The position numbers were made by a program, and so were the translations under genes. A DNA stretch of 63,187 bases, counting the filler, from Kipferlia bialata (taxonomy: Eukaryota): the NCBI GenBank assembly GCA_003568945.1. It is 6 parts of 6 records of this genome, joined end to end, with 100 filler letters (N's around TTAATTAATTAA, not from the genome) between each part and the next. Parts side by side here need not be neighbours in the genome. Positions count along the whole stretch, not along the records: positions 1 to 13,017 come from BDIP01000999.1; positions 13,118 to 26,106 come from BDIP01001000.1; positions 26,207 to 39,186 come from BDIP01001001.1; 3 more parts are not named here. One strand, given 5' to 3'. Positions 1 through 63,187 of the stretch are shown one piece after another. The notes below the pieces were generated by a model, which searched no databases, was not told where the DNA came from, and saw nothing but the letters and a program-made list of their open reading frames with translations. Numbering within the stretch: position 1 is the stretch's first letter; every line of letters starts with the position of its first letter.

Positions 1-258
1 TGGAAGTGACCATGCTGCATACCCCTACTTTCCCTCCGGAGCGTCACCCCCCCCCCCCCCCCTTTCCCCCCCCCCTCTCCCCCCTTCTCTCCCTTGTTGA
101 GGCTTCAATACCCAGTTACTAGTCTCATTCTATGACTCTCTCTCTACCTCCCCCCCTCTCTCTCCCCCCTTGTTGTCAGGCATTGTGCTATGTCGAGTGT
201 GACCCAGTATCTCTCTCTCCCCCTCTGTCTCTTTCTCCCTTTACACCCTTTACACCAG

Positions 259-2649
259 GCATTGTGCAGTGCAATGTCGAGTGTGACCTTGGCCCAGCCA
301 CTCAGAGGGCAGTCAACATAGTATTGGAGGAGTGTTCGGTATGTGCAGTATATACTATATATATATGTATATGTATACTATAGTATACTATATACTAATA
401 TACCTTATATATACCTTGGTCCAGCCACACAGAGGAATGGTCTGTGCGTATGCATTGCATACTGTCTTTCACTAGTGTTACGTATATATGCAAGAATAGT
501 CACTTATACCCTCCGTACATCTAACGTCTACCCACCGTACGTCTAACCTCCAGTCCAGGGGCATGGCTGAGGTTGCCATTGAGGGGGAGAGGCAGATGTC
601 CAGGTATTAGTATACTAGGCCTAGTACATATTCATGTATATGCATATAGGGTATGTCAATTCTATACTGAGAGAGTGTGTGAGCCAGGTACTTCATATAC
701 AGTATACTGTTACATCTAGGGTATGTGTATTTAGGCACGTCATAGAGAGAGTGTGGGACAGATGACAAGGAAAAGAGTACTATTGCATATAGGAGTGTGC
801 GTTTAGAGTATGTATGAATTAAAAGGGGAAGAGGGGGAGAGGGGGAGAGAAACAGATATATTTATGGGAAGGATAACTTACACAATTGGTAAGAAGAACG
901 TAGAACGTTGTGGATTGGCATGTATGTATGGTCTTCTCACCCCCCAGGAGCAGCGAGAGGATAGCTTCCTCCATGGCCAGGTTCAAGACAGCACTGGTGA
1001 GTATGAATGTATATATCAATATAGATATACAGAAAGATACACATATAGTATTAGTATAGCTGTATATGTGTCTGCCTCCATGGCCAGGTTCAAGACAGCA
1101 CTGGTATGTTATGTGCCTGTATATATCCATGTACATAGTCTCTTGGCCAGAAAGCCTGAGGTCTCTCTCTCTCTCTCTCTCTAGACCCTTACACTCAGGT
1201 TGCTTGTGCCGGTGAGCTGAGGCAGGATGACGTGCAGAAGATGCACAACCAGGGTATGTACTGTGTACTGTAGAATGCATTCTAGACTATTAGTATTATA
1301 TATATATACCCAGGGTATGTATATTATAGATAGTATATTCATAATTACTATTGCATATATGTGTATATTGTATGTACGTTTACTAATGACGTGCAGAAGA
1401 TGCGCAACCAGGGTATGACTATTATGGATACTACACGTATTATTCACTTGTTTCACTAGATTTTTCATTGCTATCATTCATTACAATTATACGTGAATAT
1501 ATATTGATGATGTTCAGAAGATCCATACTTGTGTGCTCTCTCTTCCCCCCTCTACACACCTAATCCCCAGTCACCTCCTCCAAGCATGTGCTGGACAACC
1601 TCGACTCTCTCTCTCTCTCTCTCTCTCTCTCCCTACATCCCTAATGCTAAGTCACCTCCTCCAAGCATGTGCTGGACAACCTGCTCCAGCCCCACTCCCC
1701 CCCTCAGGATGCACCACCATCACCCGTGGTGGAGGTATACATATGTAATATACATATACGTAGAGAGAGAGAGAGAGATACATGGCGCTGATCATATGCT
1801 ATAAATGTGTATATATAGTAGTTTACTGTGTATTTATGTATATACCCTACTCCCCCCCTCAGGATGCCGCCCCGTCACCCGTGGTGGAGGTATATATACG
1901 ATATATATATACATTCAGACATATAAATATATACTGAGAGAGAGAATAGATATATATATATCCTCTTCCCCTCAGGATGCACCACCCTCACCCGTGGTGG
2001 AGGTATTTCAATACACACACATGTATATGTATAGACAGAAAAAGGGGGAATACACTAGTGCATATATAAGTATATGTCCACCCCCCTCAGAATGGACCCC
2101 CGTGGTGGAGGTATGTATATGCATATGTACATGCACATGCACCCATATATTGATAGAGAAGTATACTACGACGGTGGGCACCCACTCTCTCTTTCTCTCT
2201 TCTGATCTATGGGCCTCTCTCTTCACCCTGGCCACCACCATCCATACCTCTCTCTCTACATATATGTATATATATATGTATATATATATGTAATCTTTTC
2301 ACTCCCTCTCCCTCCAGGCCTCTCTCTTCACCCTTGCCACCACCCTCCATACCTCTCTCTCTCTCTCTCTCTCTCTACCTCTCTCATACACACACACATA
2401 TACACTCACTCCAGGCCTCCCTCTTCACCCTGGCCACCACCCTCCATGCCAGACGGGCAGTGCTTGAGACGGTATGTATTAGTGTATATACACTATGTAT
2501 ATATGTATTGTATATAAATATATGTATATATATATGTGCCACCCCCCTCCATTGATATGTATTATGTATAGATACACTAAATAGTTTCAACACTCTATGC
2601 CAGACGGGTGATGGGCATCGCTAGAGACAGTATGATGTAGAGTTACTGC

Positions 2650-2695
<46 letters not shown>

Positions 2696-5203
2696 ACACC
2701 CTTTTTACAATAGGAGTCCACTGCTGCCTATGCTGAGACCGATGCCATCAGTGCATCTCTCTCTCTCTCTGTCTCTCTCTCTCTCCCTCCCTACACCCCT
2801 TAACACTAGGAATCTGCAGCTGCCTATGCTGAGACCGATGCCATCACTGCATCTCTCTCTCTCTCTCTTTCTCTCCCTCTCTCTACCCCCTTTTTACAAT
2901 AGGAGTCCACAGCTGCCTATGCTGAGACCGATGCCATCAGTGCATCTCTCACCAAGTCATGCACAGTGGCAGAGAGTGCAAGAGATAAGGCTGTGGCAGA
3001 GCTATTGGAAGTCAAGGTAGGATTATACGTGTTCCTATACATATATTACAAGAATTATAGAGAGTGGAAGAGAGTGCATCTCTCACTAAGTCATGCACAG
3101 TGGCAGAGAGTGCTAGAGATAGAGCTGTGGCTGAATTGCTGGAAGTGAAGGTAAGAGTTAGATGTATATATATATATAGTGAGAGAGGGGGGGGGGCTAA
3201 GTCATGCACAGTGGCAGAGAGTGCTAGGGATAGGACTGTTGCTCAACTCTTGGAAGTAAAGGTGTGTAGGTATATATATATTTAGAGAGAGAGAGAGATG
3301 GACCTAGTCATGCACAGTGGCAGATGGGGCAAGGTTAGTAGCTACTTGAAGTCATTCACCCCATATTCCCTCCCTCAACATATTCACCCCCTCAACATAT
3401 CATTAATACCCAAGCCAAGGCTCTATCTCCCCCCCTTACCCTCATTCTCTCCCTCCCTACACCCTTATTCTCCAGGCCAAGCATGCTGCCCAGTCTCTCT
3501 CTCTCTCTCTCTCTCTCTCCCCCTCTACCCCTTTTATATGTCACTAATTCTCCAGGCCAAGCAGGCTGCCAGTCTCTCTCTCTCTCTCCCTCCCTACACC
3601 CTTAATCNNNNNNNNNNNNNNNNNNNNTCTCTCTCTCTCTCTCCCTCCCTACACCCTTAATCTACAGGCCAAGCAGGCTGCCCAGTCTGTCTCTCTCTCC
3701 TTCTCTCTTACCCCTTCTCTACACCCTTACTGTTCAGGCCAAGCAGGCTGCCCAGTCCCCAGCCATTGGTGCCCTGGTGAGGGAGGTGGCTGCCAAGGAG
3801 GTATGCTTCAAAGAGTATAGTATAATATACTTCTCTTTCAATATATGATTATATAGTGTATACAATCTATACTATGGATGAACGTATTTCATTACACAGT
3901 AGTATAGTGAGATATCTAAACTTGTATCTTGTATCTCTATCTCCATCTACACCCTTAGTGTCAGCGTCGGTATGCCAAGCTGGTCTCTGTATTCCTTTTT
4001 TCTTTCTCTCCCTCTGCACCCTTATTGTCAGCGTGAGTATGCCAAGCTGGTTGAGTGGAACAAGCTCGAGAGGGAGAGAGAGAAGCAGAGAGAGAAGGTA
4101 TGTGTATGTTTGGGAGGGGAAGGGTATATGTACCTTGGAAGCCATCCGTATTTGGTGTGTAGTTAATCATAGATGGAGCACAGGTCTTTACATACTATTC
4201 GTGTTACTATACTGTATGCTAACTGTAGTAGGCCCTCCGTCAAGAGGCCGAGACTATGTATAACTTGTATATAGTATAGAGTGTCGTGTACATAGAGATT
4301 TCTCAATGTATGTATTCATACTCTAACAGGAAGACCTTCGACTTCAGGCTACTGCATACCGTACGTGTATATTGTATATACATTTATACTGACCACAGGA
4401 GGCCCTTCGCCTTCAGGCCGAGAGGGCCAGAGAGGCAGAGAGAGATATATATATACTACCTTATTATAAGTATATATATTACGCATACTAATTGAATTCA
4501 TATGTATATATATATACTAATAATAGGAAGCACTTCGCCTTCAGGCCGAGAGGGCCAGGGAGGCAGAGCGGGAGAGAGAGAGGAAGGAGCAGGAGGAAGC
4601 TAGGGAGGCAGCTAGAGAGGTATAGATACACATATATACACAAACACATATACATGTAAGGAATATCGTGTTTGTATTCCACATATGTACACATTCCATT
4701 CATGTATCTCACTCTCAAGTTGCCAGGTCGTGTAGTTATGTTACTATATCATGTATATACCTCACCCTTAGATTGCCAGACAGAAGGCTGCCGAGAGAGA
4801 TGCCATCAAGGAGAGGGAGAGGCAGGAGAGGGAGGTGAGTATAGTGTGTATATAGTATGTACTATGTACTATATATACTGTACATACTATATATGCCGAT
4901 AGAGATGCTGCCAAGGAGAAAGAGAGGCAGGAGAGAGAGGTAGGGAGTGCTATCGATGGACTATACGTACTGAGAACTATCTATGTCTAGATACAATAGT
5001 TATGTGTATACTATATCTACTGAAAGAGATGCCATCAAGGAGAGGGAGAGACAGGAGAGGGAGGTATGATAAATGTATATGCATGTATATGTAGTCACTA
5101 ATACATATATATACTATGCATGCTATATATACTGAGAGAGATGCCATCAAGGAGAGAGAGAGGCAGGGGAGGGAGGTATGATATATGTATATGTATATGC
5201 TAT

Positions 5204-5234
<31 letters not shown>

Positions 5235-8200
5235 GAATACCCCTACTGAGAGAGATGCTGCCAAGGAGAGGGAGAGGTAGGAGAGAGAGGTATAGTATGA
5301 TATGTTCACCTCATACATATGCTATATACACTATATATACTATGGATACTACATATACAATACACCTAATGAGAGGGAAGACATCAAGGAGAGGGAGAGA
5401 CAGGAGAGGGATGTATATAGTATTGTGTATACACTATGTACTATATATGTATACACTACCAATACTATACAATATATATATATTAGCCGAGAGATGACCT
5501 CTGACGTATAAATCTCTATAATCATTCTTATTAATTAGTATTCTTATAAATATTAACTATAATTCTTAACGTGTGAGGCTGCCAAGTAGAAGGAGAGACT
5601 CGAGACACTATATATGTAGTATACACACCTGATTGTTGTGGTGTTTACTATATATATATATGTATATACTAACGTGTCAGGCCATCAAGGAGAAGGAGAG
5701 GCTCGAGAGGGAGGCCGAGAGAGAGAAGGACAGACTGGAGAGAGAGGTGTGAATATGTATAGGATATTCATCGCTTTCCTTCACTGTATCCCAGTTACAT
5801 GCCCGTATCAGTGTATATCTCTCTACAGCCTCATTTTAGCTTTCCTTCCTTTACTCTTCTTTTAGTTTCTCTCTCCATCGACACCTATATTCTGTTTTGA
5901 AAACAGTGTTTTCTCTCCCCCGCTACACCCTCATTCCAGGCTGACAAGGAGCAGATCAGGCTAGAGAAGCAGAAGGAGAGGGAGGAGAGAGAGAGAGTGG
6001 CTGCCATACTGGCAGAGGCCGCAAAGAGGAGAGAGGTATGTGTATGATAGTATTGTATGGATATTTGTTGAATATATACATATGCATATATATATGTACA
6101 ATCTATGTATGAATATTTGTATCGCTTCCATTCTAGCAGAGGCCGCAAAGAGGAGAGAGGTATACTATATGTATACATATAGCGTATATATATATGTAGC
6201 ACTACTACTACTACTTTTGGCTATTTTCCACTAGACCCTTATTTTTGGTCTAGACCCTTATATCAGGAGGAGAAGGAGAAGGAGAGGCTTGCCAAGGAGG
6301 CAGAGAGAGAGATTGAGAGAGAGAAGGAGAGAGAGGCTGCTAGGGTGAGAGAGGCAGAGAGAGAGGCAGAGAGAGAGAAGGCCAGAGAAGCAGCACGGGA
6401 GGCAGCTAGAATCGCTGCAGAGGTATATCCATTTGTATACACATCCTATACAGTATCTCTTGCACCCTTACTAATTTATGCCACTGGACCCTTTTTCCAT
6501 TAATGTCAGGCCAAGGAGAAGGAGAGAGAGATTGAGAGGGAGAGACTCAAGAAGGAGAGGGAGATTGCACGGGAGATTGCCAAGGAGAGAGAGGCAAAGA
6601 GGGCATTAGAAAAGGTATACATATATATATATGTATAGAGAGAGAGAGAGAGAGAGAGATTGCCAAGGAGAGAGAGGCAAAGAGGGCATTGGAGAAGGTA
6701 TATATACATATATATGTATATATATAGAGAGAGAGAGAGAGATTGCCAAGGAGAGAGAGGCAAAGAGAGCCTTAGAGAAGGTATATATACACATATATAT
6801 ATGGTATATATACCTTCATATACATAGAGAGAGGGGGAGATTTCCAAGGAGAGATTATATGAGTATATTTAGTGTTTGTCCTAGATTGATACCAGGAGAA
6901 GGAGAGGGTGGAGAGGGAGAGAGACGAGGTCTTTACATACATTGTATTCCTATGTATTCTGTATATATGTTTCGTGTTTATAAATGATAATGTATATATA
7001 CTGACTGATCACCAGGAGAAGGAGAGGGTGGAGAGAGAGAGACACGGTCTATGTACTATAGTATATATATATGAATACATTATATACGTTATACGTGTTC
7101 TGGCTATAGGCTGATACCAGGAGAAGGAGAGGGTGGAGAGAGAGAGAGACAAGTTCTATATACTATTGTAATCTATACTCTAGTATGTATGTATATATAT
7201 TCTCCATATACGTTATAGTATGTATATATGTATTCTATATGTATACTGATCACCAGGAGAAGGAGAGGGTGGAGAGGGAGAGAGAGGTCCAGGCTGCCAG
7301 GGAGGCCGCTATCAAGAGAGCGGAGGAGAGGGAGAGAGAGAAGCTGGTGGCACAGGAGACAGCTAGGTATGTGTGCATGTCTCAGTGTATTGAGAGGGGG
7401 GGGGTGCAGGCCCAAGGGGCAGCCAGATAGATACACATATCTGATCTATGCAGTAATAGTGTTACTTACTCCCCAGGCTGAGGGCTGCCGAGAGAGAGAG
7501 AGAGAAGGCAGAGAGAGAGGCCGAGAGGGAAGCAAAGAGAGAGGCAGCAAGAGAGGCAAAGAGGTATTGTATGTAAATATGAATTTTGAATAGATACACA
7601 TGAATATAGACATTTATATGTATTTTTGTATTTAGTAATAGGAGGCAGCAAGAGAAGGCAAAGAGGTGAGAGTTCTTATTGTATGATAATTATTGAAATA
7701 TGTACCTGAGGAAGGATTCTTGCTATACTTTGATACTATTTAGTAATAATGAGAGGCAGCCAGAGAGGTAAAGAGGTGAGTATAACTATAAGATGTATAG
7801 TGTATATATTAAGTAGCAGTAGACTCTTACATGACTCACTTATTCCAATGACTGCCGTTTGACTAACGTTTCAGGCTGAAGAAGGCTGAGAAGGAGAGAG
7901 AGAAGCTCGAGCGTGAGAAGGAGAGAGAGAGGGTCAGAAGAGCTGCAGAGGTACGTACTCTACTTGACATCCCTATATACATGTAGATACTTATGTATAG
8001 TAACAGGGTCACTAGACCCTTATTCTCCCCTGGCCCCTTATTTTCAGGAGGAGAAGGCCCGTATAGCCGCAGAGAGAGAGGCAGAGAGGCAGATGGAGAG
8101 AGAGAGGGCCCTGAAGCAGAGGGAGATCGCGCTGAAGGTATATATATATACATTCTATTATTCTTCAGTGAATGTATTATGTATATGGTATAATCACACC

Positions 8201-8715
8201 ATAGTACCAATTGTACAAGCTGGATTATGTATAACAATTATTACCATGATATATACTAATGATATCAGGCCGAACTAGCTGCCCTCCAGCAGTCCAAGGC
8301 AGAGACAAAGGGTGCAGATATAAAGGGTGCAGAGACCGAGGAGACTGAGCAGGTAACTAGATACAGGAGAGATGTGGTAGTTACTGGACCAAAGAGAAAG
8401 ATAGAGGGTGCAGAGACAAAGGGTGCAGAGACAAAGGGTGCAGAGATAGAGGGTGCAGAGATAGAGGGTGCAGACTGAGGAGGCTGAGCAGGTAACTAAA
8501 GAGAAGGGAGAGACGTAGTAGATACTGGACCCTTAGCTCCCTTTGGACCCTTATGCCAGGAGAAGGCAGCAGAGACTGTAGAGGAGAAGGAGGTTGCAAC
8601 ACCTGAGGCTGTCCCTGCTGAGGAAGTGCCTACTGTGGCAGAGGGAGAGACAGAGACAGAGGCAGAGGCAGAGAGAGAGGGAGAGGGAGAGGTCTCTGAG
8701 GAGCAGGTGGAGTAG
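259..8715 (+). CDS. Multi-exon (~20) protein with long E/R/K/A-rich coiled-coil or single-alpha-helix region and acidic C-tail; 5'-partial, function unknown
   Basis: GT-AG exons splice in consistent phase: IVQCNVECDLGPATQRAVNIVLEECS / SRGMAEVAIEGERQMSR / ... / ESTAAYAETDAISASLTKSCTVAESARDKAVAELLEVK (2903-3016) / EEKEKERLAKEAEREIEREKEREAAR... / ...EGEVSEEQVE, stop TAG 8713-8715. Confidence 0.8.
2714..3351 (+). repeat. Half-exon echo array around exon 2903-3016
   Basis: 5' echoes at 2714 and 2810 (acceptor plus first ~47 nt, running into (CT)n); 3' echoes at 3073-3150, 3199-3261 and a degenerate one at ~3306-3351. Confidence 0.9.
3608..3627. other. Scaffold gap (20 N)
   Basis: N run inside an echo array in an intron. 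Confidence 0.98.
4790..5415 (+). repeat. Five 3' half-exon echoes of GAGAGAGATGCCATCAAGGAGAGGGAGAGGCAGGAGAGGGAG|GT
   Basis: Copies near 4900, 5022, 5133, 5248 and 5371, separated by TA-rich spacers. Confidence 0.85.
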
Positions 8716-9038
8716 TGAGATTGTGTGTGTGGTTAGTATACGTGTGTCTGAATTGGGTAGTTTCTGCGAGTAAATTGTGCGGCAAGGACTTCTCTTTGTG
8801 TACTATGGGACTTGATAGTACAGAGTTGAGTTGTGAGTCGATATCCAACTAGATCTATATGGCGATAGAGCCAGCGAATAATTCAAGAGAATCGGAAAAC
8901 CGGAGAGCTCACTTTGCCTCTCTCTCTCTCTTTCCTCTCATTCCAAGAAGATACAAGACACAAGTGGTACCTCTGAAGTGCTACCTTGACCTACCTTGAC
9001 CTGCGTTGACCTGCGTTGACTCAGTAAGACCTACACAC

Positions 9039-11672
9039 ATGCTGGGTGATGCTAAGGCTGGGCAGAGCACAAATAGGTCAGTGTCGATACGGTAGCTGAG
9101 CTTCTAGCTCCCTCTCTCAAAATCTATATATCAACAATAGTGTCCTATGTCCGCTCTCCCCCTCTCTTTCTCTGTTCTCACCCTGGTCACCATCTCTGTC
9201 TCTCCCCCCCCCCTCACTTCCAATAATAGTATCCATGTCTGTCTCTCTCTTTCAGTGACCTTACCCAGATGATCAGACCCATCCCGGACACCATATCGCT
9301 CTCTCTCTCTCTCTTTCATCAATAGTATCCATCTCTCTTTCTCTCTCTCTCATCAATAGTGTCCATACCTGTCTCTCTCTCTTTCATCAATAGTTTCATG
9401 TCTCTCTCACTATTCTAGTGTTCTTACGCAGGTCACCCCCATGCCAGACCACATCTTACGTACATAAATAGTGTCCATCTCTCTCTCCGTATATATACAT
9501 ATCAATCATTGTATCCTCATCCAGGTCACCCCCATGCAAGACCACAACATCTCTCTCTCTCTCTCTCTCTCTCTCCGTATATATACATATCAATGATTGT
9601 GTTCTTACCCAGGTCACCCCCATGCAAGACCACACCATCCACCAGATCTGATGCATACAAGGTGTGAACATATCCCTCCCCCCCCATAATCAGTATATAT
9701 ATGTCCACTATGTGTATCTGATGCAAGGGTGACCCCCCTACCACTTTGCAATTCTCTCTCTGTCTTGCTCGCTACCCCCCCCCCCCACCCGCGCTTTTTG
9801 CACTTCTCTCTCTCTACACCCTATTTCCCCTACCCCCACTGGTCTCTCTCTACACCCTCTTTCACCTACGTTCTCTTTTCCCCCAACACGCTTGAGAATT
9901 ATGGATGGTAAAATTCTTTTACATATGGATTGGCGGGGTAAGATCCCTATGTATACAACTTCAAGTTGCTTGTACTCTAACTCCAGCCGTCTGTCTTCAA
10001 GAGAGCACGTCAAAAGTGTGGCGTAGAAGGTGGCGAGAAGAGTATAGAGAGACCAGCCAAGAGAGCCCCTGCAACCTCTGGTACCAGTAGCATTGAGTAT
10101 ATGGTGATCAACTCCACTGCTAGGAGGAGTTTTGATACTGTAGTACACCCGAATGGGGACATGTACACTGGGTATGTGTTAGACGGTGTACCACATGGGT
10201 ATGGCAAGCTGGTCCGTGCGAATGGAGACACATACAAGGGTGAGTGGGAGAGAGGCAGGAGGAGTGGTCAGGGTACATACACTAGTGTGACAGGTGAATA
10301 CACTGGTACATGGGTGTGTGACCTGCAGAGTGGCCAGGGTGTCTGTGTGTACTCAGATGGAGCATGCTACGAGGGAGGGTGGGTAGAGGGGGAGAGGAGT
10401 GGGCACGGTATGTATGATGCTGCAGATGGGTCTACCTATGTAGGAGAGTGGAGCAAGGACAAGATGCACGGTGAGGGTGTGTGCATATACACAGATGCGC
10501 GCTATGAGGGCGGGTGGGAAGATGGTTACAAGTGTGGGACCGGATACTGCGTTAATGTCACAGGGGATGTCTACAGAGGAGAGTGGAAGGGGGGAGAGAG
10601 GAGTGGACAGGGGGAGTGCCTGTATGCAGGGGATGGATCTAGGTATCAGGTAAGGATGGAACTGAAACATGGTTCCTCTCTTTCTCCTTCTCTGTTCTCT
10701 TAATGCAGGGTGCGTGGCTGGGTGACAGGTGGAACGGACATGGGGTGTTACTACACACTAACGGAGACCGGTATGAGGGGGAGTATCAGAGCGGAAAGCT
10801 GCACGGGAAGGTACGCATATGTTCGGGCAAGCTCTCATCATATACACTACCAATCGAAGATAGAGTATTGTGGTATAGGACGGAGTACATAAACAGCTCA
10901 TAGAAAGGTTTTGTACACCTTGAATGACGGTACGAGGTATGAGGGTGAGATGAGGCAGGGTCAGAGGAGTGGGTATGGGGTACAAGTACTGCCGGATGGT
11001 GATAGGTATGAGGGAGAGTGGGAGTGTGACCTATATAGCGGCCATGGTACACACACACACGCCAATGGCAACGTCTATGTAGGAGACCACAAGCGGGGTA
11101 AGATGCATGGGCAGGGGGTGTTCACATTCGTAGATGGCAGGTAGGCTTCTATATCCCTATACTTTAGCTCATATTACTATATCACAGTGATATTATCACC
11201 TATGTCTATACACATAGAAGTATGATAGTATAGGTATTGTCAGTTTCTATCAATTTACTCGGTCCATTATCACTAATGGAAGGCGGTACGAGGGTGAAGT
11301 GAGTTGCGATCACTTCTGCGGCAATGGATCATTTGAATGGCCTGATGGTAGGTGTGTGGTCAACTCAGTAGTGTCATGTTGTTACAGTATACTTCATCAA
11401 CGTGACACTATTCTAGTAAAATTGAAGTTATCTTCTGTATCCTCGCTAAACGTCGAGTCTGTAGGCTGTCTGCGTTCCTTCTCCATCTCTCTGTAGTACA
11501 GAACTTTCCTATAACTTAAGAGTAAGTCATGAGTTATGATAATGCCAGGAAATACGTGGGACAGTTTGTACATAGCCAGATGAATGGACGTGGGACATTC
11601 ACTGATAGTGATGGGACAAATATCCACGGAGAGTGGCTTTGTGGGAAATTCATTCAATGCAGACCACCATAG
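9039..11672 (+). CDS. MORN-repeat protein
   Basis: ATG 9039; exons about 9039-9076, 9613-9661, 9987-10649, 10709-10810, 10908-11140, 11283-11351, 11549-11672 (TAG). Many YxGxWxxGxrxGxG repeats, e.g. NGDTYKGEWERGRRSGQGTY and DGDRYEGEWECDLYSGHGTH. Confidence 0.9.
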
Positions 11673-12136
11673 GATACAACGCTAGTAACACTGCACATAA
11701 CTACTAATATATCGCTTCTCCAACACGTCCTTTAGAGGCATCCTACTACCTATATCATAGAACTGGTTCATACAGGGGCTGTGTTTACTCTCTCAGTTAC
11801 AATGGGTGTCGTTTACTACATAGAGTAGGGTGCTAAACATTCTTCGTAGTGAATAGAAAATTCATTTTGTCTCCACCCTAAGTCTCTGTGAGATTATCAT
11901 TCCTTCAGCCAACAGAAAACCTGCCGACATACTGTTAGTTAAATAAGCAGTAATTATGATGTTGTGTGAAGTAGAGTTGATTGCATCGCATTGGAGCGTT
12001 TCAATCGGAGAATCGGACGACATTCGGAGAGTCCTCTAGGTCGATGCCTCACTCTCCCTCTTCAGACACAACCACCCCGAGTGAGAACTGTGCCAGACAT
12101 AGCCTATAGAGAGTAACTAACGAGTACTGATCCGCC

Positions 12137-13017
12137 ATGGTTGAGGAAAGGGGTTCATATAGGTGGGGGAAGTAGATATCCTCATATGCACAAACTTGCT
12201 TCTCTCTCTCTCTCTCTCTCTCTCTTCTTCTTCTTCTCTCTCTCTCTCTCTCTCTCTATCAAACTAACCCAGTGACCAGCAAGATGATGTGACCACAACA
12301 GGGCATGTGCACATCGAGGTTAGTAGTATATATTTAGGCAGAGATTATGTGTAACTATATATATATACATACATAGAGAGAGGGAGAGAGAGAGAGAGAG
12401 AGAGAGAAAGAACAGTGCCACAGCATGGATCATATGTCCCTCTGTCAGAGTAAGAGTATATATACCTCCCCGCCTCCCTTCCATTCTTCCTTACCCCTTA
12501 CATTCATGTTCTTACTTTGATACTATCGGAGTAAGAGAATCCCCCCCCCCGCTCCATATACATATTGCATTTTGTCATTCCACTCACCTCTTTCATTCCT
12601 GCCTGGCTGTGTGGCCAAGAATTCTTCTGCTGTTGCAGTGTATGCTACCTAATCAGAACACAAATGTGATATCTATCCAATGTCAGTACAACAGTACTAT
12701 CATTTATCAATGGTATATACTTATATAATACTGGCCAACCCATATCTATATATACATGTATAGTTTTCATGTACATATGCCTATACATATACCAATACAC
12801 TGACGGCAGAACTGAAGATGATATATCTGCACCCGTAACCACTCTTGTTTTTCTACATTGACACTGACTCTAGTGTCTAGCCTACTAAAGTAGTACTAAT
12901 CCAGTTCTTGGTTGTTCTCACACCTAGGACCCCTCTATTGACTGGAGTGTGCAGACAAAGGGACAGTGCTATGCTTCCCTGACCTATCCGAATGGGGATG
13001 TGTACACAGGATACATA
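12137..13017 (+). CDS. Second MORN-repeat gene (tandem paralog), truncated by contig end
   Basis: ATG 12137 in gccATGg; exons MVEERGSYS / DQQDDVTTTGHVHIE / DPSIDWSVQTKGQCYASLTYPNGDVYTGYI. The last matches HPNGDMYTGYV at the start of the MORN array of the upstream gene. Confidence 0.7.
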
Positions 13018-13117
13018 NNNNNNNNNNNNNNNNNNNNNNNNNNNNNNNNNNNNNNNNNNNNTTAATTAATTAANNNNNNNNNNNNNNNNNNNNNNNNNNN
13101 NNNNNNNNNNNNNNNNN
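13018..13117. other. Artificial contig linker
   Basis: N run, TTAATTAATTAA (stops in six frames), N run; 100 nt in total. Confidence 0.98.
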
Positions 13118-13444
13118 CAGGGGAGTGGAAGAGGAGACGGGCTAGGCCCAGACGCTGCTTCTCTCCACCTGACGTTAGGAAGTACTAACCATATCACTCA
13201 AGATGTATAGTATATGTACGTAACCATAGGAATAGTATTAGTGTATGTATAAAGATAGAGTATGATACAGGATTTTTCTAGTAGTACCTGATAACATCTC
13301 GGCCCAGGGCTCCCTGGACTCCAGGGTGTAGGACTCAAGGAGGTAGTCCAGCTGACACACGTGGAGGACAGACTTGAACACATAGGCAGGGGTGCTCACG
13401 ACATCAGCTGGGGGTGAGAATGTATATATATACTATAGATACAT

Positions 13445-13479
<35 letters not shown>

Positions 13480-16400
13480 ATGCCTTGAACACATAGGCTG
13501 GGGTGCTCACGACGTCGACTTGGAGTTAGATCATATATATATACTACATATAGTATTAAAAGGGTATGCATATAGTATTCACAGTATAGGGGTATCACCA
13601 ACCTTCTGGCAGAGGGTAGCAGATCTGGCCCCTGAGGCTACCCCCATGCACCACGTAGGTGTGCTGGGGGACGAAGAAGACACCTAGATGTGAGAATATA
13701 CATATATATATATGGATAGATATATGCATGTACTTATAGGGAGAGAGGCTGTGTGCTGGGGGACGAAGACACCTGGTACCTAAATGGATACTCATAACGA
13801 TGTGTACAAGGTATATGCCAACATACAAAGAAGGAACAATACTAAACTCACCCTCGTTTCCGACGACTGTGGGCCTCTCAATGGTGCCTCTCTTGTGGTC
13901 CCAGAGACCTGGGGTGAGTGCATTCATATTCCCTTTATAATATCTGTAGAATATACACTAAGATACACTCTCTTGGGATCCCGAGGGTATACGTATCAAT
14001 TGACTATATGTGTCATGCCTGCAATGACCCTGAGGGTCGATGACTTGCCACACCCACTGGGCCCTGTGACCACCACTCCACCCTCACCACTGCCAACACG
14101 GAAGGACAGATCTCTAGGGGTTAGTGTATAGCGATATACATATAGTGTATATACACTCATACAGTATACAATTCCACCCTCACCACTCCCAACACGGAAG
14201 TATAGGTTCATAGGGTCGGGGTAAACCCATATAGTGCAACTAGTCCCAATTACATACATATATGTAAAGCCATATCCATATCATCATGAACTATTCATAT
14301 CAATATGCACCATTACCTGACGAGTGTCTCCTTGGCAGGGGACACGACATCAAGCTCCTGGACAGCAACCCTGAAGGGTGAGACATATGTAGTAATATAT
14401 ACATACACTGAGAGTGAGAGAGTAACATCCCTGATGGTAAGCAACCTTGGGGTGAGATATATTCAATATATGAGAGAAGCAACCAGACCGAAGAAGAAAC
14501 AAACAGGAAGAATGCGATACATGTGTCTTAGTCCATGCACGATATATACACATGTATATACATACATACCTGTCTGAGTCTATGCATGATGTCTCCAGTG
14601 GAGGCATGACCTCCAGCTGTTCATCCAGCTGGGAGACACGGTTGAGGGTACCGAAGAAGGCTGCGACCTTGAGGTTATGACACTTGCAATACATTTATCA
14701 CAATACATTGTTATGTAAGGAGTGTCAGGGTAATCATGCAGTCAATGACGGTTCCAAAGAAGGCAGATACCTGGAATTTACTATCATTATAGATATACAT
14801 CTATGTATATTCATAATAATAGATACAGTACCTGGGGTGCCAGCATGAGCAGACCTGTCAACACATTGACATTATACACTCATTATATATAATGAACTAT
14901 AGTATATAATTATACATATATGCATATACCTAGGTATATAGAATATATATAGATATAATACCTGTGGTGCCAGCATGAGGAGACCCGTCAGCGAGTGCAT
15001 CATGTTGTTAACCTCCTGGGGGTGAGGGAGAGGAAAACACCTGCTCGAGGAGAGTGAACTCGGAGGGATATTCAGCAATGAATATACCATTATCATCTAT
15101 ATATATAGAAAGAGGGAGAGAGAGACATGTGTACCTGCTCCAGCAGACTGAACTCGGAGGGGTCGATGGATGGGAACAGCCAGGAGACAATCATGAGCTG
15201 GGGTGAGATAGTATGAATAGATTGATAGATACACATGAAGATATATATACCTATACATGTATAGTTAAGTAGATAGTAGGTGACGGTGGGGTCGATGGTG
15301 GGGAACAGCTATGATACAATCATGAGCTGGGGTGAGAGGTATATGTATACAGATATATAACACAGAGAGAGAGAGTCATATATGAATATACATAGATATA
15401 TAGTATGTTATCTATTTGAGTCACATATAACGGCAGCGCATATAGGTAGCGCAGAACTGATAGATGGTGTATATCGATATTATTATATTACAATAATATA
15501 TATGGAATGAGAACGTACCGGCAGCACTGTGCACCCAAACTCTGCTTAAATACATATATAAATGACACATATAAGAATAGATAGAATATATAGTATTATC
15601 AGTGCTGACGTACCGGCAGCACTGTGCAGCCAAACTCTGCTGTCTTGCGTAGATGTGATAATCATAGAGTGTATTTACATTTATATACATAAAGTATATA
15701 CATATAGTAGTACATACCGGCAGCACAGTGCAGCCAAACTCTGCTGTGAAGTGGTTAAACCAGGATGCTCTGGCTGCGTGTCTGGCCAGGGAGATCTGGA
15801 TGTTAAGGGAGTAGTATTGATATAGAAATGAATTGCAACCTACTACAATGTATTACAATATATTACACTCTATTAATATATGCATAAACAACAAATAGGA
15901 TGCCCTGGCAGCGTGTCTGGCAAGGGAGATCTAGGGTGAGTGTGACTGAAATACAACAGAGAAGGGAGAACTATTATACCATGTCTGGCCAGGGAGATCT
16001 GGACGGTTACATGGGGTTAAACAGAAGTGTACCTATGTATGTATATTAGTCAATGACTACATTGAAAGTGTTTCAAAATCAATAGTAGTATTATAATAAA
16101 AATTCACAACCCCACGTGTCTGTCGAACAATGACCCCAGGGCAGTATCGGCAACTAAAATATATATGTATATATCATACTTGAATATACTCATCTATCTA
16201 TTTCCAATTCTATATCTATATATATGTGTGTGTATATGTATCAATGTGCAAACCTGTCTGTCGATCAATGGCCCCAGGGCAGCGTCGGCAAAGGACCCGG
16301 CCTCCTCCTCTCCCTGGGGTCAGAAGGGGTATAGTTACCATAATTAGAGCACTCTTGTAAAATGCAATGGACTCGCAGAACTATATCAATATTATAGAGT

Positions 16401-19400
16401 AATACAGTACCATACCTACAATGATAAATACAGTATCTACCAATCGACCATTACCTTGTAGAATGCGATGGACTCGCAGAACTCCCTGCTTCTGGAGTGG
16501 GTGTAACGCATGGCTCCCTCTGCCTCCTGAGAGGTCAGTACAGGGAACAATATAGAACCAAAACAACAATTAGATGTATCATAACTATCCTCACCTCAAC
16601 AGTCTAACCAATATGTAAAGAACATACTGACAATCACTTAACTATTCCACTCCTACCTGTAGCTTGTTTGTGATGGCTGGAATGGAACGGGTGGCGATGA
16701 CCTGATTGTCAGATTATATCATTGTGAACATAGACTCTCACACATACTTACAGAGGGAGATGCAGACCAATGATGTGTACCTGAATGAGCACGGACATGC
16801 CCAGGAACACCTAATGTGTACAAAAGCCCTCTATATATGGAGAAAGAGAAAAAGAGAGTACAAATATACCAGAGAATAATACCTGGATGAGCACGAACAG
16901 TCCAAGGAACACCCAAGGCACCACCTGGAGTCTCCAGTCTGCACCCTTAATGTCAGTAACATATATAGTACTTAACTATACCGAAATGTACCAATTACCA
17001 ATGCGTCCTACAGGGTGAGCGTCAATGACAGTCTACAAGTCACCAAATAATTGACGTAATCAAAACTGTCGTCTACTATACTCCATTACTTACTACTTAG
17101 GACTCTCTCCATACCTCAGTGTTGAAGAAACTGTAGCTGATGATCAGACAGTTGATGACGGTGAACCACAGGCCCTGGAGTAAGTATAACAATAGGATCT
17201 CAACTATATACTGTACATTGAATGTATTGGAATTATCTCAGTTGATGACGGTGAACCACAGGCCCTGGGAGTGAGAAGGAAACAAATGAATGTACCATAT
17301 GCAATGTCACAATACCCTAAAAATACCATGACTGTATATATACATATATCCATATCTATACATACATGTCTTACCTTAGTCACGGGCACTATGCCCTGTA
17401 CCGATGGCACAACACAACATAGTACTATATATTTACTGGAATATATAAACATTGGAATATATACATATATATACATACATACTGACCTTAGTCATGAGCA
17501 CTATGCCCTGTACTGATGGCACGATACTGCCAAAGAGGGAGTTGCCAGCCACCCTTGGGTCAGATCTCATATATATATATACATATATAGAGAGAGAAAG
17601 AGAGAGAGCGAGAGTTGCATTGATACTGCCAAAGAGGGAGTTGCCAGCCACCCTGGGGTAAGATAGATCCCATATGAATATATATATATATATATGCAAA
17701 GACAGAGAAATAGAGAGAAGGATAGAGAGTTGCCAGCCCTGGGGTGAGACTCCATACTATTATATGTTGTTACATATATATAGAGAGAGAGAGTTGCATT
17801 GATACTGCCAAAGAGGGAGTTGCCAGCCACCCTAGGGTAAGGATCCACACCCACACACACACACATATATGTATATACATATATATATATATATTGAGAG
17901 AGTGAGAGGGAGAGGGAGTTGGCAGCCACTCTATGGTTAGATCCGATAGAAGCATGTAAATAGAAATACATAGAGAGAGAGAGAGAAAGTGAGAGCTAAT
18001 GTTAGGACCAATGAGACAAATGAGAGAGAGTTGGAGCCACTTGCAGCATAGAGCTGACATCATTGGGATATATACCTAGCGTCTGCACTGATTCTCTGTC
18101 AAGATCTAACAGTCCCATATATAGATATATATATATATAGATGGAAGCACAGTAGTAAAGTATATAATATAATGTAGTTAGTACCTTGCGTCTGCACTGA
18201 TTCTCTGGTCTGGGGCATCGATGCCTGTGGTAAGTACAATGGAGAGACAACATATCAAAACCTTCATTATGTATCTATAAACTATGTAATACATGGAAGG
18301 TTTAGATATTGTAAGAGCACGCAGTCGTGTAACACATGCAATTATATATAATTGAATATATATACACACATATATATACATACCTTGCACTGTCGTTGCC
18401 ACTCTGTAGTAGTTTCAACATCCATAGCAAAGCATATATACACTACTGTACCCGTGTTCAATCTTCAACATAAACACCTATATATGTATCAAGGTATATG
18501 GTTATACCTTGCACTGTGGTTGCCACTCTGTAGTAGTTCCACCATCCATAGCATTGTATATTTGGCAAATATATATAGGATAGAGAATATACTGTCAGAG
18601 TACCCTGTCTCCTAGTATATATTATATATGTTTATTTGTGTATATACCTTGCACTGTTGTTGCCACTCTGTAGTAGTTCCTCTCCGCAAAGTACTTCTTG
18701 TGCAGGTTCTTGGTCAGCCTCTCTCTGAGGGTGAGTGTGATATATACAACCCCCATTCTATAAATAATATTCTTCATAATATATACTTCAATAAATATAG
18801 AGGTATTGTATGTATAGCTGTGTCATTACCTGCTGAAGTTGTTTGTGGTGTATGCTGTAATGTCACAGAGCATTGAGACAATACACACCATGCCAAGTGC
18901 TATAAGGAGGGAGATGGTGTCGGAGGTGGACTTGGTGGTGTCGGGGACGGCTGGGGTGTTAGAGTGTACTATATATGTATAGAAAATATACTATGTGTAT
19001 AGTACTCTATTTGACAGTCTGAGCGTTGGATTAGGTGGTGTCGGAGACGGGTGGGCATAGACTGAGGCTCCATACACACCAGAGAGTATTAGCGTCAGTA
19101 ACGCAACAATAAGTAGTTCACTTATAGTACTGATACACGAGACTGTACCTTCTCCTGCCTGGCACGTGACATCTCCAATGATGTTTGATATCCAGTACTG
19201 ACAGTTCAGGGTGACCTGGGGTGTAAGACTCAATAATAGATACAGTACATACATTATCATATATATATTTAAATATATATATATATAACAAATAACAATG
19301 TGTGTGTCATATCTATCCTATCGAACAATACCTTGGGTAGCACTGCTGTGATGATCAGTGACAGTATGCAGTAGACAGACGGTGCAGACAGGGCATGGCC

Positions 19401-22400
19401 AAAGGCACCATGGAGATAGCGCCCCAGGGACTTGATGGGGGAGGGAGGGGGGACAGCTGGGGGGCGGGTGTCAGTGGCAGCCTGGAGTCGGAGTTTGTAT
19501 TTATATATATTTATATATATATTTATATATATATATATGTGTATATATATACATGTATGAATATGTATTGATATGTATATATGGAGGGGGGACAGCTGGG
19601 GGGCGGGTGTCAGTGGCAGCCTGTAGTCAATATTGGTATACCATCAAAGACTAAAGGATGACCAATGAAGAAGTATTGTTGGGATCTGATGTTCAAGTGG
19701 AAGGCTGGAGTCATAGTATACCCAATATACACCAACTATGCTATAGTATCTGAGTGCAGATAGTCCATACCTTGGGGGGCAGGGGCTCTGGGTACACCTT
19801 CCTGGCCACAATCTAGGGTAAGAGGGTGATAGTGTAAGTGTGATATAGTGTCCCACTCAATGACACCGACTAGTAAGGGTATTCATGTCCACACTATACT
19901 CATGTTCTCCCATACCTCGCTACTGGGCGGTGTATAGATGGGGTTGTGCTGCAGGTACAGCTCTGAGGTGAGACAGTTATATACTCGACTATACCTGAAG
20001 AGGGATACATTCTTCTGATGAAGATATACGCAAATCTAGAGTGTACCTGAACTCTAGACCCTGGGTATATGAATAATCATGATATAGGCAATATGAACAC
20101 ACACCTGAGCTCTCGACCCTGTGAGTGTATCTGTCACTGAGGACAAGGACAAGCTGGGGGTAAGCTGGCAAGCACACAAACAAATACCGGATACCCAGTA
20201 ATAACCAGGTGTCAGTGTGTTGATATTCTGCATATTCGTACAACGCAGGTACACGTATAGTACCTGGTGGAATGGAGTGACTGTCCTTATAATATCATAT
20301 ACTTGACCAATCTAGCTAGTATACAGTAATAGTATATGTATACGTGTGTGTGTGTACCTGGTGGAATGGGATGACTGTCCGTCTGTGTGCCACAGACACC
20401 ATGGTGATGCCCCTGGAGACACACTCAGACAGGATGCTAGGGGTAAGAGTACACTATTCATATACTAATAGACAGAGAGAGGGAGGGAGACATGTTACAG
20501 ACACCATGGTGATACCCCTGGAGACACACTCGGACAGAATGCTGAGAGTGAGACATTCATATTCATATATATATATATATATATATACAGCGGGAGGGAG
20601 TGTAACATACTTAGTAAAGAGTCACATACAAATACATATACAGCCTATCCCCCTACCTCTCCTCCAGGTCCACTGGCAGGGCAGCTGTAGACTCATCCAT
20701 CACTGCGAAGGAAGGGGAGTGGAAGAGGAGACGGGCAAGGCCTAGACGCTGCTTCTCTCCGCCTACAGATAAGACTATAAATGTAGCAATGTACCCACTA
20801 GTTATAGCTATTTAAAGAAAACATTGGAAACATATATATATGTATATTAGTATACTAATTACTAGTACCTGACAGGATCTCTCCCCAGGCAGCAGCATCG
20901 GTGAGGTCGAACCTGGCAGTTAGGGTGATATTGACAAATTGCATATAGGACATAATATACATATAATAGGATAGTATATACCTGAAAGTTAGGACTATAC
21001 TGGGAGAGGTGCTGAAGTAGAAAGACTAGTATAACAGATATTCATGTAATCATACTTATATATAGTATATACCTCTCCAGCAGGTAGTCCAGCTGACACA
21101 CCCACAGTACACACTAGACATAGTATATATATGAGTCGTCTATATAGTATACATAGTATATATTATATACATAGTACATACCTCTCCAGCAGGTAGTCGA
21201 GCTGGCACACCCTGAGTGCCTCGAGGACTCTCTCTCTCTCCTCCTCCCTCTCTGTGTCACCGTATGTCGATGGGCCACCCTCTACCCCGTGGGCATCAAC
21301 GTAAGTATCACCAAGGGGATCCTCATCAACATGCTGATGTGAGTATATGGGAGGTGTAACTACACTATAGTGATGTATACAAGACATGGGCATCAGCATA
21401 GGTGTCATTGAGGGGGTCCTCTACAAGGGTCTGGTGTCATATAGCGGTTATCATACACGTGTGTATATACATATAGATGTAACTATATTCGTTAAGGTTT
21501 ACCTCTCTCTCAGCTGTGGGTGTTGCTGGGTATGTGACCTCCCCCCAGAGTGAGGAACAAGTATACATACACATACATTGATAAAGAATACACATCAAAT
21601 ATGAGTGCACCCACCTCTCTCTCAGCTGTTGGTGTTGCTGGGTACGTGACCTCCCCCCAGAGTGAGGTGTGGGTGAGGTAGGGGGTCTGGGGCACGAACA
21701 AGGTATCAGCAGGCAGAGAGACATGACCTGAAAGCATTAGACATCTATTGAGAGCATAAGCATATTAGCAATCAATATCAATATACATGTATGTATCTCT
21801 CTCTCTATATATAGCACACTGTACCTGATGACACTGGCCACAGACCGGCCAGACACCTGAGCAGAGAGCTCTTGCCTAGGAGTGAGAGGCATACGACGAT
21901 TCAATCTGTGTATTACGAGTATATATCTATACATACCTATGCCACTAGGTCCCATGATGACCATGCTCTGACCCTTGGGTACAGAGGCAGTCACACCGGT
22001 TAGGATCTCACGACCCTAGGGTAAGATACATAATCTAACGTCTGGACAACCAACCCATATTTGGCTCTGGACACCCTGAGTAGAATCAGCATCATTACTG
22101 AGTAGGCATATATATGTGTGTGTGCGAAGATAGAGGTGCCTCACTCCTGGAGTTGCAGTAGAGAGAGAGGCCCTGTCTATACAGACTACATATAGAGATA
22201 TATTGAGACTCTCCTCCTGGTGTGGCTACGGACAAGAGAGTCTAGCAGCGGCCTCGTCAGAGTGTGTATATACTATATGTACTGTGTATGTACAATATAT
22301 ATACGATGTAGATATGTATATACATAACTCACCCCAGGAGTAGCTATAGACACCCCGTGCCACCCCAACTCAGTGTCGTCATAACAGTACACATATATTC

Positions 22401-25400
22401 ATTATGTATATACATATATAGATATTACGTACTCCTGGTGTTGCAATAGATACTCCATGCCACCCCAGCTCAGTGTCGTCACATATATAGTATATATATA
22501 CTATATATAGTGTGTAAACATACAGCACGTACCCCAGGAGTGGCTAGAGATACCCCGTGCCAGCCTAGCTCTGTGTCGTCAGATGCCTCAGCCTCATGGG
22601 CATCGGCAGTCACGAAGTAGTCTCCATCTCTCTCTCTCTCTCTCTCAGTCTCTGTCTCAGTCTCACTCTCTGTCTCTCTGTCACCCATGAAACCAAGCTC
22701 AGTCCCAATGGATCCAACACGCCTAGGATAAGTAGAATACCATCATTCATACTACAAGTATATACTGTACATATATACTGTACTATTCATACCTAGTGAG
22801 ACCAACAGCCGTGGCTACACATAAGGCCAGCAGTATAAAATATACTAGAGGTATATATCTCTAAACACAATATACCTAGTGAGACCCACCGCTGTGGCTA
22901 TGCTGGGACCCAGACCAATGACCCAAGTGACACCCACAAGGAGCTGGGATTAGTAACTATAAGTAATGTATATATATATGTATACTAGAGAAAAGGAATG
23001 GTATATATATGCACATATATATACTAAATATATGTATACGTATATGATGTATTGAAATAGTGAACTAGGACCCAAGTGACACCAACGAGGAGCTGGGATC
23101 AGTTACAATTATATATATATACACATATATATATACTAGAGAAAGGGAATGGTATATATATGCACATATATATACTTAATATATGTATTAGTATATAAGC
23201 GTTGTGTTATAGTGACCCAGGACCCAAGTGACACCCACTAGGAGCTGGGGTCAGCTACAATATGATTGTGGAACGCTATATTATATAAATATATATATAT
23301 ACATATAAATATATGCATATATCATATATATACTATACATCATCCCTCCATGGACATCCTGACTGTCATGATGGCTGTGTCACCACATGATGGTATATCT
23401 ATACATACCTATCTATATATAGACTATAGACATACTATTCTCTCTCTCTCTCTCAATATATATATATCCTATATACACTATACATCTCACCTCCATGGAC
23501 ATCCTGACCGTCATGATGGCTGTGTCAATGTCCCTCAGTATAGAGAATAGATATACTATTCTCTCTCTCTCTCTCTCAATATATATATATATAGTATATA
23601 TAAACACACCTCCATTGACATTCTGACTGTCATGATGGCTGTGTCACTGGACAGACACTCTTCAGAGTTCAGGACCTAAGTGTAAGGTATATATATATAG
23701 AGAGAGATTTGTATGTTTACATGCATACCTGGTAGAGCAGGAACGAGTAGGGCAGGGCATATATATATATATACATAAGATATGATGAATCAAACACTAA
23801 ACAGATACTAGACCTATTGTTCATATAAATCCATACCTGGTAGAGCAGGAATGAGTAGGGCAGGGCAGCGGCAGCCACGATGTTGACAAACTGGAGTCAG
23901 GATAGGAATAGATATTCCTATGGAAATTTACAGTAGAGCTCTTGTAATATCTCTGTCAAAACATAATAAACAATTATCTACATATACCTCATTCAGCTCT
24001 CGATGTTGAAAAACTGGGGTAAGCGAGGATACGGTAGATACTGTAAAACACACTCCTTTCGATACTGATACTGATACTGATACTCACAACATATTAAACC
24101 ACTATCTACATATACCTCATTCAGCTTTGGCAGAATCCTCCTCCACACCAGCCTGTGACTGTTGGCAATGACAGCCTCCAGCTGCTTGTCGGCAACGGCT
24201 CTTTCGTGCTAGGGGTGAGGTGTATACATTATGGTATATATTTATATATATATATGTCTAGATATACTATCATGATATACAATATGGCAATGACAGCCTC
24301 CAGCTGCTTGTCGGCAACGGCTCTCTCATGCTATTGGTTAGACAGCTATATAGAGGTAAGACATGTATATACTATCATCATATACAATATGGCAATGACA
24401 GCCTCCAGCTGCTTGTCGGCAACGGCTCTTTCATGCTAGGGGTGATATTTATACATTATGGTATATATATATATATATATATGTGTGTGTCTAGATATAC
24501 TATCATAATATATAATATGGCAATGACGGCCTCCAGCTGCTTGTCGGCCACGGCTCTTTCATGCTAGGGGTGAGATCTATGTTAACTATCTGCGGCACAT
24601 ATTTTCATATATATATATATATATAAACTATGTGGTCTCCAGCTGCTTGTCGGCAACGGCCCTCTCGTCCTACGGGTAAGATATGTATATAGGTAACATT
24701 ACGACCACTGAGCCACATACAAAGAGAGAGAGAGAGAGAGAGAGAGAGATCAAACTGCTTGTCGGCAACGGCCCGCTCGTCCAAGAGGTGAGATTTAGAA
24801 AGCTATATAAATACAACGATGGGAACTAGTAAGAGAGAGAGGAGACAGAGAGAGAGAGAGAGAGAGGTACCTCGTCTCCGCTGAAGAATGCAATGGCCTC
24901 TGCTCCCTCTCTCACAGCTACATGGTGGTATCTGGAATAAGGGTGTAGAGAGAGAGAGAGAGAGAGAATTCAACAACCCTCTCTCACAGCAACATGGTGG
25001 TATCTGGGATAAGGATGTGGTGGGAGAGAGAGGTATATATATCCATTGCAGATGCTCACAATTGAACTGTTAACTGGAATAAGGGTGTAGAAGTGGAGAG
25101 AGAGAGAGAGAGAGAGAGATGGATCTACCTGAGCTGTCCCTCGAGTCTCTCCTACTCTGTCTTGTGTATAATGTTATATATATAATGTTACATATATATG
25201 AACGTGTACATGTCATGTATCTCTATATGAATATGTCTACCTGAGCTGTCCCTCGAGTCTCTCCTGCTCTGCAACAGGTATATATATACAAACTCATATA
25301 TGGATATGTTTATGTACATATTGATATATATACACTATACATTGATATATATACCTGAGCTGTCCCTCGAGTCTCTCCTGCTCTGCGACAGGTGCCACTA

Positions 25401-26020
25401 GGGGCTGGTTGAGGATCTGAGGGTCAGTGATATATATATATACTTATATATGTATATGACATATATACAAAGGGGGCTGGTGGAGGATCTGAGGGTAAGT
25501 GATGTATACATACTATTACTATATAGTACTATCCACAATGATATTCAATATAACACACCTTAGTCAAGACCAGCTGCACCAGGACGTATCCCACAATACA
25601 TATTAACTCTATAATAGTAATATATATATACATATATATATATAAGTACTATACAATATGTATAATACTTGATCACCACTGATGATACATGCCTTAGTCA
25701 AGACCAGCTGCACCAGGACGTATCCCACAATGCTCCATATAAACATATGTAATCATAGATACTATACATGTTGTACTATATATATCATATAATAGCCAGT
25801 GTATAACTTACAATACATGCCTTGGTGAGGACCAGCTGCACCAGGACGTATCCCACAATGCTCCAACTCATATAGTATATGAGTCATATACATGTATACA
25901 CCATTACTATATAGTATCATATAATATGACATACCTTTGTCAAGACTATCTGCACCAGCACGTATCCCACTATGCACCACAGTTGCCAGGCCGGGATACC
26001 CACATGGAGGACGGCAATGG
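13118..26020 (-). CDS. Full-size ABC transporter, subfamily D (TMD-NBD-TMD-NBD); partial at both ends
   Basis: EAA motif 1 EQERLEGQLRYHHVAVREGAEAIAFFSGDE (~24870-25400). NBD1: Walker A GPSGIGKSS, FVPQTPY, signature LSGGEKQRLGLARLLFHSP, Walker B AVMDESTAAL, SVAHR. Continuous linker exons. TMD2: APDQRISAD and EAEGAMRYTHSRSREFCESIAFYKG. NBD2: GPSGCGKSS, FFVPQHTY, LSGGEKQRLGLARLLFHSP. Confidence 0.92.
22141..22580 (-). repeat. 3' half-exon echo array in ABCD gene (DDTELGWHGVSLATPG)
   Basis: Live segment 22533-22580; echoes 22433-22480 and 22333-22380; degenerate copies at ~22215 and ~22145. Confidence 0.9.
24116..24781 (-). repeat. 5' half-exon echo array in ABCD gene (HERAVADKQLEAVIA)
   Basis: Live exon 24116-24208; echoes 24286-24330, 24391-24435, 24519-24563, 24637-24669, 24755-24781. 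Confidence 0.9.
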
Positions 26021-26057
26021 CTGTATATAAGAGGAAGGGAGACATATACATGTATAC

Positions 26058-26106
<49 letters not shown>

Positions 26107-26206
26107 NNNNNNNNNNNNNNNNNNNNNNNNNNNNNNNNNNNNNNNNNNNNTTAATTAATTAANNNNNNNNNNNNNNNNNNNNNNNNNNNNNNNNNNNNNN
26201 NNNNNN
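26107..26206. other. Artificial contig linker
   Basis: Same N/TTAATTAATTAA/N structure. Confidence 0.98.
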
Positions 26207-26235
26207 TATATATATATATACTCTCTTACTCCTAG

Positions 26236-29200
26236 GACACCCTCTATGACATGCACATGGCCCTTGGCGTGTCAGTGCTCAGGAGCATGCAGGTCACGCA
26301 GGTATCATTATATATATGTATATTAATACACAAGGTGTAAGGTGTGATACATACATATCACGCATGTATGATATATATATTGCAATATATATACCCTTAT
26401 AGATACCCATGCACATGTGAGTGTCAGTGCTCAGGAGCATGCAGGTCAGTATGATCCATAAACGTGGTGTATGTCGTGTTCTAACTCATTTTGTGTATAT
26501 CCTATAGTTCCTTTTGAGTTTCTGGTATACTTACCCCTCCAGGTCACTGTCGTTGTGTGTCAGCTCTGGCGGTCCCTGCCCCAGCTGAGGTGTCACTACC
26601 TCAGGTATGCATGGGTCAATATATACCTCAATTCTATATTGAATACTGACTCAATTATGGTACGTTGCATGCTTCACTGATGCTGATACTGATACTGATA
26701 CTACCTCAGGTATGCAAGGGTCAATATACATCTGCTCTGATGTGGATTTTCTTCAATGTCTATACTGATACCAATATGATGATTTGCGTATTCTCTCTGT
26801 TTAGATACCCCTCTCATATTTATTTCGTTATATATATATATATATATATATATGATTGTATATACCCCTCTCATTGTCAGGTCTGTCAGGCACCGCAGGC
26901 AGGAGCCAGTGGATATGCACTGTGCCCACTCCATCTTTGGATACGGGGCACTGGAGGGAGAAGTAGTGAGAGAGGCATCTGTCAGGTATGGAGTATAGTG
27001 AATATAGTACAGAGTGTATAGTAATGGTGATATGCACATGTGGCATACAATCTCTTACATCTAGGTCCCAGTGCAATGCCCAGTTCTCTGAAGCTACACA
27101 GACGCATATATATACATGTATAGCTAGAGTAATATACATGCTATTTCATTAACAACCAGATCCCAGTGCAATGCCCAGTTCTCTGATGCACTCAAGCTGG
27201 ACATGGCAGGGTTGAAGGCTATTCCAAGGTGTGTACATATACATATATATAGTTATGTATATAAGTATGTGTGTATATGCACTCAAGCTGGACATTGCTG
27301 GGCTCAAGGCTATTCCAAGGTAAGAATCAGTATCAGTATTCCTATCTTTATTGCATCTCTATTTCTGGACATCGTAGAAACCTAGAAAATATAGAAGTCT
27401 AACTTCCTAGGAACGGTGCCTTTGAGTGTCTGACTGTGGCAGGCAGTGCAGCGGGGAGGGAGGGCGCAATGCAGGTATACACACTATATCTATATTTATA
27501 TATCTGTCTATATATAGTGTGTATATATAGAATATCATATCATATATATAAAGAGAGAGGGGGAGAGAGAGAGATTATCTGTATCTGTGTTGTCAGTGCA
27601 GCTGGCAGGGAATGCGCAATGCAGGTATTCATACATACACAACCATACGTATATGTATAGCGTAGTATTTCATTGTGCAGTATGATATATGAAGCTGGGA
27701 CACAAGCTATTTCTCCAAGTGTCTCCATCCCTCCCCCCCCCTCCATTTCCCCTTTTAGAAAGGTATGTGTCATTCTATGTCGTCTCACCCTTAGGAGCAG
27801 CTCCTGTCCCTGCGTCCCTCCAGTGGATACACACACAGTGTGGCAGTGGACGTGTCATTCAGACACACACAGGTATAGAGTGTGTATACATATCCATTCA
27901 TATAGGTTCTATACTGAAGTGTCCATCCTAACCCCAGACCACCCTGGGTGCCGAGGAGATCCTCTGCCAGATACTGGAGCACCCCATACTCAGGTACGCA
28001 ATAACATATTTACATGTCAATCTTTACATGTCAATTGTTGTGAATTGAGTACCCCGCTTGCTTGGCTTTCACTCTGTCTCACAGTATAGTTGCATAAGTT
28101 CATTGGTATATCATTTAGTATATCAACGATTATTGCTTAGATTGCTTTCACTGCTCTCACCCCTTCAGAATGGCAGTCCGCATGAGATACATGAACGACG
28201 CCTCGAGGCGCTTTGCAATCAAGGTATCTGTCTACCAATGTACAATTGTAATGAAATGCACTAGGCAACATTTGTGTTTCCTATTGCCACTATTCTAATG
28301 GTATTGAGTTATATTTGGTTATTGGATTAGTAGCAATGCCCTAACCCGTTAGGATAGCCATCTCCCCACCTACGAGTATGCCTATGACTATGGCCCCCTG
28401 GACCAGCTGCTGAGGACGATGAAGCACATCGAGTATGCAGTCATGTACATACCCAAGCAGGTATACTAATATACAGTGTATATGTAGTGTATAGTATGTA
28501 TATACATACATAGAGAGAGAGAGACCATGAAACACATCGAGTATGCAGTCATGTACATACCCAAGCAGGTAGTGGTATAGATAATGATTATTTTACACTT
28601 ACACATGTGTAAATGTATATTCCTTCGGATTGTGCTTCCCAGCAGCATTTCCTTGTGCATATCGAAATGGATGTCTACTTCTATACCATGTGCGAATGCG
28701 CCCTTGCTCACTCTAGATCGTTGCCCCCAGCGGTATCTCCCTCGTCCATGTCATCAGACTGGGCTGCAGATGGACAGAGGGGGAGAGAGACCTCTCAGAG
28801 GAGCAGGAGAGACTGGCTGAGAGCACCGCCCTTGCTAACCCACACTACAGTGCTAGTATGTCCCCCACTACCACTTCTAGAGAGACCATGGGTGATACTA
28901 GAGAGAGGTCCTACATGATATCCAACGAGACCTCCCACCCCATACCATCCCCCACCAGAGGGGGTAGGGCAATGACTAGAGACCTGTCTGCATCGATGCT
29001 CAGCACAGCACCTGCCCCATCTCAGGTGTGTATATGTATGTGTGTATATATAAATATATATGATACATTGTGTTTATTATACATTATATATATAGTATGT
29101 CTGCATCGATGCTAAGTGCAGCACCGGCACCTGCACAGGTATGTATATATATATATATATATGTATATATAGTATATATAGTATATACGTATATGTCTTC

Positions 29201-32200
29201 ATCGATGCTAAGTGCAGCACCTCATGTATGAATATATGTGTGTATATATGGTGCAGTGTGGTGATATTTGTGATGCATACTTCTCACTCTAGGCCGGCAT
29301 GGAGAGAGAGAGAGAGATGTCCGTTGGTGCCGAACAGCGTGGTGTCTCTGTGGTGCGTCGGAGAGTGCCCCCCTCCCACTCTAGGTAATCTCAAATACTA
29401 CTCACAATACTATATAATTGTTTATATTCTTATGTAATTATGAAATCTTAGAATATACTCCCACTCTAGGACACCCCTTGCCCCGTACACACCCCTACCC
29501 ACACCTGAATCCTTAAATACTATATAAAATACTATAGTATTATATGTAATCTAATGAACCACTCCCACTCTAGGACACCCCTTGCCCAGTACACACCCCT
29601 GCCCACACCTGACCTGGCTCAGATCAGTGGAGGGGCTGAGACACAAGTATGTATTATTTATATCTATCTATATATATTTATATATATTATATCAGTTCTT
29701 TGGAGGGGCTGATACAGGTAGGTATCCCTTTTCCGTTGGATAATTATTGCATGTATTCCACACTTTTGTATATGCATATATCTTTGTGTAGAAGGTTAGT
29801 TACTGACCCCCCAGGGCGATGCCCAGTACGGTGACCTATCCACCAGTGGCCTAGGTGGTAAGGATAGGGAGAGAGAGAGAGGAACATCCCCACATGCAGG
29901 GGGGTCCCCTCTCTCATCCTCCAGCCGTCTCGACCGTTCAGACCGTCTGGACCGTTCTGGCCTCTCCCCTACCCTGGCTGGCTCAGACTCCTCTATATCA
30001 GGGTCTCTGAGACTGGAGACACTACTCAAGGGACTGGGACTCTCTATCACGGCAACAAGGTGCGGTATCGCAGTATATACGACGTAGAAAACATTTGTAT
30101 CGAGTATGCTTATGATTCTCTTCTCTAATTTTTAGGCTCCAGACCCCCCCTCGCTCTGTGTCTCTGTCGGTGCTGCACAGGCAGAGGGTGTCACTCAGTC
30201 TGCAGGTGATTATTGTTATATATATGTGAATTATATATACACATGTATGAATATACAAACTATGGATATATACATGTGTGTGTCTCTGTCTGTCCTTCAT
30301 AGACAGAGGGTGTCCCTGAGCTTACAGGTGTGGACTCATACGTATTGTTATACATTTTTGTCTATGTGCGCATATGAGTACTATATACTATCCTTAAGGC
30401 AGAGGTTTTCCTTGAGCGTCCAGATAGTATAATAATAACCAATCAGATGTATTCGGGTATTATTTGGAGACATTTATCAGTAATATAGTAAAGTTCCCTT
30501 ACCTCTAGGACCAGCTCCTAGCCCTTGTGTGTCTCAGTCCTATATACACATCATATTATATATATATATATATATGTATGTGTGTGGGTGGGTGTATTTC
30601 CATGTCTTACGCCTAGGATCAGTTACTGGCCCGTGCCCTTGTGTGTCTCAGTCCTGTAGCAGTCATACTACACATTAATACACATGTAACAGTATATATA
30701 TATCGGTGTCCTTAACAACAGGATCAGCTCCTGGCCCGTGCCCTCCTCTGTCTGAGGCACAGCCAGGCACAGACCGGACAGGGGTACAGAGACATGTTCA
30801 ATGCATTCTATGCTAGGTATGACTCTATGTATATAATTATCTTTTAGGTGTATGACATACGGGTGTATGTATATACAGTATGTAGTCGAGTACATACAAA
30901 GCAGGCTACTATATTTCTGTAACGACCTTTACGAGTACATACATATTTGTATATATGTCTAACCCCTAGGCACCGCGATTGCCAGATGATCCCAAGAGTA
31001 TATGAATATGTATATAGATAGTATATGTATATATATATATATAAATATAGTATATGTATATATAGTATGTTCTATTCATGTATATTGTGGATATGTCTGA
31101 CTGCTAGGCACCGTGATGGCCAGGTGATCCCAAGTGGTGTGTCACCCATACCCACCCTGGCACTCAGGTATGAATGTGTATATATATATATATACGCATA
31201 TGGGTAATTCATTTTAATATTCATTAGAGAAATCAATCACTGATTGTCTCACCCCCAGGTCCTCCTAGACCCAGCCCAGACATAACTTTGGATATTTCCC
31301 TCCACTATTCCTCTATGTTGGTGTATGTCTCTACAGCATGTGCATCTCACCCCCAGGTCCTCCTATCCCAGCCCAGACAGACTCGCCCACCTGCAGAGGG
31401 AGAAGGTACATGATATGGCAATGTATTCGTATTTGAATGTATTGTTTACATTTCGCATCTCACAATCAGATCTTTGAGACCCCTATCTTAACTCTTACAT
31501 GCATATATAATTATATATACTCACATTTAGATCTTTGATACCCTGGACGTCAACCTCGACTACGAGCACCCCTACGCCGAGACGTCCAGCCCCACCCCCG
31601 CACCCCTGTCCCTCACTCCATTCCTCTCAATGCTGTGTGACAAGTATGCACTGTCACCCACATCCACACTCGCACAGTCACCGGCCGGGGTGTCACCCTC
31701 CAAGGTATGTATGTATGTGTATATGTATTTAGTTATACAAATTTGTATATATATATATACCCAATAATGTATAGTTGTCTCTTTGTCCTAACCCCCAGGC
31801 TGACTGTGGTATTGAGGTACACAGTGTATCATAGATACATGTATAGTGTAATATAGCTATATGTTATCATACTATGCATGCTATGCCTGACCCCAGGCTG
31901 ACTGTGGAATTGAGGTCCTGACTCGCCCTGCATCAGGGGCATTCCACCAGGTACAGATCCTGATAGATATATACTAATGTGCAAAGAAATACTATTGTAT
32001 ATTAATATATATAGAGAGAGAGTGATATATATATTTCTATACATTCCTCAGGGACATTCCACCAGCTGGGGTCATTATGCATCCCTCATATATGACCATA
32101 TCTATCCTATGCTATATATGTGTCCCAAATGTAGTATATATATATATTGAGAGACAGGATTCATATCCTCTAACCCCAGGTCAAGGCTGGTGTTGCCACC

Positions 32201-33824
32201 CTCCTGTCTACCCTGTACACACACCCAGAGGCACTTGTCTTTGTAGGTATGGTACACTTAATGATTCCTGTCTATCCCAATCCCAATAGCAATAGCAAGA
32301 CCTGGGTATGCTTACACACTGTATCATTGTATAAGTATTGCACTACGAGGCTGTGACATACAATTTATACCATTACTCATGCGTAAAATTCATGATTATT
32401 ATGTAAATGCAATATTGTTACATGATGTCTCACCCCAGGCCAGGGCCTAGACAGTGACTCTGCAATATTTACCAATATACATACTCTTGTTATATGACTG
32501 CAGTACATATATGTATATCTTGTTGTATACCCACTCCCCCCAGGCCAGGGCCTAGACTCCGAGTCATCCTCCCGCCCCCTCCTAGCCTCCATCCTTGTAC
32601 ATACCTTGCTGGCCCCTGCACCCTCTCTGTCCCTGTGCCAGTCATCGGCACTGCTCAACCAGAGCCACATACAGACACAGGTATATAGATATATATTTAT
32701 ATAAATTGTATGTTACCGCAAGATAGCTTATGTTGTTAAATATTTATGATAATTGTGGATAACATAGTGAAACCGCACTGATATCCAGGCCCAGTCCCCC
32801 TCACTGCCCCCAGTTGCCTTCTCCGCCACCCCCCTATCTCGCGTTGTGGCACTGACCATCTACATGCACTTTAAGGCAACGCAGGAGAGAGTGGCAGAGA
32901 GAGCACAGAGAGAGAGAGAGGACATCGTGGGCAGGTCCTGGCTAGACTGTCTACTAGGTGCATTGACAGAGAGTGACACATGTCTGGAGTGGGGCAGGGA
33001 AGTACTATCCACCTCTGTGTCCACCTTGGTTGAGTGGAGCAGACTGGGGTACGACCTACACGTTGAGCTCAACTCTCCACACGGTGTGGAGGCTGCCTGT
33101 GACAGGCTGGGTGACCTGTTGGCAGTGTTCACGGCATGCATATCAGAGTGTGTGACTAGCTGTCCACCCATGATCAGAGACACGCTCAGGTATATATATA
33201 TATATATATATGAATGAGTACACCATATATTCTGTATACTAAATATATGCTATATATATGTATTGTTGGTATCAAGGCCACGCTGTCCACCCATGATCAG
33301 AGACACGCTCAGGTATATGTATAGGCTTACACATTCTCTCTCTCTCTGTGTTACACTTTCTATCTCTATATTTATCCATTCATATATATATCGCTTCATA
33401 TCTGATTCTTAGGCACATGCGCACCTGGTACACAATCTCTCTCTCTCTCTCTCTTACTGACTCTCTTACAGTCAGACACATGCGCACCTGTGCCGGTGCC
33501 AACAATACCCAGGACCTCTCCTTTGCCAGACTGGTGGTGCATGCCCTGCTCAAGAAGTGTCTGAACCACCCTGTTGGGAGTGGTCTTGTATCCTACGAGA
33601 CAGGTATGCATATAAATATAAGTAGACAGATGTATATATACAATACTTACACTAGGACATGATGCACATGCCAGTGTCTTGTACTCCAACCTCTCCCTCC
33701 TTGGTGATATACTATGTATACTATATACACACACACATATATATATATATATAGTACTTACAATAGGCCATGACAGCCACGACAGTGTTCTGTACTCCAA
33801 CCTGTCTCTCCTTGGTGATATACC

Positions 33825-33866
<42 letters not shown>

Positions 33867-34349
33867 GTACTTACACTAGGCCACGACAGTGTTCTGTACT
33901 CCAACCTCTCTCTCCTTGCTGATGTACTATAGACACTATATATATATAATACGTACACTTACTTACCCTAGGTCATGACAGCCATGCCAACGTGCTGTAC
34001 TCCAACCTGTCTCTCCTGGCTGATGTCATTGAGACATGTGCATACCCAGACGGCAGTGTCATGTCACCCCTGCAGATGGGAGGGAGAGTGGCCAGTTGGG
34101 TCTACAAGATGAGGTAATGCACACTATACATCTATTACATGTATTCGTCTACTATTCATCATCTTACCGCTAGGGAGACCCTCACCTCTGTCCGTGCCAA
34201 CTCCCTATCAGTGGTTGCACAGCAGCTGGCAGACGGAGGCTCCCTCCTGACACCCCTGCCCATACCATACCCTCTGCCACAGAGTGTGGAGGGAGGGGTG
34301 GATAGAGAGCTACTCTCAGTGGCCCCCGTGGCAGGTATAGAGTACTATA

Positions 34350-34386
<37 letters not shown>

Positions 34387-34542
34387 GGAGGAGTGGACAG
34401 GGAGTTACTCTCTGTCGCACCAGTGGCAGGTATTATTCTTGCATAATTAGTTAGTTCACTCATGTATATTTATACATTTGGGTATATAACTCACCCCAAG
34501 CACTGTGATCCCGTGTTCCTCTGACATTGTTGACTGTCCCAT

Positions 34543-34581
<39 letters not shown>

Positions 34582-36934
34582 ACACCCTAGGTACTGTCAT
34601 CCCCTGCTCGTCTGACATTGTTGACTGTCTGGCCTCTCTCATACACGTCCAGATGCCCAGAATCACAAGGGGGTACCAGGTACACATACGAATACTACAT
34701 GTATTGTATACATCTTCATATACATATTCATATATGTGTTTGTGTGTCGTAGTGAGTATATATCTAACCCCCCAGTCCCTACACATTGATGATGGCCTGC
34801 AGTGCCCATCTCTCTCTCTCTATCTCTCTCTCTATATATATACATTCCTATTCATTAGTATACACCTTACCCCCAGTCCCTGCACATGGATGGTGGTCTG
34901 CAGTGCCTGGCCAGTGACAGCCATGTCTACAAGGAGACACAGGTGTGTTATACTATATTATATTATGGTATATATATGACAGACTAGAAATATGTATATA
35001 TGAATAGTGCTTATGTAGATGGAGTAACAGTCATGTCTACAAGCACACACAGGTATAGATTATTATATAATAGTATACATTTGAATGATATGTATGAAAT
35101 ATGTAATCTATTCCCACCATGAAGTCATACTGAGTGTGTTCCAATGTGTATTATTGTATATAAAGACGTAAGCTCACACATCAGACCTGCCTGGTCCATT
35201 GTCTGCCAGCTGTCTACAACTATACTATTATATACGTATATGTAAATGTTTCATATTCCTATTCCTAATATAGCTTCTCTCACCCCTCAGACCTCCCTGG
35301 TGCATGGTCTGCCAGCTGCTATACTAAATATAGTACTCTACACATTGGCGTATATATTGAGTGTACATATACACTATAGGCTTCCTGTCTATCTCACCCC
35401 TCAGACCTCGCTGGTGCATGGTCTGCCAGCTGTCAAGGCAGCGCTCAAGGGGGTGACCCCATTCACAAGGTACTTGTATATGTGTTAGACGGCGAGTGGA
35501 ATGTGCCAAGAATATTTTAGTACTATTTATACCTTCTCTAGTCTCTAAAGTCTAACCCTTAGATCCAAGGACAATGTGCTCTTCACAAGGTTCAGTGATG
35601 TGTATATATATAACTCATATATTCGTAGAAAGATATGTGTATGATATACGTTATCCTCTTAAGATTCACCCCCAGGCCCAGGGACAACGTGCTCTTCACA
35701 GCGTCTGTGTACAGGGACAGTGCAGGTGTGTGGATTAGAGTCAATACAAGGCATTCATTGCATGTATTAGTAGTGTTATACTCATTCCCACCTCTGCCTT
35801 TGCCACTGTGCTGAGGCATAAGTACTGATATACCTATATGTGTATATATGTAACCATGCAGTATCCCCACCTCTCACTGTGACAGAGACTAAATTGAATT
35901 ATTTGTTATTGCAATTATCTGTTGTGTTATAGATAGTCCATGGATACTTATATTTCCAAATTGATAGCTGTTCCCACCTGACGCTGTGCAGAGGCACAGG
36001 GTGGATGCATATGTATATTTATATACTCAAGTACTCATGCGTAAAGTCAATATCTCTAACCATGCAGGTGTTCCTACTAGTGCCTTTGACGCTGTCCAGA
36101 GACACAGGGTGGATGCTGACCCAGTCACAGCCCATGTCAACGAGGCAATACTGGACAGGTATGTGTATGTATAAATGTATGTGTGTATCCTATCATTGTA
36201 TATGTCTCATATCAGCTATGCCCTTGTGCAGAGTGGTGTCAGGATGGACAGTGTATATATATACATATATATATATTTATATATATATATAATACTGTAT
36301 ATACTCATCCCAGCTATGCCCTTGTGCAGAGTGGTGTCAGGATGGACAGGGACAGGGTGGACAGACACGTGTTCCAGAGGTATGGTGTATCATATATATA
36401 TATAGTTATACATAACACTTCCATAGTAAATCTGGATAGTATAATGTATATATATAATCATTGGTATGGACAGGGACAGGGTGGACAGGCATGTGAGTAT
36501 GGGAGTCATTTTAGAGAGAAACATTCTGGAGTATCATCTTGAAAGAAGTATGATATCTTGAGATAACAGAAATCAAAGTTTCTAATAATTGGTGTATCTT
36601 CTCACCCCAGGGCTGGTGAGTTCAGCCAGGGATACAGTGACCCCGTTGCTCGCACAAGGTATGGATGGTGGTGTCTCTCCAGCATTGTCTTGTGTGTGTA
36701 TATATATATACATAGGGATATCTCACATAGGGAGACTGTGGCCCTTTCCCATGCTCTCGCTCTCCATCTTTCTTAGATACGTTTCTCTTGTATATGAATC
36801 TATATCTATCTGACCCCAGGGAGGTTGTGACCCTTCTCCAGACCGAGTCCTCCAACATTGTGTACAGGACATACATCAGTGCACTGTACACAGAGCTGGA
36901 GGGATGTTTGGCAACAGCAATCCAGGTATAGTTC

Positions 36935-36968
<34 letters not shown>

Positions 36969-37656
36969 CGCATATATTAAATACACATGTATATATATAC
37001 ATCAGATCAGTGCTATTCAGGTTTGTATATAAATGGGTATATACCATTGCTCTATTTGATTATAGGTGTAAGTCAGTGTATTAGTGGTTCTTATGTATTA
37101 GTATACGTATAAGTATGTGTTACTATAAACATAGTCTTACCCCCAGGCCACCAACAGCACCACCGAGCAGTACCATATATATACTAATTATACATAATTG
37201 TACTTGTATTAATTATTATATAAATGTAAAATGTGTGTATTACACGCATGATTCTCACCTTAGGCCACCAACAGGCATAAGGATGTGTTATTATGTACAT
37301 GTTCTTACACTCAGAGTACCAACAGCACCAACGAGCAGTACCAGCGCTACCTAGCCCCATCCGGCACAGAGAGCACTGGGAGAGGGAGAGTGGGGGATAG
37401 TACCCCTAGGTCCCCCCTGCCTGCGCCCTTCTCCCCCCAGGCCCTGCCCATAGTGCCCATAGTGCCCATAGTGCCCATAGTGCCTATAGTACCCATAGTG
37501 CCTATAGTACCCATGGTATCATCCCCACCTGTGTCTGCACACCCTGCTGTGACACCACCCCTGTCCAGACCCTCAAAGCTGAGGTATATACATGTATACA
37601 TATATATATATGCTTACTTATATACTCAAAGCTCAGGTATTGTATATATTGCTATG

Positions 37657-37688
<32 letters not shown>

Positions 37689-38372
37689 TTATAGTATTCA
37701 TGTATATATACACCCTGCCGTGACACCACCACTGTCCAGACCCTCAAAGCTAAGGTGTATAGTATATCTACTAAACAAATATATATATGGAGTGATAAGC
37801 ATTGTGTTCCCTATTAATTGGCTCTCATACCCAGGTTTGTGACCGATGAGAGTGGGTTTGTGGTGAGTAAGGGTCCAAGGGAGGCTGGGGCAGTGACCCC
37901 ACCCACCCCAGACGGGTACTACACTGAGGTATGGATATATGTATACGGCATAGACATGTATTGTTAATATATATATTCATGTATATCACACCAACCCCAG
38001 GACCAGCCCGACCTGCCCCTCCAGTCAGCTGCCCTTGCCAACCCACCCACACCCACTGTGTCTGGTACATCTAGTACCTACAGTGCCTATAACACCACTG
38101 GTACCACTGGTATGGGTAGGAGTAGACTGGCAGTGTCGTGGAGCAGTGCTAAGCAGCCAGAGCCAGTGAGGGAGAGGCAGCCCGAGAGGAGTGGGCGCCC
38201 TGTTGTGTCCTGGAGCAAGGCACCCTCCCAGGCTGAGCTAGAGAGAGAGAGAGAGCAGAGAGAGCAGAGGGAGGCTGCCGCTAGAGCCCCCTCCCACACA
38301 CCCTCCCCTGTCGATGGAGGGACGCAGTTCTACTCACTCCTGCAGTCATTCAGGTCCAGACAGGGACAATAG
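26236..38372 (+). CDS. Large multi-exon protein with a divergent RasGAP-like domain, possible RasGAP_C-like segment and Pro/Ser-rich tail; 5'-partial
   Basis: More than 30 phase-compatible exons ending ...LLQSFRSRQGQ* (TAG 38370-38372). The segment GREVLSTSVSTLV...VELNS...SCPPMIRDTLRHMRTCAG...LVVHALLKKCLNHPVGSGLV...SNLSLLADVIETCA follows the order of RasGAP helices; ...NEQYQRYL recalls RasGAP_C. The gene is well supported; the domain call is an inference. Confidence 0.6.
33656..34030 (+). repeat. 5' half-exon echo array in RasGAP-like gene (GHDSHANVLYSNLSLLAD)
   Basis: Echoes start at 33656, 33767 and 33880; live exon starts at 33972. Confidence 0.9.
37446..37513 (+). repeat. 9-bp coding tandem repeat (GCCCATAGT-like) encoding (PIV)x7
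   Basis: Direct reading: LPIVPIVPIVPIVPIVPIVPIVPMV. Confidence 0.9.
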
Positions 38373-38752
38373 GTGTCTACGCTGTTTCGCGGATAGTGCA
38401 CTCAGATTATTATTAATCCAGACAGGGGCAGTAAGTGATTTGGTCATATCTTGCTTACAGTAATAGCAGAGAAGTGGGAAATTGTAGTATATATGAATAG
38501 ATGACTTGTATGAGTGTCTTTGACCAAGACTTCTTTGTTCTCATCATTCTACTGTCTTCCTTTACAAATTCAAGGTTTCATCTCTTCAGTCCATATGGAT
38601 GACTGAGTGGTCGTAGAGTGACTGCTCAGAATTCGTTTCCTAGCAAGGCCATCTATTACAGCAAGTTGCTGTCAGCAACTACCTCTTCAGGAGAACTCTT
38701 CCACCTCTAGAACTTGTATCCTGACTCTCTCTGGAGTACAGAGAGTTCACTG

Positions 38753-38791
38753 ACCAAGACGACAGTCCAGACTCTGGACTGTCGTCTTGGT
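38753..38791. repeat. Perfect inverted repeat, 19-bp arms, 1-nt spacer
   Basis: ACCAAGACGACAGTCCAGA-C-TCTGGACTGTCGTCTTGGT. Confidence 0.95.
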
Positions 38792-39186
38792 TAGATTGTA
38801 ATTGGTATAATGTATACCACCCTCTCACCAGTTTGACTCACCAGTTTGGATACTGATACTCATACGGACAGATAGATACAATACAGTGTATTATACACCC
38901 TATCGTATAAAGCAACCTGGCAGGCAGTACTTCTATATCTCCGCTAAGTATCAGTACCAGTACCACCAGTCTGATTCTACGTCATACCCTCAGTCCCATG
39001 CATTGGAAGGATAATACTCCCAATGCAAATGTACATATCTATATTGATATCAGTCTGCTGATACCACCTATACGCACTCGTTGCCCATGTACTGGAAGGA
39101 GAATATGGGACACATAGGGTTTTGACGCTTTTTGATGATTGATGTCTATATGTCCTAGATGATTGATGATTGATGTCTATATGTCC

Positions 39187-39286
39187 NNNNNNNNNNNNNN
39201 NNNNNNNNNNNNNNNNNNNNNNNNNNNNNNTTAATTAATTAANNNNNNNNNNNNNNNNNNNNNNNNNNNNNNNNNNNNNNNNNNNN
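39187..39286. other. Artificial contig linker
   Basis: Same N/TTAATTAATTAA/N structure. Confidence 0.98.
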
Positions 39287-40005
39287 GGCCCGCATTTGCG
39301 GCAGTGATAGGCAGCGTCAGGGTGTCCTACGACATATTCGGTCTCGCACCCGTCAGGGCTAGGTACCTCTTAGTTTATATCGTCTTTGAGTCATGTGTCC
39401 CCTCTCTCCCTCATCCCAGGACATTGGAGTCTCTCTCTCCCGTTGGGCGTGTGTCTATTTGCCGTGTGGCGCATGGACTCTTGAGAGAGACCGACGGGTT
39501 TGTCTTTGGGGAGTCTGTGTCCCCCAACGTCACGTGAGTGCATCTGATGCCCAGCATATACAGTGCACATGTAAATGCAATGTCCATATACATGGCACCA
39601 GCCATATATACGGCTAAATGTATCTCCTGCCATTCTCTTCTCACCGTCAGGGCAGATGTCTTCGCAGACATCTTCCTCTGCCACTGCCAGGGTCTCCTGG
39701 ACGACAGGTACGACGCAGTGTGCGAGGCGGAGAGAGACCCCGTGACCGGTGCCCCAGGGGAGAGAGAGCGCCAAGGGGCTGCCTTCGACAAGGCCCAGCA
39801 GGCAGTCCTGTCCAATGAGCATGGTCTCCCTAAGGACAGGCCCCCCTCCCGCCCACCCTCCGAGGGGCTTGCTCTGGCCAATACGGCCACAGGCGGCTGG
39901 CCCCACATGCACATAGTGGAGGGGATGCGGCCAAGTGCAGGGGCGTCAGTGCAGCCAGGTCCCTCGCCCGTGTCAGGAGGAGTGGTGTTGCTGGCAGTCG
40001 TTTAG
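39287..40005 (+). CDS. 3' part of a class III adenylate/guanylate cyclase-domain protein (degenerate catalytic motif)
   Basis: Spliced exons read GPAFAAVIGSVRVSYDIFGLAPVRAR/TLESLSPVGRVSICRVAHGLL, matching GPVVAGVIG..K..YDIWGDTVN.ASRMES.G.PGRI; likely stop TAG 40003-40005. Confidence 0.7.
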
Positions 40006-40554
40006 TTTGGAGGTGGTGGGGCAGATTCAATATCCCCACTGGCCTCCGTTTGTGTGTATGTGTATGTATTTCCTCGAATCCCAGATATTTCAGGATGGCA
40101 ATTGTATCACTATACTGTTGCTGTGTCTATTGAGTGAGGGTAGTTTTCAATGAAAGATCGTTCAATGAATGATTGTATAAATATTCTTAGACACTTGGAT
40201 GTTCGATCTTGATATATCGTGACACTTTGACCACTCATTCTTCTTTCTTTGATTACAACTACTGCGTGCTTGTGATTCACAAATCTGATTATTAATATGC
40301 TGATGCAGCTCAACAAGGTGTAATCTAGGAAACCATACACTTCTTCCAGGAAGCAGAGGACCTATAGATCTCACCCTTATACCAAACTTGAGACTCACAA
40401 GCTGTGTCTCAGGTTGTGAGTCAACTCATAATCAAGCGTGTTAAAAACCGAGAGCGGTTCCCGTTATCGTACGTTCATAGAAGCGCGCAAGATTCTTGCC
40501 AAGAATGATTTATAGGGGAGTACATGCCTTGTAACAGGAAATATGATTCAAGAC

Positions 40555-40959
40555 TCTAGACTCTAGAGTCTAGAACATGGGAACCTGCTTGTCTACCCGT
40601 CAGATTGTCTGCTTCCGAAACACCAATCCACTTTCAGCTCATGGTCCTTGATTTAAGGATTGACGTGTATCAACTTGATACTATCAAGAGTTGACTACAA
40701 CAAACAGGCAAGTGATTATGACATTGCCACCACAAGCCAACTCTCTTCCACTACATACAGACTCGCAAAATTAGTGTCACTGCCCCTTTGCTACAGTAAG
40801 TAGAGTACGTATGTCACAGTCACCTTTCTTCTCCCAGCTTGAGAGGTCTCATTGAGACTCTCAATCATTGAGTCAATGACACCTCTCACACCCAAGGAGA
40901 ATGAGACGAAGAGTCACTGACGGACCGTCAGTATTTCTGACTCATAATGAGTCACTCAT
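40555..40959. repeat. Cluster of short, partly overlapping palindromes in intergenic DNA
   Basis: 20-bp perfect palindrome 40555-40574 plus eight palindromes with 6-8 bp arms and a 1-nt spacer (listed in findings). Confidence 0.9.
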
Positions 40960-41131
40960 TGGCATTCTTTACATGAAGAACAACGATACACCAGTCTGCA
41001 TCAATCCATGGCCAGGTTGATGGATACGCTCAGGCCCCGATGTTGCCAGAGGGAATGACCTTCCAATACAGACCAACCTCAGGTAATATATTCGAAGTTC
41101 CATCCCGATAGCTTGCAATGCAAGCCTTGGA

Positions 41132-44100
41132 TCAGTACGTGATCTTGTTTTGCAGCCCCTGGAACACGTCGTATACGTTGGTCAGGAACCTGTTGGCAGA
41201 CTGGGCTATCTTGAGGTGGATGAACTGGACTGCGGCGGCATTGCCTATATCGAGGCCCATACGCTTCTGCACTCTGCCTATGGGTAAGGGTATAAGATGA
41301 TGAGGGGGGAGGGTATGCAACATGAGTATGGCAATACCAGTGGGATATGATGGAACACCCCCACCTATGCTGCCTGGTTTGAAGCAGGGCATGCCGTTAC
41401 TCAGTACAGCCTGGATGGCTGACAGGAAGGGACCCGGACATCTGGGGGTGAGGGCGGGGTGGTTCGGGGATGGGTGGTATGGTGGTACAGTGTACCTACG
41501 TAGGACTAGGAATGCCCGCACGGTCAGTACCCTGAACTCGCTAAAGCCAGGGGAGTCTGGGGAGGTGCCTGGGGTCAGAGATAGAGGACAGGACTCTGAC
41601 CTCTGGACACTATTCCTATATATCCATACATACAATGCTATGCGCAACCCTTGGCATACATATAATGTGTCATACCCAGTATATCCACCATCTCCTGGGT
41701 CATCTTGAAGGGTGCCACCTCTATAGACAGGTCACCCCCTGGCGTCAAAGCATATATCAAGGTATCAACACACCAACATGGCAACACATCACACGAAGGT
41801 CACTGGTGCCAAAACACTACATTGCAACAGAACAACATACTCAATCCTGAAGCACAATACACCGTTGGTACTCTGCATACATATTTGTATGGGCAAGCAG
41901 AATACGGCTACCCACCTGGGGCTATGTCAAATGCAAACCCAAAGTCGATGTGCAGCATTCGGCCCAGGTCGCTGTACATGATGTTGCCATTATGCCTGGG
42001 TCAGTATAATCATAGAGATAAGCAGGGAAATGTGTATACATACATTAACACCCCACACACCTGTCCTTTAGCTGGAGCACCCAGCTAGCTATGCTACTAG
42101 GGACCAGACTCTCGAGGAACAAGGTGCGGTGCTTGGCAAACTCATCGGTACCCGGCATGCCATACTGCTAAAGAGTCAGAGGTATAGAGGTACACTGGGG
42201 ATATCCCACTAATGGGACAAGGCGACGAGATGAATATTGTATATATATACACACACTTATACCTGGCAGAAGTAGTCGAACAGGCTTCCATCGACCCTGT
42301 GGCCAATCTCATCCCTGGACCTGGCATCGCCCATGACCTAGCGGTGAGGGCATACACATATGTTCGACGGCATATACATATATGCAAAGCGAAACCATAA
42401 ATTGTTAATTACAAAAGCAGCAAAAGGCAGCAAAAGGTAGTAATGAAAACAGAAAGAAAGAATGATACACTGAAAGTGAAGAGAGTGGAACAATACAACT
42501 ATACAGGCTAAACCGTCAAGCCATGTCCACCTAACGATGCATGTATATACATACATACACACACCTCGATCACACCGTCCTCCAGCCTGACAGGGAATAC
42601 ACCGTATGCCCTGGGGTCAGGCACGCACACCCAACTATGTCAATGAACTAGAGTGATTCATACTGAGACTGCCAACCAGGAATGGATGTATATAGTGTGA
42701 TTAAGTGGATATCGGCATGTCCCTGAGGTAGAGACCCATCGGTGACCACAGACGGGACAGGACACCAAAGAGCTGCACAACCAGTTGGTCCTAAAGGGTA
42801 AGGTGTTGATAGAACCAACTGATATACGTGTATATTGCAATTTATATTCTATTACCATAGTCGATCGTCATACAATGATACAGCCTCTGACCTGCTTGAC
42901 GTTGTCTCCGGCCTTGAATATGAGGGCAGACACTGCAGACTCTGTGTCCCCATCCTGACCCTCGTCCATGGCGCAGTGACAGTCGAAGGAGACCATGACT
43001 GGACACCTAGACATATCAGTGTTGGAAATGGATATAAGAGATGTGTATACAGTATATGCATGATATATGCAGAGACCCGGTGACTGTGGTCTATACCTCT
43101 CGTGTGACTTCATGACCCTGCCCTTCCCAGGCACGATGGAGCACACGGAGGCCTGGGGTGTGAAGGTACATTGGTATTGAAAAGATGATCATATATGTAA
43201 TATGTCTCTGATGAAGCAGTGTGTGACTAGAGTGCGTGTAATACCACATCGGAACCACCCCGCCCCACCTCTGGTTTGGTTGGAGGAGGCACACACTGCC
43301 GTCTACCACTCCCACTGCCACTGCCATTAACAGTGGCACAGTCTGTGTGCCCTCTCTCTCCATCCACCCCTCTCAGACTGGCACTGCCGGCTGTGCTGAT
43401 GCGGTCAAGGGCGGCATTAAGCTCAGAGACCCTGTGGTGAGATCACCGACACAATAGCACAACACAGGGTCGTGCCCCTAACACTACATATCACCAACGG
43501 CACATGCCCCCCACCTATTCTCCGGGGGCACCGGGACCAGTGAGGAGGACAGGGCCAGGATGGAGTTGTACACAGTCTGCTGAGAGCTGGGATCAGAGGG
43601 TATATAGACAGGGAATCAGTAGGAGCACGTAAGTAACGGGTATATGACGATATCGGTATGTATATATGTCAACCATCCCCACCGTATGACCCCTCTGCTG
43701 GCCTGACTCATATGGGACAGGACCCTTGCATACAGCCACAGACAGACACACCCCAGGGAGGTATGGGGGCGCCCTAGTGACCTGGGGTGAGGGCTTGTTA
43801 CAACAGAAACATGTCAGTTGCTACACAACCAATAGGTAGTGTCAGGCAAACAAGAGAGAGAGAGAAATACTGGCCAGGACCATATTCTGATTGTACTATA
43901 TGGCTTAGTGGCTGGAGGACAACACCACCCGCCACATTTACTCTATATACATGTTTATACCTCAGGAGCGTCTGTTCCATCTCACGTGCCCGTTTTTGAG
44001 TGCATGTCAACAGGGAGTCCATGATGGAGATATGAAGACCGGTGGACACTGGGTGAGGGAGAAGCCAGATAATACACAATGCGTTATGGATACGCGATTA

Positions 44101-45486
44101 ATGCACTCACCTAGGAACTGTCTGACTGCTGGGATAAGCCTGTTCTTGAGAGGCTGGGCGATGCTGGTCTCGACCTCTGATGCTAGGGCCCTGTACAGTT
44201 AGAGAGACAAGGGTGGGTACTTGGAATACTACGATTATATACACATGCCAAGGCGTACCAGAGCAGCATGCGTCCAAATGTCTCTGGCGCCTTGGTCGAC
44301 TGTTCACACAGATACTCCCCGAGAACCATGCCCCTAAGAGATAGAGACTCAGAGTCTGCCAGGGAGAGGCACTGCGTGAGGGCCTGGCCCTGCGGCAGGG
44401 CTGCCACCAGCTGGGGTATGCAGAAGCATAGGCCATGGGGGGAGACAGTCAGGGAGAGAGACCCCACCGCGTATCGTGTATACTGCGGGTGCTGTAGCAG
44501 TGCCAGAGCAGCTGCAGGGGCACACGGGGGGAGTAAGCAGGACGGTACAGGGGCAACACCCCTCTGCAACACTGTTGGGTCTGGGGTGGGTAGGGGCCCA
44601 GCACCCACAACAGGGGAGACACGGGTAGGAGGAGGGTGAAGGGATCCACTCACTGTAGGAGTGACTGTGTGTGGTACATCTCTCTCTCTGTCTCCAGCAT
44701 GTACATGCCGATTGTCGTGAGAAGACCTAGTAGGCACAGCCTCATACTGTGTAACAGAGGATAGCGCCACTCCCATAAGGGGACAGCGGAAGCGGAACCT
44801 GGGGTGGGGGATCATGATACATCAGTAACAGCACAGTCTCACAGCGTACCTAGCCACTAGTCTGTCTGCTACTCTAAGGGGAAGACCCCTGAGGGTGGTG
44901 GCCCACTGGGAGGCGCTGACCCTAGATAGGTATGCACTCGACAGTACAGTGACGGAGGGAGAGGCACCAAGTCCCTCTGCTGAGGCCAGCAGGTCACGAA
45001 CTGGGTGTGAGATAGAGTCAGGTAGCTGAGAACTAGTGAGTCTGTTACTTCATGGCAGAATGCTACAACCATCTCACCTGGCCCACAGAAAGACTCTCCA
45101 AGGAGTGATGAGGAGTGGACATCCAGAGGGGGCTGGGTCTTGACCTGAGGGTCAGACACAAGAGATGCAACCAACAACCCGGAGCAATCCAGGGTTACTG
45201 TATACCACAACGCAACATTATGTATGAACACCCCACGCACCTTTCTCTTTCTCTCCTGTGCCATCCCCTCGAGAGATGTCCTGGAGGCCCTGGGGACCAC
45301 TGAGGGCTCAGGTTCCACGAGGGTCTGGAGTCGCTGCCACTCGGTCACCAGTTCCATGTCGTCTAGGGCACACAGACAGGCGGCATCCCTGAGCGCAGAC
45401 AAGCTATGGGTTGGCGTCAGGCCTGGGGTCAGTAGATACATATATGACAGATAGTTCAACCACACAGGTCAGCAGAGGCAAGATAG

Positions 45487-45520
<34 letters not shown>

Positions 45521-48500
45521 CGGCATACCCACCTGTTCCTGAGACAGGGTGCTCCCCAATGAGGGGCACGGATAGGTCGAAGAGGGACGGGGGGCATATG
45601 CAGGAGGTGCCCTCCATACCAGATGTGGACACCCTCTCTGCCCCCCTGTCCAGGCCCTCTGGTACTTGTACTGACGCTGATGCTGACGCTGTCTCCCCCC
45701 TGTCCATATCGTCGGGGTGCCTGACTCCATGGCGGAACAGGAGACGCACCACATCGCTGGAGTCATATACAACTATTATCACGAACACATATGAATACTC
45801 TGGTACTACCACAGACTAGCATCTTACCTCAGGGCCTTTCTGTCAGTGTCCAACCCTGCATTGACCTGCAGCAAGGGGAGGAGTGAGTCAGTCTCACAAG
45901 AGACGTGCAACATAAGCTGTCGTTAGATGGAGAGAATGCCAACTATTCCACATAACCCTTGTATATATATATGAATGTTACTTGCAGAATGCACCTTGTA
46001 GGCTGCCTCTCTGACTAGTGGACCCCCCATACTCCCCCCCTGCAGTAGCACTGCACATGTGGCATGGGACACCGACGGCAGACACGCCCAGGTGTCTGTA
46101 GTGATGGCCTGGGGTAAGGGGGTAAGGACCCATATCATACACCCATCATAACCATCAGAAAGGTATGTATGGTCTCAATTGACATCTGTATACTACCCTG
46201 ATACCTTGAGTACAGACTGGGCCAGGGTTAGAAGGGTATCGGTGAACACGTCCCTTAGAGCGCCAAGGGGCCCATTCTCCTGAGAGTAAGATGCGTATAT
46301 GGTAAATCCACCTGCTGTTGAACTACTCCCTGACACACCTCTATCAATGCCGACAGTACAGCTATGTAGCACTCAAACACCAAACACTCTGCAGAGACCA
46401 GTGCTCGCTGTGCTGCATCAGCTGCCTGGGCCTGCTGAATCTCATTGATGCGGTCAGGACCGTTGGTTGCCTGCATTAAGTATATACTCGGTAATATGTA
46501 GGATTATACAATACTACTTTTTACTATACTCTACCAACAAGAGGACACACAAAATTGACACACTAACCTCTAGGGAGACTGCAAATCCAGGGTCCACCGC
46601 GGTATAACGAACGAAGGGGTGCCTCCTATGTCCATGGGTGCACATGTCACCTATGCGATTGGCCAGTTCCTTGAGCACACTGGTATTCCTATCCAACAGT
46701 GATGTCCCAGTGTTTGCCGTGTCTGCATGCCCCGTCAGCAGATGCACACACACAGTATCCACATAGAGGGGTATGGCGTCGTGAGTGCGTACTTGTGTGG
46801 CCAGGTCTAGTACCCTGGGGGTGTCCCCTGTTGATACCACTCCACACAGGGCATGGGCCAGAGAGGCCCTGGTAAGGGAGAGGTGGGGGGGCAGCCCTTC
46901 CCCTCCGATTGATACTGCCCTGACCACCAGCACCTGCCCCAGGAGGGTACGGGTGAGGGGGTCAGACACCCTCTCTATGGCAGAGGCCCATGCCTCATCG
47001 TGCCCTGTGCATATAGGCGTCGAGGGTGTTGTGTCAGAGTGCAGCGGCTCTGACAGGAGGGCACTCAGATAGCTAGCACGCAGCCACCGAGACCCCTCAG
47101 AGCCTGGGTGACCTACTACTTAGCGGCAGTGACAATTCTTGGGGAGATAGTGTATGAGGTGACCGACATACACCCACCTTGGTTGCCCATGCCCAGCTGT
47201 GCCTGTTGTTCATAGAGAGAGAGTACTGCAGACACTGCCGAGGAAGAGGACCTTGATGCAACCATAGATGGAGTGGAAGCAACACCTAGGGCCACACTGC
47301 AGTGTTAGTGTGTGGGTATCATAGTAAGACCAGTGTGTTAGTGTCAGAGAAGGAAAAGTGCTGTTCAACGGACAGGTGTCCAACGATTGTCACATCATAC
47401 CGTGTAATATGTGGATGCCAAAGACCGGTCCCCAGTCTTAGACGGCTCCCAGCAAGGCACGACGTCAGTATGTCAAGGCGAGCAGACCCCAGCCGGCACT
47501 CTGACATGCCTGCAGTGTGAGAGTGCACCAGAAGATACATCACTAAACACACATCCTTACATTAGCTTACCTTCCAAGATTCCTGATATGTACTCCCAAG
47601 TACGGTCTAATCCAGAGCCAGCAGAGTTTCCACGCCTGAAATGGGTAACAACACAACGAGCAACTGCATAGAGATGTCTGGGTACCTCAGCATTCCAATA
47701 ATGCGAGTACGTCTGGACAGCAGACATCCCTTGAGTAGCGATGTCATATAGACTGTGCTGGGAAGATGCGTCACCTGCGATGAGACATATATTTATACAA
47801 ACACACAAACCATCTCATATATATGTGTAGAACCTGGTCATCCAAAGTGACACCCCCTATTCACATATATACCTGATCCCTGATCAGACCATAGTCGATG
47901 TCTCCCTGGGAAAGAGGGAGAGAGAGGGCCAGTGGAGACACATAGCCACATAGCACCAGAGGGGTCACATGGGTTGCCTTGTCACTATAAAGCGTAGCAG
48001 CTGTGCCTCTCACCGCCTCCAGCACCGCAGACACCACCATCCAGGGAGGGGCACTGGGACCGGACGGCACAGTGTGGGACCGTATACCTGGGTGTACAGC
48101 ACGCATACACGCCAGCAGAGTGGCGTGACTAGCTTGGGGGGAGAGGAAGGTACTGGCCTGTGTGATAGACACGCCAGGTACCTGGCATAAGCACACCTCA
48201 GATAGATTATATATATATAGATAGATGTATATATATATATGATATATGGGTCAGGACATACCACATACTAGCACTGTCTATCCAGATGTACAATGCACTA
48301 AGGTATACAACTCACCTGCGGATATACTGTGTATGTGCACCCGGGAGGCACCAACAGGGCTGGACACGCATCGGAGAGGGCCACCAGTCCACTGGTAGGG
48401 ATGAGGGCACCCTCCTCCCCAGACATGTGCAGACCCAGCATGATGGCCCTATGGACAACAGACGCCAGGTGGGGGAGAGACACCCCACAGTAGGTCCATG

Positions 48501-51500
48501 TTCCCCCAGACATCGCGTAAGAAGGGCCCATTACAGTCCCCTCCCTATATAGGTGGAGGATCCCTCGCAGACAGGCACTAAAGGGGACAAGGAGCAAGTC
48601 ATAGGGTGCGATGAGGTCAAAGGAGAACTCGCCAGAAGTGTCTCCACGTGAGGTACCAATGGCCACCGCACTATCATGTGCACTGGCTAGAGCCCCAGAG
48701 AGCCTGTGGTACAGACGATGCAACTTGGTAGTCTGATGGGCCTCGGTAGCAGCTGGTGTCAGAGGGGGTCGAGGTATAAGGCAAATAGCTGCGTTCGGTA
48801 CCTTCTGCTATAGTCGACAGACACCCACAGGCCGCGGTAACAGCTGCAAGCTTCCCCTTTCCCCCCTGTACCTGTTGTCCATCTCTCCAGATAGAGAGCG
48901 GGTACAACGCACACCCCACCAGCCTCCCTGCAAATCAGTACACAGGTCAGAATTCCTAGGTTTGCGAGGTGAGGGACTACTCTCATACCTATGATCTCGT
49001 TGAATGCCATCGAGTTGGACTCCTTATCCAGCTCCCTCTGACCAGTGTGTGTCAGTCCAGAGAGGACTCTTGAGGCAGATACGGGAAGGTGGGAGGGTCT
49101 TTCTGTCCCAATCGTGGTGGAGACATGGGGTGCATCGAGAGAGGCAGAGGGTAGGAGGGCCATCTCAGCCGCTGCAGAGAGCAGAACCCGCAGAGGCAGA
49201 GTGGGCGGCAGGGAGGCCATATACGACCGAGTACGACGGTGGGTCCTGAGGGCCCTGGACACACTCTTCTGCCCCTGTATCTCCTCGTCCTGCTGTGTCT
49301 CGATAGCCAACACGGCGGAGGAATTGGCAGCCTGTAGTAAAGAGGGAGTGCAAAAGACAATTACACCACTGTAACCACATGGGATGCCCCTACCTCGATT
49401 GCTGCCGAGGTCTGGGGTCCATAGCTCTGGGGCATCATCTGGAGCACAGCGTCAGTCACCTGGGTAAGGCGGGTAAAGAACCATAAGGCTATTACCTACC
49501 ACACCATTACCACGTTCTTCAACCAAGGGAATCAATCTGGTTTTCACGAGAACAACATCCAAGATACATACTCCTTGAAAAATGGTGCTTCCCATACCTG
49601 ATCGGTGATGGACGGCACCTGGGCTGCTCGAGCAATACTTACGACGCCCTGCGGTATTAGGTGAAAGAATCTGATATTAATACATGAACCAACATAGTAT
49701 AGTCTCTGGATACCTCAAGTACATATGTGCCAGTCCCAAGCCTGTCTCTGCTCAACAACACGTCCAGCTTCGAGCTGTACTTGGGTCGCAATGCAGGATC
49801 GGCAGTCCCTGCTAGATTCACTCTGCCCCTCTGCTGAGAGAGAGAGTGGGCAACCAGAGCAGCCACTCGTCTGATGTGAATGGATGGAGGAAGTGTCCTC
49901 TGTATCTATCTCTCTGATGTAGATATTGCACTATACATATAGATACAGGTACGGGGCTGAGACTAACAACACCCACCTGAACGAAGTGGGCTCTGTTATG
50001 ACGGAAGCCAGTGAGCCAATCAGTAGACTGACGGCACCTGGGTGAGTCCAGTTCAACAATAGGTGATCTACTAATCAGTACATAAGACGCACTCACCCTT
50101 GTGAGCTGCGCAGTCCCTTGCATACAGCCCAGGAGACCCCTCACCCACCCCCTCTCCCGTGGCCACATCAGCCATGGTGACCAGCACAGGACACAGGTGC
50201 CAGGGCTCAGCAGGCAGCCTGTCTCTCTCTCTCTCCCTGTCACACCCTGTCTCTCTCGCTACCCCTGTCCGACACCAAGCAGACTCCACTTGGACCTGGA
50301 CCCACGACAGAAAGTGCCTCCTCGAGGATGATGGGAGAGGGTGTCCTTGGGCAGAGCCGAGGGACGTATAGCTGTCCAACTGAGAGTCCGTGACAGGTCC
50401 AGCAGCCGCTGCGTACTGATATTAGTATCAAAGAAAACTTGGAAAACTGAGCTGAGCACCAGAAAGAGTGTACCTTTTTGAGGAGTGTCCCCCGCCATTG
50501 TACCAGTTCGGCCACCACATCTGGCTCTGAAGGGTGAGAGTGTATCGTGCGCAAGTATCATGACAACATAATGATAGAATCAGTAAGCAATCGTGACACC
50601 CCGACACATACCCATGTACTGTGTCTTCAAGAGACCCATGAGCACTGCCACCAGTCCCAGCACGTGTCTGGCCCAGAGAGGGGGGAGGTCCAGAAGGGGC
50701 GGGAGGCCACTCAGAGGGTTGGTAGTATGTGCCTCTCCCTCAGAATCCCCCCTGCTATGACTACCTATGGACACTCCAACATCCCTAATGTCGACATAGC
50801 TCGCAGACCTCCCATGGTCGAAGCTTCCAGCTCTCTTTCCACCTCCGTCCACCTTTCTCCTTCCAGCCTCTCCCCCTACACTCATCCTTCCTGCACTTCT
50901 CGCCTCCCCTCCCTTTCCAACAGGTACCGTACCGGAGTCAGACCGATCTAGACGGTGGGGATGGAGAGACAACGATACTACGGAGTGTCTCCGGACAAGA
51001 GGAGACACCCCAGGTACCGCAAAGCGAGGCAGAGTGAGTGGGAATTGCTGCCCAGAACTGAGGGAGAGAGAGTTGGAGAGGGATCCCTCGAAGTTGTACA
51101 CATCTCGCCCCCGCCCCCGCCCCCGCCCCCGCCTCGTCCTAGCCCCCCCTCCCTCAAGTGAAGCTGCATGGGCCTTGAATGCCGCAGGGGCCACATACCC
51201 TATCAGTACCGCAACATCATTCATCAGCTCGGCCTCCTCTAGGTGTCTGGTCTCGATGGTATCTTGCTGGGAGACACCCTGTCTGTCGTCACCCCCAGAG
51301 TGATACAGGAGCATGAGACGAGCTAGTATCAGAGGGGTGTGCTCCAGATACTCTTTTGCCTGGTTGACCCACCTGCCAGTATCATGACGTGTCTGATACT
51401 CAATGGTCTCTGCTGCGACACACATGCCCTGGGTTGAGTGGCACCACGGCAGTTACAGTGAAGAATAGTACATGTCACATGTTCATCCAACATGTCAGGA

Positions 51501-51923
51501 ACAGGACGTCGGTATTTGAATATGTGTGGGGAGAATATATATATCGTAAGGACGATATGTATTTGTAGCAGGCCCAATACCTGCAACTCTCAGCAATGAC
51601 TGCCGTCCAACACCCCAATCGGGTACTGGGACGATCCTCTTCCTTGCTCTGCCGTTGAGAACCAGACCCCGCTGTCTGGCGTCTGGTATGTAGAGGTAAA
51701 GAGAAGTGGTCCTGGTGGGCACAGGCCTCTCTGGAAGCACTCTCGGCCAGTCTCTGCCTCTCCCCCTTGCCCCTCCTCCTCTCGTGTGAGGACACGAGGC
51801 TCAGCAGGGAGTGGGTCTTCTTGGGACGGGGAGACTGACTCTGATCCACAACACAGGACTGGGCCCTACGGACATGACGGGAAGCAGCATACACCACTGA
51901 CTCAAACTGGCCGGGGGGGAGAC
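41132..51923 (-). CDS. PI4KA: Phosphatidylinositol 4-kinase alpha (type III alpha, Stt4-like); 5' end uncertain
   Basis: C-terminal exons: [90 protein letters not shown] and terminal [15 protein letters not shown], typical of PI4KA/Stt4. A long run of minus-strand exons upstream fits a ~2000+ aa protein, but not every junction was checked. Confidence 0.88.
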
Positions 51924-52265
51924 CTATATGAGAATGAAAATATGTATATATATATAATAATCTCTATATATACCAGGTACAAATAGGAAGAGGAGTGAAA
52001 AGAACCATAAAATCTGTCTTCTTCAAAATTAGAACGAGAGATGATATACTGTCTAGTAAGAAGGGAGATGGTAAGAGAGGGGACACATTCACAAAATTGC
52101 CACACTGTTTTGAAGCGAGAGGAGTCAAAGTATTCGAGGTATCGGAACAAAACGTGTGAGGGAGAATAGTCAAGAGTGCTATATATCAAGGGTGGAGAAG
52201 AAGACGGAAGGAGGGGGGGGGGGTTGGGAGAGTGAGGGGGGGGGGATGTATTGTGTATACTGATA

Positions 52266-52365
52266 NNNNNNNNNNNNNNNNNNNNNNNNNNNNNNNNNNN
52301 NNNNNNNNNTTAATTAATTAANNNNNNNNNNNNNNNNNNNNNNNNNNNNNNNNNNNNNNNNNNNN
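52266..52365. other. Artificial contig linker
   Basis: Same N/TTAATTAATTAA/N structure. Confidence 0.98.
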
Positions 52366-52416
52366 CTCTCTCTCCCCCCCTCCCCCCCCCCCCCCCCCCC
52401 CCCCTTCTCACCCCAG

Positions 52417-55179
52417 GTTGAGGTTGCCGACTCCCAGATGCAGCATGTCCCAGAGACATCCAGTGTCGACATACAGACAGGTGAGGGCGAGGATATTGTG
52501 TGAGATCCATCTGTTCTTCTCTCACACCTAACCCACCTCTCCCCCCTGACATCAGATGACTACAGCGAGCTGCTTCAGCGGTTCCTGGTTGACATAGACG
52601 AGACATCGGCAGACCCATCGGGAAAGGTATCAGTGTAGTGCTATGGATTCACTACATAGACTGGATGCCCACTAATACATACTATATATATCTCTGTGGT
52701 GAATCATCTGACCTTAGGTTGTGATCAGGGGCCCAGGGATGGCTGATGCTGGAGAGGCAGAGGCAGAGGGAGAGAGGCCCCCCACCCCCCCTGGTCTGCT
52801 CTCCTTCCTGTGTAAGGCAGCAGACGCCCTGGACGGTATGAGTGGGGAGGGGGACGGAAAGGCACACACCTGGGAGGTACATTCATATCAGTGTCACACA
52901 CACCAGTGTATGTATCACTGATACACAGTGTCAGGTTCCTTTCACTCATATACACATTTGTAAACCCCCTGCCTCTCACCCACAGGAGAAGAACCAGTCC
53001 GACCAGGGTGTGAGTGGGGGAGGGGATGCCATCAGACCGATGGGCACGGTGGACACCAGTCTGGGGGCAAGGTGGGTGATGTGTATAGTGTAGTGGATAG
53101 GGTATAGTGTGTTTCATGTATTCTGTTAACTCACATATTGCCTTCTGACTACGCCTGACCCTAGTGATATTGCCTACATGCCCCGCATATCCAGTGCCCT
53201 ACCCTCCGTTGTGAGGTTCAGCAGGACAGAGCCCAACCTCTTTGCCATTGGTGAGTGCAGGGTGTAGATAGGGTAGTACTGTCTACATGTATACATCACC
53301 TATCACTCTCACTCCATCTACCCCCTCCCCCCCCCACCCCCAGGCCATGCCACCCGGGGCACCAGTTCATATGTCTCCCTCCACTCCACCGCCTCCCTTA
53401 ACTCTGGCCCTGAGAGGGTCCTCCTCTGTCCGGGGTCTGTGACATCCCTCGAGTGCCCGGGCACCCAGCCGGTCATCCTGGCAGGCCTAGCCTCTGGCCA
53501 GGTGTGCAAGTGGGACACGTCGGTGCCGGGTAAGAGGCGCCCTGCCCTGTGCACCCGGCTCAGAGACATGGCGGAGTCACACGCCGCAGAGAGGATCACC
53601 ACACCCTGTGTCTGCATAGACCAGAACGTGTCGGGTAGGGTGAATATATATATATATGGTGTATATTGCCCTAACCCCCCCCCCCCCTCCGTTCCCACCC
53701 CCAGGTGACACCATCATGGCTGTGTACAAGTCAGGTGCCGTGGTGTTCTGGGACTCATCCCACTACGACGTGTTCAGAGACGAGATATCGGTACGGGCCT
53801 GATATATACGATCTCTATGTATAGTTTGCCTTCATATATCAGTCTATATAGCAACTGAGTGTCTGTGCATCATCTCCCTACCCCACCCCAGACCGACTCC
53901 CACATGGGAGTGGGTGTGGCATGCTCTGTGAGGCTGTCCTCCAAGTCACTGCTCAACAGGAGCAGTGCTTCTGTGGGTACGTGGGATCCCTCTACATATG
54001 CTCTTTGTCTGTACGAGACGACACTGTATCATCTCCGTTCATCCTTACCCCGCCTCACCCCCAGGCCCGAGCCATGTGATGTGTGCCAGTGACGTGGGCA
54101 TGGTCATGTGTGCAATGGGGGCTAGGTGGGGCTGTGTATATAGTATATACACATGTATATGGGATATATCATGATTTACTCTATATCAATTGTTACAGGT
54201 GACCTCTAACCCCCCAGTAAGCGTGCCGGCAAGGGTGCCAAGAAGACTGAGCACCCCCGGTCCCACCGTGCCCCTGTCACTGCTCTCTCTGCCTCTGGGG
54301 CTGTGGACACTGTCTCCACACATGCATCAACAGTACATGGCCACGAGGGTGAGGCACACATGGGGAGTGCGGTGGGTGGTGCCTCCTCCAGGGCCCTGGT
54401 TGCCAGCGCCTGTCTTGACGGAGAGGCCACGCTCTGGGGCATCAGGAGTGACCTTGCCGAGGGGACATACCTAGGGGGAGAGGAGGAGAGAGACACGTGG
54501 CCCGAGGGGTGGCACAGCATCAGAAGCATATCCACAGCTGACATCACAGATGCAGGAGGTGGGGTTGGATGTGGGTTTGGTGTATGTCTATGTGAGTATA
54601 TATCTGTTGTGGTGTCTAACTATCGATGTTCTGATAGTTTCTGACCCTCAGAGGACAAGATCGATGGCACCATCACGTGCTTTGCCTTTGGGCCTGTGAA
54701 CAAGGGTGTAGAGGGAGTGCCAACCGTCGTCCTGGCAGCATGTCTTGGAAACGGCACCCTGCTGCTATACAGGGTGCGGCATGTCACATAACACTATCCA
54801 TACCAATACACCCACTGTGTCTACCTCCTCTCACCCCCAGATTGATGAGGAGGACATCCACGTTGCCCCTGATGCGCTGATCGGAATGGCCCCCCTCAAG
54901 GCAGTCGCAGCATACCCCAGTGCATTCTGCGCGTACGTGTTGTGTGATATGTATCTATTATATATGCAGATACCCTCAATTAGACTCCCTAACCTCAGTC
55001 TGAACCGCACCCTGTCCTGGTCCAGTGACGGTGCCACCCTGGCCGGTATTGGTCTGGAGGGCACAGTGGTCCTGTATGCCATAGACACCAGTGCCCTAGT
55101 GCCCATGCAGACCAGTGACAATAGGGTGGAGGAGGTCAAGGAGGCAGAGGCAGAGGGAGAGGAAGAGGCTGCAGAGTAA
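52417..55179 (+). CDS. WD40 dynein intermediate chain (cytoplasmic dynein IC-like); 5'-partial
   Basis: PERVLLCPGSVTSLECPGTQPVILAGLASGQVCKWDTS and LNRTLSWSSDGATLAGIGLEGTVVLYAI..ALVP parallel DYNC1I motifs (PEYVFHCQSAV...GGTYSGQIVLWD; LNRVRW...GQIVIYDV..IAVP); N-terminal DIQTD resembles an LC8-binding site; stop TAA 55177-55179. Confidence 0.7.
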
Positions 55180-55533
55180 ACAGTGTAGAATCATATCGAT
55201 GGTGGTCTATTCGTTCAATTCCCCAATACCAGCAGCAATCCAAGACTAGTACTAGGCCTAGTAATGCCTACACCTTAACCTCGTCACTGCTATCCCTCTT
55301 GGAGTGGGGCATCCAGTGGTTGGATAACCAGCACCTAACCTACTAACCAACAATATCGGATGCACTGGCTGAACCGCCAGTGGGAGAAGGAATGAATACC
55401 ATGCTCCCTCTCTCGCAAGAAGAGCTCCGCGTTCTCTAACGATGGCTGTGAAGACAGATCACCAGCAAGCGAGCAGTACCGTAAGTAACGGACCACTCAT
55501 GCTATGACGTGCTCTTGACCTGTAAGTCTATAC

Positions 55534-57951
55534 CTACAGACTGACCCTCCTAGCCATAATGAGTCCACTCTGCAGGCCTATCAGCACATAAGTGTCCCTG
55601 GCCAGCCCTGCCACTCTCCTCCCTGCTCTATCATCCACACAGACCATGCACCTCACCCCATGCCTCTCACTCACACGCTCAAGAGCAGCCTCCCCACGCT
55701 TCGGCTTGTCCTTGCCTTCCCTAAGAGGTCAGTATCAGTATCGGATGAGAGGGAGAGAGGATGCTAGACAAACAAATGCATATATATACAATACACATTC
55801 GCCCTCACCTAGCCGATGTCAGCATGTACCCAGCTGTGGGGTATAGGTCCAGGGTGACCCCCACCTCCTGCCCTGTGGTGTCTAGGTTGGACCTCACAGC
55901 CAGGGAACGCACACCCCGGGAGAGCTGAGGGGGTTAGGAGACAAATAGCGGTAAAAGTGGAAGAGAATGCATATTTGGTGATAGTTGCAGAGGCAGAGAG
56001 AGTGCGTAGATGTAGCGAATGTAACACCACAACCAGACCCACCTTGATGGGGTTCCTCTGTCTGTCTGAGCTGGCCGACCACTTGTCCTCCTCGTCAGAG
56101 TATGCCATGACATACACACACCCCTGGGTGCCACCGATACAGGTGAGGTTCCCACCCTGGGGGGAGAGGGGGGGAGGTGGGTACACACTATGATGCAAAA
56201 ACGTAATTATGGATGAGACAGCAATCACAGGACACACACACGCACCCTCCCGTCTGGCACTGAGCACATTGAGGCCACGCCCTGTCCCGTCCCTGTCAGC
56301 CACTCTGTCATCTGGGCATTTCTGAAGCCAGAGGCGCCTCCCTCCATAGCTACATCGTCCTCCTCAGCCTCGGGCTCAGAGGCAACGGGAGGGGGAGGGG
56401 GGAGGGCGTTGTCCTCGGGCACACCCTCTAAGGCAATACTAGCACGGTCCATACCCACAGGCACCACGGGTACAGGGGCATCTGGCATGCACTGCCTGAA
56501 CTCCTCACCCCCTGCCAGGGTGGAGGCCATGACAGACCCGGCGTCCATGCCTAGGGTCAAGGGGGGGGGGGGCAGACACAATAGACTAGTATACACACAT
56601 ACACACCCACCTACTATGAAGTGGTCCCCCACCACCAGTGCCTGGGTGGGCCTCTGCCCTATGCTGCTGAACCCTAGCACCTGCGGGTGGTCCACCCTGC
56701 CCACCATGATGTTGGTCACAAAGCCTATCCTAGGCACAGAGCAGGGGGTGGGCGTGTCTGGGTGGGTGTCTGGCGCCAAGAGGGAGAGAGAGGATATGGG
56801 CCCGGCGCTCATAGAGTCGGCATAGCAAGGGAGGGGGAAGGGGAGGGGGGCAGGGGGGGAGGGGCCTGCCACTCTCTCCAGCATCTCTGACACATACGAG
56901 TAGGAGAGGGGGTACACCATGAGGTACCCATGCAGGGTACCGATACCCACCCACACACATGGGTCGGATGGGTCCACCTCAGTGGCCTCACCCCCGTCCC
57001 CTCCCATGGCCACATCCCCTGTGCCCTGCTGAGGGTACTCCCCAGCAGACCCAGACTCACTATCCTCAATGTCTAGTACCTTCTCCTCCTCATGTCTGTG
57101 CCTGCGTTCCTGCTTAGCAGCCACACCTACTGGGAATGCCCCCTCCATAGTAAGAGCAGTCACCCTATCACTGTCGGGTACGGGGTGCAGGGCTATGCCA
57201 CCCTCTCTGTCGAGGGGCTCTCCATCTCCCTCCCACCTCGGCTCCAGTGAGAGCAGGCACCCCTGCCCCTGGTCTGCCACTGTCACTAGCATGTCCTGGG
57301 TAGATAGGGGGGTGGGGGCAGAGGGGGGGAGGCCGGCGGAGGGGGCGGAGGGGGCGTGGGAGGCGGTGTCTGGGATGGCCCAAACCCTGGTGTCACCGGA
57401 GGCAAAGGAGCATGCTACAACAGTGCACGCCAGGCCTGGGGGTAGAGAATATAACAGGGAGAGGAGGTGTATGTATAGGTAGTAGGTGCATGGACGTACT
57501 GGGGACGTATACACTCTGCCCCCCGTTGGGTATGGCAGGTCCGTATACATGGGGCCTGTCAGCTTGGAGGGTGAGGTCACCCTTGGACAGACACATGGAC
57601 AGGCCCTGGGTCAGAGAGGAATGTGAGAGTGGGAGAGAGAGAGAGAGGTTGCACCTGTACGGAGCAAGGGGTCACGACAGGGGGGGCCACGGGGGGAGGG
57701 GGTACAAAGGGCAAGGCGAGAGAGGCAGAGGGAGAACCAGAGAAGTGGAGCACAGACTGGGGTCGGTAAGGGAGAGAGAGAGAGAGTAACTAGTGGTTTC
57801 ATACATCAACAGGTGTTCTGTGTACACCCACCTTGTCCTCTCTCTTCCTACCCCCAGGCTGTCCGGGCCTCACTACGCAGAGAGAGCCGGAGGGGCGGCC
57901 TGTGTACACACAGCTGAGGGCCTGGGTTCAGATCGGATAGTGGCATTGGAT

Positions 57952-57998
<47 letters not shown>

Positions 57999-58558
57999 TA
58001 CCTATATATACTAGACAAAATATACGAATGTACACTACTGCACGTCCCATACCTGAGCAGGGCCTTGAACTCTCTGAGGCCAGATGCAATCTGGGGGTGA
58101 GGAAGACATACTCGATACGATACAATGAGTGAATGAATACTCCACAGATTGAGAGAGAACCAATATTGATAGCACAACATACCTTATACCACCTCTATAC
58201 TCACTCTAAGTATGATATACGTGAAGGTAAACCCAATCCATACACCAATGACCTTACAGAGTATCTAGAGTATTGGAGAGAGATTAACATTAATATGCAC
58301 GAGAACAACACAGTACGTATACCACATATTCCACCCCACATACCCTGGTTCAGTGCTCATTCAATGCATAGTGAATAGATAGATGTATCCACCGACATGC
58401 AATCCATACACTTATCCGTAGTGCATTATATACATTTTACGTGCTGCACTACATACCTGAGCCCTAGCACTGCTCAGCACAGCCATGTTGCATGGCTTGG
58501 GTATGTCAGACAAGGATACAGTGGACATGTGGGTACAAGATGATATGTTAGAAGACAT
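55534..58558 (-). CDS. WD40-like beta-propeller protein, possibly TFIIIC subunit GTF3C2/Tfc6-like
   Basis: Probable ATG 58558, long exon ~56270-57435, terminal exon ...YVLIGLQSGLIMARRVSL* (TAG 55534-55536). VACSFASGDTRVWAIP and VGIGTLHGYLMVYPL...PCYADSMSAGPISSL recall GTF3C2; the identity is tentative. Confidence 0.55.
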
Positions 58559-58999
58559 TGCAACCACACTGATGCACTCAAATTGAGAGCCAACCCTTTT
58601 GTGTTTTTGGATTCATTGGGTGGATCTAATAATAGGTCTGCTGAGACGAACCATTATTAACATGTTATACTAGCGCTAGCTAGTAGTCAGGCAGTATAGC
58701 TAGTGGTACCCAAGACACCACCAAGACAAATCAATACATCTATTCAAAACTCTCAGGTAACACCAAAATACAAAGCGGTGTCACCTCTATCGGGATATAT
58801 CTGTCAAACCATTGGGAAGAGTCAGAGCGTGTTCATATACTCCCTTTCTCTCTCCCCCCGTCATTTCTCTCCGTTACCACTCCAATAGGGTGTACACGAA
58901 GCGACCAGTCACTACACTGTCTGATCACGCGGTGTATCATGCAAATACACATATGCATCCCATGGATATGGTCTATGTCTCATGCCTCTGGCCCACCCT

Positions 59000-60259
59000 C
59001 TATGGCTTCAGTTCGTATGCCTTGACATAGTCAAAGCCTGGGGGGAGATATGAGATATATGATATACTATATATACGATATAACTATGAACGTGGTGTGA
59101 CATAGTCAAAGCCTGGGGTGAGAGATCAGAGCATATGGGATATACCATATATACCAGACACATATATGTATGTCAACATCTATCGTACCCTTTGCCACCA
59201 CTGTCTTCTCCACGGGTGTGTGCTTGCCCTCCAGCATGATGTGGCCCTGCACGTACTGAGAGTGAGTGAATGTATATACAAATAGTATACATATAAATAT
59301 TATACATATAAGATATTGTTACATGATGTGGCCCTGCACATACTGAGGGTTAGTAAATGTAGAGAATAAGAGGCAGATATACAATATGTATGTATACACC
59401 ATGCACTCACGTTGAATGCTGCCTCTGAGCACAGCACCCTCTCCGGTGTGCACTGGCCCTCCAGTCTAGAGGCCAGGTTGACAGCATCGCCCCAGTAGTC
59501 AACGCCTAGGGGTTAGAAGGATATCCACATACAATAATGATACATATACCACACCCCATGCATACCTAGCGCCACCGACCCAATGACCCCCGACTGAAGA
59601 TATATAACTATATATATATACATACATATATATACCATAACACATTACGCACCTAGCGCCACCGACCCAATGACCCCTGACACTGCCTCTCCACAGTCAA
59701 TGCCTATCCGGACACGCAGGGGGAACCGCATCTCCCTCAGGGTGGTCTGGAGCTCAAGGGCAAGCTTCACTGGGGTGAGGGGATGTACATCTATACACTG
59801 CAACTAATGAACATGAATTGCATATACATACGTATCTACATACCCATGCTGAGTGCCCCCTGGCAGTGTGTGGACACCAGCATGACACCGTCTCCCAGGG
59901 ACTTGGCCAGCTTGATCCTGTCCCCACAGAGGAGGAACACTGCACGGTTGAACCTAATGTGAGAGACAAGTTGCTGCTGATTTACTAGGCCTTGTATGAC
60001 CACATTATCCATACCTATGGAGTGTCTGCACCATCTCCTGGCTGGACACCCTTGTGCACCAGGTGGTGAAGTCAACAATGTCTGCAAACAGGATGGTCAT
60101 GTCGTTGTATTCACGCATCCTAGGGGTGAGGGGGGGGGGGGTGATGTAAGAGTCAGATCACCTATGAATATGTTCTAATACTACATACCTCAGCGTTGAT
60201 CCATCCTCCATGGTGAACCGCATCATCTCACCCACAGAGTGACCGGCAGAACCTCTGTG
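59000..60259 (-). CDS. Class III adenylyl cyclase catalytic domain, C-terminal part; 5'-partial
   Basis: Exons give TILFADIVDFTTWC...KLAKSLGDGVML...RVRIGIDCGEAVSGVIGSVALGVDYWGDAVNLASRLEG...AKGFDYVKAYELKP*. Both metal-binding Asp, the adenine-specifying Lys/Asp and the catalytic Asn/Arg are present. Confidence 0.9.
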
Positions 60260-60311
60260 CTGGGGGGTCAGAGGGGGGGGGGGGGGGGGGGGGGCGGGGG
60301 TATGGAAATAG

Positions 60312-60411
60312 NNNNNNNNNNNNNNNNNNNNNNNNNNNNNNNNNNNNNNNNNNNNTTAATTAATTAANNNNNNNNNNNNNNNNNNNNNNNNNNNNNNNNN
60401 NNNNNNNNNNN
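60312..60411. other. Artificial contig linker
   Basis: Same N/TTAATTAATTAA/N structure. Confidence 0.98.
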
Positions 60412-60461
<50 letters not shown>

Positions 60462-60573
60462 GGGAGCAGGATACAGAAGAGACTTGTGTCTCAGAACAAC
60501 ACTCGAGAGGAATCCCAAGACACAGCACAATGACCACCAAGAATGTCACCACACATAACCGTGGTAGATGTAC

Positions 60574-60994
60574 CTTGGTGGTGTATATGTCAATCTGCCG
60601 AGGGATCATGCACTCGTGCCCTACAATCTGTGAGTGAGTGAACAGACAGTCTGGCCACTGGACATACACAGTGAGGGAACAACGAATATCAGAGTCATTG
60701 AGGAACCAGCCCAAGAGGCAGCCGCTGCCCATACCTCCAGGGTCTCGACCCTGGCCACCCCCTCGGCCACCCTCAGGATGATCTCCTGGGGGTAGTCGCA
60801 GTTCTCTGCAGACCGCCAGCCTGGTGTCAGCCACATCACGTATATACACCAACTCCTGTGTAGGAACTAGCGACAGGTATACTCGTGGGTCCACTCTTAC
60901 CATGTGACCGAGGGTCGCCAGAGAGCATGTTCTCCCCAGGGAACTCCTCACATGTGGTGCTCGCATCAAGAAACTCGACTGCTAGACTGCCCAT
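60574..60994 (-). CDS. CEP104: Centrosomal protein 104-like, N-terminal jelly-roll domain; 3'-partial
   Basis: ATG 60994; three exons give MGSLAVEFLDASTTCEEFPGENMLSGDPRSHGWRSAENCDYPQEIILRVAEGVARVETLEIVGHECMIPRQIDIYTTK, matching the CEP104 pattern GWRSxxxCxFPQEIVL...L.LLAHQYMIxxKIEFY. Confidence 0.8.
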
Positions 60995-61254
60995 CGTGAG
61001 CGTGCCCGTCCACTTATGCGGCGAATTGTAAACACCCCACTGACAAGCACCACCAGGCTAAGTGCAAATACTGGAAGTGAGAGGGACAGAGTCTGGCGGA
61101 CAGAGAAGAGCACTGCGAAAAGGGTTTAGAATGTTTTTGCGAGGGTTTTGCAGAGTACATAAGTGGTAGCTGTGGATGGAGACCTCTCTCTCTCTGAAAG
61201 CAACGGGGAAGGACATCACATATATAGGTGACAGTGACTTGAGTTGGGCTCACG
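60995..61254. promoter_or_regulatory. Putative bidirectional promoter between CEP104-like and TBC1D5-like genes
   Basis: 260 bp between divergent predicted start codons. Confidence 0.55.
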
Positions 61255-63117
61255 ATGGACCTGACGCATTCAGATGTGCCATTGGGGCTAGGGTCCGTCC
61301 CGACACTTGACATGGATAGATTGGCGAGACTTGCAGTTAGCAAGGTGGGTATTGTGTTAACGCTTGGCAGGAAGCTGAGAGGACAGTTGGTTTGATATAT
61401 TAGTGGGTCACCCAGACGGGTATTTGAGGAGAGAAGATGCCACAGGCATCCGATCTATATACTAGATTGGTCAGAATCGGTATTCGTGTTTGGCCTCACT
61501 CTAATTGACATACAGGGCATACCATCTTATCCCATCCGCTCTCTCTGTTGGAGGGTGTGGTTGGGTGTGCTTCCGTCCTCTGGCTCTATGGCAACGTGGT
61601 TGGAGCAGACAGGGTGGGTATATCTGGTGGCTTCGGTGGCAGTATCAGTATATTGTTGAACTGAGTCACTGGGGTTTTCGTGTATTACCATGGCAGTCCA
61701 GTGTCGGGTCTCTGTTTCTCTCCCCCCTCTTCCGAGTCTTATGCTCACCATAGGAGTGATAGGGCCGAGTATCGCAGATCAGTGCAATACTTGGAGGTCA
61801 GTTCTGACAATACCACTCTACGTATGCATGGATATCACTATATATCACTATGTACATCTCCCGTTGTCTGTTTCATTGAGTGTAGTTGGAGGAATCTTTT
61901 CCACTGTTACAATATTTCCAATACACAAAGAAAGCCCTCTGACATCAGACAATGGACAACATTGTGCGTCACAGCACACACTCTGACCCCGAAGAGAACC
62001 AGGAGGTATAAGGCATCAGACATAGTGACTGGAAGGGTTAGCCGTGTGTGTGGTGGAGGTCCTAACAGTATTGGTGTCATCTCAGGTCGTGTGTATATAT
62101 TGTCTTTCACTCTTATAACTCCCAGGATCTCTTTCTTGAGCGTGCTGGTATATCTGTAGGTGCAGACGTGCCCAGTGTGACCACGGATGTGAGTGACCAT
62201 GCCACCGACACCGACACTGACCCCCTGGGTGCTGCCAGCGGCGATGAGGGTGCAGGGGATGAGAGTGACGGGGTGCCCATCGACAACCCCCTCAGCGATG
62301 CAGAGGACAGTGCATTCAAGGCGGCATATGAACTGCAGAAGGTGAGCCAGACTGATCCCACTCCCCGTGTTCCATTTTCCACCCCTGTACTGACTGTTCA
62401 GCTCAAGGACCTCATCCAGAGGGACCTCGACAGGGTGTTCAGGACCAACGGGTTCTTCAGTATGGCAACCACACAGGTGCGGGACCAGGCTTGGGACTGT
62501 CATTGTGTTGCTCTCTCTCTCTCTGACCTCCAGAAGGCCCTGTCCAACATCCTGACCATCGTGTGCTCATCTCCCGAGATGGAGGAACTCAGCTACAGAC
62601 AGGTGGGCGCCAGCATTCTACCATTGTCGCCTCTTATAGTGGTCTCTCACCCCAGGGCATGCATGAGGTGTGTGCTGTTGTGTACCACGCACTCACAAGG
62701 GCGGCCATGGCGTGTGAAAGGGTCCGGACCCTGTCTGTTCCCGAGCCATCTCCCCCGACCTCCTCCGCCAGTGGGTATCCGTCCCTCTCGCCAACTCCTC
62801 TCAAGGTACGCCGTGGTCTCTGCATGCCAGAGCCTGACTTCTCTTCCTCTCTCACTCTAGGCTGGCTTCACCAGGCGAGGCGACCCCCTTGAGGCAGGCC
62901 TTCTCTCCCTCTGTGACCTTGAGGAGGTCGAGGCAGACACGTGCGCCATCCTCAGGAAGCTGCTAGGATACATAGGTACGTCGCTCTGTTTTGTCTTCTT
63001 GTATATGTTTATCGGTTATTGTTCGTTCTGCTCTCCGCTTTGTTGTGCAGTCTCTGATTCACAGGCGGATGGTACAAGAGTGACACTGGGCCCACCAAGC
63101 AGATCCCACAAGTGCAG
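61255..63117 (+). CDS. TBC1D5: TBC-domain Rab GTPase-activating protein, TBC1D5-like; 3'-partial
   Basis: ATG 61255; GIPSYPIRSLCWRVWLGVLP, DNPLSDAEDSAF, LIQRDLDRVF (IxxDxxR arginine finger), SYRQ/GMHEVCA (YxQ glutamine finger). Confidence 0.8.
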
Positions 63118-63136
63118 GTCAGTAGAGTGGTACACT

Positions 63137-63169
<33 letters not shown>

Positions 63170-63187
63170 ACGTAAGCCCCCCCCCCC

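Follow-up and report, generated by a model that had tools for sequence, protein, structure and literature searches.

Half-exon copies in introns of Kipferlia bialata, their probable tandem origin and the synonymous bias of their divergence from the source exons

Genes and half-exon copies in the window

The window, that is, the whole stretch of Kipferlia bialata DNA analysed here (63,187 nucleotides, filler included), holds genes whose introns carry copies of half of an adjoining exon, each with one splice site. Such copies are referred to here as echoes. They were catalogued in three genes with 93 introns, coding for a helical protein, an ABCD-type transporter and a third, putative protein. 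The genes and the clearest arrays are the following.

259..8715, + strand: helical (charged, repetitive) protein gene; 21 exons modelled by our own gene finder and hand curation, open frame to the stop
1845..2110, + strand: three downstream echoes of exon 1652-1734 (alignment)
2663..2950, + strand: head-to-tail array of period 93, in which two upstream echoes are followed by the working acceptor and first part of exon 2903-3016 (TRF, 84% matches)
3073..3333, + strand: three echoes downstream of exon 2903-3016; most differences fall on third codon positions (alignment)
4894..5411, + strand: five echoes downstream of exon 4772-4834, repeating about every 112 nt (alignment, TRF)
9432..9551, + strand: two echoes in intron 1 of a MORN gene, upstream of their exon 9613-9661 (alignment; TRF period 88; Pfam MORN)
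13119..26020, - strand: ABCD-type transporter gene, NCBI KIPB_004621; 39 exons modelled, protein P0001 100% identical and mapped exactly, two hand edits; Pfam
24285..24780, - strand: five upstream echoes of exon 24208-24116, one breakpoint common to three (alignment, TRF)
25559..25865, - strand: three downstream echoes of exon 26020-25935 (alignment)
26235..38372, + strand: third gene (putative "RasGAP-like"); 36 exons modelled, first nine introns shown by joints in sample X2
28523..28568, + strand: downstream echo of exon 28353-28460, GT intact, skipped in the spliced contig
33667..33925, + strand: three upstream echoes of exon 33972-34113, period 111 (alignment, TRF)
59098..59594, - strand: three echoes (two upstream, one downstream) in a cyclase-like gene (alignment)

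The ABCD and MORN labels given in a preliminary description of this DNA agree with Pfam. Its "RasGAP-like" label is unconfirmed: Pfam and Atlas, queried with single exons only, returned no family for the third gene, and no full-length protein match was found among 477 candidates. Echo loci can mislead gene finders, and our own finder called echoes as exons.

Echoes were detected by aligning exons against introns, with a threshold for each exon above its best score against all non-adjacent introns. Adjacent introns gave 123 forward matches and a single reverse-strand match (186 exon-side tests per orientation), far above chance. Next-but-one introns gave eight forward and two reverse matches (180 tests each), all ten in the GA-rich helical gene. 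With five overlapping matches dropped, the catalogue holds 118 echoes in 64 of the 93 introns: 36 in 12 of 20 introns of the helical gene, 49 in 27 of 38 of the ABCD-type gene and 33 in 25 of 35 of the third gene. They group into 79 arrays of one to five copies, as first described, and 54 of these arrays are single-copy. The echoes reported in MORN intron 1 and in the cyclase-like gene were also recovered (two copies at the threshold used, and three in six introns, respectively). The term "pervasive" holds within the three genes and not across the window, where four other genes, with automatic and putative models, gave one low-complexity match in 66 introns.

The one-sided geometry claimed for the echoes is without exception among anchored copies. 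Upstream copies are anchored at the exon 5' end in 47 cases and downstream copies at the exon 3' end in 54, with no opposite anchoring (101 to 0). None of the 118 spans both exon ends, and the largest covers 73% of its exon. The other 17 are internal, 15 of them on the expected exon half and two elsewhere. In all 15 introns holding both kinds, downstream echoes stand before upstream ones. The acceptor AG is kept in 42 of the 47 upstream anchored copies; the donor GT is kept in 46 of the 54 downstream ones, and GC is found in three. The median echo measures 31 nt with a spacer of 73 nt, and the set includes nine stops and eight gaps. The acceptor flank is 65% identical (control, 39%), and the intron flanks are mostly unalignable, with 13 of 94 echoes beating all controls. 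A microsatellite at the broken end had been taken as typical. Strong dinucleotide runs are enriched there (18 of 53 copies on the upstream side and 20 of 65 on the downstream side; background, 14.5%), but they are not the rule. No dinucleotide microhomology was found at the exon breakpoints (1.00 vs 1.15).

The genome is a short-read SPAdes assembly (PMC5874029), and sample X1 may be the reads behind the window and thus not independent, so an assembly artefact has to be considered. Single X1 contigs of 622-910 bases nevertheless cross exons and echoes at flat depth, and words common to exon 28353-28460 and its echo stand at about twice the single-copy depth (983 vs 445). Furthermore, only 15 of the 118 echoes are identical to their exon, and an assembler makes no codon-aware differences. 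An artefact is accordingly most improbable.

Array growth and splice-site choice

Head-to-tail repetition that takes in intron DNA is seen in eight arrays (TRF period 83-151, 77-91% matches). In most of the 25 multi-copy arrays the sibling breakpoints lie within 3 nt of each other, and 61 derived sites are common to echoes. Since siblings mostly reuse one breakpoint, arrays grow by re-duplication of the first junction. The copy nearest to the exon scores higher in 14 of the 25 arrays, lower in nine and equal in two. No significant age gradient along arrays was seen at zero-fold sites, and flank similarity showed no significant correlation with silent divergence (rho -0.18, p 0.09). Silent variants among siblings were assigned to the near copy in 57 cases, to the far copy in 52 and to the exon in 42, while 11 were all different.

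The anatomy suggests that an echo would begin as a duplication with one end in the exon and the other in the flanking intron, leaving the gene intact. The product would be a copy of acceptor and exon head upstream of the exon, or a copy of exon tail and donor downstream. Arrays would then extend by repeated duplication of that first junction, a step seen in the arrays themselves. Selection would eliminate duplications of a whole exon as well as the reciprocal deletions, and introns would therefore ratchet longer. The fixed geometry is explained by tandem duplication with a breakpoint in the exon, plus selection, and no special system is needed. That junction duplication is a general process inflating introns is supported by the intron lengths in the three genes: the stretch from the true site to the outermost decoy takes up 52% of intron bases, and the core left over, with a median of 101 nt, resembles introns free of echoes in length. 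Similarity between intron ends and exon ends, sought as a mark of intron birth, was not significant (p 0.10, 0.42); intron starts resemble the next exon starts weakly (p 0.015, 0.04, uncorrected).

Insertion of pre-mRNA pieces, through RNA- or cDNA-templated repair with an unspliced transcript, would also place copies in sense orientation beside their source, as all catalogued copies are, and transcript-templated repair is mentioned as a general route of homologous recombination in the available text of PMC8516963. Head-to-tail arrays with common breakpoints fit DNA duplication, however, and an RNA copy of the resident allele would give no silent bias of the kind described below. Such insertion is very unlikely.

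Splicing was followed in X2, a presumed RNA sample behaving as spliced, with direct cover of 26215-29150 in the third gene only. Its dominant contig contains nine GT-AG joints, skips five echoes, uses no echo site and differs from the exons by no letter. The far end of the contig lies at model base 3662 (position 37474), precisely the point at which a repeated 30-mer is bound to interrupt it. Its length agrees to the base with a model in which 33 introns, carrying 32 echoes, are spliced out and no exons are added. Contigs drop rare isoforms and variants, and X2 shows the dominant form.

The preliminary description proposed that intact decoy sites are either skipped or used. Strong decoys exist: 17 of 47 decoy acceptors and 17 of 54 decoy donors score at least as high as their true counterparts. 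Skipping is what the RNA of the third gene shows. Use of decoys found no support. The second site is indeed lacking at the broken end (donor in 1 of 53, acceptor in 2 of 65; background 5%), and decoy use would keep the frame in 30 of 96 cases, as by chance, and would be stop-free in six. The joints show, in part, that true sites win over decoys of nearly equal strength, which is what pairing of sites across exons (exon definition) would predict. The spliceosome involved is a reduced one, with 87 of 174 proteins found and no snRNA candidates.

The same results bear on the proposal that alternative splicing brings echoes into translated mRNA, or did so until recently (in another life stage or in rare isoforms), exposing them to selection where they stand. 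In its favour, echoes are strongly conserved at the protein level, their replacement changes are gentler than expected at random (44% vs 30% with BLOSUM62 of at least 1) and rare isoforms escape contigs. A few in-frame mini-exon candidates also exist: two echoes of exon 1652-1734 hold an exon-internal acceptor-like motif that would give 27-nt mini-exons at 1863-1889 and 1976-2002. A further candidate site of decoy use is 31799-31816. The absent second site, the chance-level frame, the stops and gaps within echoes and an X2 contig that follows the exons speak against translation, which is improbable, at about one chance in ten.

Synonymous bias and the source of the copies

Echoes differ from their exons at 93 of 2507 zero-fold sites (3.7%) and 139 of 674 four-fold sites (20.6%), a ratio of 0.18 (bootstrap over 79 arrays, 0.13-0.24). 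This strong bias is the echoes' most unusual property and goes unmentioned in the preliminary description. At two-fold sites transitions reach 9.3% and transversions 2.5%. The ratio is 0.28, 0.18 and 0.12 by gene and 0.13 in fixed windows, and it reverses in the wrong frames (2.2, 6.5). Differences between echoes are biased as well (pS 0.27, pN 0.054; echo-exon pS 0.24). Single arrays show the same pattern: the five echoes of exon 24208-24116 carry amino-acid changes in none, and those of exon 33972-34113 have multi-base codon changes with the frame kept. Zero-fold and four-fold divergence are not correlated across echoes (rho -0.03, n=61). CpG was rejected as the cause, as 125 of 626 four-fold sites outside CpG still differ. 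Alignment or detection bias was also rejected: a simulated neutral echo beside a constrained exon, passed through the same aligner, keeps a ratio of 0.45-0.55.

Plain clonal duplication, in which echoes are older exon versions and the silent bias merely reflects the constrained evolution of the exon, is already disfavoured. Four amino-acid differences in ABCD echoes match the paralog, indicating that the exon changed there; in the echoes of exon 26020-25935, two amino-acid differences from the exon agree with paralog P0002. In sibling pairs, the copy with fewer private silent changes carries eight silent and 19 replacement changes, which is compatible with neutrality (p 0.32, in a conservative test). 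Against this, clonal duplication predicts a ratio of about 0.5 or higher, beyond the observed upper bound of 0.24, and it needs intron-located DNA to mutate about five times more slowly than silent sites. No such slowness is seen in co-duplicated intron DNA, which differs at 20.8% in the 13 echoes (of 94) whose flanks are best preserved; zero-fold sites in these echoes differ at 4.8%. We regard clonal duplication as having little chance of being right, somewhat less than translation.

Toy populations gave pooled ratios of 0.62-0.84 in six clonal settings, with no replicate below 0.45; a preliminary two-seed simulation was noisy, with one clonal replicate at 0.42. With inter-allele exchange, the two highest-rate settings of six gave 0.18 (pS 0.25, pN 0.044). 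Reaching this value takes exchange, per unit of 40 sites, at some 240-fold the mutation rate per site; 8- to 80-fold gave 0.40-0.73. A ratio well below 0.5 means that both copies have been under protein selection and points to allele exchange. Given the neutral expectation of 0.45-0.55 and toy populations that need exchange to reach 0.18, echoes are likely half-exons of other working alleles. A working exon would mispair with an echo on the homologous chromosome, and a recently working half-exon would move to the echo position; silent divergence between the alleles would be about 20%. Metamonads are described as lacking NHEJ, and Fornicata as using two Dmc1 paralogs instead of Rad51A, in the available text of PMC8516963.

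A homeolog donor dating from a single hybridisation or genome duplication in the past (or a closely related paralog as donor), followed by loss of heterozygosity, would make ongoing sex unneeded. Four-fold divergence among echoes is not significantly overdispersed (dispersion 1.19, p 0.12), as fits a single divergence depth, and the strain looks homozygous over the 2.9 kb compared. Private silent variants in siblings, however, suggest more than two sources, and where P0002, the one known paralog, and the exon differ, 99 echo sites agree with the exon, 8 with the paralog and 3 with neither. P0002 itself was rejected as donor on these counts. The homeolog reading is unlikely, though the least so of the rivals considered.

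A second allele was sought directly. No variant letters were found in 2.9 kb at 95% likeness, a cut-off that a much-diverged allele would escape, and the P0001 protein cluster has one member, with no second allele there. No related locus appeared among the metagenome matches listed; one bacterial-looking locus among them (30% identity) was discarded as a related strain. A literature search turned up nothing in favour of protist silent diversity close to 0.2, and in the literature available in part no demonstration of sex in Kipferlia was found.

Silent diversity of about 0.2 occurs in some eukaryotes. Further observations count against allele exchange. Zero-fold decay is equal in the splice-site half (41/1040) and the broken-end half (36/934) and shows next to no increase farther from the exon (p 0.55), whereas the model predicts gradients. 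Silent differences from GC to AT are commoner in echoes (97 vs 63), which symmetric alleles leave unexplained. The lack of dinucleotide microhomology at exon breakpoints also counts against it. On balance, echoes are tandem junction duplications, skipped in the gene checked, whose halves were probably copied from diverged working alleles by frequent unequal recombination, a reading we hold with moderate confidence. The wider proposal stands at even chances: Kipferlia introns may be an archive of the allele pool of the species, into which unequal exchange between homologs about 20% diverged at silent sites keeps feeding half-exons in certain, probably highly recombining, genome regions.

Amphioxus mirages and significance

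The suggestion that the system is undescribed finds no support, as the echoes are the same kind of structure as the amphioxus "mirages" of Adh3, the globins BflGb6 and BflGb9, troponin C and PGBD5. As far as the available text of PMC3087553 and PMC3902484 describes them, mirage units measure 10-160 bp, are 81-100% alike with concerted evolution within a cluster, and vary in copy number between haplotypes and somatically. Kipferlia shares the direct tandem copy across an exon-intron boundary beside its source, the duplication of both 5' and 3' boundaries and the minisatellite-scale unit. AG and GT are likewise kept with normal splicing undisturbed, as seen in nine joints of one gene in the dominant contig. 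On the likeness of units the observations point both ways: eight arrays reach 77-91% and 61 derived sites are shared, but echo-echo pS (0.27) is not below echo-exon pS (0.24) and most intron flanks are unalignable. In contrast, Kipferlia is a unicellular metamonad with echoes in most introns of three genes, compared with a few loci in amphioxus; its arrays are mostly single-copy with a largely decayed intron part; at silent sites its sibling copies resemble the exon at least as much as one another, whereas concerted evolution is reported for BflGb6; and the strong synonymous bias is unmentioned in the available text of the two amphioxus papers.

Other systems are less close. In intron gain by tandem duplication (Rogers type) a new intron resulted, whereas the nine shown Kipferlia introns use no echo, and the sole hints of that route are the few mini-exon candidates, those of the helical gene lying outside RNA cover. 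Tandem exon duplication and mutually exclusive exons share exon-like intron sequence with coding-type conservation but, as described in the available text of PMC9013439, PMC8373072 and PMC12343006, involve whole exons with both sites. The open literature, mostly at title and abstract level, yielded neither such repeats in Kipferlia or other protists nor a synonymous bias in mirages. New here are the protist host, the very high density (half of intron DNA) and the divergence pattern.

The origin of mirages is stated as unclear in the available text of PMC3087553 and PMC3902484, and the codon-level signal offers a direct test of origin, with a ratio applicable to mirages in any single genome. 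The echoes also provide a natural set of about 100 near-perfect decoys for studying splice-site choice under a reduced spliceosome. If the allele origin is right, a trace of sex could be read from just one genome; the echoes would give evidence of recombination and an estimate of diversity for a free-living fornicate, and would account for intron length in the only intron-rich fornicate named by the genome paper (PMC5874029, available text). If introns are indeed an archive of alleles, one homozygous genome would record sex, very high diversity and a recombination-driven ratchet doubling intron length, and a reduced spliceosome would be sorting true sites from nearly as many strong decoys.

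Gene models and echo catalogue

The free-living fornicate Kipferlia bialata has 124,912 GT-AG introns in its short-read assembly (PMC5874029), and in the part of PMC6679479 consulted 87 of 174 spliceosomal proteins were found and no snRNA candidates. The window consists of six contigs, separated by runs of N. Three genes were studied: a helical-protein gene (259..8715, +), an ABCD transporter gene (13119..26020, -) and a third gene (26235..38372, +) that the preliminary description called RasGAP-like. The NCBI protein KIPB_004621 gives a 100% match to an exon on the window's second contig, and the closest relatives of the ABCD protein are a Kipferlia paralog (75%), then Aduncisulcus and Dysnectes. 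The protein was placed exactly on 38 exons, one upstream exon was added by hand, and one exon was extended:

14019-14113, minus strand: ABCD exon, 26 nt where the NCBI model stops, 95 nt after hand extension to a GC donor

The extension keeps the frame and regains the second Walker A motif, also present in the paralog. Exons 1-10 of the third gene come from RNA joints and the remainder from our own gene finder, with five predicted segments dropped and two exon ends altered by hand; the helical gene was modelled by gene finder and hand curation without RNA. The reading frame is open in all three models.

An echo is an intronic copy of half the adjoining exon that carries one splice site. In self-BLAST, all local repeats under 1.5 kb were direct and none inverted; there were 103, of which a few are coding, and 101 lay on contigs 1-3. 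Scanning exons against adjacent introns gave 123 forward matches vs 1 reverse, and after removal of five overlaps 118 echoes were kept, in 64 of the 93 introns. Upstream 5'-anchored copies number 47 and downstream 3'-anchored copies 54, with none of the opposite anchoring and no whole exon, which confirms the half-exon copies around splice sites claimed in the preliminary description. The median echo is 31 nt long and lies 73 nt (median) from its exon. Decoy splice sites almost match the true sites in strength (medians 8.7 vs 10.3 bits and 8.7 vs 10.0 bits). Echo-bearing stretches hold 52% of intron bases, and the intron core outside them has a median of 101 nt, equal in length to an ordinary intron.

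Other repeats in the window are a coding 9-base repeat (Pro-Ile-Val) in the third gene (37445-37514, +), in the helical gene a 15-base repeat amplified within a downstream echo (8405-8474, +), and a 34-base tandem repeat of 3.3 copies in MORN intron 1 (9299-9408, +), 5' of the echoes there and apparently free of exon sequence.

Splicing across echoes

Exon ends at the 93 introns have a strong proto-splice-site bias, 85 upstream exons ending in AG and 63 next exons beginning with G. Of these introns, 81 have a branch-point-like motif whose start lies 10-12 nt before the end of the intron, a spacing similarly tight in diplomonad introns (PMC6679479). One intron end (29562-29573, +) has the same 12 bases as the end of the preceding exon (29373-29384, +), as expected if that intron was born by duplication; this is a single case, and likeness of intron ends to exon ends over all introns was not significant.

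Contigs from one sequencing run cross exons and echoes at a depth of 430-450 (26215-29150), and the segment common to exon 28353-28460 and its echo reaches 983; this run is possibly the assembly's own source sample and so tests the assembly only. A 4,995-base contig from a second run, which behaves as spliced RNA and which we guess to be RNA, has nine GT-AG exon-to-exon joints with zero mismatched letters, and five echoes sit in the introns that it joins across. In this region of one gene, echoes are real DNA and are skipped in RNA. By its record coordinates, 3,662 bases of the contig remain from the first exon onward, and base 3,662 of the third-gene model is position 37474, the end of the first repeated 30-mer in the coding 9-base repeat. 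This end point is consistent with 33 introns holding 32 echoes being spliced as modelled, in a check blind to length-neutral swaps and rare isoforms. Three echoes (1863-1889, 1976-2002 and 31799-31816, all +) each contain a strong acceptor paired with a strong donor and stay in frame with no stop codon, which makes them candidate mini-exons; the span check, which covers the third gene, speaks against simple inclusion of the last.

Origin of the geometry and source of the copies

The geometry very probably reflects tandem duplication plus selection. A duplication with one end exonic and the other intronic would give [acceptor+head][acceptor+head]+tail or head+[tail+donor][tail+donor], and would leave a working gene provided that splicing picks the acceptor of the inner copy or the donor that comes first. 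Duplicating a whole exon, or losing sequence in the reciprocal deletion, would mostly do harm. Eight arrays remain head-to-tail repeats with intron DNA included, sibling echoes mostly share a breakpoint, and the expected order is seen in 15 of 15 introns with both kinds of echo. Microsatellites are enriched next to echo breaks; microhomology was looked for at exon breakpoints and not found. Because NHEJ and Rad51A are absent in this lineage in the part of PMC8516963 consulted, homologous repair completed by alternative end joining is a reasonable guess.

Echo-exon differences at codon positions 1/2/3 number 63/39/229. Divergence is 3.7% at zero-fold and 20.6% at four-fold sites, a ratio of 0.18 (0.13-0.24), and two-fold sites differ by 9.3% in transitions and 2.5% in transversions. 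An echo neutral from birth beside a constrained exon would give a ratio of about 0.5 (0.45-0.55 when simulated through the same aligner). The bias persists in each gene and in fixed windows and flips in wrong frames. Even in the best-preserved flanks, 13 of 94, co-duplicated intron DNA differs at 20.8%, vs 4.8% for the zero-fold sites in the echoes to which these flanks belong. Together, the low ratio and the faster intron DNA indicate that echo and exon were both under protein selection for most of their separate history.

Translation of echoes in place could account for such selection, but it is unlikely, since echoes lack a second splice site and contain stops and gaps, and decoy use shows no frame bias. 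Comparison of sites between echoes and the known ABCD paralog ruled out the latter as donor. A single clonal lineage would have one working copy at any time, and in 0 of 60 toy-population replicates of that setting did the ratio fall under 0.45. Diverged alleles or homeologs are left as sources: the echoes probably derive from diverged working alleles, and homeologs are a rather improbable alternative. In toy populations with exchange between alleles, the highest rate tried, and that rate only, gave a ratio of 0.18 (pS 0.25, pN 0.044, silent diversity 0.2), lower rates giving 0.40-0.73; in these models exchange would be sufficient for the observed ratio, which is not proof. Counting against an allelic source, no second allele was seen among 2.9 kb at 95% likeness, the relatives of the ABCD protein and the metagenome matches listed, the decay gradients that it predicts were looked for across echoes and not found, and silent differences have a GC-to-AT excess. 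The sole locus among the metagenome matches listed (L001:3875-4162, 30% identity) is bacterial-looking DNA, judged a chance match. In sibling pairs, the copy with more silent divergence has no excess of replacement differences over the other (31 silent and 16 replacement vs 8 and 19).

Distribution and comparison with amphioxus mirages

Five further genes were modelled automatically and named putatively from their translations (PI4K-like, WD40-like, TBC-like, cyclase-like). Four have short introns (medians 57-96 nt) with 1 doubtful match in 66 introns, and the cyclase-like gene has 3 echoes in 6 introns. The four lie in 39287-58500 and 61900-63187, where introns are short and less TA-rich and echoes essentially absent. 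The whole contig of the ABCD paralog (931 aa) is just 7,233 bases. From these four genes and the paralog contig, echo load seems to follow genome region, not protein.

The preliminary description knew of no account of such copies as a system, but amphioxus mirages (PMC3087553; further loci in PMC3902484) are already of this kind. As far as the consulted parts of these papers go, both kinds of exon boundary are tandemly duplicated in mirages, AG/GT signals are present and splicing is normal; mirages are unstable in length and unclear in origin, and have been proposed as a model for intron gain (PMC3087553). The literature searched, with subscription papers mostly outside its scope, held no such repeats in a protist. 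Kipferlia echoes have four of the six defining features of amphioxus mirages, and on that basis they are filed as a variant of the mirage kind.

Follow-up and report, generated by a model that had tools for sequence, protein, structure and literature searches.

Results

The window that we analysed is a 63,187-nucleotide stretch of the Kipferlia bialata genome (six joined parts of assembly GCA_003568945.1, filler included). On its minus strand lies a partial gene for a fused double ABCD-type half transporter (13119..26020), with a 39-exon model supported by a spliced match and by PF06472 and PF00005; in this model one exon was lengthened to a GC donor, which restored the second Walker A motif, and one upstream exon was added. 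The focal exon, of 190 nt (22533..22722, minus strand), codes for part of an ABCD-type transporter, one that is identical to a named K. bialata protein; it has a spliced match to the public protein P0001 and 100% identity over 63 aa. It is followed by a 517-nt intron (22016..22532), delimited by the spliced match and by the acceptor score (the true acceptor, ahead of 22015, scores 7.7), and within this intron the final 49 nt of the exon are repeated. We call such partial exon copies echoes.

Read on the minus strand, the live exon end (22580-22533) is DDTELGWHGVSLATPG, and echo 1 (22480-22433) and echo 2 (22380-22333) both read DDTELGWHGVSIATPG. The differences listed in the preliminary description were reproduced exactly: live end and echo 1 differ by 11 nt over 10 codons (nine synonymous changes plus L>I), and the two echoes differ from each other by 9 nt, 9/9 of them synonymous. 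Between the live end and echo 2 there are 7 nt differences over 6 codons, with L>I as the sole amino-acid change, and the three copies are roughly equidistant (11, 7 and 9 differences per 48 nt). The probability of nine synonymous differences out of nine is 4e-6 if both echoes were neutral and 3e-4 under duplicate-then-decay, in a context of 22 adjacent echo-echo pairs examined. The motif TGACGA begins at 22581, 22481 and 22381, and again at 22259, and a GT directly follows the live end, echo 1 and echo 2 at 22532, 22432 and 22332, in 100-nt steps. These positions confirm the shared TGACGAC breakpoint and the 100-nt spacing described previously, but the exact 100/100 equality is partly luck; across the arrays of the window, periods are more alike within than between arrays (p 0.007, 14/15 arrays used) and rarely equal.

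Spacer 1 (22481..22532, minus strand, opening with the live GT donor) and spacer 2 (22381..22432, opening with the GT of echo 1) are 52 nt each. It had also been claimed that no AG acceptor precedes the echoes, which holds for spacer 2, where there is no AG, whereas the TA-rich spacer 1 contains a single AG whose context is not acceptor-grade (score -0.3). Splice-site scoring found no usable acceptor ahead of either echo. Past their first 6 nt, similarity between the two spacers does not exceed that of shuffled sequence (12/45 vs 15.3). Two extra, decayed copies lie further into the intron (best p 0.001 and 0.003 vs shuffles, with 3/6 comparisons with the live end, echo 1 and echo 2 not significant). 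Echo 3 (22259-22215) keeps the start motif and an end encoding ATPG and has lost the donor (p 0.004 against the live end, 0.001 against echo 1 and 0.096 against echo 2), and echo 4 (22175-22145, left edge approximate) encodes ATPG followed by GT (p 0.003 against echo 1; the comparisons with the live end and echo 2 were not significant).

A scan detected 87 partial exon copies, each with one splice site, in 52/73 introns of two genes. The transporter gene holds 52 of them in 27/38 introns. The other 35 are in 25/35 introns of a gene on the next contig (26236..38353, plus strand), for which we made our own 36-exon model; one hit in this gene, at 29559, was excluded because the end of the exon is identical to the acceptor motif. 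The second model has no homolog or Pfam support: one exon search gave 0 hits among 818 candidates, and another gave one weak unnamed match (E 7e-4), left unused. The detector used a score cut of 26, with a null rate of 0.7-0.9% per exon-intron pair, and heavily decayed copies fall below this cut. Nearly all echoes, each a partial copy of the adjacent exon, extend to the exon edge adjoining the intron; 41 are donor-type and 46 acceptor-type, and where an intron has both types the donor-type lies upstream (13/13). The splice dinucleotide is retained in 33/41 donor and 37/46 acceptor echoes. No echo is longer than 65 nt, even next to exons of 120-401 nt, and 8 stop codons occur among them. P0001, a gene prediction, uses the first donor and the last acceptor throughout, skipping all echoes. 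Contig 1 is also rich in echoes; it was left out of the codon counts below because its predicted frames are unreliable. Neighbouring genes are nearly echo-free (0/26 introns, and one doubtful hit in 12 introns).

The silent character of the focal differences recurs in independent cases. In the second gene, one donor echo (30279..30327, plus strand) carries 10 synonymous and 0 non-synonymous differences over 16 codons, and another (34385..34429, plus strand) 8 and 0 over 14 codons. Overall, the 87 echoes differ from the live exons at 126/511 fourfold sites (24.7%) and 94/1770 zero-fold sites (5.3%), with pooled pS 0.270, pN 0.055 and pN/pS 0.20 (95% interval 0.15-0.28, bootstrap over the 52 introns), and the 22 neighbouring echo-echo pairs give pS 0.235 and pN 0.037. 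Under duplicate-then-decay, nine simulations screened with this detector gave pN/pS of 0.44-0.62. Therefore, the majority of each echo's ancestry passed under protein-level selection, which supports, well beyond the focal case, the core of the earlier proposal: echo bodies served as functional exon ends, and did so through most of their past. In the transporter gene alone pN/pS is 0.17 (0.11-0.24), and the bias persists for all four bases and with edge codons trimmed; the interval for the second gene is 0.15-0.43, the upper end of which nearly touches the simulated range. Amino-acid differences are only marginally more conservative than random changes would be (mean BLOSUM -0.17 vs -0.56; 72 changes, descriptive). 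Zero-fold differences climb toward the breakpoint end, from 0.04 to 0.10-0.19, which fits a crossover within the body; we do not use this rise as evidence, because alignment edge effects fit it too.

Fourfold changes are symmetric (GC>AT 42, AT>GC 33, p 0.36) and the fourfold composition of echoes equals that of live exons, though the introns are 35-37% GC, whereas zero-fold changes are skewed toward AT (45 GC>AT vs 24, p 0.015). Decay, in the form of stops, lost splice sites and AT-biased zero-fold changes, is superimposed on the echoes. If they were ordinary mirage repeats, whose layout is already known (PMC3087553), each echo would be a past state of the exon, frozen in place, and would show a silent bias because only the live copy is under selection. 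Decayed echoes agree with this, but it implies a pN/pS floor of about 0.5 (simulated 0.44-0.62, against 0.17 observed in the transporter gene), and it does not account for fourfold changes free of the AT bias that decay gives at zero-fold sites. We consider it very improbable, and for the transporter gene largely refuted. In silent-cassette gene conversion of the antigenic-variation type, donor cassettes diversify the amino acids of one expressed locus. The nearly intact echo bodies might suggest such a programmed system, in which silent stored copies replace exon ends and so vary the protein, but a pN of 0.055 against a pS of 0.270 in two unrelated genes does not fit amino-acid diversification, and the mostly silent variation spans most introns, including those of the ABC transporter core. 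The cassette reservoir proposed in the preliminary description is unsupported, and we find it barely credible.

The alternative that a second, diverged genome copy was the source, acquired by hybridisation or polyploidy, with homeologs ~25-30% apart at silent sites, mitotic exchange and later loss, would also provide two working copies per cell and make a record population diversity unnecessary. Near-identical bodies number 17 of 69, about double the 8.6 expected from a single uniform rate, which hints at two classes. However, the three focal copies are about equidistant (11, 7 and 9 of 48 nt), variable fourfold sites within arrays have three states in 5/29 cases, fourfold divergence is not overdispersed (p 0.13) and protein searches did not find a homeologous protein, so that this origin appears unlikely. 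Nor did metagenome scans and protein searches reveal a second haplotype; none of the 596 and none of the 68 pattern matches in two metagenome scans was confirmed as a relative. P0001 is the sole member of its protein cluster, and divergent alleles are therefore absent from the public protein set. The provision that echo haplotypes might trace to exons of paralogous genes was checked at the protein level, and the nearest paralog, KIPB_007471, was rejected as a source, being only 59% identical and differing at 8 of the 16 focal residues.

We also considered that alleles or co-cultured strains were joined in tandem during assembly. The published K. bialata assembly is fragmented and based on short reads (PMC5874029), and the culture section does not state clonality. 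Against this, every spacer-to-echo junction is a unique sequence that must sit inside a read, the focal copies diverge every few bases, and the same window has both decayed copies and echo-free contigs. An artefact is highly improbable.

Outside the exon-derived bodies, the repeats are hardly recognizable. At least two copies share a breakpoint within 3 nt in 11/15 arrays. The intron flanks have an identity of 0.59; unrelated introns already reach 0.56, and a point divergence of 25% would leave 0.75. Flank identity is at least 0.8 in only 2/86 echoes. In an array of five acceptor-type echoes in the transporter gene (24285..24780, minus strand), one unit does match the live unit in the intron part too (flank identity 0.97). 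Echo bodies vary mainly at silent sites, both against the live exon and against each other, and flanks are barely above unrelated introns. Among detected transporter echoes no increase of divergence with distance was seen, and the steady outward decay of a treadmill is absent, within the limit that the score cut misses heavily decayed copies. A fixed synthesis tract predicts a trade-off between echo length and spacer length; among 36 first-rank echoes there was none (rho 0.06). In intron gain by tandem duplication, one copy of a duplicated proto-splice site provides the donor and the next copy the acceptor. This origin was set aside as well, with an AG at the end of the breakpoint context in just 2/27 donor echoes of the transporter gene.

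Of the echo splice sites, 61% of donors and 74% of acceptors reach at least the 10th percentile of live sites. The missing partner site, at live-grade score, is present in the spacers of 2/41 donor echoes (acceptor) and 1/46 acceptor echoes (donor), compared with 2.8 and 2.0 expected from shuffles, where exon definition would predict depletion. Mutually exclusive duplicated exons require both splice sites per copy, and were rejected on these counts and on the absence of partner sites at the focal echoes. The scores bear on the possibility that echoes are translated, an unusual spliceosome or non-canonical homology-guided joining linking the exon 5' part to the echo, with present-day selection explaining the silent bias directly. 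Homology-guided RNA joining was among the models of the preliminary description; we know of no precedent for it in spliceosomal genes. The K. bialata spliceosome is reported to be reduced (87/174 searched proteins, and no snRNA candidates found; PMC6679479), which together with the scores of the echo sites would speak for this possibility. On the other hand, the partner-site counts leave no canonical route, 8 stop codons and an AT bias among zero-fold changes are found in the echoes, and the public protein skips them all by joining first donors to last acceptors. Translation of echoes is fairly unlikely in our judgement, and we grant only a minor chance that their ends enter mRNA by splice-site-independent joining, with half-exons under direct selection genome-wide.

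Discussion

We favour, with modest confidence, an explanation in which echoes exchanged sequence with the live exon ends of other alleles, either by unequal crossover or by gene conversion; the population would be a recombining one, and its fourfold diversity would be close to 0.25. The echoes are tandem repeats of exon-intron junctions, and their exon parts were likely copied from the working ends of other, highly divergent alleles. Recombination out of register, in a population with a sexual or parasexual process, likely placed them there. Crossover between divergent alleles, as suggested in the preliminary description, fits the echo data best, although it is deduced from a single allele, and gene conversion could be the process as well. 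The process may have begun with a ~100-nt duplication spanning one splice site, and this founding echo would be tolerated because it has a single splice site and the outermost donor or acceptor remains in use. Between alleles, only exons would be similar enough for pairing, and therefore an echo could align with the working end of the exon in another allele. Units added by unequal crossover would inherit the founding breakpoint and the rough period, and gene conversion would refresh the echo body. The near-absence of echoes in neighbouring genes is left unaccounted for. The several echoes that differ at every codon position (26393, 27573, 14550), the 8 stop codons, the surplus of near-identical bodies and the interval of the second gene, which nearly touches the simulated range, also weigh against this explanation.

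Exchange between alleles would require an allele-to-allele fourfold diversity of about 0.25 (JC 0.30), above the 0.20 reported and called extraordinary in Schizophyllum commune (PMC4576712). Direct repeats ~100 nt apart, such as the focal copies, serve as substrates for single-strand annealing, of which metamonads seem capable (PMC8516963). Frequent intrachromosomal collapse of the arrays could then make an echo the live end, and a huge population would purge lineages with damaged echoes; the ceiling of 65 nt beside exons of 120-401 nt looks as if longer echoes had been lost. For a divergence of 0.25, by our reasoning, the rates of collapse and of mutation would have to lie within roughly a factor of ten of each other, and purging would therefore again need a population diversity of ~0.2 or more. 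This indirect selection is quite improbable as a separate cause, and it complements allelic exchange rather than escaping from it. As for the machinery, Fornicata are reported to have two Dmc1 and no Rad51A, and metamonads to lack NHEJ and retain meiotic genes (PMC8516963), and mismatched base triplets are stabilised by Dmc1 residues (PMC6719624). By analogy with these reports, loss of Rad51A and NHEJ together with two Dmc1 paralogs would favour mismatch-tolerant exchange in K. bialata.

If exchange with divergent alleles is the correct reading, the introns of one genome store samples of other alleles, and population diversity and past recombination could be read from a single assembly. It would constitute genomic evidence that lineages of a free-living metamonad exchange DNA, although no sexual or parasexual process is reported to have been observed directly in Metamonada (PMC8516963), with silent diversity at or above the highest published value that we found (0.20, PMC4576712), and would link repair by Dmc1 only, free of NHEJ, to a scar that can be seen in the genome. 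A single genome would thus be a record of hidden sex and extreme diversity in a free-living protist. A further question is by what means a reduced spliceosome passes over near-perfect decoys, of which each gene has dozens.

The closest known system is that of the amphioxus 'mirage' minisatellites, described in the globins BflGb6 and BflGb9, Adh3, troponin C and PGBD5 (PMC3087553, PMC3902484). As in those accounts, tandem copies of similar unit size cross the exon-intron boundary at either side, and AG or GT survives in many units, though not in every one (here 33/41 and 37/46); amphioxus is also highly heterozygous and unequal crossover has been proposed there, which resembles our favoured explanation. 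The reported BflGb6 units are 81-100% identical, whereas here the exon part is kept and the intron part is hardly alignable, the silent bias is strong, the host is a metamonad and 52/73 introns are affected. Judged by sequence, the echoes appear to behave like a mirage and are probably best classed as a variant, in which whole-unit similarity is lacking (flanks 0.59 vs 0.56; at least 0.8 in 2/86). The word 'Synonymous' does not occur in the main text of PMC3087553, and we found no report of such a silent-site signature or echo density. The 37-bp VNTR in intron 7 of human F7 is likewise described as silent donor repeats downstream of the donor in use, the most upstream one, but as a single locus with identical pseudo-sites, no acceptor-type copies and no allele-like silent divergence (PMC1557585). 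Accounts of intron gain by tandem duplication share an intragenic duplication that leaves exon-like intron sequence (PMC2891723, PMC3265369); there, a duplicated proto-splice site creates a new intron (PMC2891723), whereas echoes lengthen existing introns and form no new exon-intron pair. Finally, in the hypervariable fungus S. commune crossovers prefer exons (PMC4209137), and very divergent alleles, with synonymous diversity of 0.13-0.20, recombine preferentially there (PMC4209137, PMC4576712). Its abstracts do not describe exon-end repeats, and its data come from crosses and many genomes, whereas the diversity proposed here derives from one genome and would be higher.

Gene models and occurrence of echoes

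The single protein match of the focal exon (22722-22533, minus strand) was KIPB_004621 of Kipferlia bialata (100% over 63 aa), whose gene encodes a fused double ABCD-type half transporter; the two half transporters, fused into one chain, occupy 13119-26020 (minus strand). Mapping KIPB_004621 back onto the window gave 38 exons with GT-AG introns, to which we added one upstream exon, and we extended one exon to a GC donor, obtaining a stop-free model of 39 exons and 1004 codons. The public protein model truncates the exon at 14113-14019 (minus strand) at 14088 and lacks the second Walker A motif, which the GC donor after 14019 brings back, in frame. The second gene, on the next contig (26236..38353, plus strand), is a hand-corrected gene-predictor model (36 exons, 1405 codons, stop-free) that received no outside support in homolog and domain searches. 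N spacers separate the contigs at 13018, 26107, 39187, 52266 and 60312.

We detected echoes (partial exon-end copies carrying one splice site inside the neighbouring intron) by local alignment of each intron against its two flanking exons, with a score of at least 26 and a null of 0.7-0.9% per pair. The ABCD gene has 52 echoes in 27 of its 38 introns and the second gene 36 matches, one of which was excluded, in 25 of 35, so that 52 of 73 introns contain echoes. These comprise 41 copies of an exon end with its donor and 46 of an acceptor with its exon start, and donor-type copies precede acceptor-type ones in all 13 introns with both. Echo length has a median of 33 nt and a maximum of 65 nt, even next to long exons, while first-rank units in the ABCD gene span 47-149 nt, mostly about 100, resembling echo-free introns of the same gene. 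At 15067-15016 (minus strand), a GT-intact echo stops just 25 nt short of the true acceptor of a 119-nt intron.

In a model-free count, the density of local repeat clusters per 10 kb was 22-32 in contigs 1-3, 0.8 in contig 4, 3.8 in contig 5 and zero in contig 6. Echo-poor genes have GC-richer introns with less TATA, and two intron regimes coexist in one genome. Contig 4 and the greater part of contig 5 (39287-58900) have hardly any echoes, and their introns are GC-richer and TATA-poor; a predicted minus-strand gene there has echoes in 0 of 26 introns, and one local repeat cluster was counted over 13 kb. In contrast to the remainder of contig 5, three local repeats lie in predicted exons at 60259-58990 (minus strand), whose product resembles, by eye, an adenylate/guanylate cyclase domain. 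A coiled-coil, E/R-rich gene at 1-8700 (plus strand) carries long echo arrays, including six copies at 4776-5433; some of its copies may be entire short exons, and its arrays were left out of the counts because its reading frames are uncertain. A long ORF at 9987-10642 (plus strand) contains glycine-rich repeats resembling MORN repeats.

Echoes differ from live exons mainly at silent sites

Compared with the live exons, the pooled 87 echoes of both genes showed a pS of 0.270 and a pN of 0.055, with differences at 126 of 511 fourfold and 94 of 1770 zero-fold sites. The ratio of replacement to silent differences was 0.20 (0.15-0.28) overall, 0.17 (0.11-0.24) in the ABCD gene and 0.25 (0.15-0.43) in the second gene. 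A frozen echo would accumulate silent change on both branches and replacement change on one, so its ratio should not fall much under one half; simulated duplication followed by decay, analyzed with the identical detector under nine settings, gave 0.44-0.62. The echo as a frozen older copy is thus largely rejected for the ABCD gene, and the silent bias is real. Neighbouring echoes are biased likewise when compared with each other (22 pairs, pS 0.235, pN 0.037). Fourfold differences have no directional skew and the echoes match live exons in codon composition, while zero-fold differences are skewed towards AT, as decay predicts. The fourfold differences comprise 36 transitions and 90 transversions, transitions being no commoner than random. 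With omega assumed to be 0.05-0.15, the ratio of 0.20 would make an echo non-functional for just 12-32% of its branch. Since one lineage allows one live copy at a time, the echo must either be expressed alongside the live copy or have been live in another genome copy.

The focal echoes illustrate this bias. Rechecking the sequence bore out the preliminary description: the live exon and echo 1 differ by nine synonymous codons plus L>I, the two echoes differ from each other by nine changes, all silent, and they share a start and have donors spaced 100 nt apart, with no usable acceptor. Nine of nine silent changes have a probability of 4e-6 if both copies are neutral, and of 3e-4 under duplication and decay. 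Two additional decayed copies lie downstream of echo 2. Of the interpretation first offered, descent from working exon ends is supported by the low ratio, whereas a reservoir of cassettes is disfavoured by changes that are mostly silent. At 25865-25559 (minus strand), three donor echoes share residues not in the live exon (I>L in 3/3, C>S in 2/3), and two of them end in GC instead of GT.

Candidate routes and array structure

The missing partner splice site was found at live-grade score in only 2 of 41 donor-type and 1 of 46 acceptor-type spacers, so that echoes have no canonical splicing route into the transcript. Use of echoes at the RNA level keeps a small probability as an alternative to the mechanism proposed below; for K. 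bialata, a reduced spliceosome is reported, and no snRNA candidates were identified (PMC6679479). The nearest paralog, KIPB_007471, has 59% identity to the ABCD gene product over its first half and, differing at the protein level within the focal peptide, was rejected as the echo source. No second haplotype was found among the public proteins searched or the metagenome contigs scanned.

Breakpoints are shared in 11 of 15 arrays and a rough period is common within arrays (p 0.007), indicating that the units of an array come from one founding junction. Intron flanks of echoes have an identity of 0.59, against a null of 0.56 and the 0.75 that 25% point divergence would give, and remain barely over null in 16 of 17 cases beside near-identical bodies. 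Exon bodies and their flanks have thus gone through different histories, which is what exchange limited to exon homology would produce. The echoes could stem from two homeologs rather than many alleles, a source that is weakly disfavoured by the mutual divergence of all three focal copies, by array sites with three states (5 of 29) and by the lack of overdispersion (p 0.13).

Proposed mechanism

On balance we lean towards an origin of echoes by out-of-register exchange between an echo and the live exon end of an inferred other allele. A tolerated duplication across one splice site would come first. In a cell with two alleles, misaligned pairing would then bring the echo opposite the live exon end of the other allele. 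Unequal crossover would raise the unit number and conversion would refresh the bodies, and echoes would decay between such events. This would require a fourfold diversity of about 0.25 (JC 0.30).

The published recombination context would fit this mechanism. Fornicata are reported to lack Rad51A and to have two Dmc1 paralogs, and metamonads to lack NHEJ and keep meiotic genes, sex not having been observed (PMC8516963). Dmc1 residues promote recombination across mismatches, including templates 20% divergent (PMC6719624). In S. commune, crossovers prefer exons (PMC4209137) and silent diversity reaches 0.20 (PMC4576712).

Against the mechanism, the diversity it implies exceeds the highest published figure we found, some echoes are clearly decayed, stops are present in 8, and there is an excess of near-identical bodies (17 observed against 8.6 expected, of 69). 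Nor does it account for echo-free genes.

Comparison with known boundary repeats

Among the papers listed in a literature search that covered mainly open-access work, none describes such repeats in Kipferlia, and the string "duplicat" is absent from the main text of the genome paper (PMC5874029). Tandem copies of exon-intron boundaries are reported as the mirages of amphioxus (PMC3087553, PMC3902484) and in human F7 (PMC1557585). The layout of the Kipferlia echoes is like theirs, but whole-unit similarity is missing in Kipferlia. What Kipferlia adds to these systems is the silent-site signature and the density, 52 of 73 introns.

Follow-up and report, generated by a model that had tools for sequence, protein, structure and literature searches.

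Most introns in three genes of Kipferlia bialata contain copies of one end of an adjoining exon together with its splice site, here called echoes. The echoes are dead now but diverged under coding constraint: an echo and its live exon look like two sequences that both stayed in use while about 0.2 silent substitutions per site built up between them, one of them then being retired for a further 0.04 or so. The arrays that the echoes form are polarised in erosion, yet they are not a chain of snapshots. All positions refer to the window, the whole stretch of DNA that was analysed (63,187 nucleotides, filler included, from assembly GCA_003568945.1).

Results

Genes in the window

A 42-residue piece of the window led to the K. 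bialata protein KIPB_004621, with 100% identity over 83% of the query. The record bearing this protein has 12,989 nt and corresponds to window positions 13118-26106, between two gaps. The 953 residues were mapped letter for letter, in spliced form, onto 38 exons and 37 GT-AG introns of the minus strand. No public protein was found for gene A or for gene C, and both are models from a small gene finder that, as a control, recovered 36 of the 38 transporter exons. The three genes are as follows:

259..8712, plus strand: gene A, predicted model of a charged low-complexity protein, 21 exons; 31 echoes, including the arrays at 3073-3351 and 4894-5410
13119..26020, minus strand: gene B, ABC transporter KIPB_004621 with ABC_membrane_2 and ABC_tran domains; 38 mapped exons and one predicted upstream exon; 50 echoes
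26236..38353, plus strand: gene C, 36 exons in a predicted chain that may hold more than one gene; 27 echoes, among them those at 30280-30423

The transporter gene (13119-25416, minus strand) is internally doubled, with membrane and ATPase parts present twice per chain, and within it 13119-13170 (52 nt) is 94% identical to 20713-20764. The paralogue KIPB_007633 is likewise internally doubled, and the Dysnectes protein has one set. The public model appears to shorten the exon at 14113-14088 (minus strand) and to lack a Walker A stretch present in the paralogue, and the sequence from 14082 to 14010 looks coding.

Five copies upstream of one transporter exon

The focal live exon (24208-24116) encodes what we take to be the EAA-loop region of an ABC_membrane_2 transporter. 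The encoded peptide gives a gap-free alignment with two Kipferlia paralogues and one Dysnectes protein, and His comes first in all four. The 662-nt intron upstream of it contains five copies of the acceptor and exon start (46, 46, 46, 33 and 27 nt), separated by TA/GA-rich spacers of 59-89 nt; the start-to-start spacing, from the live exon outward to the fifth copy, is 122, 105, 128, 106 and 112. One junction sequence is common to E1-E3. The features of this locus, in order of transcription, are as follows:

24871..24931, minus strand: upstream exon, joined directly to the live exon in RNA (protein mapping and RNA contig)
24209..24870, minus strand: host intron, 662 nt, GT-AG, taken out in one piece in assembled RNA
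24755..24781, minus strand: echo 5 (E5), 27 nt, GAC GAG CGG; H>D and three silent differences, TG replacing AG
24637..24669, minus strand: echo 4 (E4), 33 nt, GAC GAG AGG; H>D and two silent differences, AG intact
24518..24563, minus strand: echo 3 (E3), 46 nt, CAT GAA AGA GCC GTG; three silent differences, AG intact
24390..24435, minus strand: echo 2 (E2), 46 nt, CAT GAA AGA; one silent difference, AG intact (sequence comparison)
24285..24330, minus strand: echo 1 (E1), 46 nt, CAT GAG AGA; two silent differences, AG and branch-point-like motif intact
24116..24208, minus strand: live exon of 93 nt, both ends in phase 0 (spliced mapping of KIPB_004621 and RNA contig of X2)
23956..23998, minus strand: donor-side echo of the same live exon, comprising its last 11 nt, GT and flank
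23837..23890, minus strand: downstream exon (protein mapping and RNA contig)

The codons, lengths and intact or lost AGs given for these copies in a preliminary description of the window were borne out, except that the three nearest copies are 46 nt long rather than 45, and a sequence check agreed that Arg is kept as AGA, AGG or CGG. The copy nearest to the live exon in sequence, in exon part and in flank (flank score 24/30), is E2. The acceptor flank of E1 is unlike that of the live exon (2/30), and E1 has GAG in common with E4 and E5. Two of the three silent differences of E3 are private to it. Counted over the length of each copy, mismatches to the live exon are 2, 1, 3, 3 and 4 for E1-E5; over the shared 27 nt they are 2, 1, 2, 3 and 4 (rho 0.82 against rank, p = 0.09), while copy length decreases with rank (46, 46, 46, 33, 27; rho −0.89, p = 0.04). 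The focal gradient is thus real at the far end (E4-E5), but E1 is out of order.

The GAC GAG of E4 and E5 is also the sequence of the last two codons of the upstream exon. Intron sliding was set aside as its source, since this needs a two-residue deletion that is absent in all four homologues. The gene finder also scored E2 and a further 17 nt as a weak in-frame 63-nt exon (score 1.6), which is not in the RNA contig.

Splicing and genomic reality of the focal array

Run X2, classed as RNA from its behaviour on comparison with the window, was compared over 24100-24945, that is, one array and one contig, and contigs lose rare isoforms. The X2 contig (depth 16) spans 24116-24210 with zero differences and continues at its loose ends into the upstream exon on one side and the downstream exon on the other, indicating that all five focal copies are skipped. 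A low-depth (2.3) X2 contig over spacer S2 (24341-24402), which jumps back at a 6-nt repeat, is probably a chimera or unspliced RNA.

DNA unitigs of run X1, possibly the sample from which the window came, bridge the live exon, S1 and E1, then E1, S2 and E2, and also E3 to E4, with depths of 389-410 compared with 419 for unique sequence. The shared cores have depths of 850, 855 and 1305, equivalent to 2, 2 and 3 copies. Bridging of junctions at single-copy depth, together with cores that scale with copy number, indicates that the focal array is genomic; the bridging is without cover over 24622-24945, and no single piece spans the whole array. Over the covered part of 24100-24945, the X1 contigs contained no other letters that would reveal a second allele.

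Echoes in the three genes

An anchored scan of 96 exons gave 135 matches at a threshold of 11, which was reached by 1 of 768 null trials; in an earlier null, where the threshold was 13, the best exon score against unrelated introns was 11 in 228 trials. Acceptor halves upstream of their exon or donor halves downstream of it made up 123 of the 135 matches, a pattern explained by tandem duplication of roughly 110 nt with one end in the exon and the other in the intron. The remaining 12 comprise 10 matches in gene A, which is of low complexity, and 2 that seem to stem from mis-set boundaries. Before counting, 15 of the 123 echoes (8 of the 81 arrays and 5 rows of a ninth) were dropped as cross-matches, a minisatellite or mis-set boundaries. 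The retained set comprises 108 echoes in 73 arrays, with a median period of 108 nt. Five further echoes with evident indel misalignment were left out of the triplet, stop, pS/pN and CpG counts (n = 103), and the amino-acid site count left out one array and one echo.

At least one echo is present in 57 of the 93 introns. Each echo adds 90-112 nt, echo units make up 11,936 of the 24,516 intron bases in the three genes (49%), and variation in intron length is mostly accounted for by echoes (r = 0.96, 0.93 and 0.74). The AG or GT/GC is intact in 99 of the 108 echoes, and a branch-point-like motif accompanies 44 of the 55 acceptor echoes, compared with 106 of 1190 other intronic AGs. A same-offset GT..AG pair is found in only 11 of the 108. 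The largest echo covers 73% of its exon, and there is no full-length duplicate among the 108. Several junctions fall in TA/GA/CT-rich runs, the microhomology being judged by eye. Two donor-side arrays of the transporter gene bear on the tests below:

22141..22484, minus strand: array of exon 22722-22533, with two long copies and two short decayed remnants
25559..25865, minus strand: three echoes of exon 26020-25935, which keep Ser and Leu where the live exon has Cys and Ile

The Ser and Leu of the latter are the states in the paralogue and in Dysnectes.

More echoes were seen in two uncounted genes, at 59023-59681 (minus strand) and 9280-9640 (plus strand). The MORN-repeat gene at 9981-11700 (plus strand) has long exons and zero echoes. 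An echo-free block extends from 40001 to 56000, where a nearby copy was found at 0 of 51 acceptor-like sites compared with 45 of 143 in 1-40000; this block is GC-rich (0.48-0.54) and has few TATATA runs. By region, echoes accompany TA-rich introns, and both may follow recombination rate. The donor-side echoes at 1845-2110 (plus strand) of exon 1652-1734 carry an internal acceptor-like site, and two of them are readable as in-frame 27-nt microexons; likewise, the donor-side echo at 16810-16781 (minus strand) is closely preceded by an AG, and the gene finder scores it as a possible 30-nt exon in frame. Two short minisatellites, coding or nearly so, are present at 8299-8531 (15-nt units) and 37440-37515 (9-nt units), both on the plus strand. 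Live acceptors of genes A-C have a YTNAY motif at most 14 nt from the AG in 90 of 96 cases, a pattern resembling the fusion of branch point and 3′ splice site that the available text of PMC6679479 reports in diplomonads.

Silent excess and present-day decay

Unique differences between echoes and their live exons were mostly silent (199 of 305, 65%), with 60, 42 and 203 at the three codon positions and silent shares of 47/78, 83/121 and 69/106 in the three genes. The share of differing sites is 22% among four-fold sites and 4.1% among non-degenerate ones. If a copy were dead from birth, it would gather its own random changes in addition to the silent changes of the live exon, which sets a ceiling of 39-47% silent. 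Simulation of such copies through the same alignment rule gave silent shares of 0.39-0.43, with a maximum of 0.51 in 180 runs. A simulation of capture, in which each lineage diverged by 0.1 under constraint and decay was set to 0.035, gave a silent share of 0.68, pS of 0.25 and pN of 0.037, beside observed values of about 0.66, 0.25-0.26 and 0.039-0.040. Even the 47 of 103 echoes that have zero replacements and an intact signal still have a pS of 0.20.

Several other sources of the silent excess were considered and rejected. CpG or transition bias does not produce it, as non-CpG transversions are 68 silent to 48 replacement; by mutation class, one of the four, CpG transversions (12 to 10), is not significant. 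Alignment trimming is rejected by the simulated maximum just given. There is no shift in GC3 (565 compared with 539 of 828), no clustering of replacements at the junction end (p = 0.17), and no better preservation of junction-side than of splice-side flanks (p = 0.33).

Stops account for 7 of 103 replacement differences, compared with 4.8% expected without selection; this lack of depletion indicates that the echoes are dead now. Splice dinucleotides have been lost at about 4% per site, like the present decay of the copies. Intron flanks of echoes score a median of 8 and 3.75 of 40 against the live flank, where 34 is expected at 8% divergence and 18 at 27%, and only 1 of 73 rank-1 flanks scores at least 30/40. 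Across echoes, pS and pN are weakly correlated (rho 0.25, p = 0.01).

Order within the arrays

The preliminary description read the arrays as ordered records of past exon versions, with new units added next to the live exon. That echoes are former working exon versions is upheld by the silent share and by four amino-acid sites that match the paralogue and not the live exon; among 31 changed residues, the echo agrees with the paralogue at 4, the live exon at 21 and neither at 2, with no data for 4. The proposed shortening with distance is also seen: the nearer copy is longer in 16 adjacent pairs, shorter in 3 and tied in 16 (p = 0.004), and clear remnants without a splice end sit beyond intact copies.

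Identity to the live exon, in contrast, does not fall with rank as had been proposed. Among adjacent pairs in the 22 arrays with several copies, mismatches are fewer in the nearer copy 15 times and more numerous 12 times, with 8 ties (p = 0.70). When weaker remnants were added, some of them cross-matches, the result was 21 to 17 with 10 ties, and 14 to 7 for the first and last copies (p = 0.19). These tests ran on the three genes in the window, with a scan threshold that censors the most decayed remnants. A gradient had also been described at 22141-22580, 3073-3351 and 30280-30423; by eye the last remnants there are indeed shorter and more decayed, but in the array at 22141-22580 the second copy (7 mismatches in 49) is closer to the live exon than the nearest one (12 in 52).

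Triplets of live exon, near copy and far copy gave 31 live-unique, 46 near-unique (32 of these changes private to the near copy being silent), 41 far-unique and 8 all-different sites. These star-like relations, the flat identity against rank and the fact that E2, not E1, is closest to the focal live exon do not sustain a chronological chain. Nor is the distal H>D an ancestral state by the proposed comparison with homologues: all four that were aligned have His, including that of Dysnectes.

Discussion

From the observed structure and silent excess we infer a mechanism of capture, which we consider moderately probable: the echoes would be half-exons from diverged alleles (or homeologues), caught by unequal exchange or aborted repair between homologues. 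For versions that diverged separately while in use, other alleles or homeologues are the simplest source. Each echo would be half an exon with its own splice site, set head-to-tail in the neighbouring intron; its sequence would once have worked on a diverged allele (or homeologue), and homologues exchanging out of register would have placed it next to the copy that is now live. The homologue would serve as template for the repair of a break, or be joined to the broken end. Either step would overshoot into non-matching intron, ending at a short TA/GA/CT microhomology, and the resident half-exon would be retired and pushed outward. Later rounds would strike the live exon again or involve an echo together with a live exon, while retired copies would erode from their ends and by deletion. 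This outward push and erosion would make array position roughly track the time since retirement, in length and loss of the splice end, whereas silent differences would reveal which allele was caught, not when. Splicing likely tolerates the echoes because an acceptor and a donor lie close to each other at the live exon alone, as exon definition or proximal scanning would require.

Published excerpts supply some background to capture. Metamonads are described as being without NHEJ, and fornicates as having lost Rad51A and carrying two Dmc1 paralogues (PMC8516963). In mouse meiosis, end joining between chromatids and homologues after double cuts gives tandem duplications and haplotype switches, a route demonstrated there that proceeds via aborted gap repair; the mouse events are rare, occur at hotspots and come mostly from Atm-null germ cells (10.1101/2020.06.23.168138). 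In fornicates such a route would be hypothetical.

Several observations count against capture. The allelic divergence it implies, about 0.2 at silent sites, is very high, and no second allele or strain was seen. Breakpoints are shared within 2 nt by 16 of 35 adjacent echo pairs, so capture would require that breakpoints be used again or that copies be copied secondarily. Among sibling copies the junction-side flanks have diverged (median 7.5/25) with exon parts still close, which fits long conservation as well as capture. E2 and the flank beside it resemble a copy of the live exon made recently within the same lineage, and the weak pS-pN correlation is what a time-based model predicts. The case also leans partly on the predicted models for genes A and C. 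A search for a relative in metagenome contigs gave 0 matches, and none of 68 pattern hits was confirmed.

The echoes might instead be old duplicates under continuing purifying selection, through occasional use in mRNA or through gene conversion or repeat collapse that swaps echoes into the live exon so often that damage to an echo carries a cost; we judge this rather unlikely. Star-like relations, a pN/pS of about 0.16, saturated flanks and retained splice signals would all be expected of such duplicates, and replacements are slightly more conservative than random (mean BLOSUM 0.06 compared with −0.45, p = 0.0006). However, stops are not depleted (7/103), the RNA contig uses only the live exon, and swapping in is opposed by the scarcity of same-offset GT..AG pairs (11/108). 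Repeat collapse is not common, since DNA depth over the spacers is near unique depth, and we reason that swapping back often enough for selection to act would erase the 25% silent divergence unless diversity were already extreme. Selection could also have acted earlier, on whole exons that were duplicated, long used as mutually exclusive exons and later truncated. This would explain both the constrained divergence and the saturated flanks, but it is very improbable: full-length duplicates number 0 of 108, though a state with both copies live should last longest, and random truncation should also have left remnants of the opposite geometry, of which there are none but cross-matches of low complexity.

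A strict chronological record, made by same-chromatid tandem duplications that were dead from birth and added one by one beside the live exon, would account for the geometry, the length gradient (16:3), the four sites where echoes retain the ancestral amino acid, the gradient seen at E4-E5 of the focal array and the closeness of E2 to the live exon. This model is nevertheless largely refuted here, and we regard it as improbable. It predicts no more than 39-47% silent differences where 65% were seen, few near-unique silent sites (about 8, by hand estimate) where 32 were seen, and flanks ~92% identical where 1 of 73 rank-1 flanks reached 30/40, and there is no trend of identity with rank. Joining of haplotypes or strains in tandem during assembly is a concern with a short-read assembly of N50 about 10 kb from a culture enriched by gradient centrifugation, as the available text of PMC5874029 and PMC8516963 describes. 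Such an artefact is extremely unlikely: separately built unitigs cross the junctions at single-copy depth, with cores scaling 2x and 3x, 94% of sampled words of 19300-26040 are present in X1, and there are six distinct versions at one exon.

Comparison with known systems

These comparisons refer to excerpts of the cited papers. Human F7 intron 7 contains a 37-bp VNTR with silent 5′ pseudo-splice sites (Borensztajn et al. 2006, PMC1557585). There, as in Kipferlia, a border-spanning first unit leaves functional-looking but unused intronic sites, and the exon-proximal site wins. The border-spanning head-to-tail unit recurs here in 123 of 135 matches, as do intact but unused splice sites (99 of 108 intact, with skipping in RNA seen for the focal array only); homogeneous minisatellite units decaying neutrally from birth do not, the spacers being largely unrelated and 65% of differences silent. 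Whereas F7 is one locus with near-identical donor repeats, Kipferlia echoes occur on acceptor and donor sides, in 57 of 93 introns, with unrelated spacers, and their divergence, unlike that of the F7 repeats, is shaped by coding constraint.

Internal gene duplication, or intron gain by the Rogers model, also involves a short tandem duplication over an intron-exon border (PMC4974935, citing Gao and Lynch 2009), and a potato case of intron gain by tandem duplication copies the acceptor and part of the exon, as here (PMC4974935). Such cases create a new intron or exon (PMC4974935), whereas the assembled Kipferlia RNA skips the copies and the intron only lengthens, by ~100 nt per copy: the 662-nt focal intron is removed whole, and a GT..AG pair accompanies 11 of 108 echoes. 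The full-length copies with acceptor and donor that characterise mutually exclusive duplicated exons were not found either, the largest copy being 73% of its exon.

Heterogeneous duplications put two alleles in tandem on one chromosome (Milesi et al. 2017, PMC6121789), as we propose here, and the echoes do differ from live exons in the manner of coding-constrained alleles (pS 0.25, pN 0.039). In those duplications, however, whole genes are functional and selected (PMC6121789), whereas the Kipferlia pieces of ~110 nt are retired at once, being half-exons with stops among 7 of 103 replacements, and retirement appears to recur at most splice junctions. Direct repeats near splice sites are, as here, close to intron borders (Rogers and Bendich 2025, PMC11782384); they measure 4-30 bp, pair the two intron ends and are read as insertion scars, and they are not half-exon arrays (PMC11782384). 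The echoes belong to a known class, internal tandem duplication, and work like the F7 pseudo-sites, but they create no new intron, and neutral decay from birth fails to describe them.

Implications

A full-text literature search found no account of half-exon echoes in Kipferlia, and the keyword passages and section 12 of the Kipferlia genome paper make no mention of such repeats. Duplicates that span a junction have been known as curiosities of single loci; in these three genes they are found in 57 of 93 introns, make up 49% of the intron DNA and are thus a direct, visible source of intron sequence. Since the silent bias is impossible for copies dead since birth, it points either to extreme allelic divergence with homologue-templated misrepair or to unrecognised selection on intronic half-exons, and either would surprise specialists in protist genome evolution.

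We put forward, tentatively and as somewhat less probable than capture itself, the wider proposal that in Kipferlia, which has neither NHEJ nor Rad51A, half-exons and their splice sites are routinely retired into the neighbouring intron when highly diverged homologues are used for repair. This would be the main route by which TA-rich introns grow, and most splice junctions would come to store exon ends of other alleles, as in an archive. If this is true, a population sample would be readable from one isolate, and the genome would hold tens of thousands of natural experiments on a reduced spliceosome ignoring intact splice sites. The arrays make splice-site choice testable in a lineage that combines a reduced spliceosome, with 87 of 174 proteins according to the available text of PMC6679479, and an intron-rich genome, with 124,912 introns according to that of PMC5874029.

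Follow-up and report, generated by a model that had tools for sequence, protein, structure and literature searches.

Genes of the window

The window, i.e. the whole stretch of DNA analysed here (63,187 nt, filler included), joins six parts of six records of the Kipferlia bialata assembly GCA_003568945.1 and contains three curated genes whose introns carry echoes, partial copies of an exon that reach its splice site. The exons of the gene models are referred to as live. The gene hosting the echo under study (26236-38372, + strand, record BDIP01001001.1) is 5'-partial, comprises 36 exons and 1412 codons, and carries 23 of the 92 echoes surveyed below. A double ABC-transporter gene (P0003, KIPB_004621; 13288-25416, - strand) has 37 exons and 40 echoes with a pN/pS of 0.13, and a gene for a charged low-complexity protein (259-8716, + strand) has 21 exons and 29 echoes with a pN/pS of 0.17. 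Exons from two of the six contigs were 100% identical to the K. bialata proteins P0002 and P0003, and 36 of the 37 exons of the hand-built ABC gene model occur verbatim in P0003, which supports the way in which live exons were called. The sole non-matching exon lies at 14019-14018 (- strand), where an intron is likely of the GC-AG type; P0003 is without the full Walker-A-bearing peptide of this exon. The same gene consists of two ABC-transporter units placed in tandem in one open frame, with partly different intron positions.

The host gene found no clear family: a Pfam search with 12 exons gave only a sub-threshold match to DUF1158, a homolog search with its largest exon found none, and its Atlas matches, loosely ARM/HEAT-like, were all below 0.9. 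An initial assignment as a RasGAP got no support. Three further genes (41177-51906, - strand; 52417-55175, + strand; 55652-57921, - strand), one of which encodes P0002, have median introns of 79-90 nt, against 206 nt in the echo-rich genes, and no echo was detected in their 62 predicted introns; one of them is large and, by its motifs, presumably PI-kinase-like. A gene at 59037-59681 (- strand), which we take from its motifs to be nucleotide-cyclase-like, has three echoes in eight introns. Acceptor-plus-exon starts are also repeated near 9.4-9.6 kb (9418-9640, + strand), outside the three curated genes.

The live exon and the intron behind it

The exon at 34174-34334 (+ strand, 161 nt) follows the previous live exon (33972-34113, + strand) across a 60-nt GT..AG intron. 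That previous exon has three 5' echoes of its own (33658-33708, 33769-33819 and 33880-33935, + strand). The echoed part of the live exon is its final 45 nt (34290-34334), copied at 34385-34429 (+ strand): the 14 codons GGVDRELLSVAPVA are encoded both at 34292-34333 and at 34387-34428, each copy then reading G|GT, and the homology reaches 2 nt further upstream, to 34290 in the live exon and 34385 in the echo. The two sets of codons differ at eight of 42 nt, seven times at third positions and once as CTA/TTA. An earlier, sequence-only reading had called all eight substitutions synonymous, and the codon alignment confirmed this. The probability of such an outcome by chance is 7e-5 to 1.8e-4 under random substitution (the range reflecting transition bias), and 0.002 if the live copy accepted synonymous changes only while the echo decayed neutrally. 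The phases reported by that reading are also correct: in the open 36-exon model the live exon runs from phase 2 to 1, and the echo, counted from 34387 (43 nt), from phase 0 to 1. The GT behind the echo, at 34430, scores 6.1 as a donor, against 9.1 for the live donor.

The intron (34335-34590) opens with a head of 50 nt (34335-34384, + strand) that begins with the live donor GT, closes in a 28-nt (TA)n tract and contains no branch point or YAG. Behind the 3' echo lies an intron-like stretch of 70 nt (34430-34499, + strand). It starts with GT and finishes with a branch-point motif and AA, the latter in place of the AG of the live acceptor, and it could not be aligned to the head of the live intron (flank score 7, background mean 9.4). 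It is followed by a second, 5' echo (34500-34538, + strand), a copy of the first 39 nt of the next exon (GTVIPCSSDIVDC) with a free end lacking a donor. All five of its differences are synonymous: four lie in whole codons, with no others there, and the fifth is GGT/GGC in the split codon. The intron tail (34539-34590, + strand) consists of a (TC)n tract, a branch-point motif and the live acceptor, and leads into the next live exon (34591-34679, + strand). The intron thus encloses a second version of the whole exon-exon junction, and all 13 differences of this version are synonymous (probability 4.5e-5 under copy-and-decay); the block of exon tail, 70-nt intron and next exon head (34385-34538) may represent one insertion or two.

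The sequence-only reading had overlooked the 5' partner and treated the 3' echo as a lone oddity, which it is not: in the same host gene, 30279-30327 (+ strand) is a 3' echo of 30157-30205 with 10 of 10 differences synonymous. Among the nine echoes with at least eight differences, two are synonymous throughout, whereas 0.29 would be expected from the pooled synonymous share.

Since the block is flanked by the TA tract of 28 nt on one side and by a TC tract of about 32 nt on the other, and synonymous-only differences are typical of alleles, the tandem layout might be thought an assembly artefact in which diverged haplotypes of the culture were joined through microsatellites. The block itself, however, would make no working allele, having no acceptor ahead of it, AA for AG inside it and no donor behind it, and many other echoes lack long bounding tracts while some exons have five copies. 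A separate 120-nt DNA contig of run X1 carries the middle echo of the previous exon (33769-33819), truncated, together with both of its non-exon flanks, and a share of 0.96 of the words sampled from 32700-36000 was present in X1, although this run is possibly the source sample and so not independent. We regard such an artefact as very unlikely.

Splicing of the echo

A single intron-less contig of run X2 (record 2, 4995 nt) joins 34113 to 34174 over the GT..AG intron and reads live letters only over the live exon; nothing else was recovered at the 80% likeness setting. It also joins 34334 to the exon at 34591, again with the letters of that exon and not those of the 5' echo, and includes neither echo, this joint being taken from the loose end of the contig and the alignment covering 33950-34345 only. 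The main transcript therefore skips the echo. X2 was typed as RNA by guess, and X1 and X2 derive from one sample; the contig shows the main product only, as contigs drop rare variants. The X2 word share of 0.24, against 0.27-0.28 expected from live exons alone, serves as a consistency check only. In the DNA run X1 no contig over the live exon was found within 33950-34345, with a filter that drops some records, so that a silent second allele may exist.

The AAG before the 3' echo has no branch-point motif and an acceptor score of -6.5, whereas the 5th percentile among 91 real acceptors is 0.35, and inclusion of the echo as a cassette would not keep the frame. The sequence-only reading had proposed looking for an internal phase-0 donor in the live exon that could be joined to 34387. 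Six phase-0 GTs occur there and none attains the 5th percentile of real donors (best score 1.7, against 3.1), which, with the absence of whole exons among all 92 echoes, speaks against a mutually exclusive pair. Use of the echo's GT as an alternative downstream 5' splice site would add an offset of 95 nt with a stop in the read-through, a result that depends on the exact TA count. Nor does the echo represent an intron gained by tandem duplication: its donor is skipped, and the intron uses 34335 and 34590. The view that the echo is not accounted for by simple cassette use or by mutually exclusive splicing was thus borne out by the acceptor and internal-donor scores and by the spliced contig.

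Echoes as a class

The survey covered the three curated genes (94 exons, 91 introns), which were picked since their echoes were visible. A nucleotide-only local aligner gave 156 exon-intron matches in 70 introns. Keeping matches of at least 20 nt that reach a splice site, and dropping five cross- or spurious matches (5031, 5143, 5382, 7392 and 36731), left 92 echoes; two further doubtful ones (14550 and 24780) were dropped in later counts, which refer to 90. Echoes occur in 51 of the 91 introns, against 0 of 62 in the three short-intron genes, a comparison that is descriptive only, because the former genes were chosen for visible echoes and the echo-free models are automatic.

The coding imprint extends over the whole set. 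Pooled over 92 echoes, pS is 0.275 and pN 0.042, a ratio of 0.152 (bootstrap 0.115-0.200 over 65 groups), and the differences at codon positions 1, 2 and 3 number 61, 37 and 213. In the set of 90, 4.1% of 0-fold, 13.1% of 2-fold and 25.4% of 4-fold sites differ. The wrong reading frames gave pN/pS of 1.7 and 4.1. Stricter scoring gave 0.13 and a loose mismatch penalty 0.42, the latter probably coming from over-extended alignments. The amino-acid changes were conservative in 23 of 58 cases (p 0.08), which is not clearly conservative. The framing of the echo as a lone conserved element awaiting a use is therefore not supported; it is one of about 90 similar copies, and the set looks as though it was coding-selected before copying and not at its present sites.

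With so many copies to pick from, the eight synonymous differences might simply mark the luckiest product of same-allele tandem duplication followed by neutral decay, and the echoes at 24435 and 2714 are clearly recent same-allele duplications (flank score 32/40). Same-allele copying and neutral decay, simulated with the same detector, however, gave pN/pS of 0.49-0.58; against the prediction of about 0.5 the observed value is 0.15, and 0 of 5000 bootstrap samples reached 0.5. The same process predicts 0.00 all-synonymous cases among the nine echoes with at least eight differences, where two were seen, and 1.5 among the 48 with at least three differences, where 10 were seen. Plain decay is hence extremely improbable as an account of the set.

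The echoes share a definite architecture. Offsets between live end and echo are a multiple of three in 26 of 92, and the read-through is open and in frame in five of 92. The splice site missing at the free end is present in one of 42 and 0 of 48 echoes, against a background of 4%. The copied splice sites have kept scores typical of real ones in 69 of 90 cases. Within the echoes there are five to six stop codons. Nearest offsets range from 67 to 212 nt (64 groups), introns gain about 104 nt in length per echo (r 0.89), and dinucleotide runs of at least 10 adjoin the free end in 18 of 90 echoes, against a background of 10%, a weak enrichment. Per-echo divergence is mildly overdispersed, with a log-likelihood of -161.3 for exponential times and -159.2 for one fixed rate. 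Both echo types occur together in 13 of 91 introns, against about 11 expected from independence, and a single paired insertion was accordingly rejected as a general rule. In all 13 the 3' echoes precede the 5' echoes, as expected if the order acceptor-then-donor were to create a false exon.

These data show clear selection at the protein level, and the copied splice sites mostly look functional, so that the echoes might be coding-selected in place, contributing to a minor or stage-specific product through a downstream donor, trans-splicing or non-canonical joining. At the locus, one TA unit fewer in 34356-34383 would open an in-frame read-through to the echo donor; short-read assembly could misstate the length of this tract, and contigs are blind to rare isoforms. 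The frame-blind offsets, the free ends without splice sites and the internal stops count against such a use, as does the spliced contig that joins 34334 to 34591 with live letters. Moreover, the annotated ABC protein contains no echo-specific peptide, and an extra duplicate peptide would not be expected to keep the residues of the live one. Hidden coding use is thus quite unlikely.

Where the coding constraint acted

In 17 triplets of live exon, near echo and far echo, private synonymous changes number 18, 19 and 16 and private non-synonymous changes 6, 5 and 14, respectively. Relative to neutral expectation, the private changes depart with p 4e-8 in the near echo and 9e-4 in the far echo (near versus far, p 0.06), and echoes compared with each other have a pN/pS of 0.18. 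Were the echoes snapshots of a single lineage, their private changes would be neutral; instead, the branch of the nearer echo shows as much constraint as that of the live exon. The intron sequence behind copied donors scores a mean of 10.5 against the live counterpart, compared with 9.4 at random, with 4 of 46 above the 95th percentile; flanks of copied acceptors are more alike (11 of 42), owing partly to a shared motif and two clear recent duplications. The copied GT and AG bases have changed at 7 of 180 positions (3.9%), i.e. at the 0-fold rate. Near-background donor flanks together with this low rate of change at GT and AG therefore argue for an old divergence and a recent stranding. Synonymous private changes, the lack of whole exons, frame-blind offsets and unalignable flanks likewise suggest that the ancestors of the echoes were coding for most of their history and became intronic recently. 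Judged from these comparisons, the pattern points to working gene copies that had long been separate before they were united recently, with slight neutral decay since then, more of it in the farther echo.

In 16 of 20 multi-echo groups no third-position pattern is common to two copies, and therefore more than two donors would be needed. The working copies might have been paralogs or homeologs, from a gene family or the subgenomes of an old hybrid, that served as ectopic repair templates. In favour of such donors, echoes are gene-specific and fairly uniform in divergence, and the echo at 21108-21073 (- strand) has a 20-nt perfect match in the same gene, within the second ABC unit (13360-13341), covering two silent sites at which the echo's own live exon differs. 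This match is, however, the only one of its kind among 90 echoes, within the window. Weak searches with three exons, the host gene included, found no close paralog; most multi-echo groups would require three or more distinct donors; and the lack of a second transcript at 80% likeness on the live exons, a weak point as contigs drop variants, also counts against paralogs, which we consider an unlikely source.

Proposed origin of the echoes

Many equidistant working copies of an exon that is itself single-copy would most simply come from the alleles of a very diverse population. We lean, at slightly better than even confidence, towards the echo deriving from a different working allele, part of which stayed behind when diverged alleles recombined imprecisely. 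The population would hold alleles differing at about a quarter of fourfold sites, with microsatellite-rich introns that cannot be aligned between alleles, and therefore only exons could pair. A break near an exon end would lead to invasion of a diverged allele and the copying of about 100 nt across the splice site; the new strand, unable to anneal back, would be end-joined, giving a head-to-tail duplication of two alleles. Dmc1 might perform such an invasion near the exon end, copy into non-homologous intron and, after end-joining, leave a half-exon and intron head beside those of another allele. Alternatively, a crossover out of register on an older echo could yield the same head-to-tail duplication, and existing echoes may be refreshed by out-of-register crossover with the live exon end of another allele. 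Selection would remove products with both an acceptor and a donor, so that half-exons alone persist; once stranded, they would decay neutrally (about 1-4% so far) and turn over fast. The synonymous bias would then be inherited from the time when both copies coded on different chromosomes, the echo itself being functionless.

The machinery for such events may be present. The accessible portion of PMC8516963 lists Spo11 and PolQ for K. bialata, along with four models of Dmc1 and five of Rad52. Rad51A is reported to be absent from fornicates and Ku from metamonads; the available text of PMC11514202 describes Dmc1 as able to recombine mismatched sequences. Several points count against a derivation from alleles: sex is unobserved in metamonads, as stated in the same portion of PMC8516963, and the implied synonymous diversity of 0.25 (uncorrected) exceeds the 0.20 reported for Schizophyllum commune (PMC4576712, in the part consulted). 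The patchiness of echoes between genes (51/91 against 0/62 introns) is likewise unaccounted for by this origin, and a model with exponential times fitted the divergence of the echoes slightly worse than one fixed rate did. Two metagenome scans for a second isolate or allele gave nothing related, one match of 30% proving to be bacterial DNA, and the P0002 and P0003 clusters, each with a single member, contain no protein from a second isolate. The single transcript recovered from X2 over 33950-34345 at 80% likeness, in contigs that drop variants, weakly suggests one expressed allele in the sample.

The idea that echoes are back-up templates for pop-out repair, kept by second-order selection, was rejected by argument only, because pop-outs frequent enough to expose mutations in the echoes would eliminate the echoes long before the divergence of silent sites reached 0.25. 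Some process outside all of the readings set out here is decidedly improbable. The echo is real and probably has no function of its own; it belongs to a class, apparently undescribed, that in all likelihood preserves a record of alleles. It is conceivable, at somewhat less than even confidence, that the introns archive alleles about 25% diverged at silent sites, whose recombination would routinely leave half-exon scars, so that a single genome of haploid appearance would keep several alleles of the past for each exon end.

Comparison with known systems

The class does not pass as cassette exons, mutually exclusive exons, alternative donors or introns gained by tandem duplication. Mutually exclusive tandem exon duplicates, such as those of Dscam and tropomyosin, are neighbouring copies with synonymous-biased divergence. 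Each of these duplicates is a complete exon, with two splice sites of its own and phases that match, unlike the K. bialata echoes, of which 0 of 92 qualify.

The echo works like a tandem duplication from failed repair, but not one copied from a sister template. In Caenorhabditis elegans (helq-1 and brc-1), failed SDSA followed by PolQ joining produces tandem duplications from about 100 bp upwards, as described in the consulted part of PMC8654963. Those duplications are head-to-tail, and the nearest offsets in K. bialata (67-212 nt) meet their scale of about 100 bp; the process needs strand invasion and PolQ, a gene of which is listed for K. bialata in the portion of PMC8516963 cited above. The C. 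elegans copies, made from a sister template, are identical, unlike the K. bialata copies with their pS of 0.27, pN of 0.04 and flanks near background, which furthermore are concentrated around splice junctions and belong to the regular make-up of wild-type genes.

In hyperdiverse Schizophyllum, crossovers prefer exons (PMC4209137, in the text available). The resemblance to S. commune lies in exchange confined to conserved exons between alleles about 0.2 diverged at synonymous sites, a diversity measured there and inferred from one genome in K. bialata. The difference is that clean crossovers are reported for S. commune, the string 'duplicat' having no occurrence in the available text of PMC4209137. 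Intron gain by tandem genomic duplication, in which a duplicated AGGT yields a new intron (PMC3443670, consulted in part), also involves a short tandem duplication with a splice-like site that leaves the protein unchanged; in K. bialata, by contrast, an existing intron grows, and the duplicate has diverged under coding constraint.

Codon-constrained half-exon copies in introns are apparently an undescribed class. No description of them was found in a literature search that covered largely papers outside subscription. The strings 'duplicat' and 'heterozyg' have no occurrence in the main text of the K. bialata genome paper, as far as available (PMC5874029), and the Kipferlia passages of PMC6679479 contain no mention of duplications.

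Exon copies in introns would be expected to decay regardless of codons, and the echoes of K. bialata, in large numbers, defy this expectation. According to the available text of PMC5874029, K. bialata is free-living, belongs to the fornicates and has 124,912 introns in its annotation. If the echoes do derive from alleles, diversity, recombination and sex would be readable from a single genome, with thousands of introns as replicates; they would provide direct evidence of outcrossing in a metamonad and of a synonymous diversity that equals or exceeds the eukaryotic record, and would reveal an undescribed driver of intron growth, with old echoes and the ends of live exons swapping places via out-of-register crossover. 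They would then also allow one to test naturally how strong decoy splice sites, only 100 nt away from the real ones, are passed over by a reduced spliceosome. If the copies are used instead, they would point to an unknown way of making mRNA. In practice, echoes are able to mislead gene prediction in the K. bialata genome.

Further observations

Several other features of the window concern splice sites and short repeats. At 1571-1652 and at 17652-17553 (- strand), the acceptor CAG of an echo looks more canonical than the frame-keeping live acceptor AAG. At 1845-2110, three echoes contain an exonic acceptor-like stretch and so form complete cassettes of 20-27 nt with donors, a possible route to new mini-exons. 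Within the exon part at 37447-37515 of the host gene there is a 9-nt tandem repeat (IVP repeats), and the downstream length of the X2 contig fits an end at about this place. Finally, at 29385-29573 the last 12-15 nt of the intron, and of the acceptor of an upstream echo, are a repeat of the sequence that ends the preceding exon, much as in intron gain by tandem duplication.
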